This document shows positions 1-64,000 of a stretch of DNA of 64,000 nt, piece by piece. The translations under genes were made by a program, and so were the position numbers. The DNA is from Gemmatimonadales bacterium (GTDB lineage Bacteria; Gemmatimonadota; Gemmatimonadetes; Gemmatimonadales; GWC2-71-9): NCBI GenBank assembly GCA_036781225.1, contig DAIQBJ010000001.1, positions 1,389 to 65,388 on the forward strand, given 5' to 3'. Numbering within the stretch: the first letter of the stretch is position 1; each line of letters opens with the position of its first letter. The notes beneath the pieces are model-generated. The model was not told the origin of the DNA, made no database searches, and worked only from the letters and a program-made list of their open reading frames with translations.

Positions 1-944
1 ATCGCGTACAACAACACGAGGGCTGCGACGGCCATATAGGGCAGCGCCGCGCTGAAGCCGATCATCGCCGCGAGCGCGGCGGAAGTTAGCATTGTGCCGA
101 GGACGAACCGCCGCCGACCGAAGCGGATAGCGAGCTCGTTGCCCCACACGCTTGCCAACACACCAAGCAGACCCATCACGCTCGCGACGGTGGCCGGCGC
201 CAGTGGCGTCCACCCGCCGGACCCGTGCGCCGCGACGAAAGTGAGGAATGCGACGACCCAGCCGCGCAGAGCGGACATCTCCCACGTGTGCACGCAGTAC
301 GCGATCGAATAGGCGAGCGCCGAACGATTCCGCAGAACAGGTCGGAAGTCGAGCAGGGCCCCATGAGAAGACCCGGGCGCGCCCTTCAGACGACGGGACG
401 GTAGCCCCACCATGACCAGCACGAAGGCGAGCGCCGCGCCAACCGCTCCGGGTACGAGCGCCCACTGCCAGCCCCGCCACGCGTTGACTGCGCCCGCGAC
501 GCCGAAGGACAGCGCGCCGCTCACGCCGACCGCCGCGGCGTGCGCGGCCACGGCCCGAGACTGCGCCGGTCCCTCGGTGAGATCGCTCAACGCCTTGAGC
601 CCGGGCATATAGCTGCCCGCCCAGCCCGCGCCCATCAGAGCCCGGAACGCCAGCGCCGACCAGAACCCGCTCGCGGCCCAGGCGAAACCGGCGAAGGCGA
701 GCGACGTTACGGCGACGGAGCTGAGATAAACGCGTTTGGCATCCACGCGATCGGTCAGCGACGACAGCAGCGGCACGGTGAGCGTGTACGCGGCGTAGTA
801 GATTCCGCTGAGCCAGCCGGCCTCGGTGTTGGTCAGCGACCATGCGGAGATCAACGTCGGCAAGAGCGCCGCCACGCTGAACGCGCCGATCTGTGCGCAG
901 GCCTGTGCCGCGCACATCGCGATCACGCCACGATTCAGCCTCAT
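1..944 (-). CDS. MFS transporter, N-terminal ~314 codons (3' end lies beyond the left edge)
   Basis: Absent from the ORF track because no stop lies in the window. My reverse-complement translation from the ATG at 944-942 gives MRLNRGVIAMCAAQA..., and 241-320 gives ALAYSIAYCVHTWEMSALRGWVVAFLT. It is hydrophobic and multi-TM, and shares the H-x-W-E-[LM]...W..AFL motif with the MFS ORFs at 34265-35452 and 54704-55930. Confidence 0.7.
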   Translation of the reverse strand, partial: MRLNRGVIAMCAAQACAQIGAFSVAALLPTLISAWSLTNTEAGWLSGIYYAAYTLTVPLLSSLTDRVDAKRVYLSSVAVTSLAFAGFAWAASGFWSALAFRALMGAGWAGSYMPGLKALSDLTEGPAQSRAVAAHAAAVGVSGALSFGVAGAVNAWRGWQWALVPGAVGAALAFVLVMVGLPSRRLKGAPGSSHGALLDFRPVLRNRSALAYSIAYCVHTWEMSALRGWVVAFLTFVAAHGSGGWTPLAPATVASVMGLLGVLASVWGNELAIRFGRRRFVLGTMLTSAALAAMIGFSAALPYMAVAALVLLYA

Positions 945-959
945 CGCGTCACGGGCGGG

Positions 960-1466
960 TCACAACAGCCGTTCGACGATGACGCAGTCGCGCCACGCCC
1001 CTTCGAGCTGCCCGTGGCGCTGGTAGACGCCGACCACTCGGAATCCGCAGCGTTCGTGCAGCACCAAGCTGGCCGTATTCTCCGGAAAAATCCGCGAGAC
1101 GATCTTCCAGAACCCTCGTTCGGCATACGCCTTACATAGCGCCTCGAGCACGACGCGGCCGGCTCCCTTTCCGCGTGCGGAGCGAGCCACGTACACCGAG
1201 TGCTCGGCGACTCCCGCATAGGCGGCCCGATTTCGATATGGCCCTGCGCTCGCCCACGCGATGATCCGACCATGCTCCTCGATGAGGATCGTCGGAAAGC
1301 GATCGGCCTTCTCCGATAGTTGTGTGGCGATTTGCTGGGGCGTGCGAGGCTCGGTCTCGAACGTCGCGATCCGGTCGGCGATCCCTTCGTTGTAGATCGC
1401 CGCGATCACGGCCGCATCGGCCAGGGTCGCAAGTCGTGTCGTCATGGTCATTTTGTCGACGCTCAT
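960..1466 (-). CDS. GNAT N-acetyltransferase of the phosphinothricin-acetyltransferase (PAT/YncA) type; ArsN1-like by context
   Basis: 168-aa ORF. RIATFETEPRTPQQI...GRIIAWASAGPYRNRAAYAGVAEHSVYVARSARGKGAGRVVLEAL...ENTASLVLHERCGFRVVG is the PAT-family pattern. It lies in a marR-GNAT-GNAT-MFS string divergent from arsM. Confidence 0.75.
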   Translation of the reverse strand: MSVDKMTMTTRLATLADAAVIAAIYNEGIADRIATFETEPRTPQQIATQLSEKADRFPTILIEEHGRIIAWASAGPYRNRAAYAGVAEHSVYVARSARGKGAGRVVLEALCKAYAERGFWKIVSRIFPENTASLVLHERCGFRVVGVYQRHGQLEGAWRDCVIVERLL

Positions 1467-1508
1467 TTGCCGCCTAGGTCGGACTCCGACGCCTCGACCG
1501 TCACTGAA

Positions 1509-1958
1509 TTAGCTTTTCGTAGCATCGGCTGACCGGGTCGTCTCTGTATGGCCGAAGGGCGGGATAAGCTTGAAACCTATCCGCTCGTACAGACGGATGG
1601 CGGCGTGCTGATGAATGCCAGTTTCGAGCCGTAGTGTGCCGATGCCGTGGTCCTTTGCGTAGGCGGTCAGGTGGTCGAGGAGTAGCTCACCGAAGCCCAA
1701 GCCTCGAAACTGCGAACGCACGTACATTCGTTTGATCTCACCATATTCGGTACCGAACAATTTGATACCGCCACAGCCAGCGGCGGCGCCGTTATCGCGG
1801 ATCACGAAGAAGGCCACAGAATCGGCAATCAACTTCTGCATGCTAAAACCATGACGGCTAGCGCTCGGATAGAGCGGCTCGAGATGCGCGTCGAGCTCCG
1901 CGATCAATGCCGTCGCGTCGGGACTCGCGGGATGCTCCGGTGAGATAACCGCGGTCAT
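1509..1958 (-). CDS. GNAT family N-acetyltransferase
   Basis: 149-aa ORF with the acetyl-CoA binding core RMYVRSQFRGLGFGELLLDHLTAYAKDHG and C-terminal AAIRLYERIGF. Confidence 0.8.
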   Translation of the reverse strand: MTAVISPEHPASPDATALIAELDAHLEPLYPSASRHGFSMQKLIADSVAFFVIRDNGAAAGCGGIKLFGTEYGEIKRMYVRSQFRGLGFGELLLDHLTAYAKDHGIGTLRLETGIHQHAAIRLYERIGFKLIPPFGHTETTRSADATKS

Positions 1959-2055
1959 GGGCGATGTCTCTCTCTACTCGCTTGGAACCGAGGCCGCCCG
2001 GCGAGGCCTAGTTGTCAGTACCAACGCCGCACGCCGAAGCGTATCGGTCATACAA

Positions 2056-2538
2056 TCACGCTGAGCGCGAGGTCGGGGAGGCGCAGCTCATGCGTCGCTG
2101 CGTGGCGTCGGCAAGACGACGCATGACTTCTGTGATGCCTCCGCGGACCTCCGGCGAAAAGTCCGCCAACAGCTGTGTGCGTTCGGCAATCCGATCCGCC
2201 CGGATCCGATCGCAGAGCCGGCGTCCGGCCGGCGTGACGCCTAACAACACAGCGCGACCATCGCCGGGATGAGTGGCTCGTCGCACGTAGCCCTTCCGCT
2301 GCAATGTCGCCACGACTCGACTCGCCGTACTCTTGTCCAGGCACAATTCGGCAGCCAGGGCGTTCAGTGTGCACGGCCCGCGTCGCAGCAGGGTGTCTAG
2401 TGCGTAGCACTGGGTGAGCGAGATATCGTGACAACAGATTTGGTCGCGCTCGGCGACGAGGTAGGCCCGCACGAAGTCGACAAGCGCTTCGTGGAAAGCT
2501 TCGGCGTGTCGCTGAAGCAGCCGGTTCCGCTGCGTCAT
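2056..2538 (-). CDS. MarR family transcriptional regulator
   Basis: Winged-helix region LNALAAELCLDKSTASRVVATLQRKGYVRRATHPGDGRAVLLGVTPAGRRL. The track start at 2556 is a TTG; the ATG at 2538 (MTQRNRLL...) is more likely. Confidence 0.85.
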   Translation of the reverse strand: MTQRNRLLQRHAEAFHEALVDFVRAYLVAERDQICCHDISLTQCYALDTLLRRGPCTLNALAAELCLDKSTASRVVATLQRKGYVRRATHPGDGRAVLLGVTPAGRRLCDRIRADRIAERTQLLADFSPEVRGGITEVMRRLADATQRRMSCASPTSRSA

Positions 2539-2631
2539 TGTGGTTGTCAGTGGCAACTATATTGAACTCGGGATATGCTGTCAACCGGCGCATCCGAGAT
2601 TATCGGGCGTTGCTCGTTACAGGAGGACGCG
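2539..2631. promoter_or_regulatory. Divergent marR / arsM control region with inverted repeat
   Basis: GGTTGTCAG (2542-2550) and CTGTCAACC (2578-2586) form an 8/9 inverted repeat around a locally AT-rich core (AACTATATTGAAC). AGGAGG lies 7 nt before the arsM ATG at 2632. Confidence 0.4.
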
Positions 2632-3456
2632 ATGGCGGATAGAGACCTAAAAGACGTCGTGAAGGAAAAGTACGGCAACGCCGCGCTGAAGGTTGTCAGC
2701 GGCAGTAATGCGTCTTGCTGCGAGACCGTATCGTCACACGGGCAGAACGATCCGATCACGTCCAACCTCTATGGCTGTGGCGAGACGGCCGGGCTACCCG
2801 CGGAGGCGGTCGCTGCCTCGCTAGGCTGCGGTAACCCGACGGCGCTCGCGCAACTCAACGCCGGCGAGGTTGTGCTCGACCTCGGCTCCGGCGGCGGCAT
2901 CGACGTGCTCCTCTCGGCGAAACGTGTCGGACCGACGGGCAAGGCCTATGGGCTCGACATGACGGATGAGATGCTGGCGCTCGCGCGCGAGAATCAGAAG
3001 AAGGCAGCCGTGACCAACGTCGAGTTCCTCAAGGGGGAGATCGAACACATCCCCCTCCCCGGCAACAGCGTGGATGTCATCATCTCGAATTGCGTCATCA
3101 ATCTGTCGGCCGACAAAGATCGCGTGCTGACCGAGGCCTTCCGGGTGCTCAAGCCCGGCGGGCGGTTTGCGGTCTCGGACGTCGTCGTACGGGGTGAGGT
3201 CCCGACCGCCATCCGTCGCAGCGTGGAGCTGTGGATCGGCTGCGTAGCGGGAGCGCTCGAGGAAAACGAGTATCGCGAAAAGCTGACGAAAGCCGGCTTC
3301 GAGGCGATCGGCGTCGAGCCGACGCGGGTGTATCGGACTGAGGATGCACGCGACTTCTTCGCGGGCTCGGGGATCGACATCGACGCAATTGCGCCCCAGG
3401 TCGAAGGCAAGTTCATGAGCGCGTTCGTTCGCGCCATCAAGCCCAGATCCCGCTGA
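2632..3456 (+). CDS. arsM: Arsenite S-adenosylmethionine methyltransferase
   Basis: SAM motif [14 protein letters not shown] plus the four conserved ArsM cysteine contexts ([28 protein letters not shown]). Start chosen at the ATG with an AGGAGG SD rather than the track start at 2575. Confidence 0.9.
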
Positions 3457-3744
3457 GCGACCGAGAGTCGCCTTGATGATTTGGGGCGGCCACCCCAGCG
3501 GAATCTGGCAATCCCCTATGCCTCCCCTGTCGTAGGAGCGACCGCGTTCAATTTCTAGCTCCGTTGCGCGGTTGATCCAGTCAGCTTCAGTCGCAGCAAT
3601 CTAAACGTCACGGTCGTGTGATTTTTTCGCAACTCGCCGCGCGCATTCTCCGAGCCCACAGTCGCTCAGTCCGAGTCGCTCGCTCGAAGCGCTGGGCAGA
3701 CGAAGCGAATGGCGTGAGCCCGGGGCGCTGCGCCCCAGGCTGCA

Positions 3745-3947
3745 GGCTGCCGTTTTATCCAATCGTGTCGTTCAGCTGGCTGTTGCTGTACGAGAACTAC
3801 CAAGATCGGCAGAAGAGCGTAGCCCTCAAAGATTTCATCAGATGGGGCCTCTCGCGAGGCCAGTCGTACAGCCCTGAGCTCGGGTATGTCGCATTGCCAG
3901 CGGATGTCGCCGAACTATCACGAGCGGCCCTCGAAAGGGTCAACTGA
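3745..3947 (+). pseudogene. pstS: C-terminal remnant of phosphate-binding protein PstS
   Basis: Only the last ~67 codons of the 109-aa ORF look like PstS (FYPIVSFSWLLLYENYQDRQKSVALKDFIRWGLSRGQSYSPELGYVALPADV). There is no N-terminal two thirds and no signal peptide upstream. Confidence 0.6.
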
Positions 3948-4004
3948 TTCCCGCGGCTCGTAGATTCCAAAGGGCCACGTCAGATGTCTCGCCGGACAAT
4001 ATAG

Positions 4005-4030
4005 TTCAGCGACCCCTCGCTGAATTTCTG
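4005..4030 (+). terminator. Hairpin plus short T-tract (intrinsic-terminator-like)
   Basis: TTCAGCGA-CCCC-TCGCTGAA is a perfect 8-bp stem with a 4-nt loop (4005-4024), followed by TTTCTG. It lies between the convergent pstS remnant and arsC. Confidence 0.5.
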
Positions 4031-4045
4031 ATCAACGAGTTTCTG

Positions 4046-4573
4046 TTATGAAGCCTCGCGGTCTGCGACCTCGCTCCCGGAGCGCCCAATATCATCAAGC
4101 CGGCGCTGAAGCGCCATCTCGTCGAGATCTTCCAACCGCAGACTCACGAAGATTCTGATTCGAGCGTCCAGTTCCGAGCAGATCTTCCTGAACGCATCTC
4201 GGCGCTTGGCGTCTGGTCCTACAACAGCTGCCGGGTCCTCGACTCCCCAGTGCGCTGTGATCGGCTGCCCTGGCCAGATCGGGCACGCCTCGCCAGCGGC
4301 CTTGTCGCATACCGTAAATACGAAATCGAGAGGCGGGCTATCGGGCCGCGCAAACTCGTCCCAGCTCTTGCTCCGGAGATCGTCCGTCGAGAAGTTCATG
4401 CCTTTTAGCAGTTCAACGGCGAAGGGATGAACGATTCCGGTTGGATGACTTCCCGCGCTAAAGGCCCGGAACCGGCCCGTCCCCCATCGGCTGAGCAAGG
4501 ATTCGGCCATGATGCTTCGAGCAGAGTTGCCCGTGCATAGGAAGAGGACGTTGTAAACGCGCTTTGCGCTCAT
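4046..4573 (-). CDS. arsC: Arsenate reductase, LMW-PTPase (thioredoxin-coupled) type
   Basis: P-loop LFLCTGNSARSIMAE and distal cysteine pair TVCDKAAGEACP. Start at the ATG at 4573 (MSAKRVYNVLF) preceded by GGGGAG; the track start at 4627 is an extension. Confidence 0.9.
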   Translation of the reverse strand: MSAKRVYNVLFLCTGNSARSIMAESLLSRWGTGRFRAFSAGSHPTGIVHPFAVELLKGMNFSTDDLRSKSWDEFARPDSPPLDFVFTVCDKAAGEACPIWPGQPITAHWGVEDPAAVVGPDAKRRDAFRKICSELDARIRIFVSLRLEDLDEMALQRRLDDIGRSGSEVADREAS

Positions 4574-4694
4574 TTCGACTCCCCAGGACGGTGTAGGGCG
4601 TCCTGGGATGGAGGCTACGCAAAGCATGTTGCGCGAGCGTAACGTTTTCGCGACGACTGTGTCACGTCGTCAGCGCGGCTGAGTCAGTCGATCC

Positions 4695-5435
4695 CTAGAC
4701 GGACACGACCAATCCGTCGCTGGCGCACTCTTCAGGGACTTTGTCCGCCTGCGCGAGCATCTCCCGGCTCATGTGAGTCAGGATTACGCGCCGCGCCCCG
4801 AGCGTCGAGCGACGCGCTGCGATGTCAGGATAGTTAAGGTGCCATTTGATCGGTTTTTCGTAATAGTACGACTCAGCGATGAAGAGGTCGGCGCCGGCCG
4901 CGACTTTCGCGACATCGTCAGTCCACTCGGTATCGCCGGTGTAGGAGACGACCTTACCGCCGACTTCCACGCGAATCGCAGTGGGATTGGTTTCCGCCGT
5001 GTGGCGCGCCAGCTGTGGCGTCACTACGAGGTCCAGGATCCGGTGTGATCGGCCTGGTTCCATCTCGAGCCAGGTGAGCGGGAACTTTGGCGTCATCACA
5101 TGCGAGCCGGGGAACAGAGCTTCTCGGATGTCGCCCATGCGTCGTTGTAAATCACGAGGGCCCGCGACGACCAGCGGTCGCGTACGCTTCGCACCGAGCA
5201 TCGCGTCTATCAGAAGAAATGGTACGCCGCCGCAATGATCTCCGTGCAGATGGGTCAGTAGGATGGCGTCGATAGAATTGTGCTCGATCCCTTGCTGCGC
5301 CAGCGCGATGAGTGACGAAGTTCCGAAATCGATCGCGAACCGTGACTGCGGTCCATCCACAAGGATGCAGGTCTGGAAACGCCCGCCGCTGCCAAAGGAA
5401 TCGCCTGACCCCACAAACCGGACGTTCACCGTCAT
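4695..5435 (-). CDS. MBL-fold metallo-hydrolase
   Basis: 246 aa with the HxHxDH motif (LTHLHGDHCGG). Its start overlaps the upstream stop by 1 nt (TAATG at 5433-5437). Confidence 0.85.
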   Translation of the reverse strand: MTVNVRFVGSGDSFGSGGRFQTCILVDGPQSRFAIDFGTSSLIALAQQGIEHNSIDAILLTHLHGDHCGGVPFLLIDAMLGAKRTRPLVVAGPRDLQRRMGDIREALFPGSHVMTPKFPLTWLEMEPGRSHRILDLVVTPQLARHTAETNPTAIRVEVGGKVVSYTGDTEWTDDVAKVAAGADLFIAESYYYEKPIKWHLNYPDIAARRSTLGARRVILTHMSREMLAQADKVPEECASDGLVVSV

Positions 5436-6646
5436 TAGATGATTCCGCTCTCGCGCAGCGCCGCGCGTTCCGCAGAACTAAGCTTCAACATGCTCTCGAG
5501 CACCTCTTCCGTGTGCTGGCCCAACGTGGGCGGGGGTCGTCGGAAGCTCACCGGCGTCTCTGAGAGCTTTAGCGGACTGCCGATCAGCGGAACGGCGTTC
5601 GCTGGGTGCTCCATTGAGATCTTCATCCCCCGATGGAGGACTTGGGGATCGGCGAAAACGCGATCGATCGTGTTGACTGGCCCACACGGAAGCTCAGCCG
5701 CCTGCAGCCGATCAACCCAATGCTGTGTCGTGTGCTTTCGCGTCAGTCCCTTGAAGAGCTCGACGAGCTCTACTCGGTGCTTGAGGCGCGTCGAATTTGT
5801 TGCAAAGCGTGGATCCGCGGCCAGCTCCGGAGCGCCTGCAACTTCACAGAGCCGTCGGAACTGCCGGTCGTTGTTTGCACCGAGAATCACGTGTCCATCG
5901 CTCGTGCGAAAGACTTGATAGGGCACAGTGTTTGGGTGCCCGGTCCCCCACCGCCCCGGCACCTTCCCCGACAGCAAATAGTTGAGGCCAACGTTGTAGA
6001 GCCAACCCACCTGTACGTCGAGCAGCGCGATGTCGATGTGTTGTCCATGGCCAGTACGATCTCGGTGCCGCAAGGCACTGAGAATGCCTACTCCGGCATA
6101 GAGGCCGCTTATCACGTCGTTCACCGCGACGCCGACCTTGACCGGTGGCGCGTCGGTTTCCCCGGTGACGCTCATGATTCCGCCCTCACCCTGCGCCATG
6201 AGATCGTAGCCGGGTCGCGCCGCATATGGCCCGTCTTGGCCATACCCGGTAATCGAGCAGTAGACGAGCCTCGGGCAACTGTCGCGCAGCTGTGCATAGG
6301 CGAGGCCATACTCCAACAGAGCCCCAACCTTGAAGTTCTCGATGAGAACATCCGCGTGTTCCGCAAGCCGGCGTACCAGCGCCGCACCTTCAGGCCGCGC
6401 GAAGTTGATCGTGACCGAGCGTTTGTTGCGGTTCGCGCTCAGGTAATAGCCACTCTCAGTCGTCTCGTTTCCGCTGACATCCCGTACAAATGGCGGCCCC
6501 CACGTTCGTGTCTCGTCCCCCACGCCAGGTCGTTCGACCTTGATGATTTCCGCGCCCAGGTCGCCAAGCATCTGTGTGCATGACGGGCCCGCGAGCACGC
6601 GACTAAGATCCAGAACGGTGATGCGGTCAAGCGGTCCAGGAGTCAT
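5435..6646 (-). CDS. Family III CoA-transferase (CaiB/BaiF type)
   Basis: 403 aa with the N-terminal signature RITVLDLSRVLAGPSCTQMLGDLGAEIIKVERPGVGDETR. Confidence 0.9.
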   Translation of the reverse strand: MTPGPLDRITVLDLSRVLAGPSCTQMLGDLGAEIIKVERPGVGDETRTWGPPFVRDVSGNETTESGYYLSANRNKRSVTINFARPEGAALVRRLAEHADVLIENFKVGALLEYGLAYAQLRDSCPRLVYCSITGYGQDGPYAARPGYDLMAQGEGGIMSVTGETDAPPVKVGVAVNDVISGLYAGVGILSALRHRDRTGHGQHIDIALLDVQVGWLYNVGLNYLLSGKVPGRWGTGHPNTVPYQVFRTSDGHVILGANNDRQFRRLCEVAGAPELAADPRFATNSTRLKHRVELVELFKGLTRKHTTQHWVDRLQAAELPCGPVNTIDRVFADPQVLHRGMKISMEHPANAVPLIGSPLKLSETPVSFRRPPPTLGQHTEEVLESMLKLSSAERAALRESGII

Positions 6647-6662
6647 TGAGTCGTGTCCTCGC

Positions 6663-7139
6663 TCATGGCCTTCTGATTGTCACTGCATCGGCTGGTCGCT
6701 GATCCGCGAGCCAGCTCAAGAGCTTTTCTCGAATCTCCTCGCGGATGCGCCGGAACACGGCAAGCCGCGCTTCTTCCGTGCCAGCAGTGCGCGACGGATC
6801 TTCGAAGCTCCAGTGAAGCCTCTGCGCCGCGCGAGGAAACACCGGGCATGCCTCATTGGCGGCGTCGCACACCGTGATGACCCAGTCCCATCGATCATGG
6901 AGGAACCGCTCGAAAATCTTCGACGTGTGAGGGGTGAGATCTATACCGACCTCGGCCATCGCGCGTATAGCGAGAGGATGCACTTGCGTCGCCTCTGTGC
7001 CGGCGCTTGCTGCCTCGTACCGACCACCGGCCAGCGCACGCAGCCAGGATTCAGCCATCTGGCTGCGTGCTGAGTTGTGAGTGCAGAGAAAGAGAACCCG
7101 CTCCTTCGCTGCGTCATCCCTGCCCGCCGGACCCTTCAT
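6663..7139 (-). CDS. arsC: Arsenate reductase, LMW-PTPase type (second copy)
   Basis: VLFLCTHNSARSQMAE P-loop and ITVCDAANEACPVFP distal cysteines; 158 aa. Confidence 0.9.
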   Translation of the reverse strand: MKGPAGRDDAAKERVLFLCTHNSARSQMAESWLRALAGGRYEAASAGTEATQVHPLAIRAMAEVGIDLTPHTSKIFERFLHDRWDWVITVCDAANEACPVFPRAAQRLHWSFEDPSRTAGTEEARLAVFRRIREEIREKLLSWLADQRPADAVTIRRP

Positions 7140-7201
7140 GCCCCTCTGTCCTCAACGGTCTCGTAGGATCCCCGCGTCCTTCAACGCGAGAATCGCTGAC
7201 C

Positions 7202-7522
7202 TTACGGACGCTCGATACGCTCGTATGCGGCATCACACAACGTAATGACGTAGTCCCATCGCGTTCCCATCTCAGAAATCTGCTTCGCGCGATGGCCACG
7301 CAGGCTCACGCCGCGTTCCGCCATGACCTGCTCCGCTAAGGAATGCACTCTGGTCGGCGTCGCGCCGGCGCTCGCGACGTAAAATCGGTCACCGCCCATT
7401 TGGCGCAACAGCGCTTCTGCCATTTGGCTACGCGCCGAATTATGCGTACACACAAACAACACGTGCGATTGCGACTCTGGCACTGCCGATATTTTTGATT
7501 CGGGCCGATCTGACGAAGGCAT
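7202..7522 (-). pseudogene. arsC: Truncated arsC paralogue (lacks the distal catalytic Cys region)
   Basis: VLFVCTHNSARSQMAE is intact, but the ORF ends at ...WDYVITLCDAAYERIERP*. The intact neighbour continues there as WDWVITVCDAANEACPVFP... Confidence 0.6.
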
Positions 7523-7628
7523 TCCGAATTCTTTCTCGCCACAGAAACCACACGAAGGCCACGTACCCGACGAAGAGGATCACTATGAGAATGAACTCGG
7601 ATGCGGACATGCGCGCCTCCGCTCCTCG

Positions 7629-7941
7629 CTACGTTTGCTCCAGAACCTCGAGATCGACCCCGATGCTTCCCAGTTCGTGGATCAGCGCGAATAAGTCTTC
7701 GGGCCGGCCGACAAGCCGGTCGAGCGCGGAACACACAATGACGTCGATCTCGCCGTTGCGCGCGGTAGCCAACAGCGCTCAGAGCTGGGCGCTCTTCATC
7801 CGTGACTGACACACCGTCGTCGACAAATTCCGCGATTGCCCATCCACGAGTTTGGGCAAACTCTCGGAGTGTCGCGAGCTGCTTATCAGGCGCCTTGTCC
7901 CAAGCGGCGACTCGGGCATAGAGGCCCGCTCGTACCGGCAA
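7629..7941 (-). pseudogene. Serine recombinase (resolvase/invertase) catalytic-domain remnant, frameshifted and truncated
   Basis: The N-terminus is LYARVAAWDKAPDKQLATLREFAQTRGWAIAEFVDDGVSVTDEERPAL, with Ala at the usual YARVS nucleophile position. After about 7760 the resolvase-like sequence continues only in another frame (LLATARNGEIDVIVCSALDRLVGRPEDLFALIHELGSIGVDLEVLEQT*). No HTH domain is present. Confidence 0.65.
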
Positions 7942-7943
7942 TA

Positions 7944-9890
7944 CTATTCCTCCGCGTAGACCTTCTTGAGGTTCGCGACGACGCTGGGATCGGCCAGCGT
8001 GCTCGTTTCGCCCAGCGCTCTGCCCTCGGCGATATCCCTCAGCAGTCGTCGCATAATCTTGCCGCTACGGGTCTTGGGGAGTTCAGCCGCATAGATGATG
8101 TCGTCGGGACGCGCCAGCGCGCCGATCTTCTTAGCCACGTGAGCCTTGATCGCATCCTGCAATTCCGGCGTCATCGTATTGCCCTGCTTGAGCGTGACGA
8201 ACGCGGAAATCGCCTGGCCCTTGATCTCGTGCGTTTTGCCGATCACAGCCGCTTCGGCGACCTTCGGATGCTCGACGAGCGCCGACTCGACCTCCATCGT
8301 CGAGACGCGATGGCCTGAGATGTTCATGACGTCGTCGATGCGGCCAAGCAGCCAGAAATAACCGTCCTTGTCCCGCTTCGCGCCGTCCCCGGTGAAGTAC
8401 ATGCCCGGGACCTGGCTCCAGTATGTCTTCTCGTACCTCGCAGGGTCTCCGTAGATGCCGCGCAACATGCCGGGCCACGGCTTTTTGAGCACGAGATAAC
8501 CCGCCTCGACAGGCTCTCCGCGATCGTTGACGATGTCGGGCTCGATACCAGGGAACGGAAAGGTCGCTGAGCCTGGTTTGCAGACCGTGATGCCGGGTAG
8601 CGGCGTGATGAGAATCTGACCCGTTTCCGTCTGCCACCATGTGTCGACGACGGGGCAGCGGCCGCCGCCAATGACCTTCCAGTACCATACCCACGCCTCG
8701 GGGTTGATCGGCTCGCCAACCGTCCCGAGCAAGCGGAGCGATGAGAGGTCACAGCGCTTTGGGTATTCCTCACCCCAGCGCACAAACGTACGGATGGCCG
8801 TGGGTGCCGTATAGAGAATGGTGACGCCGTACTTCTCTATGATTCGCCAGAAACGGTCCTTGTCGGGAGTATCTGGCGTTCCCTCGTACATCACGATGGT
8901 GGTGCCGTTCGCGAGCGGCCCATACACGATGTACGAGTGGCCGGTGACCCAGCCGATGTCGGCGGTGCACCAATACACGTCTTCTTCGCGCAGGTCAAAA
9001 ATCAGCCGGTGTGTGGCGCTAACGCCGGTGAGGTAACCGCCCGTGGTGTGGATGATTCCCTTTGGCTGACCCGTCGAGCCCGACGTGTAGAGGAGGTAAA
9101 GCATGTCCTCTGCGTCCATCGGTTCGGGAGCCGTATAGGCGTCAGCGCTCTTCACGAAGTCGTGCCACCAGATATCGCGGCCATTCTGCCAATCGATCTC
9201 TTGGCCGGTGCGCCGGCAAACGATGACCGTCGCAACGAATGCGCACTCCTTGATTGCCTCGTCAGTATTCTTCTTGAGTGCCACCGTGCTTCCGCGTCGA
9301 TAGCCGCCGTCGGCGGTGATGACCACCTTTGACTTGCAGTCGTTGATGCGGTCGCGCAACGATTCCGGCGAGAAGCCCCCGAACACCACGCTGTGCACGG
9401 CGCCGATGCGCGCGCACGCCAGCATCGCGATCGGGAGTTCGGGGATCATGGGCATGTAGATTGTGACCATGTCCCCTTTTTTCACGCCACGTTGTCGCAG
9501 CGCCGACGCAAACTGATTCACCTCGCGGTACAGGTCCCGGTAGGTTAGGACGCGGGTATCTCCGGGCTCGCCTTCCCAGATGATGGCCGCCTTGTTCCGA
9601 CGTGGTCCTTCAAGGTGCCGGTCGATGCAGTTATCCGAAACATTCAGCTTGCCGCCGATAAACCACTTCGCATAAGGGAGCTTCCATTCGAGGCTCTTGC
9701 GCCATGGCTTGATCCACCGAAGCTCCTTCGCCTGTTGTTCCCAAAACTTCACGGAGTTCCGGCGGGCCTGCTGGTAGATCGCCGGCGTCTTGACGCGCGC
9801 CATCTTCGTAAACTCTTTGGGCGGCGGAAACTTCCGTCCCTCTTTCAGGAGAGCCTGAATCGGTTCGTCCTTACGGAGTGCTTTCGCCAT
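7944..9890 (-). CDS. acs: Acetyl-CoA synthetase
   Basis: 648 aa from the ATG at 9890 ([10 protein letters not shown]...), with the AMP-binding motif [11 protein letters not shown] and an Acs-like N-terminus ([15 protein letters not shown]). The track start at 10049 is an extension. Confidence 0.9.
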
Positions 9891-9942
9891 GACGCGTCCT
9901 CTCGGGTTTGTGTGTGAGGCTGGCTTCCGTCTCGGTGGAATT

Positions 9943-10578
9943 CTAAACCAGTTTTTCGAGGCCGGTGCGGGCGTTGACACGGCGCGTGATCTCGCGACGT
10001 CCGGCGGCAATCCGCTCCACGGCGTCGAGGCCCTGCGTTGCCTTCTCAATGAAATGCCGATCGTTGATGTCGCGAAGGTTGATGCGAGCGGTCAACGTCG
10101 ACGCCTCGACAACGGCATCCGCGAGCGCCGCCGCAACCGCGAGATCTCCTACCGTACTTACGCGGACGATATCGACGACCGAAGCACAGATTTCGAGGAC
10201 GCTCGCGGCGGCTCGCGCAGTCTCGATCGGCACGAGTGTCGCGCGTTGCAGAGCCCCCTGTTGGTGTGGTTCCCCTGGGTCGCTCGAGACGCGCCGCGCG
10301 TCAAGAAAGGCTTCATATGCCTCGATATCGTCGTGGATTAGCTTGCGTAATTGAACACGAAGCGCATCGGCCCGGTCGATGGCGCTCATGATGATCTTCT
10401 GGGACGGGGCGTGACGCGCCGTGACCCGGCATACCATCCCCACAAGCGCGGCCGCGGCCGCCCCCGTCAACGCTCCGGCAGCGCCGCCGCCGGGTGCAGG
10501 TCGATCACTTGCGAGGCCATCGAGAAACGATTCGACACTTTCGTTGGCACGTCCAGCGGTATCCATCCGGTCCTCCAT
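9943..10578 (-). CDS. Cyclodeaminase/cyclohydrolase family protein (FtcD C-domain / FchA-like methenyl-THF cyclohydrolase)
   Basis: 211 aa with [40 protein letters not shown], the hallmark N-terminal helix of this family. Its size matches stand-alone FchA-type proteins. Confidence 0.75.
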
Positions 10579-10611
10579 TAAGGGAACGAATCCGCCGCTC
10601 GCTTCATAGTC

Positions 10612-11955
10612 ATGGCAAACTCAGGCCCCATGAATCGGGACCGACTTGAGGTTGTCGACCCATTCATTGCCGCCGCCCTACGGGCGGAGTGCGATCGGCA
10701 GCAACACTCGCTGAATCTGATCGCATCGGAGAACATACCTTCGGTCGCAGTCCGCGAAGCGCTCGCGTCGCCACTCCTCGGCAAATATGCGGAAGGGTAT
10801 CCCGGGCGACGGTTTTATGGCGGCTGCGAAGTCATCGATCGCATCGAGCAAATGGCCATCGATCGCGCTAAGAGCTTGTTCGGCGTGGCTCACGCGAACG
10901 TTCAACCGCACTCGGGGACGAACGCCAACATGGCCGTGTTCCGGGCGATCTTGAAGCCGGGCGACATCATCCTGGGGCCCGACCTCGCACACGGAGGACA
11001 CATCACGGCGGGCGCTGCCGCCAATTATTCTGGCCAGATGTACTCCGTCGTGCACTATCACGTCCGCGCCGAGACTGAACTGATCGACCTGGACGAAGTG
11101 CGAAGGGTTGCCCGAGAGTATCGGCCGACAGCAATCATCGCCGGGGGATCGGCGTTTCCACGAGTCATCGACTTTGCCGCCTTCCACGACATCGCGGAAG
11201 AAGTCGGCGCGCGCTTGATCGCCGACATTGCCCATCCGGCTGGCCTCATCACGGCAGGACTCCATGTCTCGCCATCGGGCCTCGCCGACTTCATCACGAC
11301 ATCCACGCAGGAGACGCTTCGAGGACCGACCGGTGGCCTCGTTTTGTGTGGCAGTGACGATGCGGCGGCTGTCGACCGCGCCGTCATGCCGGGTGTGCAG
11401 TCGGGTCCTCACATGCATGCCGTGGCTGCCAAGGCAGTCGCATTTGCCGAGGCGGCGACTCCGCAATGGCGCATCTACCAACAACGGGTCCTCGAAAACG
11501 CCCGCGCCCTTGCGGCAGCTCTCCTGGCGCGCGGCCATCGTCTCGTCACAGGAGGCACCGATACACATCTGATTCTCGTCGACTTATCGGCATATGAGAT
11601 GACCGGCAAGGAAGGACAGGAGGCACTGGACTCGGCCGGCATCACAGTCAACAAGAACCCGCTTCCCTTCGACCGCCGAGATCACCGTGGGCTCCTCGAC
11701 ATCAGCGGAATACGGCTTGGTACGCCTGCGATCACTTCGCGAGGTCTCGGTACCACGGAGATGGTTGAGATCGCCGACCTCATCTCGCAAGTCATCGGAA
11801 GCCGTGGTGCGCCAAGTGTGATTGCTTCCGTGCGAAGGGGTGTCGCCGATCTCGCCGCTCGCTTCCCTCTCGGCTGGGAAGACCTCACAGCTCCTATCAG
11901 GACGCTCGCCGCCGAGGAGGCCCTCCGAGTGAGCAGCAGTCGAAACGTGGTCTAG
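10612..11955 (+). CDS. glyA: Serine hydroxymethyltransferase
   Basis: 447 aa; ...LNLIASENIPS..., YAEGYPGRRFYGGCE, and the PLP-lysine region TTSTQETLRGP (variant of TTTTHKTLRGP). This is one of only two plus-strand CDS called between 7.9 and 56.4 kb. Confidence 0.9.
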   Translation: MANSGPMNRDRLEVVDPFIAAALRAECDRQQHSLNLIASENIPSVAVREALASPLLGKYAEGYPGRRFYGGCEVIDRIEQMAIDRAKSLFGVAHANVQPHSGTNANMAVFRAILKPGDIILGPDLAHGGHITAGAAANYSGQMYSVVHYHVRAETELIDLDEVRRVAREYRPTAIIAGGSAFPRVIDFAAFHDIAEEVGARLIADIAHPAGLITAGLHVSPSGLADFITTSTQETLRGPTGGLVLCGSDDAAAVDRAVMPGVQSGPHMHAVAAKAVAFAEAATPQWRIYQQRVLENARALAAALLARGHRLVTGGTDTHLILVDLSAYEMTGKEGQEALDSAGITVNKNPLPFDRRDHRGLLDISGIRLGTPAITSRGLGTTEMVEIADLISQVIGSRGAPSVIASVRRGVADLAARFPLGWEDLTAPIRTLAAEEALRVSSSRNVV

Positions 11956-12143
11956 TTACGTCTGGCGAAATTAGCGAGAGAGACGACAACGTCCGAATCA
12001 GCGTCCGCGGTGTGAGCGCCGCACCACGCACACTCCACGATCGGCGACGCCAACGTATCGGGCCTCTCACACAGTGCGAACCCGCCAAGAGCGCGGGCGA
12101 GCGATTCACCGCAGTCGCATCCCGTGACCGATTCCCTCCGCAT
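11952..12143 (-). CDS. Possible small Cys-rich protein (63 aa)
   Basis: The ATG at 12143 lies 8 nt after the folB-like stop. The peptide MRRESVTGCDCGES...IVECAWCGAH has C-x-C and C-x2-C pairs, and third-position GC is high by eye. No recognisable family. Confidence 0.3.
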   Translation of the reverse strand: MRRESVTGCDCGESLARALGGFALCERPDTLASPIVECAWCGAHTADADSDVVVSLANFARRN

Positions 12144-12150
12144 GCGTGGT

Positions 12151-12528
12151 TTATCGGGAATCACGACTCGCCACGACCACAGCACCGACGTTCTTAGCCG
12201 ACGATAGTGCTCCGGGCTTCCAGACTTCGATCGCAGCTTTTTCGACCTCGTCGAACTCCGAGAGAATCGTGCGGCATAGATGGGTGGCAAGTGTCTCGAT
12301 CAACTGAAAGCTCGATTTTTCGCACTCGGCCATCACGCGCCTGGAGACGAGCCGATAGTCGATGCTGTCCTGAATAGCGTCCGACATCGCGACCCTGCCG
12401 AAGTCGACCTTCACCTTGAGATTGATCACGATGCGCTGCTTCGTCGCCCGTTCGCGGTCAGTCACTCCGATCGTGCACTCGACCTCGATGCCTTCGACGC
12501 AGAGCCACCCACCGAGTTCCAATGTCAT
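12151..12528 (-). CDS. folB: Dihydroneopterin aldolase family protein (FolB-like)
   Basis: 125 aa; GIEVECTIGVTDRERATKQRIVINLKVKVDF...SDAIQDSIDYRLVSRRV...IETLATHL...IEVWKPGAL parallels the FolB pattern. Its ATG overlaps the upstream stop (ATGA at 12525-12528). Confidence 0.7.
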   Translation of the reverse strand: MTLELGGWLCVEGIEVECTIGVTDRERATKQRIVINLKVKVDFGRVAMSDAIQDSIDYRLVSRRVMAECEKSSFQLIETLATHLCRTILSEFDEVEKAAIEVWKPGALSSAKNVGAVVVASRDSR

Positions 12529-13487
12529 ACCGCTTCCGAAAACAGTCGCGTGTCGAGGAGTTGACTTTCCTTCAGGCCGGCGATGGGTGCGAATGTCGCC
12601 GGCCATTGCTCAAACGCCTCCGCCGGGGCGCAGCCGACGAGTTCATACCCGCGGACAACGGCACCGAGTCGCTTTGCCTCATGCTCGAGATGTTCGCAGA
12701 CCGTTCGTGGGGACGTGAGCCGGTAGTCGAGTAGGTTCATGGACACCTGCGACAGTCCGCGGCTCGCAAGCAAAACACCCATCGCCTGCACTGCGGGAAG
12801 CCCTCCCGACGAGGCTCTAATGCGGCGTGAGATCGCGTCAGCCAGGGCGAGATCGTTACTTGTGAGCACCGCGTTGAACGCGATGAGCGGCCGCCGGGCG
12901 CCGACGACCGTCGCCCCAGCCGACGGGTGAGGCGCCGCGGGTCCCGCGTCGGGACGCCACCCCGGCGCGCACAGTCGCTCCGCAAGGCCTTCGAATCCAC
13001 CCTTTCGAACCACCGGCAGCTCGCGCCGGTTACGCCGAGCAGCCGCCTCGGCATAGAAGAACACGGGCACATCGAGCTCCGCCGCGAACGTCAAGCCAAC
13101 GCGGTGCGCCGAAGCGATCGCATCGCGCATGCTTGCCCCACGCAGGGGCACAAACGGAATCACGTCGATCGCGCCGATTCTCGGGTGAGCGCCTCTGTGC
13201 TTTGTGAGGTCGATACATTCCACGGCTGCACGGGCAAGGGCGAGGACAGAGCTTTCGACGGCGTCAGGGTCGCCAATCATCGTGAAAACGGACCGGTGAT
13301 GATCGACATCGCTGTGGACGTCGAGCAAAGTCGCTCCGCCATTGGTCACGGCATCCGCGAGACGAGCAATGACCCTGGCGTCGCGACCCTCGCTCACATT
13401 TGGCACGCACTCGAGCAACGGGCGTCCGGCTTCGTCCGCGACCGCCGTGATCTGATCGAGCGCGGATGCTCCGCTGTGCGGCGTCAC
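12525..13487 (-). CDS. Glutamate formimidoyltransferase (FtcD N-domain type)
   Basis: 320 aa with LLECVPNVSEGRD near the N-terminus, the formiminotransferase signature. Confidence 0.85.
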   Translation of the reverse strand: MTPHSGASALDQITAVADEAGRPLLECVPNVSEGRDARVIARLADAVTNGGATLLDVHSDVDHHRSVFTMIGDPDAVESSVLALARAAVECIDLTKHRGAHPRIGAIDVIPFVPLRGASMRDAIASAHRVGLTFAAELDVPVFFYAEAAARRNRRELPVVRKGGFEGLAERLCAPGWRPDAGPAAPHPSAGATVVGARRPLIAFNAVLTSNDLALADAISRRIRASSGGLPAVQAMGVLLASRGLSQVSMNLLDYRLTSPRTVCEHLEHEAKRLGAVVRGYELVGCAPAEAFEQWPATFAPIAGLKESQLLDTRLFSEAV

Positions 13488-13768
13488 GAGCCGCCTAATC
13501 CTCGCTCTCGGAAATCCGCAAACTTGGCTTCGAGCTCCTGGGCCACCGCCTTCGCGACATCGCCGGGGCTACCAGCACGCTCCTGCTCGTCGCCGTGTTC
13601 CCACTGATCGAGATATGCGTCGGTACCGGCCAGACCCAGACGCATTGCGACCGCGTCGATCAGCACCTGAAACCGGTCGCTCAGTTGAATTTTGGCGGTA
13701 CCGGTACCGTCGGAAGCCTCAACGACGGATGGAATGTCTTTCCAGTAAAGGACCTGATACTTGGCCAC
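13484..13768 (-). CDS. Small conserved hypothetical protein (94 aa)
   Basis: MAKYQVLYWKDIPSVVEA...LSDRFQVLIDAVAMRLGLAGTDAYLDQWEHG. It has a 4-nt overlap with the downstream gene. I vaguely associate this pattern with a small family found near cobalamin/CobW genes but cannot verify that. Confidence 0.55.
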   Translation of the reverse strand: MAKYQVLYWKDIPSVVEASDGTGTAKIQLSDRFQVLIDAVAMRLGLAGTDAYLDQWEHGDEQERAGSPGDVAKAVAQELEAKFADFRERGLGGS

Positions 13769-13779
13769 AAGTCGACCTC

Positions 13780-15459
13780 TCAGAAGAGTCCGACGACGTT
13801 CCCGTCGTCGTCGATATCAATGCCGAGAGCAGCGGGCTTCTTGGGCAAACCGGGCATCGTCAAGATGTCTCCGGCGTAAGCGACGACGAAACCCGCCCCC
13901 GCGCATAGCTTGACGTCACGAATCGTCACGGTGAAGCCAAGCGGGCGCCCTAGTTTTTTTGCATCGTCGGAGAGTGAGCTTTGAGTCTTGGCCATGCACA
14001 CGGGCAGCATTCCGTAGCCGAGCGTTTCGTACTTTGCCAATTTGGTGGCAGCGGCAGGAAGGATGTTCACACCGGCCGCACCATAGAGCTTCGTGGCGAT
14101 CGTCTCGATCTTTCGGCCGAGCCCCATGTTGTCGGGATAGAGTGTCCGAAACTGCGAGACTCCCTGGCGCTGCGTCGCTTCGAGGACGGCGTGAGCGAGC
14201 TCCTGACCACCGTCGCCCCCCAATTCCCACACGCGAGACATTCGGGCGGGAACGCCAAGCTTTTGACATGCGTCCAGTACGACCGCCACCTCACCGTCAG
14301 TATCGTGGCTGAAGTGGTTGAGGGCTACGACGGCCGGCACGCCGAACTGGCGAATGTTATCGACGTGTTTGCTGAGGTTGTCCATGCCCTTGAGGAGAGC
14401 CGCGACGTCGGGAACCCCAAGATCCTCCTTCTTGACCCCGCCATGCATTTTGAGCGCCCGAACGGTCGCGACAATAACGGCCGCCGCCGGCTTCAGCCCG
14501 CCGATTCGACACTTAATGTCGAAGAACTTCTCCGCACCGAGCTCTGTTGCGAAGCCAGCCTCGGTGACGACCACGTCACCGAGCTTTAGCGCCAGTCGAG
14601 TCGCCATGAGGCTATTGCAGCCATGGGCGATATTGGCGAAGGGGCCACCGTGCACGAACGCCGGTGTTCCCTCGAGCGTCTGTACGAGATTGGGCTTGAT
14701 CGCATCCTTCAGCAGCACGGTGAGAGCTCCCGCCACACCGACGTCTGCGACAGTGACGAAAGAGCCATCCGCTCGTTCAGCGACGATGATGCGACTGATC
14801 CGATTCTTCAAATCGTGAAGGTCACGAGCGAGACACAGAATCGCCATAATTTCCGAGGCGACTGTGATTTCGAATCCCGACTCGCGTGGCACTCCGTTCA
14901 CCGGGCCACCGAGTCCCAAGACGACGTTACGAAGAGCGCGATCGTTCATATCCAGGACGCGCTTCCAGCCGATTCGCCGACCGTCGAGACCGAGCTCATT
15001 ACCCTGGAAGATGTGGTTATCGAGGGTGGCGGCGAGCAGGTTGTGCGCCGAGGTGATCGCGTGAAAATCCCCGGTAAAGTGCAGGTTGATGTCCTCCATC
15101 GGCATCACCTGCGCGTAGCCGCCTCCGGCTGCCCCGCCCTTGATGCCGAAGCAGGGACCCAGCGACGGTTCACGGATCGCCACGATGGCGCGCTTTCCGA
15201 TCTTGCGAAACGCATCGGCGAGGCCGACGGTCGTCGTGGACTTGCCTTCGCCGGCAGGAGTCGGCGTCATTGCCGTCACGAGCACGAGCGCCCCGTCGTC
15301 ATTGGCCTGGAGGCGCTTGATCGCTTCCATGCGGATCTTTGCCTTGAACGGGCCATAGAACTCTAGGTCCTCGGCCTCGAGTCCCAGCGTCCCGGCGACC
15401 ACGTCGATGGGCTGCAGCTTGGCGTCATGCGCGATATCGATGTCGCTCTTGATCGTCAT
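13780..15459 (-). CDS. fhs: Formate--tetrahydrofolate ligase
   Basis: 559 aa from the ATG at 15459 ([18 protein letters not shown]...), with [17 protein letters not shown]-loop and [15 protein letters not shown] overlap with the upstream corrinoid-protein gene. Confidence 0.95.
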
Positions 15460-16133
15460 CGCGCGGCCGCTCGTTTGTCCTCGATCCACTGGCGGCAGAT
15501 CTTGACGGCTTCAGGCGCGTTCGCGCCATACGCATCCGTGCCGCATTCCTGTGCGAATTTGGCCGTGACGGGTGCCCCGCCGCAGATGATCTTGTACTTC
15601 TGACGGACGCCCATCTTCTCGAAGTGCTCGACAGTCTTACCGATGTTGGGCATCGTGACCGACAGCAGTGCAGACAGGCCGACGATGTCCGCTTGATGGG
15701 TCTCCGCTGCCTCGAGGATCTTCTCGGGTGTGTTGTTCACACCGATGTTGTGCACCTTGAACTGCGCGGCTTCGAGCAGCATGCAGACGAGATTTTTGCC
15801 GATGTCGTGAATGTCGCCTTTCACCGTACCGACAACCGCGACGCCGACCGTTTCGGTGACCGTGCCGACGATCAGGGGCCGCAAGAGGGCCATCGATCCG
15901 TTCATCGTCCGCGCGGACAGCAGCACTTCCGGGATGAAGTACTGGTTCGTGCGGAAGAGCTCGCCGACGACGTCCATGCCGGGCACCAGTCCTTCGTTGA
16001 TGACGAGGTGCGGGTTGATGCCCTGATCGATTCCCTGCTGGGTGAGCGCCGTACCGTCTTTCACCTGGCCCTTGATGACCGTGAAGGCCAGCTTTTCGAG
16101 CAGCGTTCTCTCATCCATCTTCGTGTCGCTCAC
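15456..16133 (-). CDS. Corrinoid (B12-binding) methyl-carrier protein, copy 1
   Basis: 225 aa with an N-terminal helical cap plus a Rossmann-like B12 domain carrying the DxHxxG motif ([15 protein letters not shown]) and SALLSVT. Confidence 0.9.
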
Positions 16134-17347
16134 AGTTTGATGGGGTAGGTGCCGAATTCCTTCCCCGCGTCGTACATGGCCTTGATGTTCCGGAAGGGGA
16201 TATCGGGCAGCATCCGATGCGCAGGCGACAGGATATAGCCACCGCCGGGCGCCATCTCCTTGATGCGCTGTCGCACTTCCTGGCGCACGTCCTCCGGCGT
16301 TCCTCGCGGCAACGTCGACTGGACGTTGATGCCACCGAGAAAGCCGATCTTATGGCCGAAGTCCTGCTTCAAACGCCACGGCTCGGAGATGACCTCGACA
16401 GGCTGTAGAGGATCGAAGATCTGCATGCCGTCTTCGACGAGGCCATTCATCATCGGATAGGCCGCGCCGCATGAGTGGTACATGATTTTGCACTCGGGGT
16501 TCCCGACCTCTTCGAGCATGCGGCGCACCTCGTGAAACCGCCGCTTGTAGTAGGGTCGGACCAGATCCTCGTGAATCTGGGGCGACACAAGCGTGCTCGT
16601 CTGTGTTCCCAGGTCTTCCGGCGACAAGCGAACAATGTCGAGGTACTTGCCGACGGCCTGGATGCCGACCCGGTTCATCTCTAGTTCGATGTCCAGCAGC
16701 TTGGTGAAAAGCGCGTGGACAAAATCCTGGTCGATCGCCATGTCGATGAAAATCTGCTCGAAGCCGCGGAGATATTTGCCCTGCTCGTAGATTCCGCCTC
16801 GCCCGAATTGCGACAGAATCGCGTACGGCGTTTCCTTCCGAATGCGCGGAATGAGATCCGGCAAATCGCCCAGGAAGGACGGGTCATGCGGGTCAGGCCA
16901 CGGATAATCGTCGAGGTCCTTGATGGTCGCCTCAGCAAGCGGGTAGATGCGAATCTCGAAGTGGGCGCCGCCGTATCCTGTCTCGAACTCTGCCCGGTGG
17001 TGGGGCACGCCCCACTCGTCCACGTAGAGATCGTCTTCCGGGCGATGGACGAAGCCGCGGCCGCCATTCGGCGGGTAGCTTGGAATACGGATGATGTCGA
17101 GCTCCAGCTTCTCGATCACGTCGAGGTCGACCGGGGCGTCGGTCGACCAGGTCGTCGATCCCGTGCGGATGGCGTTCGGCGTGTTCTGCCAGTCCCACGG
17201 CTTCGAGACCTTCGGCGGCAGCCCCAGTTCGCGTCGGAGAGCCACGTAGGAGTCCTGCGTGATCCAGATGTCGCGAGGAACACGGTCCGGCTCGCGTAGT
17301 GCGATCGCCGCCTTTACCCGCTCCCGTGAGGTCATCGTCTTCGGCAT
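16130..17347 (-). CDS. URO-D superfamily (MtaA/MtvB-like) corrinoid-dependent methyltransferase, copy 1
   Basis: 405 aa; N-terminal SRERVKAAIALREPDRVP, HSCG motif (KIMYHSCGAAY) and GGGYILSPAH near the C-terminus. Translationally coupled to corrinoid protein 1. Confidence 0.75.
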   Translation of the reverse strand: MPKTMTSRERVKAAIALREPDRVPRDIWITQDSYVALRRELGLPPKVSKPWDWQNTPNAIRTGSTTWSTDAPVDLDVIEKLELDIIRIPSYPPNGGRGFVHRPEDDLYVDEWGVPHHRAEFETGYGGAHFEIRIYPLAEATIKDLDDYPWPDPHDPSFLGDLPDLIPRIRKETPYAILSQFGRGGIYEQGKYLRGFEQIFIDMAIDQDFVHALFTKLLDIELEMNRVGIQAVGKYLDIVRLSPEDLGTQTSTLVSPQIHEDLVRPYYKRRFHEVRRMLEEVGNPECKIMYHSCGAAYPMMNGLVEDGMQIFDPLQPVEVISEPWRLKQDFGHKIGFLGGINVQSTLPRGTPEDVRQEVRQRIKEMAPGGGYILSPAHRMLPDIPFRNIKAMYDAGKEFGTYPIKL

Positions 17348-17363
17348 CGTGTCCCCCGTGTTG

Positions 17364-18008
17364 CTAGATGACGTCCTTCATTTGACGCGCGATACGCATC
17401 ACGTAGTTCCGCATCGTGAGTTCCGACGCTTCGGCATCGCGCCGCACCAGCGCCTCGATCAATTCCTGGTGCTCGTGGACTGTTTCGCGCAGGCCGCCCT
17501 GCTTGCGGTAGAGGAAGTACCAGAGACGTAGATGGAGGTTATAGAGCTTGCTGAGAGCGTCCTCCACATAACGGTTCTGTGCGCCGCGGGCGAGCAATGC
17601 ATGGAAAGCTCGGTCCTGCGTGACGAACGTGTCGATGTCGATTTCCGTTGCTGACCGATCGAGTGCGGCGTGGATCTTCTGCAGCTCCTCGATCTGCTCT
17701 GCCGTCATCCGCGACGCCGCCAGGCGCGCGGCAAATCCCTCGATCTCGGCACGGAATTCGTTGATCTGCTGAACCTCGGCAGCGCGGATCTCGGCAACCA
17801 GCATTCCGCGATGGTGAAGATGAGTGACGAGCCGCTCGACGATCAGCCGCTGGATAGCCTCGCGGATCGGCGTCCGACCGATCCTCAGCTCTTGCATGAG
17901 GCGACTCTCCGTCAGCACGGAGCCGGGCTGCAGCTCCAGAGTGACGATCTTGTCGACGAGGACGCGGTAGGCCTTATCGGTCAGCGACGCGTGTGCGCGG
18001 GTCTTCAC
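17364..18008 (-). CDS. GntR family (FadR/FCD-type) transcriptional regulator
   Basis: 214 aa; wHTH ESRLMQELRIGRTPIREAIQRLIVERLV followed by an all-helical FCD-like C-domain. Embedded mid-operon with a 4-nt overlap to the upstream gene. Confidence 0.85.
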   Translation of the reverse strand: MKTRAHASLTDKAYRVLVDKIVTLELQPGSVLTESRLMQELRIGRTPIREAIQRLIVERLVTHLHHRGMLVAEIRAAEVQQINEFRAEIEGFAARLAASRMTAEQIEELQKIHAALDRSATEIDIDTFVTQDRAFHALLARGAQNRYVEDALSKLYNLHLRLWYFLYRKQGGLRETVHEHQELIEALVRRDAEASELTMRNYVMRIARQMKDVI

Positions 18009-18916
18009 GACCGCCTCGTCCGTCCCAGCGTCTCGGCGATGGCGGCACGATCCGGTTCCCCGCTGCTGATGAACACCATGGTCGGTGGCCGCGTCCCCGG
18101 CGCCGGCGTGATCTCGAGCTGACCGGCGGCGAACTGCACCGTCGCGAGTTGCCCGTCGATCGTCATGAATCCTTTTGCTCTAAGGATCTCGGACGGCAGT
18201 GACGCGAAGAATCGTTCTACGGCGGCGCGATCAGCATCGAAGGCCGTCGGCACCACGAACGAAACGAACGAGGCCGCCGGCGCCGGCGAAGCAAACCCTT
18301 GGTCCAGAGCGCTCGGCTCAGGCACGCGCCTCTCTCCATCGAGAACCATATCTAGCTCCACGTTGCAGCGCTCGGCTGTCACGACCGTCGCCTTGGAATT
18401 CAGCCCGGCTACGTCTCGGCGGACCTCCTCCAGCCGCGAGCCATGGCTCAGGTCGGTCTTGTTGAGAATCACCACGTCGGCCCGCCGCACCTGTTCCGTG
18501 AAAAACTCGCCGAGCACCCTTCGCAGGCCCGCGAACTTTGCGCTATCCACCACGGTGACGACCGGGCCGAGCTCGACCGAGCCCTGCAGGCTTGGATCAC
18601 TGAGGACCTCGAGGAGCTCGCCGGGCTGTGCGACGCCGGTCGCCTCGATCACCACCCGCTTCACGCCTCGCGTGTCGCGCAGCTCCTCGAGAGCGCCGAC
18701 GAGCGAACCCTTGAGCGTGCAGCAGAGGCAGCCAGCCGTGAGTTCGATCATGTTGACGTTGGTGCCTTCGAGCAGCGCCCCATCGATGCCGACGGCGCCG
18801 AACTCGTTCACGATCACGGCCATCGGCTCGGCGCCGGCACGCTCGCCGAGAATCCGTCGCACGAGTGTCGTCTTACCTGAGCCAAGGAAGCCGCAGATCG
18901 CGTTGACCCGCATCAC
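18005..18916 (-). CDS. COG0523/CobW-type G3E GTPase metallochaperone
   Basis: 303 aa with P-loop CGFLGSGKTTL, the metal-binding GCLCC motif and NKTD. Confidence 0.85.
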   Translation of the reverse strand: MMRVNAICGFLGSGKTTLVRRILGERAGAEPMAVIVNEFGAVGIDGALLEGTNVNMIELTAGCLCCTLKGSLVGALEELRDTRGVKRVVIEATGVAQPGELLEVLSDPSLQGSVELGPVVTVVDSAKFAGLRRVLGEFFTEQVRRADVVILNKTDLSHGSRLEEVRRDVAGLNSKATVVTAERCNVELDMVLDGERRVPEPSALDQGFASPAPAASFVSFVVPTAFDADRAAVERFFASLPSEILRAKGFMTIDGQLATVQFAAGQLEITPAPGTRPPTMVFISSGEPDRAAIAETLGRTRRS

Positions 18917-20793
18917 GCGTCACCGTCGATGAGCAGCGCGACGTTCGCGTCACCGGGGAAGCAGATGGCCTCGATGAAAATATCCTGAAAGTCGGGCCGC
19001 GCCGCCAGCGAGACGTGCTCGATGCGTCGAGCGAGCTCGACGGCACGCTGCCGTTCGGTCTCCGACAGCAGCGCCATCTGCGCTCCGAGCGCCGCCGCGT
19101 TGCCGACGTATCGGATTCTCTCGACGGGCAGGTCGGGCAAGAGGTGGATGCGGACGGCGCTTTCGATGCTGATGTAGTTGCCGAAGCCGCCGGCGAGCAT
19201 GAGTTCCTTGATCTGCTCGTCCGGGATGCCCATCACCTTCTTGAGCATGAGAATCCCCGAGTAGATCGCACCCTTCGCGAGCTGCAGCTGACGGACGTCC
19301 TGCTGGGTGATGGCGATGTCCTGACCGTTGCCGGACTCGGTCGCCCACACGAGGACGAACTGCCGTTCCCCGTCACGATCGATCAGGCGATCGCGCAGCG
19401 CCGGCGTCAGCAGATCGCGTTCGTCGGTGCGGAGGAGACCCGAGGGGTCGAGGATTTTCGCATCGAGCATTTTCGCAACCGCATCGATGAGTCCCGAGCC
19501 GCAGATCCCGATGGCCGGGACGCCGCCGATCACGCCGCACGTGACGTCATCGCCGATCTCAACGCGCTCGATCGCGCCCAATGCGCCTCGCATGCCGTGC
19601 TTGATCTGGGCGCCCTCGAGCGCCGGCCCGGCGGGCGCCGAGCACGCCACGAGGCGCCGCTGCGATCCCATCACGACCTCTCCGTTGGTGCCGATGTCGA
19701 CGGCGACCCTGATTTGCGGGCCGTCGTAAATCCCGGTGGCGAGCACGACGGCCATCGTGTCGGCGCCGACGAATCCCGCCACGATCGGCAACAGGCAGAC
19801 GGCGGCGTTGGGATTGGATCGGAGCAGCAGATCGCGGGCCGCGAGCACGATCGCACTGCGAACGGACGGCGCGTACGGCGCAAGCCCGACATGGGTCGGA
19901 TCGATCCCGAGGAAGATATGATGCATGCAGGTGTTGCCGACAAACACGATCTTGTACACGTGGGTCGGCGCCACCCCGGCCTGGTCGCACGCATCCTTGA
20001 TAAAGCCATTGATGGCGGCCAGCACACGCGTCTGCAGCTTCTTCAACGCCACGGCGTTGAATTGGGCGAACGCGATGCGCGACATCAGGTCGCCCCCATA
20101 CACCGCCTGCGGGTTGAGACTACCCACCGAAGCGAGTTGCTCACCCGTGTTGAGATCGATCAAGAAGCCGACGATGCTCGTGGTGCCGATGTCGAACGCC
20201 ATTCCGTACTTCTGGGCACTGGTATCGCCCGACTCGACATCGATGATGCGGCCGTTGAACGTCGTGACCGTCAACGCTCCATCCGCGTCGCGAAGCAGTG
20301 TCGGCACCTTGCGCAGAACGTCGAGCGGGAGGTTCTCTTCGACGCCGCCGCCGAGGGCGTTCAAGATCTCCTCGACGTCCGACGTCTGATGATGCTCCTC
20401 GGCCGGCCGGCCGGCGGTGATGAAGCGCTTCTCCACGCCGCTGTCCAAGGCCAGGCGCGAGTCGCGGAAGTCATGGGCACACGACAGGATCTGATGGCCA
20501 CCTTCCTCGATCGGCGGGGTGACCATCACCGAACAATCGGTCGTCACCACGGTCTGGCAGGATAGCCGGAAGCCCTCGCGGACTTGATCGTGGCCCAGCT
20601 GGACGGTGTCCATGATGGTTGGCGGCGACACCACACCCTTGAGGACCTTGATGCGGCAGCTATGACAGCGCCCGCGACCGCCACACGTCGCCATCACGTC
20701 CACCCCGGCGTCCTGCGCCGCACGCAGGAAGGTCTGGCCTGCCGCTACCGCGATGGCGCGTCCAGCCGGCTCGAACGTGACCCTGACGGACAT
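18913..20793 (-). CDS. RACo/RamA-like corrinoid reductive activator (N-terminal [2Fe-2S] ferredoxin + ASKHA ATPase domain)
   Basis: 626 aa from the ATG at 20793 (MSVRVTFEPAG...). It has plant-type ferredoxin cysteines (ATCGGRGRCHSCRIKV...LSCQT) and ASKHA motifs (GMAFDIGTTSIVG, VAVDIGTNGEVV). The track start at 20934 is an extension. Confidence 0.8.
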   Translation of the reverse strand: MSVRVTFEPAGRAIAVAAGQTFLRAAQDAGVDVMATCGGRGRCHSCRIKVLKGVVSPPTIMDTVQLGHDQVREGFRLSCQTVVTTDCSVMVTPPIEEGGHQILSCAHDFRDSRLALDSGVEKRFITAGRPAEEHHQTSDVEEILNALGGGVEENLPLDVLRKVPTLLRDADGALTVTTFNGRIIDVESGDTSAQKYGMAFDIGTTSIVGFLIDLNTGEQLASVGSLNPQAVYGGDLMSRIAFAQFNAVALKKLQTRVLAAINGFIKDACDQAGVAPTHVYKIVFVGNTCMHHIFLGIDPTHVGLAPYAPSVRSAIVLAARDLLLRSNPNAAVCLLPIVAGFVGADTMAVVLATGIYDGPQIRVAVDIGTNGEVVMGSQRRLVACSAPAGPALEGAQIKHGMRGALGAIERVEIGDDVTCGVIGGVPAIGICGSGLIDAVAKMLDAKILDPSGLLRTDERDLLTPALRDRLIDRDGERQFVLVWATESGNGQDIAITQQDVRQLQLAKGAIYSGILMLKKVMGIPDEQIKELMLAGGFGNYISIESAVRIHLLPDLPVERIRYVGNAAALGAQMALLSETERQRAVELARRIEHVSLAARPDFQDIFIEAICFPGDANVALLIDGDA

Positions 20794-21176
20794 CAGACGA
20801 TGACTTTCCGAAATGGCCGGGGAGTCGTCGCCACCGCCACCACCCCGCCCGTCACTTGAACGTCGAAGACGTCGGCCTTGCCTTCGGGAAAATGACGGTA
20901 ATGGTATTCCGCGGTGGACTGATTGACGTGGCACGCCGTCGTAAGGGGGTTCAAACCCGTGCGCGCGGAATAGCGATAGCGACAGCGGGGGCAGGACACG
21001 GTCTCGCCGTCAAGGAGTGCGCCGTCCCAGTCACAGCCGCGATGCGGACAGGTCGGCTGCAGCGCATAGACCGCGTCACCGACGCGCGCGAGCAGCACGC
21101 GGAAGCCGTCTCGGACCGCGACCCGGGCGTGGCCGGCTGGAAGATCGTGGATGCCGACGAGTGGCACGAAGTCCAT
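20793..21176 (-). CDS. Rieske-like [2Fe-2S] domain protein with atypical ligand motif
   Basis: 127 aa from the ATG at 21176 (GGGAG SD inside the alternative start at 21188). The motif is TCPHRGCDWDGALLDGETVSCPRCRY, i.e. C-x-H-x16-C-x2-C instead of ...C-x2-H. Confidence 0.7.
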   Translation of the reverse strand: MDFVPLVGIHDLPAGHARVAVRDGFRVLLARVGDAVYALQPTCPHRGCDWDGALLDGETVSCPRCRYRYSARTGLNPLTTACHVNQSTAEYHYRHFPEGKADVFDVQVTGGVVAVATTPRPFRKVIV

Positions 21177-21178
21177 GG

Positions 21179-21889
21179 TTACTCCCATGCTTCGCGCGGC
21201 TCTTTGACGAGCCGCTTGGCGAGCTGCACGGCGAGCATGGCGTCCTTGCCCCAGCCGTCGGCGCCGATCTCATCCGCCCACTGCTGGCTGGTCGGCGCTC
21301 CTCCGACGAGAATCTTGACCTTGCTGCGCAGCCCGGCTTTTGCGAACTCCTCAATGGTGACTTTCTGATAGTAAATGGTCGTCGACAAGAGCGCGGAGAA
21401 ACCAACCAAATCGGCCTTCTCGCGTTTCGCAGCGTCGATGAATTTGTCGGGATGCGTATCGGTGCCGAGGTTGATGACACGGAAGCCGGCATTCTCGAGC
21501 ATGATCGTCACGATCGTCTGACCGATGTCGTGCATGTCGCCGAGGACCGTGCCGATGATGAAGGTACCGACCGGTTTCTCGGCGGCGGCGGCGAGCAGCG
21601 GGCGGATGAGGGCGAGCCCGGTCTTCATGGCCCGTGCGGTAATGAGCATTTCCGGGATGAAGATGATCTGCTCACTGAAGCGATCGCCCTGGAGGTTGAA
21701 ACCGGGAAACAAGCCGTCATCGAGGATCGTCTTCGGATTGATGTTCGCGTCGATCGCCTTCTGGACGATCTCGTGCGCGATCTTGTGTTTGCCCTTCTCG
21801 ATGGCCACCCACAGGTCGCTCCAATCCCAGCCGGCGGGAACGCGTGACTGCCACCCGTCGGGGATCTGAAGCGTCGGTACGTTTCCCAT
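21179..21889 (-). CDS. Corrinoid (B12-binding) methyl-carrier protein, copy 2
   Basis: 236 aa with DxHxxG (GTVLGDMHDIGQTIV), SALLSTT and GGAPTSQQWADEIGADGWG. Confidence 0.9.
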   Translation of the reverse strand: MGNVPTLQIPDGWQSRVPAGWDWSDLWVAIEKGKHKIAHEIVQKAIDANINPKTILDDGLFPGFNLQGDRFSEQIIFIPEMLITARAMKTGLALIRPLLAAAAEKPVGTFIIGTVLGDMHDIGQTIVTIMLENAGFRVINLGTDTHPDKFIDAAKREKADLVGFSALLSTTIYYQKVTIEEFAKAGLRSKVKILVGGAPTSQQWADEIGADGWGKDAMLAVQLAKRLVKEPREAWE

Positions 21890-21901
21890 GCCTCGGTTCT
21901 C

Positions 21902-23071
21902 CTAGTTGAGCGGGTACTTGCCGTAGACGCCGTAGTCCTTGACCGCCTCGAGCATGGCGAAGATGTTCTGCACCGGGACGTCGGCCAGGATGTAGTGCGC
22001 GGGCGAGAAAATGTAGCCGCCACCCGCGGCAAGATTCTTCATCACGTTGAGAACGCCTTCCCGCACCTCCTCGACCTGTCCCCGCGGGAGCAGGCGTTGC
22101 ACGTCGAGGCCGCCGATCATGGCGATCTTGTCGCCAAACTTCTTCTTCATTCCTGCCTGGTCTCGGTTCCCGCCCACCGGCTGCATGAGCCCGGTCAGGT
22201 TCACGCCGAGGTCGACCTCGTCCTGCATGATCGGCGAGTAGTCGCCGCACGAATGGAACTTGAGATAGACGTCCTTGTTGACCTTCCTGAACTGCTCGAA
22301 CATATAGGCGAAGCGTGGCTTGGCCAGCTCGCGCCATGAATCCGGATCGAACATCATCCCCTGCTGGGAGCCGATGTCATCGCCGACGCGGATCAGGTCA
22401 ACGCCGAGCGCTGCCACGTTCTTGCCGAGGGCGGTGTAGTACTCGGTGAGTCCGTCCAGGACGCCGGCAATCAGCTCGGGTTCGTCGTAGATGTACAGGA
22501 AGAAATTCTGCGTGCCGACGAGATGCGCGTAGGCCGCCTCGATCAGCGTGGACGACAGGTCGACCATGATGAAGTAATCGTCCTGCCACTTCTTGCAAAT
22601 CTCTTTGATCGGGTCGAGCAATCGCGGATTAGCAGGATCGGGCCACGTGTAGTTCTTTAGGTCTTCCATCGATGTAATTGGGTGATGTTTGGGAAAGTTC
22701 TCCGGCACCACCTTTGCGGGCCCCCAGAACTCCTGGGTCTTTTCGAACTCCTTGTGTTGCTCCTCGGTCATTCCCTGCAGGCCGCTTTTGCCATAGCCGA
22801 CCTTGAAATCGCTGTACCACGTCTCGCCGATAGCGATGGGATGATGCGAGAATTCGGCGTTGATCCCGATCTGATACATGATCGCGTCGTTACCGAGCCG
22901 AAGCTCGAGCGATGGGTCGTGCTTCATGCCGGTGCCCGTGCCGTGGATTCCGAAGATGCGCGCCACCTTCTCTTTCGATTCCTTCTTGAAGCGATACAGC
23001 GTCGGCACCCGGTCGACCTTCTCGCGCCGGATTGCTCGTGCAAATCGTTCCCGAGGCCTCAGTTCGGCCAT
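21902..23071 (-). CDS. URO-D superfamily (MtaA/MtvB-like) corrinoid-dependent methyltransferase, copy 2
   Basis: 389 aa; PRERFARAIRREKVDRVP, LKFHSCGDYS, GGGYIFSPAH. A divergent paralogue of 16130-17347. Confidence 0.75.
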   Translation of the reverse strand: MAELRPRERFARAIRREKVDRVPTLYRFKKESKEKVARIFGIHGTGTGMKHDPSLELRLGNDAIMYQIGINAEFSHHPIAIGETWYSDFKVGYGKSGLQGMTEEQHKEFEKTQEFWGPAKVVPENFPKHHPITSMEDLKNYTWPDPANPRLLDPIKEICKKWQDDYFIMVDLSSTLIEAAYAHLVGTQNFFLYIYDEPELIAGVLDGLTEYYTALGKNVAALGVDLIRVGDDIGSQQGMMFDPDSWRELAKPRFAYMFEQFRKVNKDVYLKFHSCGDYSPIMQDEVDLGVNLTGLMQPVGGNRDQAGMKKKFGDKIAMIGGLDVQRLLPRGQVEEVREGVLNVMKNLAAGGGYIFSPAHYILADVPVQNIFAMLEAVKDYGVYGKYPLN

Positions 23072-23101
23072 CGCCGTCCTCCTTGTTCCGACCGTCGCAT
23101 C

Positions 23102-24076
23102 CTAGAAACCAAGCAGACGCCGGCGCTCACGGCCGGACGCCGCGATGTGCTCGGGCGTAGATCCACAGCAGAAGCCGACGAGATGCGCTCCGGCTTCGAC
23201 GAGCTGCTCGAACCGCGCCGCGGCGAATTCGGGGTCCTCGTAGGCCATGGTGGCCATGACCTGCGAGTTCGGCTTGGCCGAGACGAAGGTCCGACCGGTG
23301 AGGTCGTGCTCGGCGAAGTAGCGGCTGAACTCCCGCGTCACCACCACTGCGTCGTCCACACCGATGGTGCAATTCGCGCCGACGATATCTACGCCGAGCG
23401 CCGTAGCACCGACGAAGGGACGTTCCGCGAGCAAATCGTCGTTGCCCTCCATGATGTTGCGCACGGTGTCGCCGAAAAATGTTCGGAACGCCGCATCACT
23501 GCCGGCCGGTCGGTTCATAAAGGCGAATGTCGTGTAGATCGGAATGCTGACGCCTTCATCGGCGAACACGGTGCGCGCCGCCTCGACGGCGACCTGGCCC
23601 TCGAGCGACTGCAGCATCGTTTCGACGCAAATAGCATCAACTCCCGCACGGACAAGGGCTCTGATTTGCGCGAGCATCGACGCCATCACTTCGTCGTACG
23701 TGGCCGACTGGCCGATGATCTTCCCGGTCGGGCCGACATTGCCTCCGACGAACACCTCGCGTTCTGTCTCGGTCGCAACCTCACGCAGGAGCTTCACGCC
23801 CGCGGCATTGAAGCGATCCGCTGCCTCCGGCTCCATGTGGAACTCGGCGAGGCGCAGTGGCGTGCTATTGAAGGTGTTCGTGAGGACCAGATCGGCACCT
23901 GCCGCGATCTTGGCCCGGTAGAGCTCACGGACGACGTCCGGCGTGGTGATGTTGTACTGGTCGCAGCACTCGCCCCCGACATGCGTCACGCCGAGACGCT
24001 GCTGAAACCACGTCCCCGTGGCGCTATCGCTCAGCAGCGGCGTCCGCGATGTCAGACGTGCTAACAGCCTGCTCAC
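23102..24076 (-). CDS. Homocysteine-type Zn-dependent S-methyltransferase domain protein (MetH Hcy-module-like, stand-alone)
   Basis: 324 aa; ...ADLVLTNTFNS..., VGANCTIG and HLVGFCCGSTPEHI (the Zn-binding Cys / Cys-Cys pattern of PF02574-type enzymes). Confidence 0.8.
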   Translation of the reverse strand: MSRLLARLTSRTPLLSDSATGTWFQQRLGVTHVGGECCDQYNITTPDVVRELYRAKIAAGADLVLTNTFNSTPLRLAEFHMEPEAADRFNAAGVKLLREVATETEREVFVGGNVGPTGKIIGQSATYDEVMASMLAQIRALVRAGVDAICVETMLQSLEGQVAVEAARTVFADEGVSIPIYTTFAFMNRPAGSDAAFRTFFGDTVRNIMEGNDDLLAERPFVGATALGVDIVGANCTIGVDDAVVVTREFSRYFAEHDLTGRTFVSAKPNSQVMATMAYEDPEFAAARFEQLVEAGAHLVGFCCGSTPEHIAASGRERRRLLGF

Positions 24077-24086
24077 CCCCCCGCCC

Positions 24087-25064
24087 TCACGGCTTCTTAC
24101 TCCGGTGGTAAGCGAGGTAGTTCAGCGAGTATTCGTCCTTACCCATGAGGGCCTCGGCGGCGAGCTTGAATTCTAGACACTCCTTCGGCGAATTCATCAG
24201 CGGATCGGCCATGAGTGTGTCGCAGCCGGCGAGAATCGACAGGATAAGGAAAGCGTTATTGAGGACACGACGGTCAGGCAGTCCAAAGGAGACATTGGAG
24301 TGTCCACCGAAGATGTGCACATCGGGAAACATCTCGCGCAGCTGCTTGACGGCGTCGAGATAGTGCATGCCGAATTCCGGTCCCGCGCCAACCGGGAAGA
24401 CGAGAGCATCGAGGAAGCGATCTTCCATCGGAATGCCGTGCTCGTCCATTTGCTTCGAGAGCTCCGTGAGGTGATCGACACGCTCCTGCGCGCTGTACGG
24501 CATGCCGGAACGGCCTGACGCGTTGCCCGCGAGATAGGCGTTGTACTCCTTGGCCATCGCGTGCAGGACGTTGCGCCCTTCTTCGAGGTTTACCGAGTTG
24601 ATGAAGGGCCGACTCTTCTTCGGGTCGTGCACCTTCAGCCCCGCCTCGATGGTGTGTGGATCCGACGAGTCGATGCTAACGATTGCGTCGGTCATGCCCT
24701 GGACCGTCTGGACGATCCAGGCCATCCATTCCTTGCGCTGCTCCGGATACGGCGACATCTCATCCACGCAGAGATCGATGATGTGGGCCCCCGCCGTCAG
24801 CTGCGAGTGGACTGCAGTCTCCAGATATTTGAGGTCCTTGTTCCGAAAGCACTGCCCGACGTACGGGATCATCGCGTTGGCGTGCTCTTTCGGGTCCTCT
24901 GGGAAGGCGTCCGTCAGATCGAGTAGCCGCTTGGTCCCGGATGTGTCGTTATAAGCGAGGCCGCGCTTCTCGCCATCCTTGAGGATGCGCGGGCTGGAGC
25001 CCTTGATCTTGCGGGTGGCGTTGAGATTTTCGCCGATGACGATCAGACCCTGATGCTCGATCAT
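24087..25064 (-). CDS. Pterin-binding methyltransferase (methyl-THF:corrinoid, MetH pterin-module / AcsE / MtrH-like)
   Basis: 325 aa with N-terminal LIVIGENLNATRKI and a TIM-barrel-length body with DLCVDE. Both neighbours are C1-THF genes. Confidence 0.75.
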   Translation of the reverse strand: MIEHQGLIVIGENLNATRKIKGSSPRILKDGEKRGLAYNDTSGTKRLLDLTDAFPEDPKEHANAMIPYVGQCFRNKDLKYLETAVHSQLTAGAHIIDLCVDEMSPYPEQRKEWMAWIVQTVQGMTDAIVSIDSSDPHTIEAGLKVHDPKKSRPFINSVNLEEGRNVLHAMAKEYNAYLAGNASGRSGMPYSAQERVDHLTELSKQMDEHGIPMEDRFLDALVFPVGAGPEFGMHYLDAVKQLREMFPDVHIFGGHSNVSFGLPDRRVLNNAFLILSILAGCDTLMADPLMNSPKECLEFKLAAEALMGKDEYSLNYLAYHRSKKP

Positions 25065-26638
25065 GCCCCGCTTCCTTTCGGTCGGATGTCACGCAGACGG
25101 ATCACGGCCGGATCGTCGCCTCGGAAGTGATTCGTCCATGAGCAGGTCCCGCGCTTTGCGGCGTCGACGCTCGGGATGAGGACGTCTTCGAGGTCTAGGA
25201 GGCGGCCCGTATCGCGTGCGATCCGGTATTTCTGATTGTGGATGCACTCGCGATCCCCGAACTCGCACACGTTCTCGGTGGTGCCGCCGCATGGCCCGTT
25301 CGCAAGCCCCTTCGGGCACGTCTCGGGGCACACATAGGCCGTGTGTGGCAGGCGGCAGAATCCGCACGTCTGGCAGCCGACCAGCGGTTCCTTGACGCGC
25401 TGCTCGACCCAGCGGAGCCCGCGCTCGACCGTCGAACCGCGCGGAATCAGCCGCGCCAAAGGCTTTAAAACAATCGTCGCGGGAGAACCCTCTGCGAAAA
25501 CGAGGCGGTCGAGCCGATCAAGGCGCCGGAACTTTTCGACCTCCGCGCTCGGCGTCTCCGGACCACGAAGGTAGCGCATTGTGAGAGCATCGTTGGCAAC
25601 GTTCCATCCGCCCGGCTCCGCCAGCTCATGAAACAGGTAGTACGGTTGAGGAGCGGTGACGGTAGGAGCGCCGTAGGGTCCGCGCAGCGCGTGCCACCAT
25701 GCGTCCCACCAGGCGCCCTCGTTCGCCAGACCCCGCTCGAGCCCATCGACTTGTTGCATGAGCCGGTCGAGTTTGTCGAACTGGTGCATTCCGGTGAGTT
25801 GGAAACCCGCGAAGCCGAGTCGCTTGTAGCCAACGATCTGCAGCGCGAGGCGGCGATAGGCAGCACCGATGCCCTTGTCGGGCTGAGCAGCCTCGGCCTC
25901 CAGTCTCGCTTGGAGATCGTCCGTGATCGTGATTCCGGCGAGCTTGTTCGCGCGAATGTAGCGTGCGCGAGCAACAGTGAGCAGCATCACTCCCGCCATG
26001 ACCGGTGCCGTGAGGCCTCGCCGACGACGGTAAGCCATCAGCTCCTTGGCCTTCAGCATGTCCCATCCGACCTGCGTGATGAATGCATCGGCGCCGGCGC
26101 GCTCCTTCTTCGCCATCTTCAAGTACTGGTTCATCGATTCTTCTTCGCGATACTTGAATGGCGAGACGGCGGCGGCGATCGTCATGGCCGGTTCGGCTGC
26201 GCGAACCTGGGCGACCATGTTGACCGAATCGTAGTAGTGAACCGGACGTCCCGAAGGCGCCGTACGAACTTTGTCGCCTGTGACGAGCAGCGTGTTGTCG
26301 AGGCCGTTATCGCGCATTCGCGTGAGCGCCTCAGCGACCCAGACGGCGTCGCGGTCCTTCCCCGAAAGGTGGACGATCGGCACTTTGCCGCAGGCCTCGG
26401 CCACGCGCGCTGCGACGCGGACGGGGTCGTGGTCGTAATCGGATTTCACACGATCGGTGAGCGCGATCGTGTCGAAGCGCCCATCCGCCTTGATGTGCTC
26501 GGCCAGCTCGGTGACAGGCGCGATGGCCGACTCAAACGCCTCGTGCGCTTCTGGCGTGACATACTCGATCGAAGCGACGAATTGTCGCCGCTCGAGTCGT
26601 CGTCGCAACACGTTGTCGTGACCGGCGTCGTCCATCAA
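25061..26638 (-). CDS. Methylenetetrahydrofolate reductase (MetF-like) fused to a C-terminal MetV-type Cys-rich domain
   Basis: 525 aa. The N-terminal ~300 aa is MTHFR-like (VASIEYVTPE..., LLVTGDK, AFITQVGWD). The C-terminal ~100 aa carries CQTCGFCRLPHTAYVCPETCPKGLANGPCGG, the MTHFR-C/MetV signature. Confidence 0.75.
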   Translation of the reverse strand: MMDDAGHDNVLRRRLERRQFVASIEYVTPEAHEAFESAIAPVTELAEHIKADGRFDTIALTDRVKSDYDHDPVRVAARVAEACGKVPIVHLSGKDRDAVWVAEALTRMRDNGLDNTLLVTGDKVRTAPSGRPVHYYDSVNMVAQVRAAEPAMTIAAAVSPFKYREEESMNQYLKMAKKERAGADAFITQVGWDMLKAKELMAYRRRRGLTAPVMAGVMLLTVARARYIRANKLAGITITDDLQARLEAEAAQPDKGIGAAYRRLALQIVGYKRLGFAGFQLTGMHQFDKLDRLMQQVDGLERGLANEGAWWDAWWHALRGPYGAPTVTAPQPYYLFHELAEPGGWNVANDALTMRYLRGPETPSAEVEKFRRLDRLDRLVFAEGSPATIVLKPLARLIPRGSTVERGLRWVEQRVKEPLVGCQTCGFCRLPHTAYVCPETCPKGLANGPCGGTTENVCEFGDRECIHNQKYRIARDTGRLLDLEDVLIPSVDAAKRGTCSWTNHFRGDDPAVIRLRDIRPKGSGA

Positions 26639-26645
26639 GGTCCCC

Positions 26646-27263
26646 TTAAGTCGTCTGCAATACCCCGAAGAGGCCGGAAACAGACTTCTTCGGTGTCATA
26701 ACGCAGTACTCGCTGAGGCTCACCGGCAACGGTGCTCCGGCGAAGACAGAGAACAGGCCGGGCTGCTCGGTCAGAGCCCAGTCCATGAAGCCTGGCGCCA
26801 GCCTCGGACTAAGCCGCCGTCCCTTAGGCCGAAGATCCGCGGTGAGACGAGCGCGAAACTTTCGCAGCGCGTCCTCGATGGCCAACCATCCCGCGGTCTC
26901 GACGAAAAGCGCCTCCAGGAGCTCGTCCGACTCCGTCATCTCGGCGACGCGCGCATCCACGGCCGGGCCGATCGTGCACACGAAGCAGATGACTTCCGTG
27001 GCGTCCGCGAGATGCGTCTGGAAGCATCTTCCGTGAAACGTCGGGCCGCCGACGAGCCGCAAGGCGTCACGGTCGACTGAATCGACGGGCTGCTTGACGA
27101 AGACGACGTCGGGGACGGCGAGAGTCTCGACGAGGCGCAGCATGTCGCGCGCGACGTCACGGATCGCCGGAGCCACTTGGCTCAGGTCGCGGTAGCGCTG
27201 AAATCGCAAGACCGGATCGAGCTTTAGCTTCGGCGCCCCCGCGGCGAAACGCTCAACCGGCAT
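26646..27263 (-). CDS. Methionine-synthase activation-domain protein (SAM-binding reactivation module, stand-alone)
   Basis: 205 aa from the ATG at 27263 (MPVERFAAG...). ICFVCTIGPAVDARVAEM...ALFVETAGWLAIEDAL...LSPRLAPGFMDWALTEQPGLFSVF...MTPKKSVSGLFGV matches the MetH C-terminal module pattern. Confidence 0.75.
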   Translation of the reverse strand: MPVERFAAGAPKLKLDPVLRFQRYRDLSQVAPAIRDVARDMLRLVETLAVPDVVFVKQPVDSVDRDALRLVGGPTFHGRCFQTHLADATEVICFVCTIGPAVDARVAEMTESDELLEALFVETAGWLAIEDALRKFRARLTADLRPKGRRLSPRLAPGFMDWALTEQPGLFSVFAGAPLPVSLSEYCVMTPKKSVSGLFGVLQTT

Positions 27264-27369
27264 GGCCGGAATATACAACAAATATATTCTGTTTTCGCAG
27301 CCACGCTGCGGTACCACCCCGTTGGGGTCAGGTCGACTAAATATCCCAAGATCTAGGGCTTTCGGCCGA
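27264..27369 (-). promoter_or_regulatory. Putative promoter/operator of the corrinoid-THF super-operon
   Basis: This is the only >100-nt gap flanking the operon. It contains an AT-rich island with the inverted repeat GAATATA (27269-27275) - N7 - TATATTC (27283-27289), 6 nt from the ATG. No SD is visible. Confidence 0.45.
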
Positions 27370-29022
27370 TCAGACGCTCGAGCTTTGCTCCCGACGCCGC
27401 AGCTCCTTCCGATCGATCTTGCCGGTCGTCGTCAGCGGAAAACTTTCGACGAACTCGATGGTTCGGGGATATTTGTAGGCGGCCAGCTGGCGTTTCACGT
27501 GCTCCTGGATACGCCCCTTGAGCGCGTCCGACGGGGTCACACCAGCCGCGAGGCGGATGAGCGCCTTGACCACCGCTCCACGGACGGCGTCGGGCGCTGC
27601 GATCACCGCGGCCTCGGCGACGTCGTCGAGCTCGAGCAGCGCTTCCTCGACTTCCGCGGGCCCGATCCGATAACCGCCGCTCTTGATGAGATCATCGTTG
27701 CGACCCATGAAGCGGAAGTAACCCTCGTTGTCCCGCGTCGCCATGTCGCCGGTCTTGATCCACGCGCCAGGAACGTCGCGGCCGCCCAGGAACATCTCGG
27801 CGGTCTTCTCCGGCTTCTCCCAGTATCCGAGAAAGCCGGTCGGGTCGCCGCGGCGCACGACGATCTGACCCTCGACGCCCGCGCCGACGGGCGCCCCGTG
27901 CTCGTCCACCAGTTCGACCTCGCGGCCAGGGTAGACCCGGCCCATGAAACCCGGGCGCACGGGCCAGAGGACAGAGCAGCTCCCGATCAAGTGATTCACT
28001 TCGGTGAGGCCGTAGAACTCATTGACTGCGGCGCCGAGCTCGTCTTCCCCCCAGCGCAGGACCTCGGCCGCCACCGACTCGCCACCGCTGGCGACAACGC
28101 GCAGCCGCGTTCCGAATCGCTCCCGTGGCGTCCGGATTTGCGCCATCATCTTGAGCGCCGTCGGCGCTAGGAAGGCGTGGCTGACGCCGATGTCAGCGAT
28201 CGTCGCGAACGTCCGCTCGGGATCGAACCGCCTGTTCGAGCCGAGGACCGGGCGGCCAAACGCCCACGCGGGAAGCAGGACGTCGAGCAGACCGCCAACC
28301 CACGCCCAGTCCGATGGCGTCCAGAACATGGTCTCGTCATCGAAATGGATATTGAAGACGAGCGCGATCGTCACGACGTAGCCGGCGAGCACGCGGTGCG
28401 CATGCAGCACGCCCTTGGGCAGGCCCGTTGTGCCGGAGGTATACATCAGAAGCGCTGGGTCTTCAGCTGCGGTGTCGGCGGTCGGGCAGATCGGGGCGCC
28501 GCGTTCCACCAGAGCTGACCACCCAAGACCAGGCCCGCCGCCGTCCACCACGATGACGTGCCGCAAGTGCGGGAGTCGATCACGGATCGAGTCGATGGTG
28601 GCTATCGCATCGGCGCCGATCACGATCGCGACCGCACGGCAGTCGGCCAGGATGTATTCGAGAGTGGCTGGCCCGTAGAGGAACGACAGCGGAACCGAGA
28701 TGGCGCCCAGCTTGAACAGCGCCAGATGCGTCACCGGCACCTCGACGCACTGAGGCAATACCAAGCCTACGCGATCGCCTTTCGACACTCCCAGCGCCCG
28801 TAGCGCATTGGCCAGACGGTTGGCTGCTTCGGCGATGTCGCGGAACGTCCACGACCGACGCCGGCCCGCCGCGTCCTCATGCAGTAGCGCGGGCCTCGCC
28901 GGCGCCTCGGCTGCCCAGCGGTCGACGGTGGCGGCGGCGATGTTGTACCGCGCAGGGATGTCCCAGCGGAAGTTACCGACGATATCGTCATAGTCGCGAT
29001 AGCCGGACAGCCGTGGAATCAC
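27370..29022 (-). CDS. AMP-forming acyl-CoA synthetase/ligase
   Basis: 550 aa with YTSGTTGLPKGV, GLTE and the C-terminal TTTGKIDRKELR. Confidence 0.85.
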   Translation of the reverse strand: MIPRLSGYRDYDDIVGNFRWDIPARYNIAAATVDRWAAEAPARPALLHEDAAGRRRSWTFRDIAEAANRLANALRALGVSKGDRVGLVLPQCVEVPVTHLALFKLGAISVPLSFLYGPATLEYILADCRAVAIVIGADAIATIDSIRDRLPHLRHVIVVDGGGPGLGWSALVERGAPICPTADTAAEDPALLMYTSGTTGLPKGVLHAHRVLAGYVVTIALVFNIHFDDETMFWTPSDWAWVGGLLDVLLPAWAFGRPVLGSNRRFDPERTFATIADIGVSHAFLAPTALKMMAQIRTPRERFGTRLRVVASGGESVAAEVLRWGEDELGAAVNEFYGLTEVNHLIGSCSVLWPVRPGFMGRVYPGREVELVDEHGAPVGAGVEGQIVVRRGDPTGFLGYWEKPEKTAEMFLGGRDVPGAWIKTGDMATRDNEGYFRFMGRNDDLIKSGGYRIGPAEVEEALLELDDVAEAAVIAAPDAVRGAVVKALIRLAAGVTPSDALKGRIQEHVKRQLAAYKYPRTIEFVESFPLTTTGKIDRKELRRREQSSSV

Positions 29023-29798
29023 GGTGCATGCACTTCCGAGCGGATGGACTCGAGAATCTCGCGCTTCAGGTGCATGAAGACCGAGCTCGTAAGAACGTCG
29101 AGCGTCCGCGGGCGCGGTAGCGATACCTCGCGCTCGAGCTTGATCCGGCCCGGGCGCGCCGTCATGACGTAAACCCGATCGGCGAGGAAGATCGCCTCGT
29201 CGACGTCATGCGTGATGAACAGGATCGTCGGCCGTGCCGCCTGCCACACATCCAACAGCCACTCCTGCATGGTCGAGCGCGTCTGCGCGTCGAGGGCGCC
29301 GAACGGTTCGTCCATCAAGAGCACGGCCGGCGAGTTGATCAGCACGCGGGCGATCGCGACCCGCTGCTTCATGCCTCCCGATAGCTCGTGGGGATAGTGG
29401 TGCTCGAAGCCACGTAGTCCGACGACGTCGATGTAGCGCTCGGCGAGGCCCTCATAGGCGGCCCGACCGAGACGGCGAATCTTGGGACCGTAGATGATGT
29501 TCTGGTAGATCGAGAGCCAAGGGAACAGCGCCTGCTCCTGGAATACGACACCGCGATCAGGTCCGGGCCCAGTCACAGGCACGCCGTCGACAAGGACGTC
29601 TCCCTCGCTGGCGGTCTCGAAGCCCGCGACGACGCGGAGCACGGTCGACTTGCCACAGCCGGAAGGCCCGAGGAGGCACACGATCTCGTTCTCACCGATG
29701 GTCAGGGACACGCGACGAAGCGCTTCGGTTCGTTTCCCGGTCAGGGGTTCTACGAAGACCTTCGAAAGCTCCTTCAGATCCACTTTGGCGCGCCCCAT
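29019..29798 (-). CDS. ABC transporter ATP-binding protein (NitT/TauT family)
   Basis: 259 aa from the ATG at 29798 (MGRAKVDLKEL...) with LLGPSGCGKSTVL, LSGGMKQRVAIARVL and LLMDEPFGALD. The 505-aa track ORF is an artefactual extension through the permease gene. Confidence 0.9.
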   Translation of the reverse strand: MGRAKVDLKELSKVFVEPLTGKRTEALRRVSLTIGENEIVCLLGPSGCGKSTVLRVVAGFETASEGDVLVDGVPVTGPGPDRGVVFQEQALFPWLSIYQNIIYGPKIRRLGRAAYEGLAERYIDVVGLRGFEHHYPHELSGGMKQRVAIARVLINSPAVLLMDEPFGALDAQTRSTMQEWLLDVWQAARPTILFITHDVDEAIFLADRVYVMTARPGRIKLEREVSLPRPRTLDVLTSSVFMHLKREILESIRSEVHAP

Positions 29799-30604
29799 CA
29801 ACGGAAAAGATTCGGCGACCAGCGCAGCGCGCGCCGGAACGTGTAGACGATGACGCGGTCGGAGGCATAGCCGATGAACCCGACGAGCAACATGCCAACC
29901 ATGATCAGGTCGATGCGAAACAACTCGCGTGCGTCCGCGATTGCCGAGCCGAGGCCCGTGCCGACGCCGGTCATCTCGCCCACGACCAGGCATACCCATG
30001 CGAAGCCCAGACCCACCCGCAAGCCGGCGAGCACGGAAGGCAGCGACGCCGGTATCAGGACTCGATAGAACAGTTGGCTCGGCCGTGTTCCGAGCATTTG
30101 CGCCGCTTCGATCAGACGTTGGTCGACGACTTTCACGCCGATTGTGGTGTTGATGACGATCGGAAAGAACGCGCCGAGGAAGATCAGGAAGAGCGTTGCC
30201 CGGTGCCCTAGACCAAACCACATGATCGACAGCGGCAGCCATGCCGTGATCGGGATGGGGCGGATGACCTGAAGCACCGGATCGACGAAGCGTTCCAGCG
30301 TGCGGCTGACGCCCAGGAGGATCCCGAGTGTGACGCCGGTGATGACGGCTAGCCCGAAGCCGTTGAGAACTCGCAGCGTGCTGATGTACGCATGCTTGAG
30401 AAAGCTTCCGCTGAAGACATACGCCCCCGGCGAGTTGGGATTGCCGAGGATGAAGTCGTAGCCTGTCGTCGCGACTTTCCACGGCGACGGCATCAGCCGC
30501 GGCGGCAGATACCCAGCGGTAACGGCGAGCTGCCACACCGCGATGAGGGCGGCGGGCACCGCCATGGCGCGCGCTGCCCGCCCGACCAGCGTCGCTACCT
30601 GCAT
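29798..30604 (-). CDS. ABC transporter permease (NitT/TauT family)
   Basis: 268 aa, six hydrophobic segments and an EAA-like loop (IEAAQMLGTRPSQLFYRVLIP). Confidence 0.85.
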   Translation of the reverse strand: MQVATLVGRAARAMAVPAALIAVWQLAVTAGYLPPRLMPSPWKVATTGYDFILGNPNSPGAYVFSGSFLKHAYISTLRVLNGFGLAVITGVTLGILLGVSRTLERFVDPVLQVIRPIPITAWLPLSIMWFGLGHRATLFLIFLGAFFPIVINTTIGVKVVDQRLIEAAQMLGTRPSQLFYRVLIPASLPSVLAGLRVGLGFAWVCLVVGEMTGVGTGLGSAIADARELFRIDLIMVGMLLVGFIGYASDRVIVYTFRRALRWSPNLFR

Positions 30605-31569
30605 CCGCCCGCCTTCGCCGTCTTGCTAAAGCGTTGGTCCATCATCGCGGTGTAATCCGGCTCACGCTCGATGATCCCGAGCTCTCGCAGTGCCTTGCCC
30701 ATGGCCTTGAAGCTCGCGACGTATTCGTCGGAAAGCTCCCACCCGATCCCCACATTGACCATCGACGCCTTGGTCACTTTGGGGTCGAATCCGAAGAGCC
30801 GGCGACCGGTGTCAATCCACTCGTCGTGGTTCTTGTCCATGTACTCGTAGGCGGCCTTCTGAGCGCACACGACGACTTGCACCAACTGGGAGTCTTTCGC
30901 GACCATCGCCTTGCTCGTCGCGAGCGCGCTGTTGAGGCTGCCGATCGGGGTATCGTAGGGGTACGACAGGATGCGCCCGTATCCATCGCTGACGGCCAGG
31001 GTCGGATGCGGCTCGGAGCCCGAGTAGGCGTCGACATCGCCGCGCTGTAGCGCGATCGGCATCTCCGACCACGTGATCTTGATGAGCTGGACGTCCTTGT
31101 TCGGATCTAACCCCGCCTGCTTGAGCTTCGCGCGCAGGAGCACGTCCTGGAGCGCGCCCGGAAAGTTGGCGATCTTCTTGCCACGGAGGTCGGCGACGGT
31201 CTTGATGGGCGAATCAGCCTTGACGACGATGGCCGCACCCTTGCGCGCAGCGTCCCCGATGAGCACTTGCGGATCGCCTTGCGCGCCGGCGATGAGCGCC
31301 GCCGTAGTGCCGTACTGGCCGAAGTCGATATTGCCGTTTACCACCGCCTTCTCCACGTCGAGGCTGGAGGTGAAATAGACCAACTCGGCCTGCACGTCCT
31401 TGGGCAGGAACCGTTCGTAGAACAGCGGAACCATCATGTGTACGAGCTTGAAGGTTCCGACCTTGATCTTCTTCACCTGTTGCCCGGTGCCAGGTGCGGC
31501 CAGCACCGAAAGAATCAGCGTGCCGCCGAGCGCGGCCACGACGACGACTCTTCGTCGGAGAGACATCAT
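30595..31569 (-). CDS. ABC transporter substrate-binding protein (NMT1/SsuA/TauA-like)
   Basis: 324 aa from the ATGATG at 31569 preceded by GGAGGA, with signal peptide MMSLRRRVVVVAALGGTLILSVLAAPG. Confidence 0.8.
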   Translation of the reverse strand: MMSLRRRVVVVAALGGTLILSVLAAPGTGQQVKKIKVGTFKLVHMMVPLFYERFLPKDVQAELVYFTSSLDVEKAVVNGNIDFGQYGTTAALIAGAQGDPQVLIGDAARKGAAIVVKADSPIKTVADLRGKKIANFPGALQDVLLRAKLKQAGLDPNKDVQLIKITWSEMPIALQRGDVDAYSGSEPHPTLAVSDGYGRILSYPYDTPIGSLNSALATSKAMVAKDSQLVQVVVCAQKAAYEYMDKNHDEWIDTGRRLFGFDPKVTKASMVNVGIGWELSDEYVASFKAMGKALRELGIIEREPDYTAMMDQRFSKTAKAGGCR

Positions 31570-31588
31570 TGTCGTTCCTCCTGGATAA

Positions 31589-32110
31589 TCATTCGTCGGG
31601 TTCGAACCAGAAGAGCTCCATCGGATGCGCGACCGCACCCTGGGCCCACACGATCTTCACCGGAAGCCCGGGCGTGAGGCGCCTCACGTCAACGAAGTTT
31701 TGGATCCGCTGCAACAGGAGCGTCGACGCGCCGTCCAGCGCGACGTAGCCGAGCACGAGCGATGGCTGAGAGGCTGCGCCGCTTTGCGTGTACGTGCACT
31801 CGGTGGCCGCCGCCAGACGCCCACGTCCGGACAGCTCGATCCACTCAGTCGTGGCAAGATCGTTGCCGCAGCTGGCACGCGGGGGAACCCACACAGACCG
31901 GCAGCGCGCGCAGCGCGACCCCAGAAGCCGGTGCGCTTCCAGCTCGAGAAAGAAGCGCGAGCATTTTCCGAGCGAGTGCTGGAAGCGAAACTCTAGCGTC
32001 AGATCGAGGATCTCGATATCACGGAAGCTCCGCCATGGATCGTCAGCCTCCGCCCTACCGCGCGGGTCGGCGATCTTTCGAACGTCGAGTTTCGCGCGCA
32101 CATTCGCCAT
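31589..32110 (-). CDS. Zn-ribbon + OB-fold protein (DUF35 type), thiolase partner
   Basis: 173 aa with RCARCRSVWVPPRASCGN (C-x2-C...C), followed by an OB-like C-terminal part. It lies immediately downstream of an SCP-x-type thiolase, the usual pairing. Confidence 0.7.
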   Translation of the reverse strand: MANVRAKLDVRKIADPRGRAEADDPWRSFRDIEILDLTLEFRFQHSLGKCSRFFLELEAHRLLGSRCARCRSVWVPPRASCGNDLATTEWIELSGRGRLAAATECTYTQSGAASQPSLVLGYVALDGASTLLLQRIQNFVDVRRLTPGLPVKIVWAQGAVAHPMELFWFEPDE

Positions 32111-32112
32111 GG

Positions 32113-33330
32113 CTAGTCGCGCCTCTCGAAGATGGACACGATGCACAGGCTTCCGGTACCACCGTGAGTGTCGGCGAGACCGCGTCTAGCGCCCAGCACC
32201 TGACGCTCCTTCGGACACTCGCCCCTAAGCTGGTTGACGATCTCGCACACCTGCGCGATCCCCATCGCACCCGGCGGCGCGCCTTGTCCAAGGAGGCCGC
32301 CGGACGTGTTCGTTGGTAGGTCGCCGCCGAGGTCGAAGACGCCGCGCTGGGCCAGAACGCCGCTCTCCCCATAGCCGCAGAAGCCGAGGTCCTCGTACGA
32401 CTGCAGCTCTACGCCGCTGTAAGGATCCGCCACTTCTGCGACATCGAGCTCTCGGCGGGGATCAGCGACACCCGCCATCACGTACGCCATCTGCGCTGCT
32501 TCTCGCTTCGCCCGAAAGTGCGCGAGCCCGGGGTACGGCTGCGACCGATCCCCGAGCCGCATCCGATCGGTCGCGCAGCCGGAACCTGTGAAGAACACGC
32601 GTGGGCGTTGCTTCCACGACTCCGCATGCTCGGCCGCCCAGCCTGGTGTGGCCAGGAGTACCGCGGCCGCCCCGTCAGCGAGGACCGAACAGTCGAGCCG
32701 TTTGTATGGCGAGACAACCGCCGGCGAGGACATGACGTCCGCGATGGTGAGATCAAGCGGCATCGCGGCCATGGCATTCGAGCGGGCGTTGCGGTGATTC
32801 TTTACGGACACGAGTGCCATGTGCTCTTCGCGTGTTCCGTAGCGGCGCATATGCTCCTGCATCATCAACGCGTAATACGCGATGAAGAAGCCGCCAGCCG
32901 CCATCTCGAAGTCGACGTCGCCGGACATCGCGTACACCCGGCGGACCGTTGATGGCGGAACCTGGCGACCGACCGCATCGGCGCCAACGACGAGGATGGA
33001 TTCACAGAGGCCGCCGCGAAGATAGGCCAGGGCCGTTCGGAGTGCGACGCCTCCACTGGCACCGCCGCCCTCAACGCGTACAGTTGGCCGCGGGCATAAA
33101 GCGAGAGTGTCCTGCACTACCTGTCCCCAGCTCAACTGCCGCGCCATGATCTCGCTCTCGTATGCCACGACGGAGTGCTGCACCGTTTCCCGTTCGACCC
33201 CGGCGTCGGTGAGCGCCGCCTGTGCAGCCTCCACGATCCACTCCGCCGGAGTGCCGTCGGGTCGCGCCGGCGCGAACTTCGACAGCCCGCCACCGAGAAC
33301 GACCACCTCCGCCGCGGCCAGCGACGTCAC
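32113..33330 (-). CDS. Thiolase-like protein (SCP-x / non-specific lipid-transfer thiolase type)
   Basis: 405 aa of thiolase-fold length, with GGGASGG, the C-terminal GGLLGQGAPPGAMG and TGSLCIVSIFE. Confidence 0.75.
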   Translation of the reverse strand: MTSLAAAEVVVLGGGLSKFAPARPDGTPAEWIVEAAQAALTDAGVERETVQHSVVAYESEIMARQLSWGQVVQDTLALCPRPTVRVEGGGASGGVALRTALAYLRGGLCESILVVGADAVGRQVPPSTVRRVYAMSGDVDFEMAAGGFFIAYYALMMQEHMRRYGTREEHMALVSVKNHRNARSNAMAAMPLDLTIADVMSSPAVVSPYKRLDCSVLADGAAAVLLATPGWAAEHAESWKQRPRVFFTGSGCATDRMRLGDRSQPYPGLAHFRAKREAAQMAYVMAGVADPRRELDVAEVADPYSGVELQSYEDLGFCGYGESGVLAQRGVFDLGGDLPTNTSGGLLGQGAPPGAMGIAQVCEIVNQLRGECPKERQVLGARRGLADTHGGTGSLCIVSIFERRD

Positions 33331-33382
33331 GCTCGCAACGCCACACCGGCGCCTAACCGGTCAGGCGCGGCGGCGTCGAGTG

Positions 33383-34189
33383 TCACCGTCCCGTCCACTT
33401 GGGCTCTCGGCGCTCGCGGAAGGCGGCATAGCCCTCTCGCACATCGTCACTGCGGTAGAGCGGCGCCTGGAGATGAGCTTCCAGCTCCTCGCCGGTTCTA
33501 ATTTCGGTCGCCCATGCCCGGTCAATCGCTTGCTTGGCAAGCCCGACGGCGAGCGGGGCTCCGGCCTTGAGGTCCGTTACCATCTCAGCTAGGGCCGCCG
33601 CTAGCTGCTCACGTGGCACCACACGGTTGACCAGCCCCATAGCGAGACACTCCTCGGCGCGAACACGGCGGCCCGTTAGGATCAAGTCCTTAGCTCGGCT
33701 GACGCCGATAAGCCTCGGCAGACGCTGGGTCGCGCCGAGATCAGGAATGATCCCGAGGCGGACTTCGGGAATCATCATGAACGCATCGGTCACGGCGATT
33801 CGCAGATCACAAGCAAGGGCAAGGTCCACGCCGCCGCCGACGCATGCGCCGTTGATGGCTGCGATGACTGGCTTCTCGAGCTGTTCCAGCCGGTCGAACA
33901 CTGACTGCATATTTCGCAGCATCGCCCGGAAGGTCTCTGGCGCGAGCTCGAGACTCGAGAACTCGCGAACCATGTCGAGATCCGCGCCCGCCGAAAACGT
34001 CGTTCCAGCGCCAGTCACGATGAGCACCCGCACAGTGCGGTCTGCGGACGCTGCCGCCACGGCCGCGCCGAGAGCGGCAAAGACTTCGTGCGACATTGCG
34101 TTGAGCTTACGCGGGCGGTTCAGCGTGATGGTGAGGACACCGTCTTTCAATTCGGTCAGCACAACTCGTTCGTCAGTCATGGTTGCCAC
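33383..34189 (-). CDS. Enoyl-CoA hydratase/isomerase (crotonase) family protein
   Basis: 268 aa; LTITLNRPRKLNAM, TGAGTTFSAGADL, AAINGACVGGGVDLALACD. Confidence 0.9.
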   Translation of the reverse strand: MATMTDERVVLTELKDGVLTITLNRPRKLNAMSHEVFAALGAAVAAASADRTVRVLIVTGAGTTFSAGADLDMVREFSSLELAPETFRAMLRNMQSVFDRLEQLEKPVIAAINGACVGGGVDLALACDLRIAVTDAFMMIPEVRLGIIPDLGATQRLPRLIGVSRAKDLILTGRRVRAEECLAMGLVNRVVPREQLAAALAEMVTDLKAGAPLAVGLAKQAIDRAWATEIRTGEELEAHLQAPLYRSDDVREGYAAFRERREPKWTGR

Positions 34190-34264
34190 CTTCCTGGAAA
34201 CGCTGAAACACGGATACGACCTCCTTGTTCGAGCCCGTGACGGAAGGAAGTCATGTTCGAGCGC

Positions 34265-35452
34265 TCAGCGACGCCCGCCGGCCATGAGTCGGCTCGCAGG
34301 GTGACACCGCAGCAAAAGCATCGCGGCCGGCCCAGCAAGGGCAACGACGCCGAGCGAAGCGAATGCAATCTGCCATGCACCGCCGGTGACGTCGAGTACC
34401 CAGCCGAAGAGTACCGGCGATAACGCACCCGCGAGCCACCCGATGGCGCCATAGAGGCCAAGCGCGGTACCGACCCCGGCCGCCGGCGTCACTTCCGTTA
34501 CGCCTGTGGAGAGCACCGGGGAATCACCAATGGCGAACATGTAGTAGAGCGCGCCGAGCGTAACGAGGAGCAGCGATGGTGCCGCGATGAGCCAGCCGAA
34601 GCAAAGCGACCCGAGAATACTGGTGAGCATGATCGTGATGGCGGCGGCCGTGCGCCCAATGCGGTCCGACAAATAGCCGCCCCCCAAGACGCCAACGACC
34701 CCGAGCGCAAGAATCGGGAACGCGGAGATCGACGCCCGCGCGGCTGCCACGTCGAGGTCGGCGCCCGCAGCAACGAAGCTCGCGGTGAGAAACGCGGTGA
34801 GCCAGCCCCAGATTCCCATCAACTCCCAGTTGTGAGCAAAGTATGCGAGGCACAGGAGGAATCCCGGCATCGTGAGCCGCTTGGGAATCACGGAGGCCGG
34901 CTCACGTCTCTCTCGATGATTTCGAAGCAGACGCATCGCACCAACAGCCCCGGCGAGAGCGACGAGGCCGAGCGCGACGAACGCCGCTCGCCACCCCAGG
35001 AATGCCGTCAGCGTGCCGGTAACCGCAAGCGAGATCGCTAAACCGCCCGCAAGCGAGGCCACGAATATCCCGACCGCACGACCTCGCTCTCGCGGCGCAC
35101 CAGCAGTCACCAGCTTGACACCAGGCATGTAGGTGCCACCGATGCCGATGCCGCCGAGCGCCTTCAGGAGCGCAGCCGATATCGGTCCAGAAGCGAAAAG
35201 TCCGAACGCGACCATCGAGACGGCGGCGCAAAACGCCGACCCTACAAAGATCACTGCCGCCGACCACCGATCGCTCAGCGCGCTCAGAGCAATGACGGCG
35301 ACGACGAACCCGGCCTGACCGGCCGCGGCGATCGCGCCGGCCTGGCTGTTCGACAATCCCCAGTCGTGGCGGAGGAGGGGCAACACCGCTGAGATATTGA
35401 GGTGGGTGGAAATCACAGCGAGCGAGCAGAGACCTAACAGAGTCGGCGTCAC
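34265..35452 (-). CDS. MFS transporter
   Basis: 395 aa, about 12 hydrophobic segments. Shares the YFAHNWELMGIWGWLTAFLT motif with the other two MFS ORFs in the window. Confidence 0.85.
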   Translation of the reverse strand: MTPTLLGLCSLAVISTHLNISAVLPLLRHDWGLSNSQAGAIAAAGQAGFVVAVIALSALSDRWSAAVIFVGSAFCAAVSMVAFGLFASGPISAALLKALGGIGIGGTYMPGVKLVTAGAPRERGRAVGIFVASLAGGLAISLAVTGTLTAFLGWRAAFVALGLVALAGAVGAMRLLRNHRERREPASVIPKRLTMPGFLLCLAYFAHNWELMGIWGWLTAFLTASFVAAGADLDVAAARASISAFPILALGVVGVLGGGYLSDRIGRTAAAITIMLTSILGSLCFGWLIAAPSLLLVTLGALYYMFAIGDSPVLSTGVTEVTPAAGVGTALGLYGAIGWLAGALSPVLFGWVLDVTGGAWQIAFASLGVVALAGPAAMLLLRCHPASRLMAGGRR

Positions 35453-36387
35453 ACGCCCTGCCCCGCTTCCTCCAGCTCGCGACCACCGACGTACTGCAGA
35501 GCGATCAGCGCGGGAAACAAAAGGAGCATGAAAATTGTCGTGGCGGCACTCGAGACCTGAAACGAATCGAGGTTGTAGGTGTCATAGAGCGCCGCCGGAT
35601 AGCTCTGGTTGATGGGCGTATTCAACAGGAAGCTTGCATTGAACTCTCCGAGGGAGATCGCGAATACCAGTAGCGAGCCGACCAAAATCGCATGCTTGAG
35701 ATTCGGAAGGATGACCCATCGCATCCGCTGCGACCACGTCGCGCCGAGGCTGGCCGCTGCCTGCTCGAGGGCGATGAAGTCAAAGCTGCGCAGAGTGTTC
35801 GTGACCGCACGGATCATGAAAGGCATGGTGTAGAGCAGGTGGCCAACCAGGATGATGTACCACGTGGGCCGTAGCGTCGTGTGAGCTTGAATTAGCGCAA
35901 TGGCCACGGCAATTCCTGGGATCGACATCGGCAAGAGCACGATCTCTTCCACGAGCGCTTGTCCGCGGAACCGGTACCGAACGAGCGCATACGACGCGGC
36001 GACGCCGATTACGGTCGTCAGCACGACGGAGACGACCGCGAGTTGAAGGGTGAAGAGGATCGTTCTGCCATACACGCGGAATACATAGCGGTACCACAGG
36101 GAGGTGAAGAAACCCGCCTGCGCCTGTGTACGCTCCACGAACACGCCGCCGCCCGTCGCCGGCGCGTGCCAGCCGGGACCGACTTCGCTGGCTGTGCCCA
36201 TCGCCTTGGACGTCGTCATGGCACCCCAGAACGAGACGGCGACGGGCGAAAGGATGGCGAGCGCGAGCAGTACGCTGATCAAATAAGCGACGCCGGTGAG
36301 GAATCGCACGCCCGCCGTGGTCAGCGCGATCGGCCGCGGCCGACCAGCGAGGGTTGCGGCGACGGTGTTAGCGCTGCTTGAAGACAT
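35449..36387 (-). CDS. ABC transporter permease (PotC/CysW-like)
   Basis: 312 aa from the ATG at 36387 (MSSSSANTV...) with EAA loop LEQAAASLGATWSQRMRWVILP. The track start at 36537 overlaps the upstream permease gene. Confidence 0.8.
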   Translation of the reverse strand: MSSSSANTVAATLAGRPRPIALTTAGVRFLTGVAYLISVLLALAILSPVAVSFWGAMTTSKAMGTASEVGPGWHAPATGGGVFVERTQAQAGFFTSLWYRYVFRVYGRTILFTLQLAVVSVVLTTVIGVAASYALVRYRFRGQALVEEIVLLPMSIPGIAVAIALIQAHTTLRPTWYIILVGHLLYTMPFMIRAVTNTLRSFDFIALEQAAASLGATWSQRMRWVILPNLKHAILVGSLLVFAISLGEFNASFLLNTPINQSYPAALYDTYNLDSFQVSSAATTIFMLLLFPALIALQYVGGRELEEAGQGV

Positions 36388-37258
36388 AGTGTTTCTCGCC
36401 CAGGCGGCGCAAGTACAGATTGGTCGTGAGTGTGACGACCAGCATGACGACGCAGAGGGCACTCGCGAACTCGAAGTTGGCGTATCCCGTGATCTCGAGA
36501 AAGATATCGACGGGCAGCAGGTTGAACTTTTTGGCAATGATCAACGCGACGCCGAAAGACCCCATGGAGACCGCGAAGGCCAGCGCCACGGTCGAGATGA
36601 TCGCTGGAAGGAGCAAGGGGACGAGGACATACCAGAGCCGCTGCCACAACGTCGCGCCGAGACTGCGGGCGGCGGCGTCGAGGTCGAAGTCGAATTTCCG
36701 GATCGCCGCTTCCAGCGTGAGCGTCGCGCGCGGGATCTCGAAGTATATGTATGCGACGACGAGGCCCGAAAGAGTGTAGGCCGTCATCGACAGATATGCT
36801 TCGCCCGTGAGCCAGTGCAGTACGGCAGGAATCGCGCCCCAACGTCCCAGCATGATCACGATCATGAATCCAACGATCACTCCCGAGAACGCCATCGGAA
36901 TCGTCAGTACGGCTCGAAACAGTCGCTTCCCCGGGAACCGCGTGCGCACCAGTACCCACGCCGGAGCGATGCACAGAATGACCGAGCCGATCGCGATGGC
37001 CAGGGACAGCACGACGCTGTGAAGCAGAGACGAGAGATAGTAGCCGTCACCAAACAGCTTCACATAGTTTTCGAGGGTGACCGTCTGCAGCCATTGCCCC
37101 GCACTCCAACCGCCAACCTGCTTGGTACGTCCCTCAAGGACGCCGCCGCCTGGCACGAGGCTGTTGGCTGCTAGATAGCAGAGCGGGTACAGCAGAAAGA
37201 CGAAGAGGAAGGCGACGAGCGGTAGTACGAGCAAACCGCCGCTCGCACGTTGCTTCAT
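36368..37258 (-). CDS. ABC transporter permease (PotB/CysT-like)
   Basis: 296 aa, six TM segments, with LDAAARSLGATLWQRLWYVLVP. Confidence 0.85.
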   Translation of the reverse strand: MKQRASGGLLVLPLVAFLFVFLLYPLCYLAANSLVPGGGVLEGRTKQVGGWSAGQWLQTVTLENYVKLFGDGYYLSSLLHSVVLSLAIAIGSVILCIAPAWVLVRTRFPGKRLFRAVLTIPMAFSGVIVGFMIVIMLGRWGAIPAVLHWLTGEAYLSMTAYTLSGLVVAYIYFEIPRATLTLEAAIRKFDFDLDAAARSLGATLWQRLWYVLVPLLLPAIISTVALAFAVSMGSFGVALIIAKKFNLLPVDIFLEITGYANFEFASALCVVMLVVTLTTNLYLRRLGEKHYVFKQR

Positions 37259-37283
37259 CGCCTTCGCTCTCCGATCGCCTGGC

Positions 37284-38369
37284 TCACCGAGCGCGACGGA
37301 CCTGCTCGATCCAGGCTTTCTTGTAAGCGTCGACCATCTTCACTTTCTGCGGCAGATCGTAAGGCTTGAGGCCGTCATACGAGCCGTAGAGAGGCTTCAT
37401 CTTGGCGGCGATCTCCGGAGTCAAGGCTCCGGGATGGATTGGCCGGAAGAATGACTCGGCGAACACGCGCTGAGCCTCTTCGGTATTGAGCCAGTCGAGC
37501 GCAAGCTTCGCTAGTCGCGGAGTCGGCGCGTTCTTCACGAGCGCAACGTTCAACGGAAATACCGTGGAGCCCTCGCACGGGATCACGACCTCCACCGGGC
37601 CGCCGTCGTGGTGCTTCATCTTGTAGCCGCTGCCGTCGGCATGGATCCAGATCGGAATCTCGCCCCGGAGCGAGGGGTTGTACGACGTCTCCTTGTTGTA
37701 CGAAATGATATTTGGGTGGAGCTTCTTCAGATACTCGATCCCTGGGGTGAAGTTGTCGTATGAGCCCCCGTGCACCCAGAGCGCCGTGAAGATGGCATCG
37801 AACGCGGTCCCCTGCACTGTTGGATCGTCATAAGCCACGAGATTCTTGTACTCGGGCTTGATCAGATCGCTCCAACACTTTGGGACGGCTGCCTTTGCGG
37901 CAGCGAGCGCCTTGGTGTTGACGACGAATGCAATCGTTCCGTAGTGGATGTTGAACCACCGACCGTCGGCGTCCTTGTGCTCTTTCGGGATGAGATCCCA
38001 GCCCTTCGGCTTGTATGGTTCGTGGAGGCCGCGCTCAGCGGCCTGCGAGCCAATCGCCGCGTTGTAGTAGACGATTGAGGCCTGCGGCTTTGGTTGCTCG
38101 GCGATGAGAGCCGCCATCGCGGTCACGCTCGATTTCATGTCGGGCGGCCATGTGACGCCGTACTTGTCGGTAAAGAATTTCTGCACGCCGCCCCAGTTCG
38201 CGTAGTTCGGCTGATGGTCGTAGCCGATCAGTGTTGTGCCTTCGGCCTTCTTCGCGTCCTCTAGCGCGGCCTTGAACTCAGCCTGTGCCTTGGCGTCGAA
38301 GTGATTGGCCCGTACGCCATGTGGCCATAGTGGAATGATTGCGACGAGTGCCGCGATCAGAAGCCTCAT
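37284..38369 (-). CDS. ABC transporter periplasmic substrate-binding protein (family 1, Pot/Fe(III)-like)
   Basis: 361 aa with signal peptide MRLLIAALVAIIPLWPHGVRA. Located between the ATPase and permease genes with a 4-nt overlap. Confidence 0.75.
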   Translation of the reverse strand: MRLLIAALVAIIPLWPHGVRANHFDAKAQAEFKAALEDAKKAEGTTLIGYDHQPNYANWGGVQKFFTDKYGVTWPPDMKSSVTAMAALIAEQPKPQASIVYYNAAIGSQAAERGLHEPYKPKGWDLIPKEHKDADGRWFNIHYGTIAFVVNTKALAAAKAAVPKCWSDLIKPEYKNLVAYDDPTVQGTAFDAIFTALWVHGGSYDNFTPGIEYLKKLHPNIISYNKETSYNPSLRGEIPIWIHADGSGYKMKHHDGGPVEVVIPCEGSTVFPLNVALVKNAPTPRLAKLALDWLNTEEAQRVFAESFFRPIHPGALTPEIAAKMKPLYGSYDGLKPYDLPQKVKMVDAYKKAWIEQVRRAR

Positions 38370-39415
38370 GGGTCCTCCTTGTTCAGGACATGGATCTTGT
38401 CCACGTCCACCCGAACAGGAACAACATCGCCGACGTTGATTCGCTGCGATGCGCCCACGTCAAGCAGGACGCGATGGCCGGTCGCGGCGGAGGCGCGGAG
38501 CCGGATCCGGCTACCCAGGTACACCACGTCTTCGACCTTGAGAGAGAAATGTGGCGACGTCCCATCACTACAGACGCACACGTCTTCGGGCCTGAACATC
38601 ACGACGCGCTCACCCGCGGGAGCGGGATGTCCGGCAGCAGCAACAGAGCCGAACGGCAGCACGAACGCCCCGCGACCGTCGCACACGCATGGAATCAGAT
38701 TGGCGTTGCCGATAAACCTGGCGACGAAAAGCGAAGCAGGGCGGCTATAGATGTCGGCTGGTGTCCCCGTCTGCACTACGCGGCCGCTGCGCATCACGGC
38801 GACCTGGTCCCCCAGCGAGAGTGCTTCCGTCTGGTCGTGCGTGACGTAGACGGTCGTGGTGCGAAACTCCGTCAAAAACCGACGTAGCTCAGCACGAAGA
38901 TCGTCGCGGATCTGTGCGTCGAGCGCCGACAGCGGCTCGTCCATGAGAAGGATCTTGGGATTGAACACCATCGCCCGGGCGAGGGCCACGCGCTGCGCCT
39001 CACCGCCGGAAATCTGGCGGATCCGCTTGTCCCGAAGCTGTTCGATCTTCATCGTCGAGAGCATCCACGAGACGCGTTCCCGGCGCTCAGCTGTTGCGAC
39101 CCCACGAACTTTGAGGCCGAAGCCGACATTCTCTCCGACGGTCATATTTGGGAAGAGCGCGTAAGACTGGAAGACGACGCCGGCATCGCGTCGTTCTGCT
39201 GGAACCGCCGTAACGTCCTTCCCGTCGATCAACACCCGTCCTTCAGTCGTCTCGCCGAGGCCGCCAATGACTTTCAGCGCGGTGGACTTGCCCGATCCCG
39301 ACGGTCCGAGCACCGCCGTCACCTTGTCTTCGGGAACGGTGAGCGAGACGTGGTCGAGCGCGCGTGTGCCGTCCGGGTAAGTCACGCCGACGTCGATCAG
39401 CTCGATCGTGGCCAT
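38366..39415 (-). CDS. ABC transporter ATP-binding protein (PotA/CysA-like with C-terminal TOBE-like part)
   Basis: 349 aa from the ATG at 39415 (MATIELIDVGVTY...) with VLGPSGSGKSTAL, ISGGEAQRVALARAM and LLMDEPLSALD. The track start at 39871 is an extension. Confidence 0.9.
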   Translation of the reverse strand: MATIELIDVGVTYPDGTRALDHVSLTVPEDKVTAVLGPSGSGKSTALKVIGGLGETTEGRVLIDGKDVTAVPAERRDAGVVFQSYALFPNMTVGENVGFGLKVRGVATAERRERVSWMLSTMKIEQLRDKRIRQISGGEAQRVALARAMVFNPKILLMDEPLSALDAQIRDDLRAELRRFLTEFRTTTVYVTHDQTEALSLGDQVAVMRSGRVVQTGTPADIYSRPASLFVARFIGNANLIPCVCDGRGAFVLPFGSVAAAGHPAPAGERVVMFRPEDVCVCSDGTSPHFSLKVEDVVYLGSRIRLRASAATGHRVLLDVGASQRINVGDVVPVRVDVDKIHVLNKEDP

Positions 39416-39434
39416 GACCTTGACGGTTTCTTCG

Positions 39435-39659
39435 CTAGAACCAGTACCAGCGTTGCGACGCCCGGGTGGCCTCACCCAGCGCCGGCGGCGGGGTGCGACG
39501 GACGGCGACGACGTACGCCATCGTGGCCACGACCGCGGAGACGAGGACGAGCCAGAAGTCCCGAGTCGCAAAGCCCACGTAGGCGGTTGCCGCAGCAACA
39601 AGTCCAGCTTCGGTGACCAAAAAACTCCACCAGGCGAACCGGCGCAGACCCCGCGGCAT
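39435..39659 (-). CDS. Possible small two-TM membrane protein (74 aa)
   Basis: Its ATG lies 1 nt after the stop of the NarI-like gene. Two hydrophobic stretches are visible (FAWWSFLVTEAGLVAAATAYVGF, FWLVLVSAVVATMAYVVAV). No family recognised. Confidence 0.4.
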   Translation of the reverse strand: MPRGLRRFAWWSFLVTEAGLVAAATAYVGFATRDFWLVLVSAVVATMAYVVAVRRTPPPALGEATRASQRWYWF

Positions 39660-39660
39660 C

Positions 39661-40458
39661 TCAGCGGCTCCCTACGCGCGGCTTCAGGAGTCCTTCCATG
39701 ACCGTGCGGACCTTGGCCTCTCGGATTGCCGGTTGCGAATAGAAGATGCGGCCGAGTGGGGCCGCGAAGACATGGATCATGCGGCTCCACCCGAGATACG
39801 CGAGAAAGCCGGACGCCAGTACGGCATGGGTCATCCAAAAGAACGAATAGGATCCGGTGTACGGAGCCCATCCGCGCAGCGCCTCGCCCATCCAGTAGCC
39901 GAGCAGGATCCAGCCGAAACCGGGCTGCGCCGGCACGTTGGCGAAATGGAGACCCTGGGCGATGAATCCCGTCAGAACAACAAGCAGCAGGAAGATCGTG
40001 CCGGGCGTGTCATTGAACTTTGCTTCATCCGTTCCTGCAGTCATCGCTCCGCGCACGAGCGCGATCAACAGTCCGACCAGAAGGACCATGCCCGACACGT
40101 TCAAGCCGAACTTGAGGAAGAGCCAGCCGGCGTTTCCGGTCATGAACGGCTCGGACGGCAGATATTTCGTGAGAAGCGCGGTCAGGATGTCGAAGACGAA
40201 GAGAACGGAAAACCCCCAGGAAATCAGCATATGGCGCGTCCACGGAAGGCGGCCGCGTAGCCGAATGCGTCGCTGAACGACGACCTCGTCGGCGTACGCC
40301 TGCGCGAGCGCGGCGGCGTCGACAGCGCCGAGCGGTATGAACCGACCACTGGCACCGAAGATCACTGCAAGCTTCGAGAAGAGGTTGCGATAGAGGCCGA
40401 TGAATAGGGCGCCGATGAAGAGCGGGATGAGGATCCAGAACAGCGCCATCAATGTCAT
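39661..40458 (-). CDS. Integral membrane subunit, NarI/DsrM-like (putative di-haem b quinol-interacting anchor)
   Basis: 265 aa with about 5-6 TM segments and His residues inside predicted helices (WTRHMLISWG, GLHFAN, WMTHAVL, RMIHVFAAP). Directly follows the Mo/FeS subunit genes. Confidence 0.5.
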   Translation of the reverse strand: MTLMALFWILIPLFIGALFIGLYRNLFSKLAVIFGASGRFIPLGAVDAAALAQAYADEVVVQRRIRLRGRLPWTRHMLISWGFSVLFVFDILTALLTKYLPSEPFMTGNAGWLFLKFGLNVSGMVLLVGLLIALVRGAMTAGTDEAKFNDTPGTIFLLLVVLTGFIAQGLHFANVPAQPGFGWILLGYWMGEALRGWAPYTGSYSFFWMTHAVLASGFLAYLGWSRMIHVFAAPLGRIFYSQPAIREAKVRTVMEGLLKPRVGSR

Positions 40459-40467
40459 CGCCGCCTC

Positions 40468-40980
40468 CTACCGGATCACGAACATCGCCGGCGCGGCCGG
40501 CCCACCGACACGCTCGCCGCCTGACTTGGCGGCGAGTCGTTCCAAGTCGGCCATCTCACCGCTGATGATCGCTTTGGTTGGACACACCTCCTCACACGCT
40601 CGCGGCAGCTCGGCCGGACGGTCCGCGCAGAACGTGCACTTCGACATCTTGCCCTCCGCGCCGAACTGAGGGACGCCGAACGGACAGGCCCAGAAGCAGA
40701 ACATGCAGCCAACGCACGTTGCCTGATCGACCAGGACGACTCCATCCGTGCGCTTGGTGATCGCGCCGACAGGACATGATTGCAGGCACGGCGCGTGGTC
40801 ACAGTGCAGGCACGGCATCGACAGGTTGCGTGTGCCGACATTCGGATAAACACCCGTCTCGATCTTCACGATTTGCCGCCACGAAACCGCGCCTGTTGCG
40901 TTCCAGGTCGCGCACGCAACTTCGCAGGCGTAACAGCCGGTGCATTTGCCGATGTCGAACAGCCAGCCTCGGCTCGCCAT
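40468..40980 (-). CDS. Four-cluster [4Fe-4S] ferredoxin subunit (DmsB/PsrB-like)
   Basis: 170 aa from the ATG at 40980 (MASRGWLFDIGKCTGC...). Four Cys groups: CTGCYACEVAC, CLHCDHAPCLQSCP, CVGCMFCFWACP, CTFCADR...ACEEVCP. No twin-arginine motif. Confidence 0.85.
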   Translation of the reverse strand: MASRGWLFDIGKCTGCYACEVACATWNATGAVSWRQIVKIETGVYPNVGTRNLSMPCLHCDHAPCLQSCPVGAITKRTDGVVLVDQATCVGCMFCFWACPFGVPQFGAEGKMSKCTFCADRPAELPRACEEVCPTKAIISGEMADLERLAAKSGGERVGGPAAPAMFVIR

Positions 40981-40985
40981 TGCGC

Positions 40986-43076
40986 CTACACCTTCCTGAC
41001 TCGGACTTTGCACTCGTTGTAGCCGATGCCGCCTGAAATCGGATTCACATTCGTCCCGAGAATCGGATTGATGTGGGTGCCGCGTCCTTTCGCAATGCCT
41101 TGCCAGTGTCCGAAGCCGTGACCATGGCGAACGCACACAACGCCAGGCCGGATGCCCGGTCGCACCTTCGCTCGAATCGTGACCGCCGCCTGCGGAGAGG
41201 CCACCTCGATGCGGTCTCCATCCTTGATTCCCAAGCGGGCGGCATCGCTCGCGTTGAGCTCGGCCCAGTTCTCGCTACGGATCTTCATGAGGATCGGATT
41301 GTTCTGCGTCGTGAGGTTGCAGTGCATCTCGAATTTGGTATTGATCAACTGGAATGGGTAGTCGGCGTCGGGAATCACACTGCGCTCTCGGTATTCCGGC
41401 AGCGCGTTGTACCCGTTCTTCGCGAACGCCTCGGACATCAGCTCGATCTTGCCGGTCGGGGTTGAAAAGCCCGACTGCCGGTACTTGTGATACTTCAGCT
41501 CGCCCGACCAGAATCCTGTTTTCTTCATCGTCTCGAGGTCAGTGGGCAAGCCACCGATGATCCGACGTCCCCACTCTTCCCACGAGTTCCACCGAAACAG
41601 GTCGCCATATCCCATCTTTTCGGCGAGCCCGCGGACGATCTCGTATACCGGCCGTGCCTCGTGGTATGGCGGCAGCGCCGGCACGCAGATAATCGCTTCC
41701 GGTGGCATGGCGAGGCTCTGACGGATCTCCGCACGCTCGTAGAACGACGCTTCGGGCAGCACGAACTCGCATTCTGCTGCCGTCTCGCTGAAGTACGTAT
41801 CGATCGCCACCGACAGCTCCAGCGCCTGGACCGCCTTGCGGTACAGCGCCGTGTTCGGCTCACTCATGACCGGATTCGTGCATTGGAAGAACAAGCCCTT
41901 CACGGGGTACGGCGTTCCTTCGAGAATCGCCTTCGGCAACAGTTGCGTTGGAAGATCAGGCGCGAGCGGGTAGCCCATGGCGACATGCAGCGGCGGGCGC
42001 GCGGGCTTGGTCTTGCGCTCGTCGGGAATCGTGAGCGGCGGCTGAAGTGGCGCCCAATCCTTGAGGATCAAATTGCCCGGCCCGTCGATCTGCCCGGTGA
42101 GCGCGTCGAGGATGTACACGAGCCGCGAGGCGTCGAGGCCGTTGGCGTAGTTTCCAAGTCCCTTGAATGTCTCGATGATCGCCGGGCGCGCGCTCGCGAA
42201 CTCGCGCGCCAGCCGCCGGATGGTATTGGCCGCGACACCGGTGATGCTCGCCGCCCATTCGGGCGTGTAGCCTCGCGCGATCACGTGCCGACAGAACTCG
42301 TCAAAGCCGTGAGTCCACTGACGGCAGAACGGCTCATCGTAGAGCCGCTCCTGCACGATGACGTGCGCCATTGCGAAGAGCAGCGCACCGTCTGTCCCCG
42401 GCGCGATCGGGATCCACTCGTTAGCCTTCTCCGCCGTGGCTGTGAAGGCCGGGTCGACCACGATGAGACGAGCGCCGTTTGAGACCGCGGCCAACAGACC
42501 CCGGCTCTCGTAGAGATTCTGATTGGCACCCAGCATGTTTATGCCGAGGAGCATCACGAACTTCGCGTTCTCGTAGTCGTGGACGGGAAAGACGTGCCCG
42601 AGCACCGTTAGCGCAGCCAGACGCCGATCCTGCTCGCACGCGGAAGTGTGCCCGTAATAGTTCGGGGTGCCGTAGCACTCGGTGAGAAAGAGCTGAGCGA
42701 AGACGCTGTTGGGATCGACGTGCCAGAGGTACGCCACGGCCTCCGGCCCGTACTTCGCCTTGATGTCAGTCAGCTTCCGTGCGATCTGCGTGAACGCTTC
42801 GTCCCAGCTGATGCGCTCGAACCGGTTTGGGCCGATGCGTCGCATCGGGTGCTTGAGGCGATTGTCGTCCTTCGCGAGCACGTGGCTCGCTTCGCCCTTC
42901 ACACAGCGTGAGCCCTTCGTGGACGCTCGTGTATTGCCGCGAACATAGACGACTTCGCCTCGGCGCGTGAAGACCTCCGTCGGACAGGTCCATGGGCATA
43001 CGTAGCAGATGCCAGGAGTCATCTCCGCGTCGCGGAGCCGTTCCAGCGTCTCCGTCGTGCCGGCCGTCTCCTTCAT
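40986..43076 (-). CDS. Molybdopterin (bis-MGD) oxidoreductase catalytic subunit, DMSO-reductase superfamily, no Tat signal
   Basis: 696 aa with an N-terminal [4Fe-4S] motif C-x2-C-x3-C-x26-C (ICYVCPWTCPTEV...GSRCVKGE) and a candidate Cys ligand in YGHTSACEQD. The N-terminus MKETAGTTETLERLRDAEM lacks RR. Confidence 0.8.
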   Translation of the reverse strand: MKETAGTTETLERLRDAEMTPGICYVCPWTCPTEVFTRRGEVVYVRGNTRASTKGSRCVKGEASHVLAKDDNRLKHPMRRIGPNRFERISWDEAFTQIARKLTDIKAKYGPEAVAYLWHVDPNSVFAQLFLTECYGTPNYYGHTSACEQDRRLAALTVLGHVFPVHDYENAKFVMLLGINMLGANQNLYESRGLLAAVSNGARLIVVDPAFTATAEKANEWIPIAPGTDGALLFAMAHVIVQERLYDEPFCRQWTHGFDEFCRHVIARGYTPEWAASITGVAANTIRRLAREFASARPAIIETFKGLGNYANGLDASRLVYILDALTGQIDGPGNLILKDWAPLQPPLTIPDERKTKPARPPLHVAMGYPLAPDLPTQLLPKAILEGTPYPVKGLFFQCTNPVMSEPNTALYRKAVQALELSVAIDTYFSETAAECEFVLPEASFYERAEIRQSLAMPPEAIICVPALPPYHEARPVYEIVRGLAEKMGYGDLFRWNSWEEWGRRIIGGLPTDLETMKKTGFWSGELKYHKYRQSGFSTPTGKIELMSEAFAKNGYNALPEYRERSVIPDADYPFQLINTKFEMHCNLTTQNNPILMKIRSENWAELNASDAARLGIKDGDRIEVASPQAAVTIRAKVRPGIRPGVVCVRHGHGFGHWQGIAKGRGTHINPILGTNVNPISGGIGYNECKVRVRKV

Positions 43077-43105
43077 AAGCGCCTCATGCCTTCGGTCGCG
43101 CAGGT

Positions 43106-43136
43106 GCCGGCAGCCATACCGCGTGCGGCCGCCGGC
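43106..43136 (-). other. Intercistronic GC-rich stem-loop
   Basis: GCCGGCAGCC (43106-43115) and GGCCGCCGGC (43127-43136) pair as a 10-bp stem (one G-U on the minus-strand RNA) with an 11-nt loop and no U-tract. It lies in the 69-nt gap between the Liv-type SBP gene and the Mo-enzyme gene. Confidence 0.3.
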
Positions 43137-43145
43137 GCGAGCGAC

Positions 43146-44333
43146 CTACTTCATCCACTTCGGCGTGAAGACCTCGAAGTCGCCATTCTTGACCTGAAGC
43201 CACGACATCTCGCGGATCATGAAGTGTTCGGGCGCGTTGCCTTTGCCGATGGTCACGCTCGGGATGAGACCGCCCTTCCAGTCCCTGATGGTTTCCAGCG
43301 CCTCAACCAACCCATCGCGCGTGACCTTGTTCGTCTCCTTCGGCATGCGGCCAAGCGCCTCGGTGACGACCTGAGCGCCCGCGTACCCCCACATGTGGAT
43401 CGCGTCCGGCTCCTCATTCGGGTAGTACTTCTTGAGAAGGGCGACGAACTGCTTCATCTGCGGATCCGGGGAATTCGGACGGCGGAAGATCGTGCTGAAG
43501 TAAGCGCCGTCGACCGCTTCCTTGCCCGCGAGCTCGATCACCTTCGGGCTCTGCCCGAAGAACACCACGACCACCGGCGCCTTCCATCCAAGCTTTTGTC
43601 GTTCGGTGAAGAAGCGCGCAGCGTGCTCCGGTGCACAGGAGCAGAGGTGCACATCGGGATTCGCTCCCTTCATCTTGATGACCTGCGCGCTCACGTCCAG
43701 CTCGTTTTTCTCATAGGGCTCCTTCGCGACGAGCTGAACGCCGTACTTCGAAAGGACCGACTCGATGCCTTCGATGTGCGTCTTTCCGGATGGGTCGTTC
43801 TGGTAGAGGAGGGATACGGTCTTCGCCCCAAGCTGCTCCTTCGCAAAACGCACGAGATCCTGGCCTTCCGTTTTGTAGCTCGGGTAGAGCGGGAAGACGT
43901 ACTTCGACGGGAAGTCCAGGTTCTTGGCGGCTCCCGTGCCTGCGCCAAGGAGCGGAACCTTGTTTTCTGCGATGTAGTCGATCACGGCACTCGTCGGCGC
44001 CGAGCCGAGCGGGTTGGCGATCGCAAAGCAGTTATCGCGCTCGATGAACTCCTTCACGACGACCGTCGTCCGTGAGGGGTTGTACTGATCGTCGACCATC
44101 TTGAAGTTGATCTTTCGACCGTTCACGCCCCCCTGTTCGTTGACATGCCGGTACCAGACGTCAGCGCCTTTCCCCATGCGGAAGTACGTGGACTCTTTGC
44201 CCGTCATCGGCTGATAGGAGCACAGCAAGATCTCCTTATCGGTTACGCCAGGCGCCTGAGCATTGGCTACGTCCGCGAGCCCCATTCCGGCCGCGGCGAC
44301 CAGCATCATTACTGCGATCATCCGTTTGTGCAT
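43146..44333 (-). CDS. Liv-type (PBP1) ABC substrate-binding protein
   Basis: 395 aa from the ATG at 44333 preceded by AGGAGGG, with signal peptide MHKRMIAVMMLVAAAGMGLADVANA. Confidence 0.85.
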   Translation of the reverse strand: MHKRMIAVMMLVAAAGMGLADVANAQAPGVTDKEILLCSYQPMTGKESTYFRMGKGADVWYRHVNEQGGVNGRKINFKMVDDQYNPSRTTVVVKEFIERDNCFAIANPLGSAPTSAVIDYIAENKVPLLGAGTGAAKNLDFPSKYVFPLYPSYKTEGQDLVRFAKEQLGAKTVSLLYQNDPSGKTHIEGIESVLSKYGVQLVAKEPYEKNELDVSAQVIKMKGANPDVHLCSCAPEHAARFFTERQKLGWKAPVVVVFFGQSPKVIELAGKEAVDGAYFSTIFRRPNSPDPQMKQFVALLKKYYPNEEPDAIHMWGYAGAQVVTEALGRMPKETNKVTRDGLVEALETIRDWKGGLIPSVTIGKGNAPEHFMIREMSWLQVKNGDFEVFTPKWMK

Positions 44334-44366
44334 GACCGACCCTCCTGGATTGGCGAACACTGCGCC

Positions 44367-45077
44367 TTACCCCGCCGCCTGACGACCGAGGTACGACCGC
44401 ACTACGTCGTTACGATCCTTCAGTTCCTCCGCTGTACCCTCGAGCACGACTCGGCCCACCCGGAGCACATAGGAATAGTGGGCAATGGACAATGCCTGAT
44501 AGGCGTTCTGCTCCACGAGCAGCACGGTGACGCCGTCCGCATTGATGGTGCGAATGATCTTGAAAATCTCGGCAACGAGCTTGGGCGCGAGCCCGAGCGA
44601 CGGCTCGTCGAGCAAAAGGATCCTCGGTCGAGCCATCAATGCCCGGGCGATCGCAAGCATCTGCTGCTCACCACCTGAGAGCGAGCCGCCCGCCTGTTTG
44701 CTACGCCGATCGAGGATTGGGAAGTAGCTGTAGACACGCGCGAGGTCATCTACGAGGCTGCCATCGCGGCAGTACGCACCCATACGGAGGTTCTCGTGGA
44801 CCGAGAGTCCCGCGAAGATACGTCGGCCTTCCGGAACCTGCACGACTCCGCGCCGGACGATTTCCTCGGGGGTGAGCCGGTCGAGGCGGTCGCCGTCAAT
44901 CGCGATGCTACCGGCAGAGGTGCGCAATAGCCCCGAGATGGCACGCAAGGTTGTACTCTTGCCGGCGCCATTGGCGCCTAAGAGCGCGACGATTTGCCCA
45001 TCGCTGACCTTTAGCGTGACTCCTTTCAGGGCCTTGATTTGTCCGTAGCCCACCTCGACTGTCTCGAGGCTAAGCAC
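44367..45077 (-). CDS. Liv-type ABC ATP-binding protein (LivF-like)
   Basis: LLGANGAGKSTTL, LSGGEQQMLAIARAL, LLLDEPSLGLAP. A likely GTG start at 45077 overlaps the LivG-like stop by 8 nt; the track start is at 45095. Confidence 0.85.
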   Translation of the reverse strand: MLSLETVEVGYGQIKALKGVTLKVSDGQIVALLGANGAGKSTTLRAISGLLRTSAGSIAIDGDRLDRLTPEEIVRRGVVQVPEGRRIFAGLSVHENLRMGAYCRDGSLVDDLARVYSYFPILDRRSKQAGGSLSGGEQQMLAIARALMARPRILLLDEPSLGLAPKLVAEIFKIIRTINADGVTVLLVEQNAYQALSIAHYSYVLRVGRVVLEGTAEELKDRNDVVRSYLGRQAAG

Positions 45078-45843
45078 GGACGGGCACCGCCTCACCCAAG
45101 TACGCCTCTACAACCGCTGGGTGATTCAAGATCTCCTGCGGTGACCCTCGGGCGATGTTTCGGCCGAAGTCCAGCACGGTAACTTCGTCGCAGACCGCAC
45201 GCACCAGCGACATATCGTGCTCAACGACGAGGACGGTTACTTTCCGCTCGCGATTGATATTGCGAATGATCACGCTCAGTTCGCGCGTTTCCTCCTCGTT
45301 GCAGCCGGCGACGGGCTCGTCCAAAAGCAACAGCGTCGGCTCAGCAGCAAGCGCGCGCGCGAGTTCGACACGCTTCTGATACCCGAATGGCAGGTGGACA
45401 ACCTGCTGGTCGAGCACGTCCGTCAAACCGAACATTTCGGCCATTCGATCCGCGCGCTCTCGCAGCGCCGCTTCGCGCTTGAGACCTGACGGCAGTGAAA
45501 GCATCGCCGCCAGCGGATTCCCGAGATGGCTATGCATACCGATCAGGATGTTGTCGAGCGTCGAACGGGATCGAAACAGATTGATGTTCTGAAACGTGCG
45601 GGCGATCCCCAGACGGATCACGTCGTGAGGGCCGAGATTGCTGAGATCGCGACCACGGTACTCGATGCTCCCGTTGGCGTACGTCTGGAAGCGGCTGATG
45701 CAATTGAAGAGTGTTGTCTTCCCGGCACCATTCGGCCCGATGAGGCCGTAGATGCTTCCAGCAGGAACGTTCATGTCGACGCCATCGAGCGCGGTCAGGC
45801 CCCCAAAGAAGACGCGCACGCCGCGGACGGTCAAAAGGTCCAC
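45070..45843 (-). CDS. Liv-type ABC ATP-binding protein (LivG-like)
   Basis: 257 aa; LIGPNGAGKTTLFN, LPFGYQKRVELARAL, LLLDEPVAG. Confidence 0.9.
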   Translation of the reverse strand: MDLLTVRGVRVFFGGLTALDGVDMNVPAGSIYGLIGPNGAGKTTLFNCISRFQTYANGSIEYRGRDLSNLGPHDVIRLGIARTFQNINLFRSRSTLDNILIGMHSHLGNPLAAMLSLPSGLKREAALRERADRMAEMFGLTDVLDQQVVHLPFGYQKRVELARALAAEPTLLLLDEPVAGCNEEETRELSVIIRNINRERKVTVLVVEHDMSLVRAVCDEVTVLDFGRNIARGSPQEILNHPAVVEAYLGEAVPVRA

Positions 45844-45845
45844 GG

Positions 45846-46835
45846 CTATCCTCGTCCCACCGAGACCTGGTTCACGACACGGGTTATTGGCTGCGCGCAG
45901 CGGCGGTGGATGCGCCGGAACAGGCGCGCGAGCACGCCGGCCATACCCTCAGGCGCGAAGAGAAGAACCGCGATCAATGCGACGCCGTTCAGGATGTAGG
46001 CGAAGTCTCGCAGCTCGCCGAGGTAGTACGGCACCATCACCACGAACCCGGCGCCGAGGGCGGAACCCAAGAGCGATCCCTGGCCCCCAACGACCACAGC
46101 CGTGAGGAAATCGACGGACAGCCAAGCATCGCCGAACGTCTCCGTGGAGACGTAGCGGTTGTGGTGCGCGAACAGCGCGCCGCCCGCACCCGTCATCGCC
46201 GCGCTGATCGAGAACGCGAGCGTTTTGTATAGCCGCAGATGGATGCCCATCGCCTCCGCGGCACGTTCGGAATCGCGCATGGCCACAAATGCCCGGCCTA
46301 CACCAGATCGAATGATGCTCCACGAGGCGAGCATGACGAGCGCCATGACGACGAGGACGACGTAGTAAAAGCCAACGTCTTTCACTTGCAACCCGAGGAC
46401 CGAATTCTTTCCGAGCTGAATGCCTTCACGGCCCTCGAAGACGGGCCAGTTGTTCAGGATGGCGCCAACAGCCAGTGCGAAGCCCAAGGTGGCGATCGCC
46501 AGAAACGCGCCACCAAGTCGCAGGCAGATCATTCCGAGCCCGAAGCCGATGACGCCCGCGAGTACGGCGCCGACCAGCAGCCCCGGAACCACCGACGTTC
46601 CGAGGTGCTTCGCCATCAATGCTGTCGCGTACGCTCCAATGGCGAAGAAGCCACCATGGCCGACGGTCACGAGCCCCGTATACCCGGTCAAGAGATTTAC
46701 GCCGACGGCTGCGATCACGTAGGCAAAGGTGAAGGCGAGCAGGCTCGCATAGAAACTCGGAATGACGGCTGGAAGCGCGAGCAGAATGCCGAAGGCCAGA
46801 ACCGTCAGCGTCAGCTGCCAGCCTCGCTCCGACAT
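45846..46835 (-). CDS. Liv-type ABC permease (LivM-like)
   Basis: 329 aa, polytopic, with LTGYTGLVTVGHGGFFAIGAY. Confidence 0.85.
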   Translation of the reverse strand: MSERGWQLTLTVLAFGILLALPAVIPSFYASLLAFTFAYVIAAVGVNLLTGYTGLVTVGHGGFFAIGAYATALMAKHLGTSVVPGLLVGAVLAGVIGFGLGMICLRLGGAFLAIATLGFALAVGAILNNWPVFEGREGIQLGKNSVLGLQVKDVGFYYVVLVVMALVMLASWSIIRSGVGRAFVAMRDSERAAEAMGIHLRLYKTLAFSISAAMTGAGGALFAHHNRYVSTETFGDAWLSVDFLTAVVVGGQGSLLGSALGAGFVVMVPYYLGELRDFAYILNGVALIAVLLFAPEGMAGVLARLFRRIHRRCAQPITRVVNQVSVGRG

Positions 46836-46838
46836 CTT

Positions 46839-47708
46839 CTAAATCTCCCGCCGCGCCCTACCGCCGAATAGACCGCGTGGCTTAAAGGCAAGCACGAGAA
46901 CGATCAACACGAAAGCGATCGTGACTTTGTACTGTGCGCCGAGGTAGCCGCCGGCAAGATTTTCCGCGACCCCGATAATGAGCGAGCCAATCACCGCGCC
47001 GGGCAGCGAATACAATCCGCCGAACACCGCACCGACGTAGCCCTTGACGAGTACGCCGTCCATCATCTGCGTGCTGACGTACACGAGTGGGGCGAGCAGA
47101 ATTCCGCTCACGGCGGCCAACATTCCGCCCACCGCCCAGGTCAGCAGCACGATCGAACGTACGGGTATCCCCATCAGCTGGGCCGCAACGGGATCTTCGG
47201 TGATCGCTCGCATCGCGATGCCGGGCTTCGTGAACCGGAAGAAGAGATAGAGGATCGCGCCAACAACCGCTGCCACCAGCATGTTGAAGAGATGGGCTTG
47301 GCTGATGAGGGTGCCGCCGATGGAAATCGGTGCGCTCGAAAACAGTGCGGGAAAGGACTTGGTGTCGCGGCCCCAGATCCAACCGGCCACGCCGTGAAGG
47401 ATGTAGAAGACGCCTAAGGTTGCGGTGAACAACGTCAGCCAGTCGGCGCCTTCGATTGGCCGCATGATGAGACGCTCGACGACGACAGCCAGCGCCGTGA
47501 CGGCGAGGACCGTCGCGAATGTGGCCACAATGAGGCTCCCACGCGAATGTTCCAGGACCACGAGCGCGACGAACGCCCCGACCATGCTGAAGTCGCCCTG
47601 CGCGAGATTGATCGTGCGGGTGTTGCGGAATATGAGAACGATTCCGATCGCTGTGAGGGCGTAGAGACTACCGGTCGCGAGGCCGCTGACGAACTGCTGC
47701 GCCAGCAT
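46839..47708 (-). CDS. Liv-type ABC permease (LivH-like)
   Basis: 289 aa, polytopic, with GIVLIFRNTRTINLAQGDFSMVGAF. Confidence 0.85.
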   Translation of the reverse strand: MLAQQFVSGLATGSLYALTAIGIVLIFRNTRTINLAQGDFSMVGAFVALVVLEHSRGSLIVATFATVLAVTALAVVVERLIMRPIEGADWLTLFTATLGVFYILHGVAGWIWGRDTKSFPALFSSAPISIGGTLISQAHLFNMLVAAVVGAILYLFFRFTKPGIAMRAITEDPVAAQLMGIPVRSIVLLTWAVGGMLAAVSGILLAPLVYVSTQMMDGVLVKGYVGAVFGGLYSLPGAVIGSLIIGVAENLAGGYLGAQYKVTIAFVLIVLVLAFKPRGLFGGRARREI

Positions 47709-47715
47709 TTCTGAG

Positions 47716-48177
47716 CTACGCCCGCCGCTTCAGCAGACGCAGTATGGGGCGCTGTCGGACGGTCGTTGCGGCAGTCAGCGCGTTACATGCTGTGCCGCGC
47801 TGCTCATTCTCGAGCTTCATCAGAGTTCGCATCCGGCCGAGATCGTCACGACCGGCCTTGTCGTCAACGAGCTGCGGAGCCGCCTTCAAGAGCGCTCGGT
47901 AGACCGGGTGCGCCTGCGCCGATGCGGAAATGCCGTAGAAAACGAATGGGCCACGCCGGGTCGCGATCAGGAGCCCGCTCCGCCGCAGCGGACCGAGATG
48001 ACGTGAGATCTGGTATTGCGGCAGTCGAAGAATTGCGACGAGCTCGCAGACGCAGAGATCTGGGGTTCGAGAGAGCAGGCTCAGGATGCGAAGTCGTGTG
48101 TCGTCAGCGAGAAGCCGCAGAAACTTCGCGCCGTTGGTCGGCAGTTTCAGCGAGGGGGCATATGCACCGTTGCGCAT
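47716..48177 (-). CDS. arsR: ArsR/SmtB family metalloregulator with the CVC As(III)-site motif
   Basis: 153 aa; LRLLADDTRLRILSLLSRTPDLCVCELVAILRLPQYQISRHLGPLRRSGLL (ELCVC-type site) plus a ~50-aa C-terminal extension. Confidence 0.85.
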   Translation of the reverse strand: MRNGAYAPSLKLPTNGAKFLRLLADDTRLRILSLLSRTPDLCVCELVAILRLPQYQISRHLGPLRRSGLLIATRRGPFVFYGISASAQAHPVYRALLKAAPQLVDDKAGRDDLGRMRTLMKLENEQRGTACNALTAATTVRQRPILRLLKRRA

Positions 48178-48194
48178 GCCAATCTGTGGCGGGC

Positions 48195-48223
48195 AGCATA
48201 TGGACGCCGCCTACGTCTGTCAA
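48195..48223 (-). promoter_or_regulatory. Sigma-70-like promoter upstream of arsR
   Basis: On the minus strand: TTGACA (48223-48218), 17 nt, TATGCT (48200-48195), about 17 nt before the arsR ATG at 48177. Confidence 0.4.
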
Positions 48224-48278
48224 CGGCGAAGTCGGGCTGAGAGATGCCCTGAGCGATGACGCGGTGCGGTAGCCCGCG

Positions 48279-49178
48279 CTACCGAAGACGGGGCAAACGC
48301 AACGCGACTGCTCGGCAGAGTCCCCAGCCGATCACGGCACCGCACAATGGACCGAGGACATAGACAGTCAGCCACCCGCCTCGTGGGCCTGGAATCGCGA
48401 TCTCACCCCATCCGAGAAAGTACGAGACGAGCCGAGGCCCAAAATCGCGGGCGGGGTTAAGTCCCGCCTGGGTCAGCGGCGCAACCACCGAGATGATGGC
48501 CGCGACCGTCAAGCCAATGAACAGAGGCGTCGTTCCGGCTGAGGGCCTCGCCGAATTGCGATCTCGCGTCAAGATGCAAATGAGAAATGCGAGCATCGCG
48601 GTGCCGACGAGCTCTGCGAGGAAAGCCGAGAAGGGACCGACCACGCGCCACGCCTCTTCTGCGGTTCCGAAAATCGACGGATTCGGGAAGTACTCGCCGA
48701 AGACCATGGCCGACAGCTCGCTGCCAGGGCCGCCTCGCAGCAACCCGCGCTTTCGCTCGAACTCGATGATCGCTTCCGAAAACATGCTGTAGAGCACGAG
48801 CGAGGCCGTCGCAGCGCCGGCGGTTTGGGCAATCGCGTAAGGGATGACTCGCAGCCACGAAAACCCTTCGTAGATCGCCGCTGCGACAGTGATGGCCGGG
48901 TTGAGATGGGCCCCGGAGAGGGAAGCTGACGCATAAATGCCAAGGCTCACCCCGACTGCCCAAACGACCGCGACTTGCCACAGTCCGGCCTGCGCGCCGG
49001 TCGCGACCGCCGCATTGACCGCGCCCACTCCGAAAAATACGAGGATGAACGTCCCGACGTATTCCGCAAGAAGCGCCGGTCCCAGCGGCATCGGCGGTGG
49101 CACGCCGCCGCGTACCTGTTCCGTTGGAAATGACTCGATCTCGGTTCGGATCGTGCTGCCGTCCTCGCGTGGCGTCAC
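48279..49178 (-). CDS. Aquaglyceroporin (GlpF/AqpS-like MIP channel)
   Basis: Two NPA boxes in GlpF-like contexts (SLSGAHLNPAITVAAA; PLTQAGLNPARDFGPRL). The GTG at 49178 overlaps the upstream stop (GTGA); the alternative ATG at 49091 gives MPLGPALLAEY... Confidence 0.85.
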   Translation of the reverse strand: MTPREDGSTIRTEIESFPTEQVRGGVPPPMPLGPALLAEYVGTFILVFFGVGAVNAAVATGAQAGLWQVAVVWAVGVSLGIYASASLSGAHLNPAITVAAAIYEGFSWLRVIPYAIAQTAGAATASLVLYSMFSEAIIEFERKRGLLRGGPGSELSAMVFGEYFPNPSIFGTAEEAWRVVGPFSAFLAELVGTAMLAFLICILTRDRNSARPSAGTTPLFIGLTVAAIISVVAPLTQAGLNPARDFGPRLVSYFLGWGEIAIPGPRGGWLTVYVLGPLCGAVIGWGLCRAVALRLPRLR

Positions 49179-50182
49179 GGTTTCATTGGTCTCCGAAGAC
49201 TGGCGGGAATATTCTTGCTTGCGTTGAAGAGTGCAACGGTCGCGTCGGCCTCGTTGAAGTCCGCGTCCGCAAGATTAGCCTGTTCGAAGTTCGTCGACTG
49301 CAACTGTGCTCGACGGAAGTCGGCCCGAACAAGCGTGGCTCCCACAAGTTGGGTGTTGTTCAGTGTTGCCGCCGCAAAACTCGTCGAGGAAAAGTCCGCG
49401 CCGTAGGCAATCGCCCACGCCAGCGATGCCTTCGAGAAGTTGGCACCTGAAGCTCGTACCCAACTGAGGTCCGACCAACCAAGATCAGCGTCCTTGAATA
49501 TCGCGTCGGTCAGTACAGCCTCCCGAAACGAGACGCTCTTGAGATTTGCCCCGGTGAAGTTCGCCTTCACGAGGGTCGCTCCCGAGAGTCTCGCCCCTGC
49601 CTGACCGTATTCGGCCAGGCGGCCGGCGCCAAGCTCGGCTGACACGAGATTCGCGCTTGTTAAGTCGGCCTGACTGAGGTCCGCCGCAATGAGAGTGGCT
49701 CCTTCGAAGTTCCCGCCCACCAACCTCGCGCGGGCGAGCTTCGCCCCGGGAAGGAAAGCCTTCTTCAAGGTAGCGCCCTCGAGTCGCGCGCTGTCGAGCA
49801 CCGCCCTGGTCAGATCAGTCCCCTCGAGGTTCGCTGTCCGGAGGTCTGCTCGAGTCAAGTCAGCGGCGGCAAGGCGAGCCCCCGAAAAGTTCGCGCCATA
49901 CGCGCGGACGTCGCGCAGATACGACTCTCGCAAATCGGCATCCCGTAGGCTCGCACGCGTGAGATTGGCGCCGACAAGCGTGGCGCCCGTGAGCGTTGCG
50001 CCGTCGAGGGTCGCGCCGGTGAGGTCAGCGCCCCGGAGGTCAGCTCCGGTGAGGTCGAGCCGCGAGAGGTTTCGTCCGGCGAGCTTGCCTTTTGCGGCCA
50101 GCACATCGTCCAGCGGCGCGGCAATCACTGTAGCGCCTGAAAGGACCAAGATCAGGCTGACGAAAGCGATGAGTGTCTTCAT
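49175..50182 (-). CDS. Secreted pentapeptide-repeat protein
   Basis: 335 aa with signal peptide MKTLIAFVSLILVLSGATVIAAP, then about 60 consecutive A(D/N)LxX pentapeptides (LTGADLRGADLTGATLDGATLTGATLVGANL...). Both ends overlap their neighbours by 4 nt. Confidence 0.85.
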   Translation of the reverse strand: MKTLIAFVSLILVLSGATVIAAPLDDVLAAKGKLAGRNLSRLDLTGADLRGADLTGATLDGATLTGATLVGANLTRASLRDADLRESYLRDVRAYGANFSGARLAAADLTRADLRTANLEGTDLTRAVLDSARLEGATLKKAFLPGAKLARARLVGGNFEGATLIAADLSQADLTSANLVSAELGAGRLAEYGQAGARLSGATLVKANFTGANLKSVSFREAVLTDAIFKDADLGWSDLSWVRASGANFSKASLAWAIAYGADFSSTSFAAATLNNTQLVGATLVRADFRRAQLQSTNFEQANLADADFNEADATVALFNASKNIPASLRRPMKP

Positions 50183-52686
50183 CGCGCGACGTTTTGGGGA
50201 AGGAACGAGACGATCTTAGCGATTTCCGGCTGCGGTCCTATCCGGCGGATCGCCGCCCAGGCGCCCTTGTAGTACGGAATCGTTGTGGTGGGGTCGACGT
50301 GGTCCGAGACGAGCTCCCCGGCGGCGCCCCGGGGTTGCCCGAACAACATGAACGTGTGACCGCGTTTGACCGAGTCCGTAATGATCGCCATCGCGCGAAC
50401 GCGGCCAACGTCGTTGGTCAGCTCGACCAGGTCGCCTGAAGACACGCCGAGCTTTGAGGCATCAGCAGGATGGATTTCAAGATGCGGCATCGGATTGTGA
50501 TCGTTATAGAACGGAACATGCTGATGGTGATAGAGCGTCTGCCATATGTGGTTCGTGCGCCCGTTGTTCACCCAAAACGGATATTGCGCACGTTGCGCAG
50601 CGACTTTTGCGGCGTACCCGGGCCAGGGTTGTGGGGCCGGGATGAAACGGGCTTTGCCCGAGGGAGTTTGAAATCGACCGCGCTCGTGCATGCGAACCGT
50701 GCCGACAGGAACGCCGTTCACGATGCGCGTTGGCGTTTGAATTCCGTTGGTCCCGAGCCGGCGAAGCAGGTCATAGGTGACGCCCGCGTAGCCCTCGATC
50801 GGATCACTTCCATCGCCCTTGAATTGATAGCGCGCGTGGATGAAAACGTCCTCCTCGGTGCGCCAATCGAAGTCAAGGAAGCGGTTAGCCATCAGGGGAT
50901 TGTTGTCATCGAGATAGAGCGCGCGGATCCGGCGCGCGAAACGGGCCATGATTTCCCAGTCCGGCAGCGCCTCACCAGGCGGGTCCATGAAACGCTGATA
51001 GAGGCGTAATCGTCGCTCTCCGTTGATCGACGTGAGGTTGGTCTCGCCCCACTGCGCGGCGGGCAACACAAGATGCGCGAGCCGCGTCGTCGCGGTCATA
51101 TATATGTCCTGCGCAATGATGAACATCCCGCCTTGCTTCAGCGCGTCGACGATTCTGGCGACGCGCTCTCCTACGGGCCGTCCCTCCGTCCTATCCAGCA
51201 CGGCCTGCACCGGCGCGCCGCGCTCCTTGAAAGCCGCTTCCATGGCCTCGGCGTTGAGCGTCGTGAGCACGGGATTGCACCCGCCGATCCAGTACGCCTT
51301 CACCTCGCCACGCCGCACCGCCTCATCGACATTCAGGGCCGGGCGACCACCCGGATACGCAGGCCGAACGTAGCCTTCCTGGTGTCCGCCCATTCGGCTG
51401 CATCCAGTGCCTGGCTTGCCTACGTTGCCGGTGAGTAGGGCGAGGTCCACGATGGCGGCGATATTTTCGTAATTCTTGAGTCCCCAGATGAGGCCCTTTT
51501 CGTAATGAAGCAAGGTGCGGCGTCGCGATCCGTCAGCCTTCGGCGCACCGACCCACTCTGCGGCCTTATAGATTTGTGCGGCCGGAATGCCAGCGATCTT
51601 CGCGGCTTCGTTTACGACGTCCGCGAGCGGACGATCAACAGCAAGGGTCGAGCGCTGATACGCTTCGAACGTCTGCCACTCAGTGTGATCGCGAATGAAA
51701 CCGACGTCGTGCCATCGACGATCGAGGATGACGCGCGAGATCGCATTGAGCAACGCGATGTCGGCGCCCGGCTCGATCTGCAAATGAAGGGCGCGATCCG
51801 GCGTGCCCGCCGCTTCTGCCGTGGCGACCGTCATCGTGCGTCGAGGATCGACAATGATTATCCGGCCCGGCGCGACGGATTCCGTGCCGAGGATCGCGCG
51901 TTTGCGCTCCAGCGTTGAGCCGTTGAGGTTCGGCACCATGTGGACAAGGAAGTAATTCGTCTGTGTCTCATATGCATTGCTGCCGACGAGAACGATCGTG
52001 TCGGCCAGCTCAGCGTCGGCGTATGCGTTCGTGAGAGCGGCGACCCCGGCATCGCCGGCGGCATGGACCTCGCTGTTGTATGCGGGGCGGTTATGAATGG
52101 AAGCCGTCTTGGTCCCGACGCCGCTGAAGAAGAACCGCCCGACCGCCCAGTTCGCCTCGAAACCACCACCACCACCACCGTGGTCGAAGAACTTCATTCC
52201 GACGGCATCCGGTCCCCAGCGATCGATAACAGCTTTGACCACGCGTGCGCCGAGATCTACGGCCGCATCCCACGTCACGGGCACATGCTGTCCAGCCCGC
52301 GAGAGCAGTGGTTTCGCCAACCGAGCCTTTGTGGGTCGCTCGGGTGAAAAGAGTGTCGGAGCCTGGCCGCCGCCGCGAACCGAAGAGAGTCCCTCATTCA
52401 CTACACAGGCTTTGTCGGGAGTGATGACGACGTTGTACTGGCGGCCGTCACGATCCGTAACGGTCGTATGCATGGCCGTGGAGATCCAGTCGCCGAGCGG
52501 CGGCAACGGCTTCGTGTAGTCGGCGCGCAGAGCATTCCGGTCCGGCTCCGGCCCACCATCGCGGCCGACGGGCCATTTGAACACCTTGTAGCCGCAGCCG
52601 ACGATGCAAAACTGACAGACGGTGTCGAATCGCTGCGCTTCCGTCGGCGGCAGCGGCACGCGATCCGCAGGCGGCGTAATGCTCAC
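50179..52686 (-). CDS. aioA: Arsenite oxidase large (molybdopterin, [3Fe-4S]) subunit
   Basis: 835 aa with the N-terminal AioA signature CQFCIVGCGYKVFKW, paired with an upstream Tat-Rieske small subunit. GTG start at 52686. Confidence 0.9.
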   Translation of the reverse strand: MSITPPADRVPLPPTEAQRFDTVCQFCIVGCGYKVFKWPVGRDGGPEPDRNALRADYTKPLPPLGDWISTAMHTTVTDRDGRQYNVVITPDKACVVNEGLSSVRGGGQAPTLFSPERPTKARLAKPLLSRAGQHVPVTWDAAVDLGARVVKAVIDRWGPDAVGMKFFDHGGGGGGFEANWAVGRFFFSGVGTKTASIHNRPAYNSEVHAAGDAGVAALTNAYADAELADTIVLVGSNAYETQTNYFLVHMVPNLNGSTLERKRAILGTESVAPGRIIIVDPRRTMTVATAEAAGTPDRALHLQIEPGADIALLNAISRVILDRRWHDVGFIRDHTEWQTFEAYQRSTLAVDRPLADVVNEAAKIAGIPAAQIYKAAEWVGAPKADGSRRRTLLHYEKGLIWGLKNYENIAAIVDLALLTGNVGKPGTGCSRMGGHQEGYVRPAYPGGRPALNVDEAVRRGEVKAYWIGGCNPVLTTLNAEAMEAAFKERGAPVQAVLDRTEGRPVGERVARIVDALKQGGMFIIAQDIYMTATTRLAHLVLPAAQWGETNLTSINGERRLRLYQRFMDPPGEALPDWEIMARFARRIRALYLDDNNPLMANRFLDFDWRTEEDVFIHARYQFKGDGSDPIEGYAGVTYDLLRRLGTNGIQTPTRIVNGVPVGTVRMHERGRFQTPSGKARFIPAPQPWPGYAAKVAAQRAQYPFWVNNGRTNHIWQTLYHHQHVPFYNDHNPMPHLEIHPADASKLGVSSGDLVELTNDVGRVRAMAIITDSVKRGHTFMLFGQPRGAAGELVSDHVDPTTTIPYYKGAWAAIRRIGPQPEIAKIVSFLPQNVAR

Positions 52687-52695
52687 CGGCAGTAA

Positions 52696-53184
52696 CTACA
52701 CGAGGTTGGTGTGGCGCCCGTAGATGAGGCCGCTCACACCGACAGCTTCGACGACCCCATTGTTCACACGAAGTTCGATTTGCGGCAGCTGTTGACTGGC
52801 CTGCCCGATGATCAACGCGCCCGCTTTCGCAGGATCGAAGGTGCTCCAGTGGCACGGACAGATAAACATCTTCCGCTCGGGTTTGAACGCCACCGGACAG
52901 CCTTTGTGCGTACACAGGGTTGAGAATGCGACGATGTCACGCGCGGGGCCGACACCGTTCGTTGCCGCTTCGGCCAGTCGGAGCAACACGGCTGGAGAGC
53001 CTGCGTCCGGATAGGCAAAGACGATAGCGGCGCCGGGACCAACGTCCTTGAGCGGTGCAACCGCGACGACGGGATAGTGCGATGGATTCGCGGCGTCTGT
53101 TCTCGGAACGAAGGACTGCGACGCTAGGACGCCGGCGACGCCCGTCGATCCCAGTTTGATGAAATGCCGACGAGTCGGCATCAC
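52696..53184 (-). CDS. aioB: Arsenite oxidase small (Rieske) subunit with Tat signal
   Basis: Tat motif TRRHFIKLG and Rieske motifs CTHKGCPV...CPCHWSTF. Start is the GTG at 53184 or the ATG at 53181, after GAGGGGGG. Confidence 0.9.
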   Translation of the reverse strand: MMPTRRHFIKLGSTGVAGVLASQSFVPRTDAANPSHYPVVAVAPLKDVGPGAAIVFAYPDAGSPAVLLRLAEAATNGVGPARDIVAFSTLCTHKGCPVAFKPERKMFICPCHWSTFDPAKAGALIIGQASQQLPQIELRVNNGVVEAVGVSGLIYGRHTNLV

Positions 53185-53296
53185 GCCCCCCTCACGTCAA
53201 AAATGGATTGTATCCAGCGGTAGCCGTTTTGAGGTGCGCCCATGATCACCCTACGACGGCTTGAGCGTCCCGTACTTAACGGCTCGTGGATGCTGA

Positions 53297-53340
53297 TGTC
53301 AAGTGATATATATTCTTCGTATATTCTTGCAGGAGGCGTT
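53297..53340. promoter_or_regulatory. AT-rich divergent control region (direct repeats, -35 hexamer, SD)
   Basis: TATATTCTT occurs twice in tandem register 11 bp apart (53309-53317, 53320-53328). On the aioB strand a perfect TTGACA (53302-53297) abuts the repeats. AGGAGG (53331-53336) precedes the plus-strand ATG at 53341. Confidence 0.45.
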
Positions 53341-53535
53341 ATGCCCATACGGATGGAGGAGTTCGAAAAGCTCGCAGCCGCAAAGCCGGCGGGAACGTCG
53401 CTCGCTGAGATCCTCGGTGTTGGCAATGTCTACTGGAGCGGCAGCCTTACGGACTACATCTATATGGTGCCCGAGGTGATGGGCAAACCGGCCGCGATCG
53501 TCCCGGCTTCGTTGAAGACTCGCTTCGGTGGCTAG
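53341..53535 (+). CDS. Small hypothetical protein (64 aa) ending in Gly-Gly
   Basis: AGGAGG-N4-ATG, with high third-position GC by eye. The peptide is MPIRMEEFEKLAAAKPAGTSLAEILGVGNVYWSG...ASLKTRFGG*. The track start at 53242 lies in the AT-rich region and is unlikely. Confidence 0.5.
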   Translation: MPIRMEEFEKLAAAKPAGTSLAEILGVGNVYWSGSLTDYIYMVPEVMGKPAAIVPASLKTRFGG

Positions 53536-53852
53536 CCGCCCATGAACTGACCGAGCAGCATGATCCGATCACCTGGCCTGACTGGTGAGTCGAGATCATG
53601 CGTCACGCCAAGAATGGCGTCATTCACGATGATTTCGACGTGTTCACCCAGCTCATTGCCATGCCAGAGAGCCGCCTGAAGGTCTGGATAGCGGGCACTG
53701 AGCCCGCGGAGCACTGACCGTATCGTCGACTTCTCAGTCCAAGGCTCGTCGAGGACACGGCGACCAGAGCCGTCGCCACCAATGAACTTCGTGATCCACG
53801 AATGAACTTCGACGGGGACGACTTGCGTTGTCCCCGTAGCGTTAGCTGCCAT
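53532..53852 (-). CDS. MoaD/ThiS-like beta-grasp (ubiquitin-like sulfur-carrier type) protein
   Basis: 106 aa from the ATG at 53852, with C-terminal ...VRPGDRIMLLGQFMGG*. The length and the xGDxhxhhxxxxGG tail are typical of the family. Confidence 0.65.
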   Translation of the reverse strand: MAANATGTTQVVPVEVHSWITKFIGGDGSGRRVLDEPWTEKSTIRSVLRGLSARYPDLQAALWHGNELGEHVEIIVNDAILGVTHDLDSPVRPGDRIMLLGQFMGG

Positions 53853-53856
53853 CGCG

Positions 53857-54336
53857 TTACGAACTAGCGCAGCACGAACCGCCGCTGGCAACTACGGTGA
53901 GCCCCTTCTTGAGCGGCAAATGCTGTGTGTCGGTGGCGCAGGACGCACCATCCTCAATATCGTGATTGAGGACATAGACCTCCCACTCCACGCCATCGGG
54001 ATCCTGGACCCAGAACTTGTCCTGGTTGGCGTGGCAGCAATTCACGCTGAACTCCTCTCGAACAGGCAAGCCGATCGCCTTGACGCGCTCCATTTCGCGG
54101 ACCACGATCGCCTGCGATTCGACCTGGATGCCCATGTGATCGACGTGGCCGCGGCCTTCGGACGGTCGCGCTTCGGAGAGCGCGAGATTCAAGGGGCCAA
54201 ACGGCGGAAGAAACTTCACGTAGCCGGGCTTCACCTTCACCGGTGCGACACCGAGAAACTTCTCGTAGAACGCCCGGCTCTTGGTGAGGTCGGACACCGT
54301 CATGTGGACATGGACCTTAGGCGCTTCGACGCTCAT
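53857..54336 (-). CDS. arsI: ArsI/CadI-type VOC-fold C-As lyase (dioxygenase)
   Basis: 159 aa; FYEKFLGVAPVKVKPGYVKFL, HMGIQVES and the vicinal-Cys substrate motif VNCCHANQDKFWVQDPDGVEWEVY, plus a Cys-rich tail GGSCCASS. Confidence 0.8.
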   Translation of the reverse strand: MSVEAPKVHVHMTVSDLTKSRAFYEKFLGVAPVKVKPGYVKFLPPFGPLNLALSEARPSEGRGHVDHMGIQVESQAIVVREMERVKAIGLPVREEFSVNCCHANQDKFWVQDPDGVEWEVYVLNHDIEDGASCATDTQHLPLKKGLTVVASGGSCCASS

Positions 54337-54346
54337 CGTGGGCCTC

Positions 54347-54682
54347 CTAGCAACAGGCTGTCAGGATACGAACGAGTTCCGAGACCATTTCGGCTCGAGG
54401 AGAGTAGTAGATGTATCGCTCCTCGCGGCGGCTTTGAACCAGTCCGGCGCGGCGCAGGATATCGAGATGGTGCGACAGCGTCGGGCCAGGAATCTCCAGT
54501 TGCGCCTGAATGTCTCCAGCGGCCACTTCCGCCTTAGCCTTCACAAGAAAGAAGAAGATCTGCAACCGCGACTGGTGCGCGAGCGCCTTGAACGCTTCAA
54601 CATGCTCGTCGCGCGCCTGGAGTCGACTCAGTGGAAGTGTCTTCACGTTTTCAAATATATTGAAATGTAGGGCGTCTGTCAA
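54347..54682 (-). CDS. arsR: ArsR/SmtB family regulator with C-terminal Cys pair
   Basis: FKALAHQSRLQIFFFL...AGDIQAQLEIPGPTLSHHLDILRRAGLV...LTACC*. The track start at 54682 is a TTG; a GTG at 54646 is an alternative. Confidence 0.8.
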   Translation of the reverse strand: MTDALHFNIFENVKTLPLSRLQARDEHVEAFKALAHQSRLQIFFFLVKAKAEVAAGDIQAQLEIPGPTLSHHLDILRRAGLVQSRREERYIYYSPRAEMVSELVRILTACC

Positions 54683-54703
54683 TTGCAGAGCCGTGCGCGC
54701 GGA

Positions 54704-55930
54704 TCATGTGACCCGCTGGCTCCTGGTTCCCTCCATTCGTACGAAGACTGCGGCCCAGATCGCGACAAGACCGCCGAGACCAAGCACGACGAACGCCCAT
54801 CCCCATGCCATCCGCGTTCCGGCCAGAGCGTTGACGTGGTCAAGGACCACACCGAAGGCTAACGGCGCGATGGCGCCCGCGCCGAATCCAAGCAGTGACC
54901 GAAAGCCTAGTGCCGCTCCCAGGGACGGCGCGCTCACGACTTGAGTCAGTGTCGATGACAGAATCGGTGAATCGCCGATGGCCGTAAACGCATAGAGCGC
55001 TCCCACCCCAAGTACCAGGAAAGCTGGAAAGCCAATCAACCAGCCGAAAAAGAATGAACATGCAGTGCTCACGGTTGCCAGCGTGATCAAAATGCGGCGT
55101 GCTCCTATCTTGTCCGAAAGCCATCCCATTGTTGAGGATGCGATGACGCCCATCATGTGAAACGCTGCTGAAGAATAGGCGCCCAGCTCCGCTGCTCGTA
55201 CCAACCCAGCGCCAGACGCTGCAAAACTCGCTGCGAGGAATGCCGGTATCCATGCCCACATCCCGAGAAGCTCCCAGCTATGTCCCGTATAGCCAATGAT
55301 CAGTCGCATTGCGGGTCGGTTCTTGAAGACGGCGCCACCAAATCGCGGCTGACCCTCCGCTGAGTGCACGATGTTCGACGTTCCTCGTAACGCAGGCCAC
55401 GCGATGATGACGCTAAGCACGGGGCCACCTGCGGTGGCAAGGAACGCCGCTGGATAACCGCCATGCCGGAGCATGACGCCACACAGAATCAGTGACATGA
55501 CATACCCAGCCGAGCTACTCGCGATCAACCAGCCAACGGCGCCGCCTCGCTTATCCGGGGGGTAGCGTTGGGACATCAACATGATCGCTGTCGTATAGAG
55601 ACCGCCCTGCGAGATCGCAATGAGCGTGTACAGCAGTAGGCCCGAGAGATAAGATCGCGCGAACATCGCAAACGCCAGCGCTGCGATCGCACTCGCGACA
55701 AGAGACCACTGAAAGACTCGGCGCGCACCGACTCGATCCGCAATGACCGAAAAAGCGACGAGCGATACAGCGTAGCCGAGCTGGAACGATGAGGAGATAG
55801 ACCCGGCGGCCGTGGCTGACATCGCCCATTCACTGCGTAAAACGGTCAGCGTGCCGGCATACGTCATAGACATAAACATCGCGAACGCCCGCGACACACA
55901 GACCGAGACAAGCCAGGAGTCGATGCTCAC
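54704..55930 (-). CDS. MFS transporter (ars-linked by position)
   Basis: 408 aa, about 12 TM segments. Shares GYTGHSWELLGMWAWIPAFLA with the other two MFS ORFs. Its stop lies 21 nt upstream of arsR. Confidence 0.85.
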   Translation of the reverse strand: MSIDSWLVSVCVSRAFAMFMSMTYAGTLTVLRSEWAMSATAAGSISSSFQLGYAVSLVAFSVIADRVGARRVFQWSLVASAIAALAFAMFARSYLSGLLLYTLIAISQGGLYTTAIMLMSQRYPPDKRGGAVGWLIASSSAGYVMSLILCGVMLRHGGYPAAFLATAGGPVLSVIIAWPALRGTSNIVHSAEGQPRFGGAVFKNRPAMRLIIGYTGHSWELLGMWAWIPAFLAASFAASGAGLVRAAELGAYSSAAFHMMGVIASSTMGWLSDKIGARRILITLATVSTACSFFFGWLIGFPAFLVLGVGALYAFTAIGDSPILSSTLTQVVSAPSLGAALGFRSLLGFGAGAIAPLAFGVVLDHVNALAGTRMAWGWAFVVLGLGGLVAIWAAVFVRMEGTRSQRVT

Positions 55931-55961
55931 CGAACGACGAACGTCTCTCTCCTCTACGCGG

Positions 55962-56396
55962 TTACGGCTTAACGATTAGCACGTGGCATGGCGCGGCTCT
56001 CGCTACCTGTCCGACAAGCGACTTCCCCAGCAAGCGATCGATCATGTCAGCGTGCCGGATTCCAAGCACGATAACGTCGGCGCGTTCTTGCCTTGCCGTT
56101 TTAGCGATTGCATCAGCTAGCGGTTTCGAGATCATGCAGGTGCGAATCCTCAGTCCGTCAGTGAGGCATGCGTCGATATATCGCTTCAGGGTGGCGTTCA
56201 TCTGCTGATACTCGTCTTCGTACACGCGGCGCAAAACACGCTCGGAATCGAATTCCGAGTACGCGGAAGGGGCCGGACAAGCGCACGCGACAGCAATTTC
56301 TGGCGAACCGGCCTGGCGTGCAAGCGCTCGGGCGACCGCCCACGCCGCTTCGCTCTCTGACGACAAATCCGTAGCAAGAAGGATTCGATCCAGCAT
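55962..56396 (-). CDS. Universal stress protein (UspA family)
   Basis: 144 aa; ILLATDLSSESEAA...ADVIVLGIRH...GKSLVGQVARAAPCHVLIV. GGAGAC precedes the ATG. Confidence 0.85.
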   Translation of the reverse strand: MLDRILLATDLSSESEAAWAVARALARQAGSPEIAVACACPAPSAYSEFDSERVLRRVYEDEYQQMNATLKRYIDACLTDGLRIRTCMISKPLADAIAKTARQERADVIVLGIRHADMIDRLLGKSLVGQVARAAPCHVLIVKP

Positions 56397-56578
56397 GTCT
56401 CCGGCTATGCCGCGAGACTATAACCTACCCGCGAAAGTCCGTCCGAAGTGCCGAGGCTTAGTCCACCAGCACGGGAATCACAGCCTCCGTCAGGCGGGGC
56501 ACCCAAGAAGATTATCGCGAGACTGAACGGCTCGCTGCCCCACGCGTTGGCACCCGAGATCAGAACCCGCGTTTGACG

Positions 56579-56641
56579 AAACAAGTTGAACTGCTGAAAG
56601 ACCATGCCGGTATGCCGGCGCCGCCACGCGACCTTGAAGAG
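56579..56641 (-). pseudogene. Short relic of a polar-amino-acid-type ABC ATPase
   Basis: Inside an otherwise featureless 115-aa ORF, the peptide RRRHTGMVFQQFNLF reproduces the highly conserved (L)RRxVGMVFQQFNLF Q-loop region. No Walker A, signature or Walker B motif is nearby. Confidence 0.35.
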
Positions 56642-56744
56642 AGCGGATTCGGAGAAGCAGCCGATGAACCGCTCATGGGTTCCCGCACTGATCCGCGACC
56701 GCCGATCATGGTAGGCTCCCGTCGACCTGCGAGAGGAGCGTTGC

Positions 56745-57851
56745 ATGTCCAACGGAAGCGCGCCGATCGGTCGGCCCGTTCACGAGATCGACACGCCGGC
56801 CCTGCTGGTGGACCTTCCCACGCTCGATCGGAACATCGCTCGCATGCGCCGAGTGATCATCACCGAGTCGAAGGTCGGCTGGCGGCCGCATACCAAAGGC
56901 ATCAAGATCCCGGCGCTCGCGCACCGGCTGCTTCAAGCCGGCGCGTTTGGCGTCACGTGCGCCAAGCTCGGCGAGGCCGAGGTGATGGCGGCCGCGGGAA
57001 TCCGCGACATCCTGATCGCCAATGAGGTGGTGGGAGCAACCAAGCTCGCCCGGTTCGCCCACTTGCAGCGTCACGCCGACGTTATCGTGGCCGTCGACGG
57101 CGAGGAGCAGGTCGAGGCCCTGGCGGCGGCGGCGAGCGCCGCAGGCACGCGGCCGCGCGTGGTCGTCGAGGTCAACATCGCGATGAACCGCGCCGGCGTC
57201 GAGCCGGGCGAGTCGGCCGTGCTCCTCGCCAAGCGCGTCGCCGCCTCGCCGGCGCTGCGGTTCGCCGGCGTGATGGGCTGGGAAGGCGGCCGGTTGGCGA
57301 GCATGGAGCCGGCGGCGAAGCGGGACGCGATCGTCGAGGCCGTGGGCGCGCTGACGAACACCGCCGACCGCTGTCGCGCGGCCGGCCTGCCCGTCGACAT
57401 CGTGAGCTGCGGGGGCACGGGCACCTACTGGATCACCGCGACGCTGCCCGGAGTGACGGAGATCCAGGCCGGCGGCGGCATCTGGGGCGACGTGCATTAT
57501 CGCCACGACTTCGGCGTGGAGCACGAATACGCGCTCACCGTGCTCACCACCGTGATCAGCCGCCCCACCCCGACGCGCATCGTGTGCAACGCCGGCTTCA
57601 AGAGCATGTCGCAACATCCCGCGCCGCCCGCGCCCCTCGGGATCGGCGACGTCCGGAGCGTCGTGCTGTCGGCCGAGCACGCCACCATCGAGTTGGCGGG
57701 TCCACGGAGCGTGCCCCGCGTGGGCGACACGGTGGAGTTCGTGGTGGGCTACTCGGACGCCACGGTCTTCCTTCACGACGAGCTGCACGGCGTGCGGGAC
57801 GGCCGCCTGGAGATCGTCTGGCCCATCACAGGCCGGGGAAAGACGCGATGA
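56745..57851 (+). CDS. PLP enzyme of the DSD1 / D-threonine aldolase / alanine-racemase-N fold family
   Basis: 368 aa; IDTPALLVDLPTLDRNIARM, the PLP-lysine context RPHTKGIK, and a C-terminal beta domain. Confidence 0.75.
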   Translation: MSNGSAPIGRPVHEIDTPALLVDLPTLDRNIARMRRVIITESKVGWRPHTKGIKIPALAHRLLQAGAFGVTCAKLGEAEVMAAAGIRDILIANEVVGATKLARFAHLQRHADVIVAVDGEEQVEALAAAASAAGTRPRVVVEVNIAMNRAGVEPGESAVLLAKRVAASPALRFAGVMGWEGGRLASMEPAAKRDAIVEAVGALTNTADRCRAAGLPVDIVSCGGTGTYWITATLPGVTEIQAGGGIWGDVHYRHDFGVEHEYALTVLTTVISRPTPTRIVCNAGFKSMSQHPAPPAPLGIGDVRSVVLSAEHATIELAGPRSVPRVGDTVEFVVGYSDATVFLHDELHGVRDGRLEIVWPITGRGKTR

Positions 57852-59968
57852 CCACGGTGGGCGGCGCCAGATTCCGTGTCGGTGTCGACATCGGCGGCAC
57901 CTTCACCGACATCGTCTTCCTCGACGCCGATGGCGGAATCCACACCAAGAAGGTCTCCTCCAGCGTTGACGACTACGCGCGCGCCATCGTGGAGGGCCTG
58001 CGCGAGGTGTTTCGAGAGACGGGACTGGGCGGCCCCGACGTCGCCGAAATCCTGCACGGCACGACTGTGGGCTCGAATGCCATCCTCGAGTTGAAGGGCG
58101 CCCGGACCGGGCTGCTCACCACCAAGGGCTTTCGCGACGTACTCGAGATCCGCCGCCTGCGCATGCCGCGCCTGTACGACCTCGCCTGGGAAAAACCGGC
58201 GCCGCTCGTCGAGCGCTACCTGCGCCGCGAGGTGGACGAGCGCGTCAGCGGACGAGGCGAAGTCGTGCGCGCGGTGGACCCGGCCGACGTCGCGCGCCAG
58301 CTCGATCGGTTGCTCGCCGAGGGAATCGAGGCCCTCGCCGTCTGCCTGCTCAACGCCTACGCCAACCCCATCCACGAGCGCGTGATCCAAGACATCGTCC
58401 GCCGGCGGGCGCCCGATCTGCCCTGTTGCATCAGCTCCGACGTTCTGCCGGAGATCAAGGAGTACGAGCGCACCTCGACCACCGTCATCAACGCGTACGT
58501 CATGCCGATCGTGCAGCGCTATCTGGCTACGCTGCGCGACGGCCTCGCCGAGGTCGAAGCGCGCGCGCCGCTCATGATCATGCAATCCAACGGCGGCTTG
58601 ATGAGCGCCGAGGCCGCCGCGCGCATGCCGATGCACATCATCGAGTCGGGCCCGGCGGCCGGCGTCGTCGGCTCTCGGGCTCTCGCCCGTCGAATGGGCC
58701 TCTCGAGGGTCCTCACGTTCGACATGGGAGGCACGACCGCCAAGGCCTCCATCATCGAAAACGGCGAGGTCAGCCGCAGCGGTGAGATCGAGGTCGGCGG
58801 CGGCATCCTCGTCGGCGCCCGCCTGCTCACCGGCGCGGGCTATCTCTTGCGCGTGCCGGCGATCGATCTCGCGGAGGTCGGGGCAGGCGGCGGCTCGATC
58901 GTGTGGATCGATCCGGCGGGCTCGCTGCGTGTCGGGCCGCGGAGCGCGGGCGCCTCGCCAGGGCCCGTCGGCTACGACCTCGGAGGCAACGAGCCGACTC
59001 TCACGGACGCCAACATCCTGCTCGGCTACCTGAACCCCGCGTACCTCTGCGGTGGCGCGGTCAAACTCAACGCCGAGCGCTCGCAGGCCGTCTTCGCGGA
59101 GCTCATCGCGGCACCGCTCGGACGCCCGGTGGCCGAGGCGGCGTACGGCTCGTACCTCATCGCGGCCTCCAACATGATCCGCGCCATCCGCGCCGTCTCC
59201 AGCGAGCGTGGACGCGATCCGCGCGAGTACGTGCTGTTCGCCTTCGGTGGCAACGGACCGCTCTTCGCGGCGGCGATGGCACGCGCGCTCGAGGTGCGCC
59301 AGGTCGTGGTGCCGCTGGCGCCGGGGCTGTTCTCGTCGTTCGGGCTCCTCTATTCCGACGTACAGCACCACTACGTGCGGACGTACCGCCGCCGCACGCG
59401 TGAGGTCGACCTGGACGCGCTCGATCATCTGTGGCGGGACATGGAGGCCGAGGCTCGGAATCAGCTCGCCGCCGAGGGCTTCACGGGCGCGGCCGCGCGC
59501 ATCCGGCGATGGGCGGACCTGCGCTATCACGGCCAGTCGTTCGAGCTCACCATCCCCGTGGACGCCGCGCGCATCGACGCGCGCGTGCTCGCCGCGCTGG
59601 AGGAGAGCTTCGGACGCGAGCATGAGCGCACGTACGGACATCGCGCGGGGCCGGCCGAGCCGGTAGAGCTGGTGAGCCTGCGCGTCGTTGCGGACGGCAT
59701 TCCGGAGCGAAGCCGCGTGCCGGACCGCGTCCGCATCGATCGGACCGGCGATCCGTTGACGGCACGGCGCGCGTACTTCGGCCCCGAGGTGGGGTGGCTC
59801 GACACGCCCGTGCTGCGACGGCCTGACCTCGCCACGCCCCGACGAGGCCCCTGCATCGTCGAGGAATACGACGCGACGTGCCTGGTGCCGCCCGAGGCCG
59901 AGGCTGCCCTCGACGACCTCGGCAACATCGTGCTCACGCTCGGCGACGCACGCGGGAGTCAGCGATGA
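57848..59968 (+). CDS. Hydantoinase/oxoprolinase family, A (ATP-binding) subunit
   Basis: 706 aa from the ATG at 57848 (ATGA overlap) with FRVGVDIGGTFTDIVF and FDMGGTTAKA. The track start at 57584 is an extension. Confidence 0.85.
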   Translation: MTTVGGARFRVGVDIGGTFTDIVFLDADGGIHTKKVSSSVDDYARAIVEGLREVFRETGLGGPDVAEILHGTTVGSNAILELKGARTGLLTTKGFRDVLEIRRLRMPRLYDLAWEKPAPLVERYLRREVDERVSGRGEVVRAVDPADVARQLDRLLAEGIEALAVCLLNAYANPIHERVIQDIVRRRAPDLPCCISSDVLPEIKEYERTSTTVINAYVMPIVQRYLATLRDGLAEVEARAPLMIMQSNGGLMSAEAAARMPMHIIESGPAAGVVGSRALARRMGLSRVLTFDMGGTTAKASIIENGEVSRSGEIEVGGGILVGARLLTGAGYLLRVPAIDLAEVGAGGGSIVWIDPAGSLRVGPRSAGASPGPVGYDLGGNEPTLTDANILLGYLNPAYLCGGAVKLNAERSQAVFAELIAAPLGRPVAEAAYGSYLIAASNMIRAIRAVSSERGRDPREYVLFAFGGNGPLFAAAMARALEVRQVVVPLAPGLFSSFGLLYSDVQHHYVRTYRRRTREVDLDALDHLWRDMEAEARNQLAAEGFTGAAARIRRWADLRYHGQSFELTIPVDAARIDARVLAALEESFGREHERTYGHRAGPAEPVELVSLRVVADGIPERSRVPDRVRIDRTGDPLTARRAYFGPEVGWLDTPVLRRPDLATPRRGPCIVEEYDATCLVPPEAEAALDDLGNIVLTLGDARGSQR

Positions 59969-61728
59969 CCGCGGCGCGCGATCCGATCGCGCTCGAGCTG
60001 TTCAAGAACACGCTGGTGTCGATCGCCGACGAGATGGCGCTGACCATCTTCCGCACGGCCTACTCCGGCGTTCTCAAAGACGCGATGGACTATTCGACGG
60101 CATTCTGCGACGGTCAGGGTCGCGTGGTGGCAATGGGCCTCACCGTCCCCGCGCATCTCGGCTCGTTCCCCGAGGCGCTCGCCGCAGTCCTCGCGCGTTA
60201 CGGCGATCGCATGAGGCCGGGCGACATCTTCTGCTTGAACGATCCGTTCGAAGGCGGCATGCACCTGCCCGACATCTTCGTGCTGAAGCCGATCTACCAC
60301 GAGGGCCAGCGCGTGGCCTTCGCGGCGACCGTCTGCCACCACACGGACGTGGGGGGGCGCGTCGCCGGCTCCAACGCCTCCGACTCCACGGAGATCTACC
60401 AGGAAGGCCTGCGGATACCGCCGCTGCGCATCTACGAGGCCGGCCGGCCTGACGAGACCTTCCATCGCCTCGTGGAAAAGAACGTCCGCGTCCCGACTCG
60501 CGTCTTCGGCGACCTGCGCGCGCAGCTAGCCGCCTGCCACATCGCCGAGGAGGCGTTCCTGGAGCTCGTGCGCCAACACGGAGCGGAGACAGTGCGCGTC
60601 TACATGCAAGAGCTGATCGAGTACAGCGAGCGCCTGACCCGGGCTGCCATCCGTGAGCTCCCTGAGGGCACCTTCGGCTTCGAGGACTGGATCGATGACG
60701 ACGGCGTCGACTTCGGGCGGCCGATCCCGCTCAAGGTGCGGCTCTTCCGCGAGGGCGACACGCTCGTCGCCGACTGGACGGGCTCGTCACCCCAGGTCAA
60801 GGGCGCCATCAACAACACGCTGTCGTTCACCAAGGCCGCCACCTATACCGCCGTGAAGTCGGTGCTGCCGCCGGACATCATCAACAACGAGGGCTTCTTC
60901 CGCGCCATTCGCGTGATCGCGCCGCCCGGCACCATCGCCAACGCAGTGCTGCCCGCCGCCGTCGCGGCGCGCGGCCTCACGGGCAGCCGCATGACCGATT
61001 GCTGCTTCGGCGCGCTGGCGATGATGCTGCCGGATCGCGTCTACGCGGGCTCCGACGGCGGCAACACCGGAATCTCGCTCGGAGGCTATCACGCCGACCA
61101 CACGCCGTTCATCTTCGTCGACTTCCTCTGCTCGGCCTGGGGCGGCCGGCCCTGGACCGATGGCGTTGACGGCAACGCGGCGATGTTCGCCAACATGTCG
61201 GCCTATCCGGTGGAGGTCTGCGAGCTGGAGCACCCGCTCGAGATCCTCGCCTTCGAGTTCATCCAGGACGCGGGCGGCCCCGGCCGCTTCCGCGGTGGCA
61301 TGAGTCTGCGTCGCGATCACCGGTTCCTGGAGTCGGAGGGCGTGCTCCAGGTCCGCTCCGACCGGCGCGCGTTCCGTCCGTTCGGGCTCTACGGCGGCCG
61401 TCCGGGCCGGCCGTCCCAGAATTTCCTCAACCCGGAAACGGAAAACCGCCTGCTGGAGGCGAAGCTCACGATGACGATCAAGCGCGGCGACGTCTTCCGC
61501 CACGAGATGCCGGGGGCCGGCGGCTGGGGCGATCCGCTTGAGCGCGAGCCCTCGCGTGTGCTGCGCGACGTGCGCAACGAGTTCGTGAGCCTTGCCTCCG
61601 CACGCGAAGACTACGGCGTCATCATCGATACGGCGGCCTGGCGAATCGACGAGGAGGCCACCCGGCAGCGGCGCGCAGAGCTGCGCGCGGCGCGAGGCGC
61701 GGCGCCGCTGCCCACGGTGGCGCGCTGA
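59965..61728 (+). CDS. Hydantoinase/oxoprolinase family, B subunit
   Basis: 587 aa from the ATG at 59965 (ATGA overlap) with DPIALELFKNTLVSIADEMALTIFRTAYS and NDPFEGGMHLPD. Confidence 0.85.
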   Translation: MTAARDPIALELFKNTLVSIADEMALTIFRTAYSGVLKDAMDYSTAFCDGQGRVVAMGLTVPAHLGSFPEALAAVLARYGDRMRPGDIFCLNDPFEGGMHLPDIFVLKPIYHEGQRVAFAATVCHHTDVGGRVAGSNASDSTEIYQEGLRIPPLRIYEAGRPDETFHRLVEKNVRVPTRVFGDLRAQLAACHIAEEAFLELVRQHGAETVRVYMQELIEYSERLTRAAIRELPEGTFGFEDWIDDDGVDFGRPIPLKVRLFREGDTLVADWTGSSPQVKGAINNTLSFTKAATYTAVKSVLPPDIINNEGFFRAIRVIAPPGTIANAVLPAAVAARGLTGSRMTDCCFGALAMMLPDRVYAGSDGGNTGISLGGYHADHTPFIFVDFLCSAWGGRPWTDGVDGNAAMFANMSAYPVEVCELEHPLEILAFEFIQDAGGPGRFRGGMSLRRDHRFLESEGVLQVRSDRRAFRPFGLYGGRPGRPSQNFLNPETENRLLEAKLTMTIKRGDVFRHEMPGAGGWGDPLEREPSRVLRDVRNEFVSLASAREDYGVIIDTAAWRIDEEATRQRRAELRAARGAAPLPTVAR

Positions 61729-61774
61729 CAGCGTGATCCCGGCGCCATCCGCCAAGAGACGGGAGGACACGCGC

Positions 61775-63019
61775 ATGCGGCGACATACCACCCCGATCGG
61801 CCTCGCACTGCTCGCGCTCGCCCTGCTCGGCGCCGCCCTGGCGTGGCGCGAGAGCGGTGCCCAGGAAGTCGGCGAGATCCGGATGGGCGGCTTCGCGCCC
61901 ATTACCGGAATCAGCGCGGATATCGGTGCGCAGATGAAGAACGGCGCCGAGGTCGCGATCGAACGCGCGAATCAGCAGGGCGTCCGCATCGGCGGCAAAC
62001 CCTACCGGATCCGGCTGACGTGGTACGACGACGAGGGCAAGGGCGACACCGGCCTCAACGTCGTGACCCGAGCGCTCACCGTGGACAAGATCCACATCGG
62101 CATCGGTTTCATCAGCAGCGACGTCTTCATCCGCGTGATGGACGAGTTCCAGAAGCACGCCACGCCGATCGTCGACTGCTGCGCCGCCTCCATGAAGATC
62201 GGTGACAAGATCGCCCAGCAGAAGATGCAGTATGTTTTCCAGCTCAGCCCGACCGCGCGCGACATGGCCGTGTCCATGGCGGCAGCGGTGGCGGCCTCGG
62301 TAAAGCCCCAGAAGGTCGCGCTCCTCAACGAGAACACCGACGGCGGGCGCGACTTTTCCCGGGTCAGCCGCGAATGGCTCGGCGCGAACGCGCGCGGCGT
62401 CGAGATCGTGACCGACGACTTCGTCGAGCGCGGGATCACCGACCTCACTCCGCAGCTCACCAAGATCAAGCGCGCCGGTGCGCAGGTGGTCATCGGCGAG
62501 ATCTATGGCTCGAGCGCGCCGGTGCTCTACAACCAGTGGGCGGAGCTGCGAGTGCCGGCGCTCATCGCCCACATGGGCGCCACCGTGAGCGCGCAGGACT
62601 TCATCGACAAGCACCGCGCGCTGATGGAGGGCAGCCTCATCAACAACCGCTGGTGGCCCGCCCGCTACACCGAGCTATCGGAGCCGACGCTGGCCGCCTA
62701 CAAGAAGAAGACCGGCGTGGACGCCACGAACTTCGCGGTACAGGCGCACGACGCCGCGGTGGTCGCCATCGAGGGGCTCGTGCGCGCGGGCAGCCTCGAC
62801 GCGGACAAGGTCGCCGCGCAGATCGAGAGCGGCACGTTCACGCTGGCCTGGGGGACGCGGAAATTCCAGCCGCTCGCCGACGGCCACCGCATGCCGATCG
62901 AGACCGTCATCGTGCAGGTGCAGAACGGGAAAAAAGTGCCGATCTATCCGCCGACGCTGGCCACGCGTGAGGGCACGAAGTATGTCGCGGTCCCGCCATA
63001 CGCCTGGGAGAAGAAGTAA
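61775..63019 (+). CDS. Liv-type (PBP1) ABC substrate-binding protein
   Basis: 414 aa from the ATG at 61775 with signal peptide MRRHTTPIGLALLALALLGAALA. The track start at 61592 is an extension. Confidence 0.8.
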   Translation: MRRHTTPIGLALLALALLGAALAWRESGAQEVGEIRMGGFAPITGISADIGAQMKNGAEVAIERANQQGVRIGGKPYRIRLTWYDDEGKGDTGLNVVTRALTVDKIHIGIGFISSDVFIRVMDEFQKHATPIVDCCAASMKIGDKIAQQKMQYVFQLSPTARDMAVSMAAAVAASVKPQKVALLNENTDGGRDFSRVSREWLGANARGVEIVTDDFVERGITDLTPQLTKIKRAGAQVVIGEIYGSSAPVLYNQWAELRVPALIAHMGATVSAQDFIDKHRALMEGSLINNRWWPARYTELSEPTLAAYKKKTGVDATNFAVQAHDAAVVAIEGLVRAGSLDADKVAAQIESGTFTLAWGTRKFQPLADGHRMPIETVIVQVQNGKKVPIYPPTLATREGTKYVAVPPYAWEKK

Positions 63020-63025
63020 CGCTCC

Positions 63026-63763
63026 ATGACGGGCGCGCGGCCCATCCTCCGGGTGGCCGGGCTCGGTAAGGCGTTCGGCGGCCTGCGCGCCGTCCACGAG
63101 TGCTCCTTCGAGGTGGCGCCGGGCACGGCCGTCGGGCTCATCGGCCCGAACGGCTCAGGCAAGACCACCATCTTCAACCTCATCATGAGCCTCCTGCGCC
63201 CGGACGCGGGCGCGGTGTTCTACAACGACCAGCGGATCGACGGCCTGCCCCCGTGGCAGATCGCCCGGCGCGGCATCGGCCGGACGTTTCAATCCGTAAG
63301 GCTCTTCCGCGACCTCACCGTCCACGACAACCTTGCCATCGCCGCCATGGGCCGCGGACGCGGCGACTGGGAGCCCGACGGCCGCCGCTGGCTCGAGCGC
63401 ATGGAGCTGGCGCACCTGTCCGAGCACGCGGCGGGCACGTTGTCGGTGGGCCAGCAGCGGCTCCTCGAGCTGGCCATGAACCTGCTCGTCGAGCCAGCGT
63501 TCCTCATGCTCGACGAGCCGCTGGCCGGCGTGAACCCGGTGATCCGTCGTCGCATCGGCGAGATCGTCCAGAACCTCCGCGCCGAGGGCCGCACGTTCCT
63601 GATCATTGAGCACAACATGCCGTTCGTTATGCAGCTCTGCGACAAGATCGTGGTGCTCGATCACGGCGAGAAGATCGCCGAAGGCCCGCCGGCGACCATC
63701 CGCGCCGACGCGCGCGTGGTGGACGCGCTGCTCGGCGCGCGCCGCGCGGGGGCCGTTCCGTGA
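63026..63763 (+). CDS. Liv-type ABC ATP-binding protein (LivG-like)
   Basis: 245 aa; LIGPNGSGKTTIFN, LSVGQQRLLELAMNL, LMLDEPLAG. Confidence 0.9.
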   Translation: MTGARPILRVAGLGKAFGGLRAVHECSFEVAPGTAVGLIGPNGSGKTTIFNLIMSLLRPDAGAVFYNDQRIDGLPPWQIARRGIGRTFQSVRLFRDLTVHDNLAIAAMGRGRGDWEPDGRRWLERMELAHLSEHAAGTLSVGQQRLLELAMNLLVEPAFLMLDEPLAGVNPVIRRRIGEIVQNLRAEGRTFLIIEHNMPFVMQLCDKIVVLDHGEKIAEGPPATIRADARVVDALLGARRAGAVP

Positions 63764-64000
63764 GCCTGGCCATCGAGGCGCTGCACGCCGGCTACGGGGA
63801 TCTCGAGATCCTCCAGGGCGCGTCCATCCGCGTCGCGCCCGGCCAGATCGTGGGGCTCATCGGTCCCAATGGCGCTGGCAAATCGACATTGCTGAAGACT
63901 GTCTTTGGCTACCTTCGGGCGCGCGCCGGGCGCGTGGAGTTCGACGGGCACAACCTGGTCGGCCGCCGACCCGATCAGATCCTCGGCCTGGGGATGAGTT
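63760..64000 (+). CDS. Liv-type ABC ATP-binding protein (LivF-like), 5' part only
   Basis: GTG at 63760 (GTGA overlap). My translation is VSLAIEALHAGYGDLEILQGASIRVAPGQIVGLIGPNGAGKSTLLK... and runs off the right edge. Confidence 0.8.
   Translation, partial: MSLAIEALHAGYGDLEILQGASIRVAPGQIVGLIGPNGAGKSTLLKTVFGYLRARAGRVEFDGHNLVGRRPDQILGLGMS

Follow-up and report, generated by a model that had tools for sequence, protein, structure and literature searches.

A probable organoarsenical resistance block under MarR_ars control in a soil bacterium

At the left end of the window, by which we mean the whole stretch of 64,000 nucleotides analysed here, lies a block of five genes in which arsM diverges from a marR gene that is followed on its own strand by two GNAT genes and a gene for an MFS permease (Table 1). 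This arrangement had been proposed by a sequence-only reading, and all five genes were confirmed at or very near the positions given there, with E-values far beyond chance; the marR/arsM spacer at 2539-2631 likewise stands as read.

Table 1. Genes and predicted regulatory sites of the block, in window coordinates
Feature	Position	Strand	Details
MFS permease	ORF 3..944, feature 1..944, runs off left window end	-	first 314 of 420 aa; PF07690 E=6e-27
arsN1 family A, PAT-like GNAT	960..1466	-	168 aa; NF040503
GNAT_A, small GNAT, YedL/YsnE-like	1509..1958	-	149 aa; Pfam Acetyltransf_1 E=2e-19
Predicted MarR_ars operator, second copy, GTTGTCAGTACCAAC	2011..2025	.	between marR stop and GNAT_A start
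marR_ars, MarR-family repressor	2056..2538	-	160 aa; PF12802/PF01047
Predicted MarR_ars operator copy, GTTGTCAGTGGCAAC	2543..2557	.	divergent marR/arsM spacer
Sigma-70-like marR promoter, TTGACA-17 nt-TATAGT	2556..2584	-	11/12 consensus positions
arsM, As(III) S-adenosylmethionine methyltransferase	2632..3456	+	274 aa; NF008823; divergent from marR

On the same contig the MFS gene is complete (L001, 10523-11785) and encodes 420 aa, and its start codon lies 15 nt past the arsN1 stop. For marR, the ATG at 2538 was taken as the start since the other candidate, a TTG at 2556, is part of the predicted -10 box and 160 aa is also the protein length in independent gene calls. A longer arsM ORF starting at 2575 is unsupported; the start at 2632 was taken, with a Shine-Dalgarno AGGAGG at 2621-2626. 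Leftward past the window edge the contig goes on into arsI and arsP, where ArsI passes NF041414 (130 bits, cut-off 116) and is adjoined by an ArsP_1 permease, and the arsM, marR_ars, arsI, arsP and arsC genes all lie inside about 6 kb. The nearest named relatives are Candidatus Rokuibacteriota.

Judged by its match to NF008823 (365 bits, cut-off 263), the product of 2632..3456 is ArsM. The four conserved cysteine contexts that had been picked out in it beforehand (SCCE, LGCGNP, SNCVINL and IGCVAGA) do align with solved ArsM structures, the GCVAGAL motif being aligned to 5evj.

The window MarR carries a winged helix-turn-helix (PF12802 E=1.9e-15, PF01047 E=1.4e-14), the Cys35-Cys36 pair within the motif ICCHD, Cys44 and a C-terminal Cys152. 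Among its relatives the motif ICC(H/Y/F)D...QC is nearly invariant: in 121 close homologues Cys35 is kept in 108, Cys36 in 120 and Cys44 in all 121. Cys44, which was outside the search pattern, is also present in 75/77 MarR sequences from five phyla, and 74/76 relatives have a C-terminal Cys, mostly as a CC pair, within their last 30 residues. A MarR_ars subfamily with Cys36, Cys37 and Cys157, responsive to As(III)/Sb(III) and encoded upstream of arsV, arsP and arsN, has been described, the relief of DNA binding by As(III)/Sb(III) being shown for AdMarR_ars only (bioRxiv 10.1101/2021.08.12.456183). Cys152 lies 8 residues from the C-terminus, and its equivalence to Cys157 of AdMarR_ars is by position only.

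The genomic setting points the same way, as the window marR adjoins arsN1a and arsM. In 80 related genome loci the gene next to marR is arsM in 62, an ArsV-like flavoprotein gene in 10 and arsN1 in 5, counts that are no unbiased census since these loci are those of the closest relatives of the window MarR and the CCHD motif formed part of the search pattern; arsP also adjoins marR in relatives. The window MarR thus fits the MarR_ars subfamily, an assignment that draws on motif, context and proxies such as Tahibacter. Since it fits this published subfamily, the earlier proposal of a MarR sensor was right. The ligand proposed with it, an amino-acid-like organoarsenical, is revised: as MarR_ars senses trivalent As/Sb through thiols, the inducer would most likely be As(III)/MAs(III) rather than arsinothricin or a similar arsenical.

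One copy of a 15-bp palindrome, GTTGTCAGTNNCAAC, lies over the marR promoter and another ahead of GNAT_A, and the pattern has exactly these two copies in 64 kb where 0.04 would be expected. In the marR promoter, the copy at 2543-2557 overlaps the start region and the end of the -10 box, an overlap with TATAGT that is also seen at locus L012. In the related loci, GTTG-N7-CAAC is found between -160 and +30 of the marR start in 74/80 (0.026 expected per 190 nt), and 61/80, as well as L012, L016 and L018, have it after the marR stop and before the following gene. The two-site layout recurs in most of the relatives surveyed, and these palindromes are predicted to be the MarR_ars operators. The marR promoter is the sole promoter-like site in positions 1-3700, where none was detected for arsM or ahead of GNAT_A.

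In NCBIfam only generic MFS models match the window permease (E<=0.001) and no specific model does, ArsJ included; at subfamily level it weakly resembles organic-anion transporters (PgtP, D-galactonate) rather than drug or metalloid pumps. ArsJ was rejected on this ground and for want of a GAPDH gene nearby. ArsQ, the arsinothricin efflux permease, is GntP-related (PMC8552651) and was rejected too, the window protein being MFS_1. Homologues of 51-91% identity belong to ars operons, where they usually follow directly after arsN1, and two ars-linked clades can be distinguished, ars neighbours being absent around part of the wider family. Among the 22 close homologues with enough upstream sequence, arsN1 lies within 1.2 kb on the same strand in 20 and ars neighbours are present in all, so that the permease is strongly linked to ars genes.

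Export of the acetylated product, which had been proposed for it, is one of two comparably likely roles for this permease. It could also be untied to the acetyltransferase and serve as the island's pump for trivalent arsenicals (As(III), MAs(III)) in place of Acr3, ArsB or ArsK, its adjacency to arsN1 reflecting operon order; we take this as a serious contender, at somewhat under even odds. Indeed, neither Acr3 nor ArsB is present in the 64-kb window or its left flank, and at 91 loci with a window-type MFS Acr3 was found in one and ArsA, ArsD or ArsH in none. Moreover, close homologues occur as arsR-arsI-MFS without arsN1 and as arsR-arsP-arsV-MFS, and arsC-MFS is very frequent among them, with gaps of 11-50 nt, an order that resembles the classical arsC-pump pairing. 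However, the immediate position of arsN1 upstream in those 20 of 22 homologues, the MIP channel able to release As(III) in many MFS-bearing operons, the ArsP already available for MAs(III) in the window island and the organic-anion similarities mentioned above all speak against such a pump.

The broad-spectrum antibiotic arsinothricin contains arsenic, and resistance to it is known to be conferred by arsN1. The 168-aa GNAT scores 212.5 bits (cut-off 170, model positions 1-159) against NF040503, an NCBIfam curated equivalog model named for arsinothricin resistance, and by this model it is ArsN1 family A. The annotated genes most closely related to it are ArsN1 family A members of ars clusters, among them a Caulobacter plasmid gene (52% identical) and a Pseudomonas nitroreducens plasmid gene (49%), and arsN1 homologues are found in ars operons at 41/80 MFS-anchored loci. 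Together with arsI and arsP on the contig, these results agree with the sequence-only reading of an ArsN1-type enzyme in an organoarsenical module. Of the phosphinothricin-acetyltransferase pattern also claimed for it, the likeness was retained but the PAT/Bar model itself was failed (NF040502, 89.7 bits, cut-off 300), as was family B (NF040504, 113.5 bits, <210). A grouping with MnaT/YncA, set beforehand against an ArsN1 role, was not borne out by PDB scores: YncA (3dr6, 67 bits) and PA4866 (2bl1, 73 bits) are outside the best PDB matches and far under the family A score.

The enzyme was mapped onto PpArsN1, with which it shares a score of 60.6 bits. The PpArsN1 residues with specific side-chain roles (Phe33, Arg75, Arg77, Tyr80 and Tyr89) are conserved in the residue map, but 5 of the 11 mapped substrate-contact positions change from PpArsN1 to family A (I31A, V86H, G122R, A124F and V158C). 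In family A numbering these are Ala34, His89, Arg125, Phe127 and Cys161; across 38 family-A-like sequences the Ala, Arg and Phe are invariant, and the His and Cys near-invariant (33/38). The only assayed ArsN1 found in the literature is PpArsN1, a family B enzyme, and no assayed family A member was found; since the tested enzyme is of the other family and the pocket differs, arsinothricin is a putative substrate here. Family A might instead not be primarily an arsinothricin enzyme and acetylate another amino-acid-like compound, such as hydroxyarsinothricin, a novel arsenical, phosphinothricin or methionine sulfoximine, as the five altered positions, the literature just mentioned and the branching of PAT and MAT enzymes among the two ArsN1 subclades of Nadar et al. 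would allow. We judge this unlikely, given the name of the curated equivalog model, the five side chains that are kept and the consistent presence of family A in ars operons.

The small GNAT_A matched no specific curated family, and its best PDB matches are 3lod and 1yx0 (YsnE). ArsN2 was rejected: GNAT_A scores 27.7 bits against NF040501 (cut-off 125), where true ArsN2 proteins from related operons reach 133-154 bits, and it is 27% identical to a true ArsN2 over 85 residues. Judged by gene order, it nevertheless fills the slot that ArsN2 holds in other marR_ars operons. That both GNATs are acetyltransferases of a housekeeping MnaT/YncA type or of a generic detoxifying kind, lying beside arsM by chance, is very improbable: GNAT_A has homologues of 77-79% identity in unrelated neighbourhoods, away from any ars genes, and its lack of a curated family would suit such a view, but the YncA score contradicts it for the 168-aa enzyme, the marR-GNAT_A-arsN1-MFS order recurs in independent samples, a predicted MarR_ars operator lies directly upstream of GNAT_A, and GNAT_A recurs in two other ars arrangements (marR-GNAT_A-arsM and MFS-GNAT_A).

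Taken as a whole, the locus reads as an organoarsenical resistance block under MarR_ars control, to which we give a probability of roughly 0.7. Without arsenic, a MarR_ars dimer would occupy the two 15-bp palindromes (GTTG-N7-CAAC), one overlapping the marR promoter in the marR/arsM spacer and the other just upstream of GNAT_A, and would repress marR, GNAT_A-arsN1-MFS and, probably, arsM from the shared spacer. Trivalent arsenic or antimony would bind the cysteine thiolates (Cys35/Cys36 plus Cys152 and/or Cys44) and release the repressor. As(III) would then be methylated by ArsM, while ArsN1 family A, with acetyl-CoA as donor, would acetylate arsinothricin or a close amino-acid arsenical at the alpha-amino group, giving a product that should no longer inhibit glutamine synthetase, and an arsenical may be expelled via the MFS permease. 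Beyond the window edge, the same contig would contribute ArsI as a C-As lyase and ArsP for methylarsenite efflux.

A more specific proposal, which we regard as speculative and rather doubtful, is that the MFS clade and GNAT_A are two undescribed ars genes partnering ArsN1 family A: an amino-acid organoarsenical (arsinothricin or a relative) would be acetylated in the conserved pocket peculiar to family A, the acetylated anion would be expelled by the MFS permease, and GNAT_A would be a non-orthologous replacement of ArsN2 in marR_ars operons. If true, this would be the first case of an arsenical antibiotic being dealt with by an 'acetylate and expel' route, and would offer a handle on ArsN2 function.

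The locus is made of gene families already described, plus the ars-linked MFS and the second GNAT, and overturns nothing current. In an uncultured lineage from soil, it places the less-studied ArsN1 family A under a MarR_ars switch, with arsM, arsI and arsP. That the commonest partner of this MarR clade is arsM is useful rather than routine, and both the well-defined MFS clade and the small GNAT are well worth testing for function. A two-site operator is furthermore predicted for MarR_ars, a repressor subfamily without a binding site reported in its description (bioRxiv 10.1101/2021.08.12.456183).

Among characterised systems, the closest to the acetyltransferase is the arsinothricin N-acetyltransferase PpArsN1 (PhoN1, PP_1924) of Pseudomonas putida KT2440 (PDB 5jtf, 5wph and 6m7g; Nadar et al. 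2019, PMC6465285). Both are PAT-like GNATs of an ars cluster, co-regulated by arsenic as is predicted for the window enzyme, and share Phe33, the Arg75/Arg77 gate and both tyrosines. They differ in family, PpArsN1 being NCBIfam family B (plasmid orthologue 259 bits), in the low mutual score and five pocket positions given above, and in control, which is by ArsR for PpArsN1 and would be by MarR for the window enzyme.

For the repressor the reference is AdMarR_ars of Achromobacter deleyi As-55 (Yu et al., bioRxiv 10.1101/2021.08.12.456183), likened here by its description. Both have a vicinal Cys pair near residue 36, a C-terminal Cys and a gene beside organoarsenical resistance genes, and the binding of AdMarR_ars to two promoter fragments, of marR and of the downstream gene, matches the two operator copies of the window. 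Its target is arsV, whereas those in the window would be the GNAT, arsN1a and MFS genes and divergent arsM; arsM, an operator sequence and the invariant Cys44 are unmentioned in that report.

Plasmid pPniHBP1_1 of Pseudomonas nitroreducens HBP1 (NZ_CP049142.1) carries marR-arsN1(family A)-FAD oxidoreductase-arsD-arsA in the same order, with a MarR 50% and an ArsN1a 49% identical to those of the window and an MFS gene divergent from marR. However, this MFS shows no sequence relationship to the window permease and the cluster, known from annotation with no study of it found, has neither the small GNAT nor arsM. A search of PLSDB with the window MFS gave no relative at E<=1e-10.

ArsK and ArsJ are the characterised MFS permeases of ars operons, and ArsK exports As(III), Sb(III), Rox(III) and MAs(III). 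As an MFS permease in an ars operon the window protein resembles ArsK, whose activity is the leading rival role for it, and it differs from ArsJ in lacking both the model match and an ArsJ-type GAPDH partner. ArsN2 is a small ars-operon GNAT related to N-acetylglutamate synthase, from which GNAT_A is set apart by the failed model and by its closest solved relatives. The two are nonetheless of about the same size and share an operon slot: on a Pseudomonas shirazica plasmid arsN1 is immediately preceded by arsN2, and Gemmatimonadota loci read marR_ars-arsN2-arsM where relatives of the window read marR_ars-GNAT_A-arsM.

The genes proposed by the sequence-only reading, a marR-GNAT-PAT-type GNAT-MFS string divergent from arsM, were all found, and the marR/arsM spacer lies at 2539-2631 as first described, with a length of 93 nt. 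The further claim that they form an organoarsenical (arsinothricin-type) resistance-like module is supported with refinements, given that ArsN1 family A, MarR_ars, arsM, ArsI and ArsP_1 occur together, and each of these named components belongs to a described family. The minus-strand genes are separated by 97 nt (marR/GNAT_A), 42 nt (GNAT_A/PAT-like GNAT) and 15 nt (PAT-like GNAT/MFS), and no terminator-like site above chance level was found between them.

Coordinates of the features in the window and, where a locus handle (L) is given, in related loci
Feature	Position	Strand	Remark
MarR gene, 160 aa	2538 to 2056	-	first in transcription order
GNAT_A, 149 aa	1958 to 1509	-	second in transcription order
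PAT-like GNAT, 168 aa	1466 to 960	-	third in transcription order
MFS permease, 314 codons inside window	from 944, past left window end	-	fourth in transcription order
arsM	2632-3456	+	divergent; AGGAGG at 2621-2626 ahead of start
Predicted MarR_ars operator, copy 1	2543-2557		overlaps last bases of marR -10 box
Predicted MarR_ars operator, copy 2	2011-2025		between marR stop and GNAT_A
LMW-phosphatase-type ArsC paralogue	4046-4627		right of arsM
MBL-fold hydrolase	4695-5435		one base common to it and CoA-transferase
Family III CoA-transferase	5435-6646		one base common to it and MBL-fold hydrolase
LMW-phosphatase-type ArsC paralogue	6663-7139		right of arsM
LMW-phosphatase-type ArsC paralogue, truncated	7202-7522		right of arsM
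Resolvase N-terminal remnant	within ORF 7336-7941		
arsN2 in marR_ars-arsN2-arsM locus	L041 8482-8985		
arsN2 in marR_ars-arsN2-arsM locus	L049 8438-8896		
arsN2 in marR_ars-arsN2-arsM locus	L066 2935-3462		
arsN2 in marR_ars-arsN2-arsM locus	L084 8460-8915		
arsN2 directly upstream of PpArsN1 orthologue	L180 4509-4970		Pseudomonas shirazica plasmid

The 168-aa protein recurs, identical, on ~24 metagenome contigs, where the full MFS is 420 aa long and is followed downstream by a VOC-fold protein passing the ArsI/CadI model (130 bits, cut-off 116), and then by an ArsP_1 permease on the opposite strand, an AraC/DJ-1 regulator and an IS integrase. Since ArsI and ArsP_1 flank it on the left and three LMW-phosphatase-type ArsC genes lie to the right of arsM, the marR-GNAT_A-arsN1-MFS/arsM block is part of an organoarsenical island. 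The truncation of the third ArsC and the resolvase remnant suggest that the border of the island has undergone recombination. On the contig continuing the window leftward (L001, 15051-16142 and 18995-20059) and on the related locus L004 (15051-16417), genes for IS-type integrases (rve) are found a few kb past arsP, in an arrangement that varies from sample to sample, as would fit an island that is mobile or was rearranged recently. For the MFS, MarR and GNAT_A, the closest relatives with a name come from Candidatus Rokuibacteriota MAGs. The MFS gene (window 1-1000) has a G+C content of 68-70% vs 58-65% for the remainder of the first 12 kb. A gap of ~590 bp (3457-4045) separates arsM from the following gene and holds an ORF at 3618-3947 (+), for which a Pfam search gave no match; its identity as a phosphate-binding-protein remnant stays an unconfirmed guess. 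By tblastn only, a second small ars cluster was seen at 53860-55924 (-), made of an MFS (26% identity to the first), an ArsR (67% to the ArsR of related locus L008) and an ArsI-like gene that shares 57% identity with the other ArsI of the contig. The same search gave an ArsR-like match at 47929-48126, a weak MIP-like match at 48702-48998 and, at 34271-35401, another MFS paralogue (31%).

The PAT-type GNAT of the sequence-only reading proved to be of the ArsN1 type. It scores 212.5 bits against the ArsN1 family A model NF040503 (cut-off 170) and falls below the cut-offs of the family B model (113.5 bits, cut-off 210) and of the PAT model (89.7 bits, cut-off 300). NCBI applies the name ArsN1 family A to the annotated genes most like it, among them one on a Caulobacter plasmid (52% identity) and one on a Pseudomonas nitroreducens plasmid (49%). 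The protein can thus be assigned, on sequence grounds, to ArsN1 family A. Among solved structures it is about equally far from many PAT-like enzymes, with 67 bits to YncA and 60.6 bits to PpArsN1, the arsinothricin N-acetyltransferase of Pseudomonas putida KT2440 (PDB 5jtf), which is the ArsN1 assayed by Nadar et al. (PMC6465285). The assayed enzyme is family B, because the PpArsN1 orthologue on a P. shirazica plasmid (280 bits to 5jtf) passes the family B model at 259 bits and fails that of family A at 82 bits. When the published arsinothricin-contact residues of PpArsN1 were mapped onto the 168-aa GNAT, Phe33, Arg75, Arg77, Tyr80 and Tyr89 were found to be kept, whereas Ile31, Val86, Gly122, Ala124 and Val158 of PpArsN1 are replaced by Ala34, His89, Arg125, Phe127 and Cys161, all five invariant or nearly so in 38 family-A-like sequences. 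Arsinothricin is therefore the presumed substrate of the window enzyme.

The regulator was compared with MarR_ars, a subfamily in which AdMarR_ars, a repressor that responds to As(III)/Sb(III), requires Cys36, Cys37 and Cys157 and binds the promoters of marR and of arsV (Yu et al., bioRxiv 10.1101/2021.08.12.456183). Close homologues of the window MarR share the near-invariant motif I-C-C-H-D-I-S-L-T-Q-C-Y, with Cys35 in 108/121, Cys36 in 120/121 and Cys44 in all 121. When genomes were scanned at one per species, 341 relatives turned up; the closest 80 of these, which were analysed, belong to Acidobacteriota, Gemmatimonadota, Rokuibacteriota/Methylomirabilota, Verrucomicrobiia and Lysobacterales. 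A cysteine, mostly a CC pair, lies within the last 30 residues of 74/76 relatives, the window MarR having Cys152. Judged by motif, context and proxies such as the Tahibacter locus (L097), the window MarR appears to match the MarR_ars subfamily. Cys44 (codon at 2407-2409) equals the vicinal pair in conservation and is kept in 75 of 77 relatives, though it lay outside the search pattern. The preprint tested three other cysteines (bioRxiv 10.1101/2021.08.12.456183), and Cys44 could serve as an additional, fourth ligand or as an alternative to the third. His37 and His90 were ruled out as metal ligands, many relatives having Tyr/Phe and Asp/Asn instead.

A palindrome spotted by eye, and afterwards checked statistically, provides a predicted operator. 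The pattern GTTGTCAGTNNCAAC has exactly two copies in the 64-kb window vs 0.04 expected, the first at a near-consensus marR promoter (TTGACA, 17 nt, TATAGT; 11/12 positions match); a generic repeat finder, run on 1940-2660, reported the marR/arsM spacer as free of inverted repeats. In the related loci the palindrome is GTTG-N7-CAAC, with a consensus of about GTTGYNANTNNCAAC, one site being at the marR promoter and the other ahead of the next gene: it occurs within -160..+30 of the marR start in 74/80 loci (0.026 expected per 190 nt) and between the marR stop and the following gene in 61/80. The two-site layout is kept in the otherwise arranged relatives L012 (6526), L016 (5985, 6528) and L018 (7489). 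This predicted two-copy layout fits the binding of AdMarR_ars to two promoter fragments; the text of the preprint gives no operator sequence (bioRxiv 10.1101/2021.08.12.456183).

In the 80 genome loci, marR is followed on the same strand by arsM in 62, by the gene of an ArsV-like flavoprotein in 10 and by arsN1 in 5. These 80 loci, spread over at least 5 phyla, carry the closest relatives of the MarR in the window, so the proportions apply to that clade only. In the preprint, MarR_ars orthologues lie upstream of arsV, arsP and arsN, which are given as its partners, and arsM is not mentioned (bioRxiv 10.1101/2021.08.12.456183); a literature search for a MarR-type regulator of arsM found no paper beyond it. 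ArsN2 homologues are present in 17/80 loci. In the four Gemmatimonadota loci checked at the protein level, the product of the gene that separates marR from arsM is an ArsN2 by model score (146-154 bits). Operons of the form marR_ars-arsN2-arsM are found in Gemmatimonadota MAGs.

The permease matches generic MFS models only, and its closest solved relative, Spns1 (43 bits), is not close. A metagenome scan, based on a 10-sequence alignment, a 40-sequence alignment being too diverse, recovered 80 loci at 51-91% identity; tblastn against PLSDB gave no match at E<=1e-10. Where 1.1 kb or more of upstream sequence is available, close homologues have arsN1 just upstream in 20/22 cases and ars neighbours in 22/22, while more distant homologues have arsN1 in 9/27 and some ars gene in 12/27. 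On a neighbour-joining tree there are two ars-linked clades, with lineages of varied non-ars neighbours between them. The usual operons read arsR-arsI-arsM-(MIP)-arsN1-(arsC)-MFS-(GNAT_A), and an arsR-arsI-MFS arrangement is also found. The window MFS is clearly an ars gene. It could be an exporter of an acetylated amino-acid arsenical or a general trivalent-arsenical pump, and the data fit both. Acr3 was found in 1/91 MFS-bearing loci and was absent when looked for in the window. ArsQ was ruled out as an identity, being of the GntP family, as was ArsJ, for which both a model match and the GAPDH partner are absent. In locus L007, on a 2.3-Mb contig, a 785-aa fusion of a Pyr_redox_3 flavoprotein domain and an ArsM-type methyltransferase (9844-12201) adjoins arsR in an arsC-arsN1-MFS operon.

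GNAT_A recurs in a marR_ars-GNAT_A-arsM arrangement. A match to it lies within 3 kb of the MFS in 12/80 loci; of the 66 loci that extend 500 nt or more past the MFS, 10 have it as the gene directly 3' of the permease. Among solved structures, the uncharacterised 3lod and YsnE come closest to GNAT_A. It is not ArsN2 by score (27.7 bits vs a cut-off of 125), nor is it exclusively ars-linked, as homologues of 77-79% identity stand alone among unrelated genes. The two uncharacterised accessory genes, MFS and GNAT_A, and the predicted operator are useful by-products of the analysis.

On the P. nitroreducens plasmid the order is a MarR gene, ArsN1 family A, FAD oxidoreductase, arsD and arsA, and the MFS found there beside marR-arsN1a is unrelated in sequence to that of the window. 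GNAT_A, for its part, sits in the slot that ArsN2 takes elsewhere, as in the arsN2-arsN1 pair of the P. shirazica plasmid.

Follow-up and report, generated by a model that had tools for sequence, protein, structure and literature searches.

In the methylamine systems of methanogens, two pairs of substrate methyltransferase (MT-I) and corrinoid protein converge on one MT-II, a layout that is catabolic. In Ruegeria, Phaeobacter and Sinorhizobium, MtgC and MtgD act with MtgE as a split methionine synthase and also serve MtgB, a catabolic methyltransferase for glycine betaine; the MtgB/C/D/E system is accompanied by MetF2 and RamA (PMC12478193, PMC5764234). For arsenic, how DMAs is demethylated has been called unclear, with suspicion falling on corrinoid methyltransferases (PMC10579292). 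Methyl groups can pass chemically between methylcobalamin and arsenite, and methylcobalamin has been discussed as a donor in methanogens (PMC6950371). Here we describe a gene cluster for corrinoid-dependent methyl transfer; our literature search found no paper describing it. A sequence-only reading of the locus had placed its novelty in the union of free-standing MetH modules with extra substrate-type methyltransferases and carriers, but the principle is already published: in MtgBCDE (PNAS 2025), a split MetH and a catabolic methyltransferase have corrinoid and pterin modules in common. By comparative genomics, no feature of the locus is more informative than its arsenite oxidase.

The cluster lies in a window of 64,000 nucleotides (the whole stretch analyzed), assigned here to a soil bacterium of Candidatus Rokuibacteriota, and comprises 16 minus-strand genes running from 27263 to 12151. 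Successive intergenic distances are 10, -4, 10, 30, 12, 2, -1, -1, -4, 16, 11, -4, 11, -4 and -4 nt, based on the start sites that independent gene callers had set in metagenome contigs of identical sequence, and the packed run with gaps of ≤30 nt is thereby confirmed. An optional 17th ORF (11952-12290), by which the run had been extended to 11952, has no family match, overlaps the end of FolB and is probably not a gene. The co-directional minus-strand block is much longer than first reported (~55930 to 12151), and no promoter or terminator signals above chance were found inside it; from gene packing only, we infer that the block may be co-transcribed. The whole block looks laterally acquired. 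The operon end is flanked by genes for SHMT (10612-11955, plus strand; Pfam) and a cyclodeaminase/cyclohydrolase-type protein (FTCD_C, 9943-10578, minus strand; Pfam). Directly upstream of the operon in the window are genes for a CoA ligase, a thiolase-like protein with DUF35, an enoyl-CoA hydratase and ABC transporters.

Judged by its domains, which were called by Pfam and NCBIfam profile searches, the 15-kb operon encodes a three-component-type corrinoid-dependent methyl-transfer system. All domain calls of the sequence-only reading hold, as do its motifs for the pterin, homocysteine, corrinoid and CobW proteins. The first gene (26646-27263) encodes a 205 aa protein with no Pfam match at E<0.001 (Met_synt_B12 is matched weakly, E=0.018). 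A profile built from 28 orthologs aligns end to end (E=9e-12) with PDB 1J6R, which is T. maritima TM0269, a stand-alone MetH reactivation-domain protein, and the protein encoded here carries the motifs RxxPGF/Y and PKxSxSGLFG; its earlier assignment as a MetH-activation-domain protein was right. It is followed by a MetF-MetV fusion (25061-26635; MTHFR, residues 11-253; MetV-type MTHFR C-terminal domain PF12225, residues 411-486), in place of which proteobacterial loci have a non-orthologous MTHFR-like gene. The pterin-binding methyl-corrinoid:THF methyltransferase (MT-II; 24087-25064; Pterin_bind, motif IGENLNATRK) scores 208 bits on the AcsE/MeTr-type domain model (NCBIfam), versus 90 bits on MetH. 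Next is the homocysteine-type Zn(Cys)3 S-methyltransferase (Hcy-MT; 23102-24076; S-methyl_trans, 154 bits; motifs GANCTIG and GFCCGSTPEHI); a PF02574 gene is present at 16/80 related loci, in some cases within the aioBA operon. The other end of the operon encodes formate-THF ligase (Fhs; 13780-15459; FTHFS, 870 bits), a PF13769 protein (13484-13768), formiminotransferase (12525-13487; FTCD_N and FTCD) and FolB (12151-12528).

Between these are the genes for activation and regulation: a Rieske-type [2Fe-2S] ferredoxin (20793-21176), a RACo/RamA-type ATP-dependent reductive activase of corrinoid proteins (18913-20793; Fer2, RACo_linker, Raco_middle and RACo_C_ter; 441 bits on the AcsV-type NCBIfam model), a COG0523/CobW metallochaperone GTPase (18005-18913; cobW and CobW_C, motif GCLCC) and a GntR/FCD transcription regulator (17364-18008), which closes the core module. 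By tblastn, orthologs of the Rieske gene are confined to Rokuibacteriota loci, and small Rieske/Fer2 genes unrelated to it recur at L016, L042, L096 and L097.

The operon encodes two URO-D family methyltransferases, UROD1 (21902-23071, 389 aa) and UROD2 (16130-17347, 405 aa), which share the metal motif HSCG...SxxH, and each gene is followed by its own corrinoid-protein gene. Corrinoid protein 1 (21179-21889; motif GDMHDIG) and corrinoid protein 2 (15456-16118; motif GDIHDIG) both consist of B12 cap and B12-binding domains and are ~41% identical; on NCBIfam they score 182 and 177 bits with MtgC/MtbC-type models, and 120 and 145 bits with MetH. Profile scores place the modules nearer to methylotroph-type components than to fragments of MetH. 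The description of the cluster as a disassembled MetH thus fits the domains, with all four MetH-type modules present as free-standing proteins, but not their ancestry. Also supported are the two extra methyltransferases with two carriers, and the packing of RACo, CobW and THF C1 genes into a single array. Neither URO-D protein is a genuine HemE, since they reach 23.7 bits on hemE against a cut-off of 303; the MtaA/CmuA subfamily model gives 85 bits, and the cut-offs of the MtaA, MtbA and CmuA models (NCBIfam) are not reached. Their best solved relative by sequence and fold is MtaA (PDB 4AY7/4AY8), and 4AY8 is the top structural match of the UROD1 AF2 model (pLDDT 74, pTM 0.81). The predicted metal site of UROD1 (His273/Cys275/His359, invariant among orthologs) aligns to the MtaA zinc site HxC...C with Cys replaced by His; with His as the third zinc ligand and those cut-offs missed, the label MtaA-type is imprecise. 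UROD2 is 29-31% identical to UROD1, and H291/C293/H377 are invariant in both families. In other phyla, relatives of UROD2 (41-51% identity) have a corrinoid protein and the PsrA-like molybdoenzyme as neighbors, the operon there running molybdoenzyme, FeS subunit, UROD2-like, corrinoid protein, membrane subunit. In L091, Sox genes are close to the UROD2-like gene.

The UROD1 family is uncharacterized, with orthologs in 80 GTDB species (70-77% identity, or 70-94% at the widest; all 389 aa) from Rokuibacteriota, Alpha-, Beta- and Gammaproteobacteria and one Acidimicrobiia MAG; all related loci are from MAGs. The sequence-only reading had proposed a search for the same gene order in other genomes, and a core does recur with UROD1 across these species, comprising PF13769, the TM0269-like protein, pterin MT, URO-D MT, corrinoid protein, RACo, CobW and GntR. 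Among 67 loci analyzed, the companions of UROD1 are the corrinoid protein (60; 71-80% identity to corrinoid protein 1, adjoining UROD1), RACo (56), pterin MT (53; 50-63% identity), the TM0269-like protein (53), CobW (52), GntR (47), PF13769 (41), an MTHFR-like protein (40) and an MIP channel (27). UROD1 is the most conserved gene and most related loci lack Hcy-MT, while Fhs, FTCD_N and FolB join the cluster only in Rokuibacteriota. A glycerate kinase gene is beside the cluster at 18 loci.

The minus-strand block of the window also contains an arsenic module, encoding ArsR (~54341-54682; tblastn), the C-As lyase ArsI (53857-54336; 129 bits, cut-off 116), AioB (52696-53184; 160 bits, cut-off 96; TAT motif), AioA (50179-52686; TIGR02693, 997 bits, cut-off 359), a periplasmic pentapeptide-repeat protein with a signal peptide (49175-50182), an MIP channel (48279-49178) and a second ArsR (47716-48177). 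AioA matches solved AioA structures over its full length (783 bits) and retains the H/E/R/H residues of the arsenite site. A molybdoenzyme related to PsrA/PhsA (40986-43076) is encoded with a 4Fe-4S subunit (40468-41136) and a NarI-like membrane subunit (39661-40458), all minus strand and assigned by Pfam and NCBIfam. Its best PDB match is PsrA (2VPW, 305 bits; Cys Mo ligand aligned), and no twin-arginine signal was found in it; the enzyme is read as cytoplasm-facing. On the other side of the operon from the aio module is the gene for the SAM-dependent arsenite methyltransferase ArsM (2575-3456, plus strand; NF008823, 365 bits, cut-off 263). The window further encodes two ArsC-like LMW phosphatases, and together these genes surround the operon.

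The arsenite oxidase had been regarded as a trait of the host; the gene is confirmed, but comparative genomics ties AioBA to the cluster. The core is repeatedly joined to aioBA, the pentapeptide protein, MIP, the PsrA-like molybdoenzyme, ArsR, ArsD and ArsI, of which the window lacks ArsD only, and has ArsM in addition. Within 10 kb of UROD1 are orthologs of AioA (23/80 loci, 66-78% identity), AioB (24/80), the pentapeptide protein (20/80), MIP (31/80, 54-83% identity) and the PsrA-like molybdoenzyme (~13/80, 53-56% identity). ArsD (104 bits, cut-off 90) and ArsR occur at several related loci. In the Rokuibacteriota locus L011, the molybdoenzyme ortholog is 91% identical and abuts the TM0269-like gene. 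In L025 and L035, aioB, aioA, pentapeptide, MIP, PF13769, TM0269-like, pterin MT, UROD1, corrinoid protein, RACo, CobW and GntR all point the same way in an array whose gaps do not exceed 226 nt. At L072 and L089, a single array with stop/start overlaps contains SAM-MT, unk179, MTHFR, aioB, aioA, pentapeptide, MIP and Hcy-MT, and is divergent from the methyltransferase genes. In a reverse search from AioA, all three arbitrarily picked homologs (80, 77 and 73% identical) show the same neighborhood, and at least 9 of the 120 closest AioA homologs are on contigs matching UROD1-carrying contigs in size. None of the 22 Arenicellales loci has aioBA within 10 kb, and the MIP channel is present there; an MIP orthologous to the aioBA-adjacent one lies in the methyltransferase operon even without aioBA. 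Three Arenicellales loci have an ArsI-like VOC protein, MIP and ArsR within the methyltransferase cluster, and in four the cluster is followed by the sulfur genes AprMBA.

We tentatively propose, with a probability we place somewhat below even, that methylated arsenicals are demethylated onto THF or homocysteine and that the freed arsenite is oxidized by AioBA; that the donor is an arsenical, which way the methyl moves and what the molybdoenzyme does are all inferred here. The methyl-transfer system would then be half of a laterally mobile arsenic island. A pentavalent methylarsenical, e.g. DMAs(V) or MAs(V), would enter the cytoplasm, where Co(I) would attack the methyl carbon, CH3+ departing and As(V) leaving as As(III), in a reversal of the Challenger methylation step. 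The first methyl would pass to UROD2 and corrinoid protein 2, turning DMAs(V) into MAs(III), which the cytoplasm-facing PsrA-like molybdoenzyme would re-oxidize to MAs(V) (if the steps are ordered differently, it would instead reduce pentavalent species). UROD1 and corrinoid protein 1 would then remove the remaining methyl, giving As(OH)3 from MAs(V), and the As(OH)3 would exit through the MIP channel for oxidation by AioBA in the periplasm. By their domains, the pterin MT transfers methyl from CH3-Co(III) to THF, and the Hcy-type MT can transfer it to homocysteine. Co(I) is maintained by ATP-dependent RACo and the TM0269-like reactivation protein, supported by the Rieske ferredoxin, with the CobW metallochaperone, the MetF-MetV-type MTHFR and downstream THF C1 enzymes rounding out the set. 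Methyl-THF would be oxidized by MTHFR, followed by further oxidation, assimilation (Fhs, SHMT; glycerate kinase in Arenicellales) or use for methionine. The two MT-I/corrinoid pairs with one MT-II, as in methanogen catabolism, favor demethylation over methylation. The cluster may thus encode the oxygen-independent enzymes, so far missing, that take methyl groups off arsenic (or put them on).

Several observations weigh against this proposal. Direction and substrate cannot be derived from gene neighborhood; in the window the operon is separated from the aio module (~20 kb) and the molybdoenzyme (~12 kb) by transport and CoA-ligase genes, and the Arenicellales loci have no nearby aioBA, four of them carrying AprMBA. 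UROD1 has a single invariant Cys, and so not the two or three cysteines usual in proteins that bind trivalent arsenic, while methanogen whole-cell work indicated trivalent DMAs(III) as the demethylated form, which does not fit simple chemistry with As(V) as the leaving-group precursor. The regulator in the cluster is GntR/FCD rather than ArsR, ArsI and ArsM of the window already handle MAs(III) demethylation and As(III) methylation, and methylarsenicals, being trace compounds, would be poor growth substrates.

The same arsenic-island evidence would accommodate the reverse direction, SAM-independent arsenic methylation from methyl-THF, which we consider unlikely. In this Challenger pathway with B12 replacing SAM, MTHFR would make CH3-THF, the pterin MT would load the corrinoid proteins, As(III)/MAs(III) would be methylated either by the URO-D enzymes or by the Cys3 Hcy-type MT, and the molybdoenzyme would reduce MAs(V), DMAs(V) and TMAsO, enabling the next methylation. 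The closest characterized URO-D relatives, MtaA/MtbA, do move methyl from CH3-Co to an acceptor, methylcobalamin methylates arsenite chemically (PMC6950371), PsrA/DMSO-reductase-family enzymes are typically reductases, and C1 units can come from SHMT and Fhs. However, a layout in which one THF-side MT serves two dedicated corrinoid proteins is catabolic, the window already has a gene for ArsM, co-transcription of a periplasmic arsenite oxidase with cytoplasmic arsenite consumption is less economical, and the glycerate kinase found with the cluster at 18 loci is a serine-cycle assimilation gene. A rather unlikely, though possible, explanation is that the methyl donor is no arsenical but a small compound, neutral or acidic (methyl halide, methanethiol/DMS, methanol, or a methoxylated or methylthio acid), the operon being a methylotrophy module doubling as split methionine synthase, and the arsenic genes shared mobile-island cargo. 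MtgBCDE sets a precedent for the dual role, GntR/FCD regulators usually sense carboxylates, known URO-D methyltransferase substrates include halomethanes, thiols and methoxy-aromatics, and both the upstream block of CoA-ligase, thiolase-like/DUF35, enoyl-CoA hydratase and ABC transporter genes and the Arenicellales loci lacking nearby aioBA would be in keeping with it. Passive co-carriage, however, does not foresee single arrays joining aioBA-pentapeptide-MIP to MTHFR, Hcy-MT and methyltransferase genes in several arrangements and classes, nor the aio-type MIP inside the methyltransferase operon where aioBA is absent; in addition, the CoA-ligase/transport block is missing from L011, identity to CmuA/CmuC is only 26-27%, and no sequence match to the solved O-demethylase/Cdm-type MT-I was found.

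We regard as very unlikely that the donors are methylated S/Se oxy-compounds (methanesulfonate, dimethylsulfone, DMSO, methylseleninate), with the PsrA/SoeA-like cytoplasmic molybdoenzyme handling sulfite, sulfinate or selenite as leaving groups. Its closeness to polysulfide/thiosulfate reductase with a Cys Mo ligand, AprMBA in Arenicellales, Sox genes in L091 and precedents for URO-D methyltransferases in Se/S metabolism point this way, but aioBA, ArsD, ArsI and ArsR are left unexplained, and the metal site is His-Cys-His, in contrast to His-Cys-Cys in S/Se methyltransferases. Least credible, and highly improbable, is that the cluster does no more than provide the organism with a housekeeping split methionine synthase and the genes for its folate and cofactor repair, which would make the URO-D proteins accessory or redundant. 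Every MetH module is indeed a separate gene and RACo and the TM0269-like protein are present, as in known split systems; nevertheless, most related loci lack Hcy-MT whereas UROD1 is the best conserved gene, the whole block looks acquired by lateral transfer, and two URO-D/corrinoid pairs and an MTHFR-MetV fusion are superfluous for methionine synthesis.

The minus-strand array of the window runs from 27263 down to 12151 and comprises 16 genes, with start sites taken from independent gene callers on identical soil-metagenome contigs and intergenic distances of 10, -4, 10, 30, 12, 2, -1, -1, -4, 16, 11, -4, 11, -4 and -4 nt. A sequence-only reading had described it as a disassembled MetH joined to two MtaA-type methyltransferases (MTs) and two corrinoid carriers in one operon; every one of its domain calls is borne out by Pfam and NCBIfam, and all the motifs it quoted are found in the array. 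The genes encode a 524-aa protein in which an MTHFR catalytic domain is fused to a MetV-type domain (PF12225), as in MetFV-type MTHFR; a pterin-binding MT; a homocysteine (Hcy)-type S-methyltransferase that keeps the Zn-Cys3 motifs; two URO-D family proteins, UROD1 (21902-23071) and UROD2 (16130-17347), each followed by a B12-cap/B12-binding corrinoid protein (CP1, 21179-21889, and CP2, 15456-16118), with DMHDIG and DIHDIG motifs, one in each; a Rieske protein; a complete RACo with Fer2, linker, middle and ASKHA domains; CobW, followed by a GntR/FCD regulator; and the tetrahydrofolate (THF) genes for formate-THF ligase (Fhs), a 94-aa PF13769 protein, formiminotransferase and FolB. By Pfam, NCBIfam and motifs, the gene set of a three-component corrinoid MT system is complete and adjacent within the one array. 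At the domain level, the array encodes a predicted system of this kind with two substrate-side MT/CP pairs, in which one MT would deliver the methyl group to THF and another to homocysteine. The same assignments predict ATP-dependent cofactor repair by RACo, probably accompanied by SAM-dependent repair through the TM0269-like product of the first gene, while a metallochaperone and an MTHFR feeding the THF C1 enzymes would complete the system.

The first gene, earlier read as encoding a MetH-activation protein, gives no significant Pfam match alone. A profile built from 28 orthologues nevertheless upholds that identity, fitting Thermotoga maritima TM0269 (PDB 1J6R) end to end (E=9e-12, positions 12-219 of 225), and the protein carries RxxPGY and PKxSxSG, the SAM-site motifs of the MetH reactivation domain. 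Assigned by profile and motif, it is a member of the MetH reactivation domain/TM0269 family. A DUF1638 identity was considered and dropped in favour of the TM0269-like one; Pfam scans of window proteins give no match to DUF1638 (PF07796), although this domain does adjoin a UROD2-like gene in one related locus (L091). An optional 17th ORF proposed at 11952-12290 is probably not a gene. An Rfam scan of the whole window finds no RNA family, including cobalamin and SAM riboswitches, and a promoter and terminator scan of 11.5-29.5 kb gives counts at or below shuffled expectation, so that it says nothing about operon limits and the case for one operon is a case from gene packing. The co-directional block is longer than the array, extending from ~55.9 kb to 12.15 kb.

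The placement of the two URO-D enzymes uses profile scores and PDB matches. The sequence-only reading had staked its interpretation on these proteins not being genuine uroporphyrinogen decarboxylase (HemE), and they are not: UROD1 scores 23.7 bits against the TIGR01464 cut-off of 303 and UROD2 gives no match, while a profile of UROD1 gives 45 bits with MtaA and 26 with HemE. Among solved structures, MtaA (4AY7/4AY8) is the nearest by sequence and also the top match of an AlphaFold model of UROD1 (pLDDT 74, pTM 0.81); solved MT-I enzymes of the Cdm/O-demethylase type give no detectable sequence match. Membership of the MtaA/MtbA/MtsA equivalog is rejected, the mtaA_cmuA model giving 85 bits (UROD1) and 46 bits (UROD2) against a cut-off of 235, and neither protein reaches an MtaA, MtbA or CmuA cut-off in NCBIfam. 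Identity with CmuA or CmuC is likewise rejected: in tblastn against pCMU01 and cmu clones, the aligned 39-53% of the query is 26-27% identical, and MT and CP are encoded by separate genes. PLSDB contains no plasmid with a close relative. UROD1 and UROD2 are 29-31% identical to each other and have in common an invariant HSCG...S-x-x-H signature (H273/C275/H359 in UROD1, H291/C293/H377 in UROD2). In the alignment to MtaA, the HxC pair falls on the zinc ligands and the third ligand is changed from Cys to His (His359 and His377, respectively). S/Se methyltransferases have His-Cys-Cys sites and O-methyltransferases carboxylate-substituted ones (PMC10418091); the predicted His-Cys-His metal site of UROD1 and UROD2 fits neither type.

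UROD1 defines a sharply bounded family, in which every member is 389 aa long and 70-77% identical, present in 80 GTDB species, all of them metagenome-assembled genomes (MAGs). The nearest genomes are Candidatus Rokuibacteriota/Methylomirabilia MAGs (UROD1 86-94% identical), and the identical cluster also occurs on soil and rhizosphere metagenome contigs. Other carriers belong to Arenicellales, Acidiferrobacterales, Hyphomicrobiales/Methyloligellaceae/Anderseniella, Paracoccaceae, Rhodospirillales, Burkholderiales/Usitatibacter and one Acidimicrobiia. Clustering the ORFs of these loci (numbered L011, L025 and so on) and scanning the cluster representatives defines a conserved core, counted over 67 loci, all 67 of which contain UROD1: a corrinoid protein (60 of 67), RACo (56), the pterin MT and the TM0269-like protein (53 each), CobW (52), GntR (47), the PF13769 protein (41), an MTHFR-like gene (40), a 179-aa protein with no assigned family (36) and a MIP channel (27). 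UROD2 with CP2, Fhs, formiminotransferase, FolB and the Rieske gene accompany this core only in Rokuibacteriota. The ~179-aa protein (L046 6488-7027 and 35 other loci) always stands beside the MTHFR-like gene in proteobacterial loci, and an alignment of its homologues shows an invariant Cys63, several Trp and Arg residues and a GP..G motif. Pfam and NCBIfam give no match for it, and the window contains no counterpart; considered as an equivalent of the MetV part of the window fusion, it finds no support, as it also lacks a Cys-rich motif. Two further genes recur in alphaproteobacterial versions of the island, one for a PrmA/CpaM-like SAM-dependent methyltransferase in 9 loci and one for a hemopexin-repeat protein in 7 (L063 1111-1794, L052 19959-20669 and relatives). 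In four Arenicellales loci (L019, L021, L022 and L040, ~16.8-20.9 kb), AprM-AprB-AprA-like genes, recognised from N-terminal sequences only, directly follow GntR.

The window also encodes a set of arsenic genes. AioB (52696-53184) scores 160 bits against the TIGR02694 cut-off of 96 and has the TAT motif TRRHF, and AioA (50179-52686) scores 997 bits against the TIGR02693 cut-off of 359. AioA aligns full-length to solved AioA structures (8RTM/1G8K, 783 bits), with all four arsenite-site residues (His, Glu, Arg and His) conserved; we take these to be His195, Glu203, Arg419 and His423 in A. faecalis numbering. By family criteria, AioBA of the window is an arsenite oxidase, as predicted from sequence. 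The full-length equivalog score and the conserved arsenite-site residues speak against the alternative that the AioA-like gene encodes the iodate reductase IdrA. Beside aioBA lie genes for a pentapeptide-repeat protein with a signal peptide, then a MIP channel, then ArsR. The pentapeptide protein (49175-50182, minus strand; 20 related loci) is invariably located between aioA and MIP, usually with stop/start overlaps with these neighbours, and we know of no report of such a protein as part of aio operons. Directly upstream of aioB is an ArsI/CadI-family VOC protein (53857-54336, minus strand), preceded by an ArsR-like gene (~54341-54682, minus strand). With 129 bits against the NF041414 cut-off of 116 and a vicinal Cys pair in NCCHANQDKFW, it is a candidate C-As lyase, though the model also covers CadI. 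The SAM-dependent arsenite methyltransferase ArsM (2575-3456, plus strand; NF008823, 365 bits against a cut-off of 263) is encoded ~9 kb past the downstream end of the array, so that the window holds, besides the corrinoid system, ArsM and ArsI as the two known arms of the arsenic methyl cycle. Two ArsC-like LMW phosphatase genes are located at 4046-4627 and 6663-7139.

Linkage between these genes and UROD1 recurs across genomes. Within 10 kb of UROD1, 23 of the 80 species loci have an AioA orthologue (66-78% identical), 24 have AioB, 20 have the pentapeptide protein and 31 have the MIP channel (54-83% identical); ArsD (over its cut-off) and ArsR occur in several. Approached from the AioA side, three out of three arbitrarily picked homologues (80, 77 and 73% identical) show the same neighbourhood, and at least 9 of the 120 closest AioA homologues lie on contigs of the same length as contigs that carry UROD1. 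Two loci (L025, L035) have aioB, aioA, the pentapeptide gene, MIP, PF13769, the TM0269-like gene, pterin MT, UROD1, CP, RACo, CobW and GntR in a single co-directional array. Two others (L081, L084) have GntR followed by MTHFR-aioB-aioA-penta-MIP, and a further two (L072, L089) combine a SAM-dependent MT, the 179-aa protein, MTHFR, aioB, aioA, the pentapeptide protein, MIP and Hcy-MT in one array, whose genes overlap at their stops and starts and which diverges from the methyltransferase genes. In three Arenicellales loci (L026, L028, L030), ArsI-like, MIP and ArsR genes lie inside the MT cluster, replacing the usual MIP. The joining of the same parts in different arrangements and in different classes points to selection for co-regulation and not to chance co-carriage. 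In the window, the aio module is ~20 kb from the array, the interval being occupied by a Liv-type ABC transporter, a molybdoenzyme and a ~12 kb block (27370-39600, minus strand) encoding an AMP-dependent CoA ligase, an NMT1-type ABC transporter, a second ABC transporter, an MFS transporter, a thiolase-like protein with a DUF35/ChsH2 OB protein, and an enoyl-CoA hydratase. This block is missing from a Rokuibacteriota locus (L011), in which the molybdoenzyme abuts the TM0269-like gene, and it is therefore probably an insert that does not belong to the system. The Liv-type (Peripla_BP_6) transporter lies between MIP/ArsR and the molybdoenzyme (43146-47708, minus strand; L095 14896-19494) and also stands beside a UROD2-like gene (L097 20702-22490); that it imports an amino-acid-like organoarsenical such as arsenobetaine or arsinothricin is pure speculation.

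The nearest relative of the molybdoenzyme (40986-43076, 696 aa) is Thermus PsrA (305 bits, full length), whose Cys Mo ligand it shares. Fold, FeS partner and Cys ligand agree with the PsrA/PhsA/ArrA group of Mo-bisPGD enzymes, and every equivalog cut-off is missed. Its partners are a four-cluster FeS subunit and a membrane subunit that is NarI-like, not NrfD-like. The lack of a TAT signal, together with the NarI-like subunit, indicates that the enzyme faces the cytoplasm, and it is a putative distinct, cytoplasm-facing subgroup of PsrA-like enzymes. Orthologues (53-56% identical) flank the UROD1 core in ~13 loci, and UROD2 relatives (41-51% identical) are embedded in the molybdoenzyme operon in Arenicellales (L093/L094 7271-14286), in the order MoOx, FeS, UROD2-like, corrinoid protein, NarI-like membrane subunit and CSD-domain protein. 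In a Nitrospirae-like MAG (L091 2175-11849), a UROD2 relative and the molybdoenzyme are accompanied by DUF1638, another URO-D gene and two corrinoid proteins. Another locus (L097) has a UROD2-like/corrinoid/membrane module that lacks the MoOx and FeS genes and adjoins the aioBA module and the UROD1 core. Overall, the methyl-transfer module built around the URO-D methyltransferase is tied genomically to arsenite oxidase, to the aquaglyceroporin-type channel and to the cytoplasm-facing PsrA-like molybdoenzyme.

In its logic, the closest described system is MtgBCDE, a split methionine synthase of Ruegeria pomeroyi, Phaeobacter inhibens and Sinorhizobium (PMC12478193; PMC5764234). At the level of modules, the two systems share separate corrinoid, pterin-binding and Hcy-binding proteins, a RamA/RACo-type activase and a MetF paralogue, which in MtgBCDE (MetF2) is dedicated to CH3-THF oxidation; MtgBCDE uses one corrinoid/pterin core for both a catabolic donor and methionine synthesis, in aerobic bacteria. 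MtgB belongs to the MttB superfamily (PF06253) and acts on glycine betaine, whereas the array here has two URO-D enzymes, a TM0269-like protein where MtgBCDE has DUF1638, and a second corrinoid protein. It further contains CobW and a MetF-MetV fusion protein, and it is linked to aioBA, ars genes, MIP and the molybdoenzyme. The earlier observation of the array is real and was accurately described. The union of free-standing MetH modules with extra substrate-type MTs and carriers, put forward as the unusual feature, is not new in principle, the same split modules and dual role being present in MtgBCDE. That interpretation is partly right; it overstated the novelty of the union and passed over the decisive aio context.

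The methanogen systems (MtaA/MtbA/MtsA; MtmBC/MtbBC/MttBC with RamA) likewise have substrate-specific MT/CP pairs converging on one second MT, with ATP-dependent reductive activation, but their acceptor is coenzyme M instead of THF via a pterin-binding MT, their site is His-Cys-Cys instead of His-Cys-His, the present proteins fall far short of all NCBIfam cut-offs (85 against 235 bits), and the present hosts are bacteria, many of them aerobic. OdmABCD/MtvABC, CdmBCA and CmuAB also combine an MT-I of the UroD superfamily, a corrinoid protein, an MT-II to THF and an activating enzyme, with the methyl group entering the THF C1 pathway (MetF2 is present in Cmu clusters); CmuA, however, is a fused MT-corrinoid protein in place of the separate genes found here, and none of these systems is linked to arsenic or molybdoenzyme genes. 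For type 1 mlp clusters, genomic context similarly led to the proposal of a metalloid, selenium, as the (de)methylated atom (Kountz & Balskus, PMC10418091). Those clusters, with Mlp2 and Mlp3 bearing His-Cys-Cys sites, are confined to obligate anaerobes and contain no THF methyltransferase (PMC10418091); the present cluster is set apart by its THF MT and Hcy-MT, its His-Cys-His site, an arsenic and not a selenium context, and aerobes among its hosts. In Thermotoga maritima (TM0268/TM0269), a stand-alone reactivation-domain protein also occurs, 1J6R being the only solved homologue of the first gene, but TM0269 partners a three-module MetH, in contrast to the fully separated modules and additional RACo activase here. 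ArsM and ArsI share the arsenic theme, with arsenite as substrate or product that is oxidised by Aio, and are of wholly different chemistry and protein families; ArsI is an O2-dependent C-As lyase acting only on trivalent MAs(III) or aromatic arsenicals (PMC10579292). Judged by its sequence features, the cluster is not type 1 mlp, Cmu, Cdm or Odm, nor an MtaA/MtbA equivalog. A literature search found no paper on this cluster or on a link between aio and corrinoid methyltransferases.

From these surroundings we infer that arsenic is the heteroatom bearing the methyl group, and from the layout of the array the direction of transfer. Two MT/corrinoid-protein pairs feeding one MT form the catabolic layout of methylamine systems, and the convergence of two pairs on one THF MT here favours demethylation. 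The glycerate kinase found in 18 loci, or Fhs with SHMT in the window, fits oxidation or assimilation of the methyl carbon. That the substrate is an arsenical and the reaction its demethylation has, in our judgement, somewhat less than an even chance of being correct. The chemically simplest scheme would run the Challenger steps in reverse: Co(I) would attack the methyl group of a pentavalent methylarsenical, releasing a trivalent species; the PsrA-like molybdoenzyme would re-oxidise MAs(III) in the cytoplasm, making a second methyl group removable; and As(OH)3 would exit via the MIP channel, its arsenite then being oxidised by AioBA in the periplasm. Such stepwise stripping of pentavalent methylarsenicals by the B12/THF system would alternate with re-oxidation by molybdoenzymes, the PsrA-like one acting on MAs(III) and AioBA on arsenite, and would provide the host with carbon, methionine methyls and respiratory electrons, C-As cleavage itself needing no O2; it is offered as a tentative and somewhat doubtful proposal. 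UROD1 has a single invariant Cys, which is a caveat on arsenical demethylation, and methanogen work implicates trivalent DMAs(III) as the demethylated form (PMC10579292), a caveat on the pentavalent scheme.

The sequence does not fix the direction of transfer, and the same parts could serve to methylate arsenic from CH3-THF; set against the convergent layout of the two MT/CP pairs, this seems quite unlikely. A methyl donor other than an arsenical would accommodate the Arenicellales loci, which have no aioBA near UROD1, and the in-cluster regulator, which is GntR, both of them caveats on the arsenic reading; given the recurrent linkage to aioBA and MIP, such a donor appears unlikely without being far-fetched. 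The Apr sulfur-oxidation context in Arenicellales is the main observation at odds with the arsenic reading. S/Se oxy-compounds as donors, to be weighed against a predicted metal site that does not fit the S/Se type, are very improbable. The parts of a split cobalamin-dependent methionine synthase are all present (separate PF02574, PF00809 and PF02607+PF02310 proteins with a DUF4445/RACo activase). By profile scores the corrinoid proteins and pterin MT are closer to methylotroph and acetogen components than to MetH domains. A plain housekeeping MetH is a barely credible explanation.

Methylated arsenic, and dimethylarsenate in particular, governs how toxic arsenic is in rice paddies and is the cause of straighthead disease. 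Methylarsenic demethylation has been measured in soils, yet the only enzyme known for it is ArsI, and none is known for DMAs (PMC10579292). The widespread and strongly conserved island is a concrete, clonable candidate for this missing chemistry or, alternatively, for cobalamin-dependent arsenic methylation; as a candidate for B12-dependent methylation or demethylation of arsenic, it is testable. If arsenic demethylation by reversed Challenger steps proves true, it would provide the long-sought enzymology of DMAs and MAs demethylation and a new biological use of arsenite oxidase. That aerobes employ split MetH-type modules in catabolic demethylation was recognised recently; the cluster extends this principle to a new family of methyltransferases with a His-Cys-His site and to soil, groundwater, sediment and marine-symbiont lineages, and it has newly defined conserved partners in the PF13769 protein, the 179-aa protein, the periplasmic pentapeptide protein and the cytoplasm-facing PsrA-like molybdoenzyme.

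The uncharacterised, widely distributed module built around the His-Cys-His URO-D methyltransferase has probably been laterally transferred. GC content in the window is 0.59-0.66 over 1-56 kb compared with 0.66-0.71 over the 56-64 kb flank, a resolvase-like ORF (7336-7941) lies in the lower-GC part, and AioA, MIP and UROD1 share 66-83% identity with their orthologues in proteobacteria. The GC step, the resolvase-like ORF and the high cross-phylum identities together suggest lateral acquisition of the arsenic/C1 block. The high-GC flank encodes a caprolactamase/hydantoinase-like alpha and beta pair (57584-61728, plus strand; 516 and 294 bits, under the cut-offs) that is unrelated to the array.

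Follow-up and report, generated by a model that had tools for sequence, protein, structure and literature searches.

The main new result of this analysis is the genomic context of a four-gene molybdoenzyme unit located at 39435-43076, on the minus strand, in a stretch of DNA of 64,000 nucleotides (the window). The enzyme's neighbourhood of arsenic, corrinoid and importer genes is conserved, and this comparative gene context narrows the substrate strongly towards arsenic chemistry. The four genes are best explained as specifying a cytoplasm-facing complex iron-sulfur molybdoenzyme, in which a PsrA/ArrA-like subunit and a ferredoxin are combined with a NarI-like anchor bearing a 74-aa extension. 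With a probability of roughly 0.4, this enzyme would be a quinol-linked reductase of imported pentavalent methyl- or other organo-arsenicals, feeding corrinoid- or ArsI-dependent demethylation, with arsenite leaving via a MIP channel to reach AioAB. Here, we infer both the substrate and the catalytic direction (reductase or oxidase), the former being drawn from the gene neighbourhood and the latter not being readable from sequence. The unit comprises:

40986..43076, minus strand: catalytic Mo/W-bisPGD subunit, 696 aa (Pfam PF04879, PF00384, PF01568), Tat-less, with Cys147 as the predicted Mo ligand
40468..40980, minus strand: four-cluster [4Fe-4S] ferredoxin subunit of the DmsB/PsrB type, 170 aa (16 Cys, Fer4_11)
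39661..40458, minus strand: NarI-like five-helix membrane anchor, 265 aa (PF02665 near its cut-off, invariant His, Foldseek), with a probable haem b and quinone/quinol site
39435..39659, minus strand: two-helix mini-subunit of the anchor, 74 aa (conservation, dN/dS, fusion to the anchor)

A preliminary description of this DNA had proposed this gene set with spacings of 1-10 nt; all four ORFs are present at these coordinates, spaced 5, 9 and 1 nt apart in succession, with a Shine-Dalgarno-like GGAGG/GAAGG upstream of each start. The ferredoxin length is counted from an ATG, as a longer 222-aa ORF starting with GTG overlaps the upstream gene.

The catalytic subunit contains the Molybdop_Fe4S4, Molybdopterin and Molydop_binding domains, and the C-x2-C-x3-C-x26-C motif claimed for it is real, with C24-x2-C27-x3-C31-x26-C58 being invariant across 33 homologues. 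In the catalytic homologues this motif starts at residue 23-25, and neither an RR motif ahead of it nor a hydrophobic stretch was found (the former in 118 of 120 homologues). Further, since no other start codon lies between the one used by the ORF and the preceding in-frame stop, there is no possible upstream start that could supply an RR signal. The AioB protein of the same window serves as an internal control, as it displays a classic TRRHFIK Tat motif. Judged on these sequences, the absence of a Tat signal from the catalytic subunit is robust.

By sequence, the nearest PDB entries are Thermus thermophilus PsrA (2vpw; E 9.5e-90) and the ArrA of Shewanella sp. ANA-3 (6cz7), with the PsrABC/PhsABC systems, including Salmonella PhsA, being the closest at 29-33% identity. 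The structural model of the catalytic subunit (pLDDT 90.9) matches PsrA with a TM score of 0.88, and the two additionally share the N-terminal [4Fe-4S] motif, the Cys Mo ligand and a four-cluster ferredoxin partner. In line with PhsA and PsrA being the best sequence matches, the JGI automated annotation reads 'thiosulfate reductase/polysulfide reductase chain A'. That the enzyme is an ordinary polysulfide or thiosulfate reductase is nevertheless very improbable: PhsA, the best of the NCBIfam and curated equivalog models, none of whose cut-offs is passed, yields 375 bits against a cut-off of 694, and real PhsA is only 29% identical. The Psr/Phs enzymes are Tat-exported and periplasm-facing, with a haem-free NrfD/PsrC anchor, in contrast to the Tat-less window enzyme with its NarI-like anchor and mini-subunit; they also lack its arsenic neighbourhood, which in turn holds no sulfur-metabolism genes. 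At the active site, K305 stands in place of Arg332 of PsrA, and H-T-S-x-C in place of S-V-S-L-C.

Indeed, the clade-invariant H-T-S-[A/G]-C-E-Q-D-R-R surrounding the Mo cysteine is closer to the H189-S190-S-V-C193...K198 of ArrA than to the PsrA motif, with H-[ST]-S-x-C and the basic residue five positions on corresponding to His189, Ser190, Cys193 and Lys198. The fold match to ArrA (TM 0.89) is level with that to PsrA, and both ArrA and the window enzyme are linked to arsenic genes and have a ferredoxin partner. However, the identity to ArrA is just 22%, and the ArrA model yields 171 bits against a cut-off of 1600. Unlike the ArrAB and related ArxAB systems, with a Tat-exported, periplasmic ArrA, the window enzyme is Tat-less and its catalytic subunit is about 120 residues shorter; it does not retain the arsenate-binding Arg165/Tyr166 pair, which aligns to a gap and His119. 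The motif around the Mo cysteine also bears on a further proposal, namely a formate dehydrogenase oxidising formate from the neighbouring tetrahydrofolate C1 pathway. The cytoplasmic location, the FdhF-like size of about 700 aa, the FeS partner, the nearby FTHFS and MTHFR genes and a match of 258 bits to the Fdh-alpha model would all agree with it, but that score falls far below the cut-off of 666. The catalytic His following the Sec/Cys Mo ligand is absent, with C147-E148-Q149 being clade-invariant, a motif that already disfavours this function and leaves it barely credible.

The ferredoxin was claimed to carry four clusters, in keeping with its 16 Cys disposed as four CxxCxxCxxxC-type groups (Pfam Fer4_11); its match to the DmsB model is 118 bits, under the cut-off of 214. 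In all family loci whose sequence runs on beyond the catalytic gene, the ferredoxin gene comes immediately after it. The NarI-like nature of the anchor is moderately supported. The Pfam model PF02665 yields 22.5 bits, narrowly under its cut-off of 22.9, while precomputed matches to it exist on homologues of the anchor. Further, in a Foldseek search the best five hits of the anchor model are all NarI chains (E 0.03-0.08), the model itself being of moderate confidence (pLDDT 68.7). H76, H211 and H229 are invariant and occupy positions like those of the NarI ligands, but the fourth NarI haem ligand is missing. With this one ligand absent, the NarI assignment is weaker than the earlier label suggested. 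The anchor would probably bind haem and quinone. Hydropathy and positive-inside analysis suggests an N-terminus outside and a C-terminus inside, with four of the five helices clearing the hydropathy threshold and the fifth, around H211, being a presumed one.

The 74-aa ORF downstream of the anchor, previously described as encoding two TM segments, is a real gene under purifying selection (dN/dS 0.11-0.22). Its length of 74 aa is retained in five related loci (L001-3, L043, L044) and, with few exceptions, across 35 protein clusters, and in P0180 the ORF forms the C-terminal part of a fusion with the anchor. A homologous ORF of 64 aa (hhalign 79%) occupies the equivalent position in locus L034, where a CCG-domain (HdrD-like) protein is encoded just after the anchor and the mini-ORF. 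In HdrDE, DsrMK and HmeCD, likewise, a small NarI-family haem-b protein passes quinol electrons to a cytoplasmic partner; there the partner is a CCG-domain protein, whereas in the window it is a Mo enzyme with a ferredoxin.

In its overall organization the complex recalls NarGHI, with which it shares a cytoplasm-facing Mo subunit, a four-cluster ferredoxin, a NarI-type haem-b anchor and the need for substrate import. However, the window subunits are about half the size and reach only 67 of 1084 bits and 50 of 524 bits with the NarG and NarH models, respectively; the Mo ligand is Cys rather than Asp, three of the four NarI His ligands are present, and there is the extra 74-aa subunit. In another relative, SoeABC, the SoeC anchor is of the NrfD type and the SoeA subunit far exceeds the window catalytic subunit in size. 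This sulfite dehydrogenase (PMC6620896), compared by description, resembles the window enzyme in being a Tat-less, cytoplasm-facing, three-subunit, quinone-pool-linked member of the same superfamily, though its gene context is sulfur rather than arsenic. Thus, the view of a compact, cytoplasm-facing, probably quinone-linked enzyme outside the standard Psr/Phs/Arr/Ttr types agrees with the absence of a Tat signal, a NarI-like rather than NrfD-like anchor and the failure to reach any equivalog cut-off; the enzyme falls in no characterised clade.

The setting between importers and arsenic genes that had been noted for the unit is borne out, and an arsR gene heads the same operon-like array, which has the order arsR-livHMGFK-mopB-FeS-anchor-74aa-importer-MFS and no gap longer than 69 nt:

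47716..48177, minus strand: ArsR-family repressor, first gene of the array (HTH_5; NF033788 70 bits, cut-off 55)
43146..47708, minus strand: LivHMGF and LivK-type ABC importer (Pfam), directly upstream of the catalytic gene
34265..39415, minus strand: second importer, made up of a PhnT2/PhnS2-like ATPase, a binding protein and two permeases, together with an MFS transporter, immediately downstream of the enzyme genes

The ArsR protein carries a CVC arsenite-binding motif (DLCVCELV), and its gene lies 7 nt upstream of livH. The single promoter-like site on the array strand within 34-53.5 kb (48223..48195) precedes arsR, and the array is probably controlled by ArsR. The Peripla_BP_6 binding protein of the Liv importer (43146..44333) has no close match. 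The second importer matches PhnT2 and phnS2 best among NCBIfam models, both under their cut-offs, and its closest solved binding proteins are organophosphate binders: AfuA (4r72), whose ligand we take to be an organophosphate, a PLP-binding protein (6wce) and a putative 2-aminoethylphosphonate binder (4r6y).

Further arsenic genes are found on both sides of this array:

48279..53184, minus strand: arsenite oxidase genes (aioB-aioA) with those of a pentapeptide-repeat protein and a MIP channel, adjoining arsR on its upstream side
53857..54336, minus strand: candidate ArsI/CadI-family C-As lyase (NF041414 129 bits, cut-off 116), with a vicinal Cys pair in a VNCCH motif
960..1466, minus strand: ArsN1 (ArsN1a 212 bits, cut-off 170)
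2575..3456, plus strand: ArsM (NF008823 365 bits, cut-off 263)
4046..4627, minus strand: LMW-PTP/ArsC-like protein (ArsC-type models just 65 bits, under their cut-offs)

The arsenite oxidase models TIGR02693 (997 bits) and TIGR02694 (160 bits) both exceed their cut-offs, as does the MIP model TIGR00861 (175 bits against 171), while the pentapeptide-repeat protein is identified by Pfam. Because ArsI, ArsM and ArsN1 all exceed curated cut-offs, the window is an organoarsenical island.

The window also holds a methyl-transfer module:

15456..26638, minus strand: corrinoid/tetrahydrofolate methyl-transfer module (tblastn against reference proteins from L035, L036 and L050; Pfam, NCBIfam)

The module encodes MTHFR, a methyl-THF:corrinoid methyltransferase (Pterin_bind), a homocysteine-binding S-methyl_trans protein, two pairs of an MtaA/URO-D-type methyltransferase with a B12-binding protein, a RACo activator, CobW and GntR. 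FTHFS, CoA ligases, an enoyl-CoA hydratase and a thiolase are likewise encoded in the window.

This context was compared between 18 family loci that had 4 kb or more of flanking sequence and 69 loci of 25-37% paralogues. The aioBA, MIP, arsR or arsD/arsA genes lie near 14 of the 18 family loci and none of the 69 paralogue loci (Fisher p = 6e-13, a value that overstates the evidence, the loci being phylogenetically non-independent). Orthologous importers, with LivK 58-88% identical, adjoin the enzyme genes in 11/18 as against 0/69, and genes for MtaA/URO-D-type methyltransferases, B12-binding proteins, RACo and Pterin_bind proteins occur in 10/18 as against 1/69; corrinoid-module genes also flank family members in L035, L046-48, L050, L123 and L124. 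The arsenic/corrinoid/importer supercluster recurs in Rokubacteria and Proteobacteria, and a neighbour-joining tree places the arsenic-linked clades of the two as sister groups. The Rokubacteria clade to which the window belongs has the enzyme genes within one operon-like array headed by arsR, and at the proteobacterial loci arsenic genes flank them directly, with arsD (with or without arsA) immediately after the ferredoxin gene; the arsenic genes are therefore more than mere neighbours. The four-gene aioBA-pentapeptide-MIP unit is found next to family members at L036, L047 and L050, as is a version lacking aioB at L045, a locus cut off by the contig end. In the proteobacterial loci the NarI-like gene comes after the URO-D/B12 pair and does not adjoin the ferredoxin gene, so that its partnership with the Mo enzyme is assumed there.

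The substrate had earlier been left anywhere from an oxyanion to an aromatic undergoing hydroxylation, a range whose arsenic part the context favours. An unlikely but appreciable prospect is a non-arsenic substrate, i.e., an imported methylated or aromatic compound that is reduced or hydroxylated (a sulfoxide or N-oxide, a catechol-type dehydroxylation, or another step of methyl-compound catabolism), with the arsenic genes co-located for some other reason. The corrinoid module is reminiscent of a split methionine synthase or of general catabolism of methyl compounds, and as such could act on a substrate other than arsenic; together with the CoA ligases, enoyl-CoA hydratase and thiolase it suggests catabolism of organic acids and methyl groups. 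Peripla_BP_6 binding proteins often bind amino or aromatic acids, and distant relatives are present in Collinsella and Eggerthella, genera with Mo-dependent catechol dehydroxylases. Additionally, the basal members L034 and L125 have no arsenic genes, their neighbours being radical-SAM, DUF169 and second-MopB genes, and L035 and L124 have no ars genes within 8-10 kb, with corrinoid genes being present. Against this stand the arsR shared with the array in the Rokubacteria clade and the arsD/arsA after, or aioBA-MIP before, the enzyme genes in the proteobacterial loci, a linkage seen in two phyla and at none of the paralogue loci.

In the favoured reductase reading, the two ABC importers of the array would bring in methylarsenate, dimethylarsenate or other organo-arsenicals. 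Electrons would pass from membrane quinol via haem b and four FeS clusters to a Mo site on the cytoplasmic side, following the logic of NarGHI; the known NarI-type modules (NarGHI, HdrDE, DsrMK) supply a reductase in the cytoplasm with electrons drawn from quinol. The corrinoid methyltransferases encoded nearby would then remove methyl groups from the trivalent products and hand them to tetrahydrofolate, and/or the ArsI C-As lyase would demethylate these products. Arsenite would thereupon exit through the MIP channel, or by way of ArsD/ArsA in relatives, and AioAB would oxidise it again on the outside. MAs(III) is cleaved by ArsI, and the bacterial reductase of methylated arsenic had not been identified as of PMC10579292; the MAs(V) reductase gene of Burkholderia MR1 was still sought as of PMC4457076. 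If the reading is true, the four-gene enzyme is a candidate for this missing reductase, which can be tested by experiment.

The same complex could run in reverse, as a cytoplasmic oxidase of trivalent methylarsenicals or arsenite delivering electrons to the quinone pool, which we regard as unlikely. Such an oxidase would return the arsenic to its pentavalent form between one corrinoid-dependent demethylation and the next, as in a Challenger pathway run backwards, and would also detoxify MAs(III) and DMAs(III). This direction is equally compatible with the arsenic and corrinoid genes around the enzyme; the two separate URO-D/B12 pairs could handle two successive demethylations, methyl-cation transfer to Co(I) should be chemically easier from As(V), and the ArsD adjoining the ferredoxin gene could supply trivalent arsenic. 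Mo-bisPGD arsenic enzymes of the ArrA type are reversible, and nitrite oxidoreductase (Nxr) oxidises using a NarGHI-like architecture. However, all well-studied NarI-type modules feed reductases, and importers of oxidised species together with an ArsI requiring trivalent substrates better match a reductase. Further, trivalent, not pentavalent, DMAs and MAs are the substrates demethylated in experiments (PMC10579292).

Reduction of inorganic arsenate in the cytoplasm, by a Mo-dependent ArsC substitute or an inward-facing respiratory enzyme passing arsenite to ArsD/ArsA or MIP, is quite unlikely. In its favour, mopB-FeS-arsD-arsA takes the place of arsC in arsRDABC operons, and the fold and the H-[ST]-S-x-C...basic motif are ArrA-like, but the Arg165/Tyr166 pair of ArrA is absent, and the two importers and the corrinoid genes would go unexplained. 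The LMW-PTP/ArsC-like protein encoded in the window, if functional, would already cover this activity, and such a reductase acting alongside AioAB and MIP would set up a futile As(V)/As(III) cycle.

The preliminary description rendered the four open reading frames, their FeS motif and their spacing accurately, and the genes are as follows.

43076..40986, minus strand: catalytic subunit, 696 aa, with the Pfam domains Molybdop_Fe4S4, Molybdopterin and Molydop_binding
40980..40468, minus strand: ferredoxin subunit, 170 aa, whose 16 cysteines fall into four ferredoxin-type groups; it matches Fer4_11 and a DmsB-type model
40458..39661, minus strand: anchor, 265 aa, a polytopic membrane protein
39659..39435, minus strand: mini-subunit, 74 aa, with two hydrophobic helices

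The intervening gaps are 5, 9 and 1 nt, and a Shine-Dalgarno-like GGAGG or GAAGG sequence lies 5' of each reading frame. The catalytic subunit, four-cluster ferredoxin and membrane anchor are thus co-encoded as the three-subunit gene set of a complex iron-sulfur molybdoenzyme (CISM), and the order catalytic-FeS-anchor is common to the loci L001-3, L043, L044, L034 and L125, which bear relatives of the catalytic subunit.

All three domains of the catalytic subunit score above their Pfam cut-offs (PF00384, 141 bits; PF01568, 70; PF04879, 29), placing it in the Mo/W-bisPGD (DMSO reductase or MopB) superfamily. Its C24-x2-C27-x3-C31-x26-C58 motif is invariant among 33 homologues, as is Cys147, which aligns with the Mo ligands PsrA Cys173 and ArrA Cys193. 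The predicted structure (pLDDT 90.9) reaches TM-scores of 0.75-0.89 to many superfamily structures and superposes equally well on ArrA (0.89) and PsrA (0.88); the nearest PDB entry by sequence is Thermus PsrA (E 9.5e-90), followed by acetylene hydratase, F420-dependent formate dehydrogenase and ArrA. When the catalytic subunit was searched against the NCBIfam equivalogs, no model was passed, the bits and cut-offs being 375/694 for PhsA, 258/666 for Fdh-alpha, 254/778 for DmsA, 171/1600 for ArrA and 67/1084 for NarG; the ArrB and NarH models, at 88/450 and 50/524, likewise remain far from their thresholds. The catalytic dimer resembles those of ArrAB and PsrAB, yet is a member of neither. The possibility that the enzyme is a formate dehydrogenase scarcely deserves weight, as it fails the tested defining features: besides the low Fdh-alpha score, the Mo cysteine is followed by E148-Q149 and not by the catalytic histidine, which excludes that activity.

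Further, the residues around the Mo cysteine, H-T-S-[A/G]-C-E-Q-D-R-R, are invariant in the clade of close relatives, and its H-T-S-[A/G]-C segment is closer to the H-S-S-V-C-A-E-A-H-K of ArrA than to the S-V-S-L-C of PsrA. Of the arsenate-binding residues of ArrA (Arg165, Tyr166, His189, Ser190 and Lys198), the last three have equivalents in H143, T144 and R152 of the window enzyme; in the alignment Arg165 falls opposite a gap and Tyr166 opposite His119, so that this pair is not conserved. The position of PsrA Arg332 is occupied by an invariant Lys305. The more than 4900 homologues are all either unnamed or automatically named 'thiosulfate/polysulfide reductase'; identity to annotated PhsA is 29%. 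Identities are 72-96% in Rokubacteria/Methylomirabilota and 53-58% in Alphaproteobacteria, Chloroflexi and others; Rokubacteria metagenome-assembled genomes match the window at 91-92%, and the window sequence is also found in public soil metagenomes. The plasmid collection yielded true PhsA alone, at 29% identity, and no member of the family. We propose here an arsenic-linked cytoplasmic MopB clade, provisionally defined from 18 loci by at least 52% identity to the window enzyme, the H-T-S-[AG]-C-E-Q-D-R-R motif, the lack of a Tat signal, and aio/ars/MIP and Liv-type importer neighbours; the window enzyme has all of these features.

The preliminary description had noted the lack of a twin-arginine motif on the catalytic subunit, and this stands after a search for an upstream RR start. 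The reading frame begins at the first start codon downstream of an in-frame stop, and as no start codon lies between the two, a hidden upstream signal peptide cannot exist. In 118 of 120 homologues (612-723 aa) the FeS motif starts at residue 23-25, and the stretch before it contains neither an RR motif nor a hydrophobic segment; the other two appear to have been called with too early a start. The AioB protein of the window bears a textbook TRRHFIK Tat motif, indicating that in this organism the periplasmic arsenite oxidase is exported by Tat and this Mo enzyme is not. Judged from these N-termini, the complex is predicted to face the cytoplasm, unlike PsrABC/PhsABC with their Tat-signalled periplasmic catalytic subunit. 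The Tat-less orientation is shared with SoeABC; the Soe anchor, however, is of the NrfD type whereas that of the window is NarI-like, and no Soe-specific model was among the profile matches listed for this comparison. A Soe-like candidate from Thioalkalivibrio (PMC6620896) was considered and is a different enzyme.

The NarI-like character of the anchor, proposed earlier together with its intramembrane histidines, is moderately supported. The only family match is to the NarI gamma model PF02665, at 22.5 bits just below the gathering score of 22.9, besides a weak QmoC match, and anchor homologues 70-95% identical to it carry precomputed PF02665 matches. For a moderately confident AlphaFold prediction (pLDDT 68.7), the five best PDB matches are NarI chains (E 0.03-0.08, TM 0.37-0.46), with cytochrome b6 coming next. 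About five helices are present, and H76, H211 and H229 are invariant. The 18-residue spacing between H211 and H229 is the same as that of His187 and His205 in NarI, and the proximal-haem ligands of NarI are situated at cytoplasmic helix ends, as are H76 and H229. NarI has four His ligands and two b haems; as the fourth ligand has no counterpart in the window anchor, the predicted binding of one haem b is well supported and that of a second uncertain. In topology, the complex is like NarGHI, with the NarG and NarH models not passed. The PsrABC/PhsABC anchor, in contrast, is an eight-helix, haem-free NrfD/PsrC protein, and an ordinary Psr/Phs enzyme, which fails the tested defining features in its equivalog score, export and anchor, is accordingly very improbable.

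The extra mini-membrane gene of the preliminary description is also upheld by its co-occurrence in homologous clusters. Its product has a length of exactly 74 aa in five related loci, as in almost every one of 35 protein clusters, and its dN/dS of 0.11-0.22 is similar to that of the anchor (0.08-0.13). In the distant locus L034, a 64-aa reading frame at the equivalent position is homologous to it (hhalign 79%), and one anchor homologue, P0180 (353 aa, on a 1.9-kb contig), is a natural fusion carrying the 74-aa subunit on the anchor C-terminus after a linker of about 30 residues. On this comparative evidence the 74-aa frame is a real gene, and its product is best described as a pair of helices that extends the anchor and is predicted to have both ends in the cytoplasm. 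Its RRFAWW N-terminus was considered as a Tat signal for hitch-hiking export and rejected: in P0180 this segment is internal, lying beyond the anchor's C-terminal, cytoplasmic end, and positive charge is present at both termini, so that the arginines are positive-inside residues. A three-helix N-terminal extension of proteobacterial NarI-like proteins was likewise rejected as a fused mini-subunit, having no homology to the 74-aa protein (hhalign probability 1.9%). These proteobacterial genes (372-376 aa with the extension) do not follow the ferredoxin gene in the loci L047, L048 and L050; there they close a URO-D/B12-binding/NarI-like trio after livK (e.g., L050 17968-21355). In such loci the haem-b protein may be functionally tied to the corrinoid system, for instance in its reductive activation.

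Within the window, the minus-strand gene order is arsI-like C-As lyase, aioB-aioA, pentapeptide-repeat protein, MIP channel, arsR, livHMGF, LivK-type binding protein, the four genes, PhnT2/PhnS2-like ABC importer and MFS transporter. Spacing never exceeds 69 nt from arsR to the MFS gene; it is about 100 nt from MIP to arsR and widens to several hundred nt around arsI. The ArsR protein carries a CVC motif, and the sole sigma-70-like site on the minus strand in 19.5 kb, a consensus match, is just upstream of its gene; a terminator scan gave sites no commoner than expected by chance. Downstream on the same strand is a full corrinoid/tetrahydrofolate module with MTHFR, methyl-THF:corrinoid methyltransferase, a homocysteine-binding domain protein, RACo, CobW, GntR, two MtaA/URO-D-type methyltransferases each with a B12-binding protein, formate-THF ligase and formiminotransferase; SHMT is nearby on the opposite strand. 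Searched against the PDB, the two binding proteins and the URO-D proteins gave distant matches only, and these allowed no ligand to be assigned. A second arsenic cluster is found at the beginning of the window:

960-4627: ArsN1, a second GNAT, a MarR-type regulator divergent from ArsM, and an LMW-PTP/ArsC-like protein

ArsN1, an arsinothricin-resistance N-acetyltransferase, scores 212 bits against a cut-off of 170, and ArsM 365 against 263; the LMW-PTP/ArsC-like protein is below the ArsC cut-offs. Together with the array around the four genes, this gene content indicates that the window is an organoarsenical island and not merely adjacent to arsenic genes. It bears, too, on the proposal that the complex reduces inorganic arsenate in place of ArsC, which we regard as quite unlikely given the ArsC-like gene in the window and the futile cycle that such an enzyme would form with AioAB. 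Three related MFS transporters, at 34265-35452 (array end), 54704-55930 (beside arsI) and 3-884 (beside arsN1), show identities of 36% and 26% among themselves; none passes a curated model, and they might be ArsK/ArsJ-type permeases for organoarsenicals.

A single-protein scan of the genome collection recovered three close loci only and many 25-32% paralogues, and an alignment-based metagenome scan about 10 close loci among 80. The resulting sample comprised 21 non-redundant family loci (at least 52% identity) and, as a negative control, 98 loci with 25-37% paralogues; all were scored by tblastn with reference proteins, and counts were limited to those with flanks of 4 kb or more (18 family, 69 paralogue).

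Neighbouring genes in family and paralogue loci; as loci are related to one another, the Fisher p-values overstate independence.
Arsenic genes (aioBA, pentapeptide, MIP, arsR, arsD, arsA): family 14/18, paralogue 0/69, Fisher p 6e-13
Corrinoid genes: family 10/18, paralogue 1/69, Fisher p 1.1e-07
LivK orthologues: family 11/18, paralogue 0/69, Fisher p 1.1e-09

Typical proteobacterial orders are aioB-aioA-penta-MIP-mopB-FeS-livHMGFK-UROD-B12-NarI-like in L050 and UROD-B12-RACo-CobW-GntR / Pterin_bind / mopB-FeS-arsD-arsA-livHMGFK-UROD-B12 in L123, and in a neighbour-joining tree the Rokubacteria and proteobacterial arsenic-linked clades are sisters. The unit aioBA-pentapeptide-MIP is kept between these two phyla, with the pentapeptide protein 44-55% identical. 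Two distinct URO-D/B12 pairs are also retained in both. The window and L035, a locus in a 4.2-Mb genome, share 75% identity in the URO-D methyltransferase, 77% in the B12-binding protein and 62% in RACo, as against 53% in the catalytic subunit, which suggests horizontal transfer of the corrinoid module (window 15456-26638; L035, L046, L123). A substrate other than arsenic, from methyl-compound or aromatic catabolism, would suit L035 and L124, where corrinoid genes are present with no ars genes within the flanks, and the basal members L034 and L125, in whose neighbourhoods no arsenic genes are visible; the array shared with arsR and the direct adjacency of arsD/arsA and of aioBA-MIP speak against it, and we hold it to be unlikely, if still worth keeping in mind.

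Taken together, the four genes specify a CISM that faces the cytoplasm and has a NarI-like anchor. They and the genes of two importers follow an arsR of the arsenite type, in a conserved arsenic and corrinoid-methyltransferase supercluster. From this genomic context, the substrate of the enzyme is probably an arsenical of some kind. In the cytoplasm, the enzyme would convert methylated or organic arsenicals between their As(V) and As(III) states, and its operation as a quinol-linked reductase of the As(V) compounds is a tentative assignment, to which we give somewhat less than an even chance; electrons would pass from quinol via haem b and four FeS clusters to Mo and on to R-As(V). Several considerations favor this reductive direction. 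The NarI-type modules so far known to us feed cytoplasmic reductases; such a reductase needs its substrate imported, and importers flank the genes; ArsI and methanogen demethylation act on trivalent species; and arsD/arsA, or MIP with AioAB, would supply a sink for the released arsenite. That the same complex instead oxidizes trivalent methylarsenicals between one demethylation step and the next runs counter to these points and appears rather unlikely.

Reduction of methyl- and dimethyl-arsenicals, MAs(V) and DMAs(V), must precede any known demethylation, and we know of no bacterial genes for corrinoid-dependent arsenic demethylation. A bolder reading, at roughly one chance in three, is that the clade is the long-sought bacterial MAs(V)/DMAs(V) reductase, possibly respiratory, in an undescribed, horizontally shared pathway of aerobic soil Rokubacteria and marine or soil Alphaproteobacteria, and would with the same odds fill a recognized gap in the arsenic cycle. 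In the window, this pathway would run from import through reduction and demethylation by two routes to export and re-oxidation: MtaA-type B12-dependent methyltransferases would demethylate onto tetrahydrofolate, ArsI would provide the alternative, and arsenite would be exported and then oxidized by AioAB. A methylotrophic methanogen demethylates trivalent species, which its authors attribute to corrinoid-dependent methyl transfer, and DMAs(V) needs prior reduction by an as yet unidentified bacterial activity (PMC10579292); the MAs(V) reductase gene was still being sought at the time of PMC4457076, and in the literature searched, including these two papers, MAs(V)/DMAs(V) reductases are not identified. 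That literature also describes neither this clade, nor a Mo-dependent methylarsenical reductase, nor the aioBA-pentapeptide-MIP/mopB-FeS/corrinoid supercluster, and searches on arsenobetaine-degradation genes and uncharacterized arsenic-linked DMSO-reductase clades gave no description of the Mo-enzyme family. Neither arsenic nor molybdenum comes up in two papers that deal with clusters of corrinoid methyltransferases and with the demethylation of glycine betaine (PMC10418091, PMC12478193).

Methylated arsenicals govern how toxic arsenic is in soils, rice paddies and the sea. Were the clade to carry out these reductions, it would offer metagenomics a marker gene for the turnover of organoarsenicals, add a fourth arsenic-transforming Mo-bisPGD branch beside Aio, Arr and Arx, and link arsenic cycling to B12 and one-carbon metabolism. 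Whatever the substrate, the complex illustrates modular re-use, with a PsrA/ArrA-type catalytic dimer, facing the cytoplasm, placed on a NarI-type anchor that has a two-helix extra subunit, sometimes fused to it.

Additional features of the loci may be recorded. The aioB-aioA genes followed by a 326-335-aa pentapeptide-repeat protein and MIP occur in the window (48279-53184), L036, L047 and L050, and without aioB, at a contig end, in L045. The basal members L034 (8001-18109) and L125 (930-9303) both have a second MopB, a radical-SAM enzyme and DUF169 as neighbours; in L034 the second MopB is fused to an acetyltransferase, and DUF2064 and a CCG/HdrD-like protein follow the anchor. A 230-aa protein of no clear family, with a faint Hemopexin match only, is encoded between the ferredoxin gene and arsR/arsD in L038 (10690-11382), L039 and L049 (2258-2947), the L038 and L049 versions being 68% identical. 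In the window, too, one reading frame has no family match:

26646-27317, minus strand: 223-aa reading frame between the MTHFR and AMP-dependent ligase genes, with no Pfam or NCBIfam match

Finally, the last 6-8 kb of the window (56745-64000) turn to the plus strand and encode an alanine racemase-like/D-serine dehydratase, hydantoinase A and B, and another Peripla_BP_6 with an ABC ATPase; G+C there is 68-71%, as against 60-66% elsewhere in the window, and this switch may mark the island boundary.
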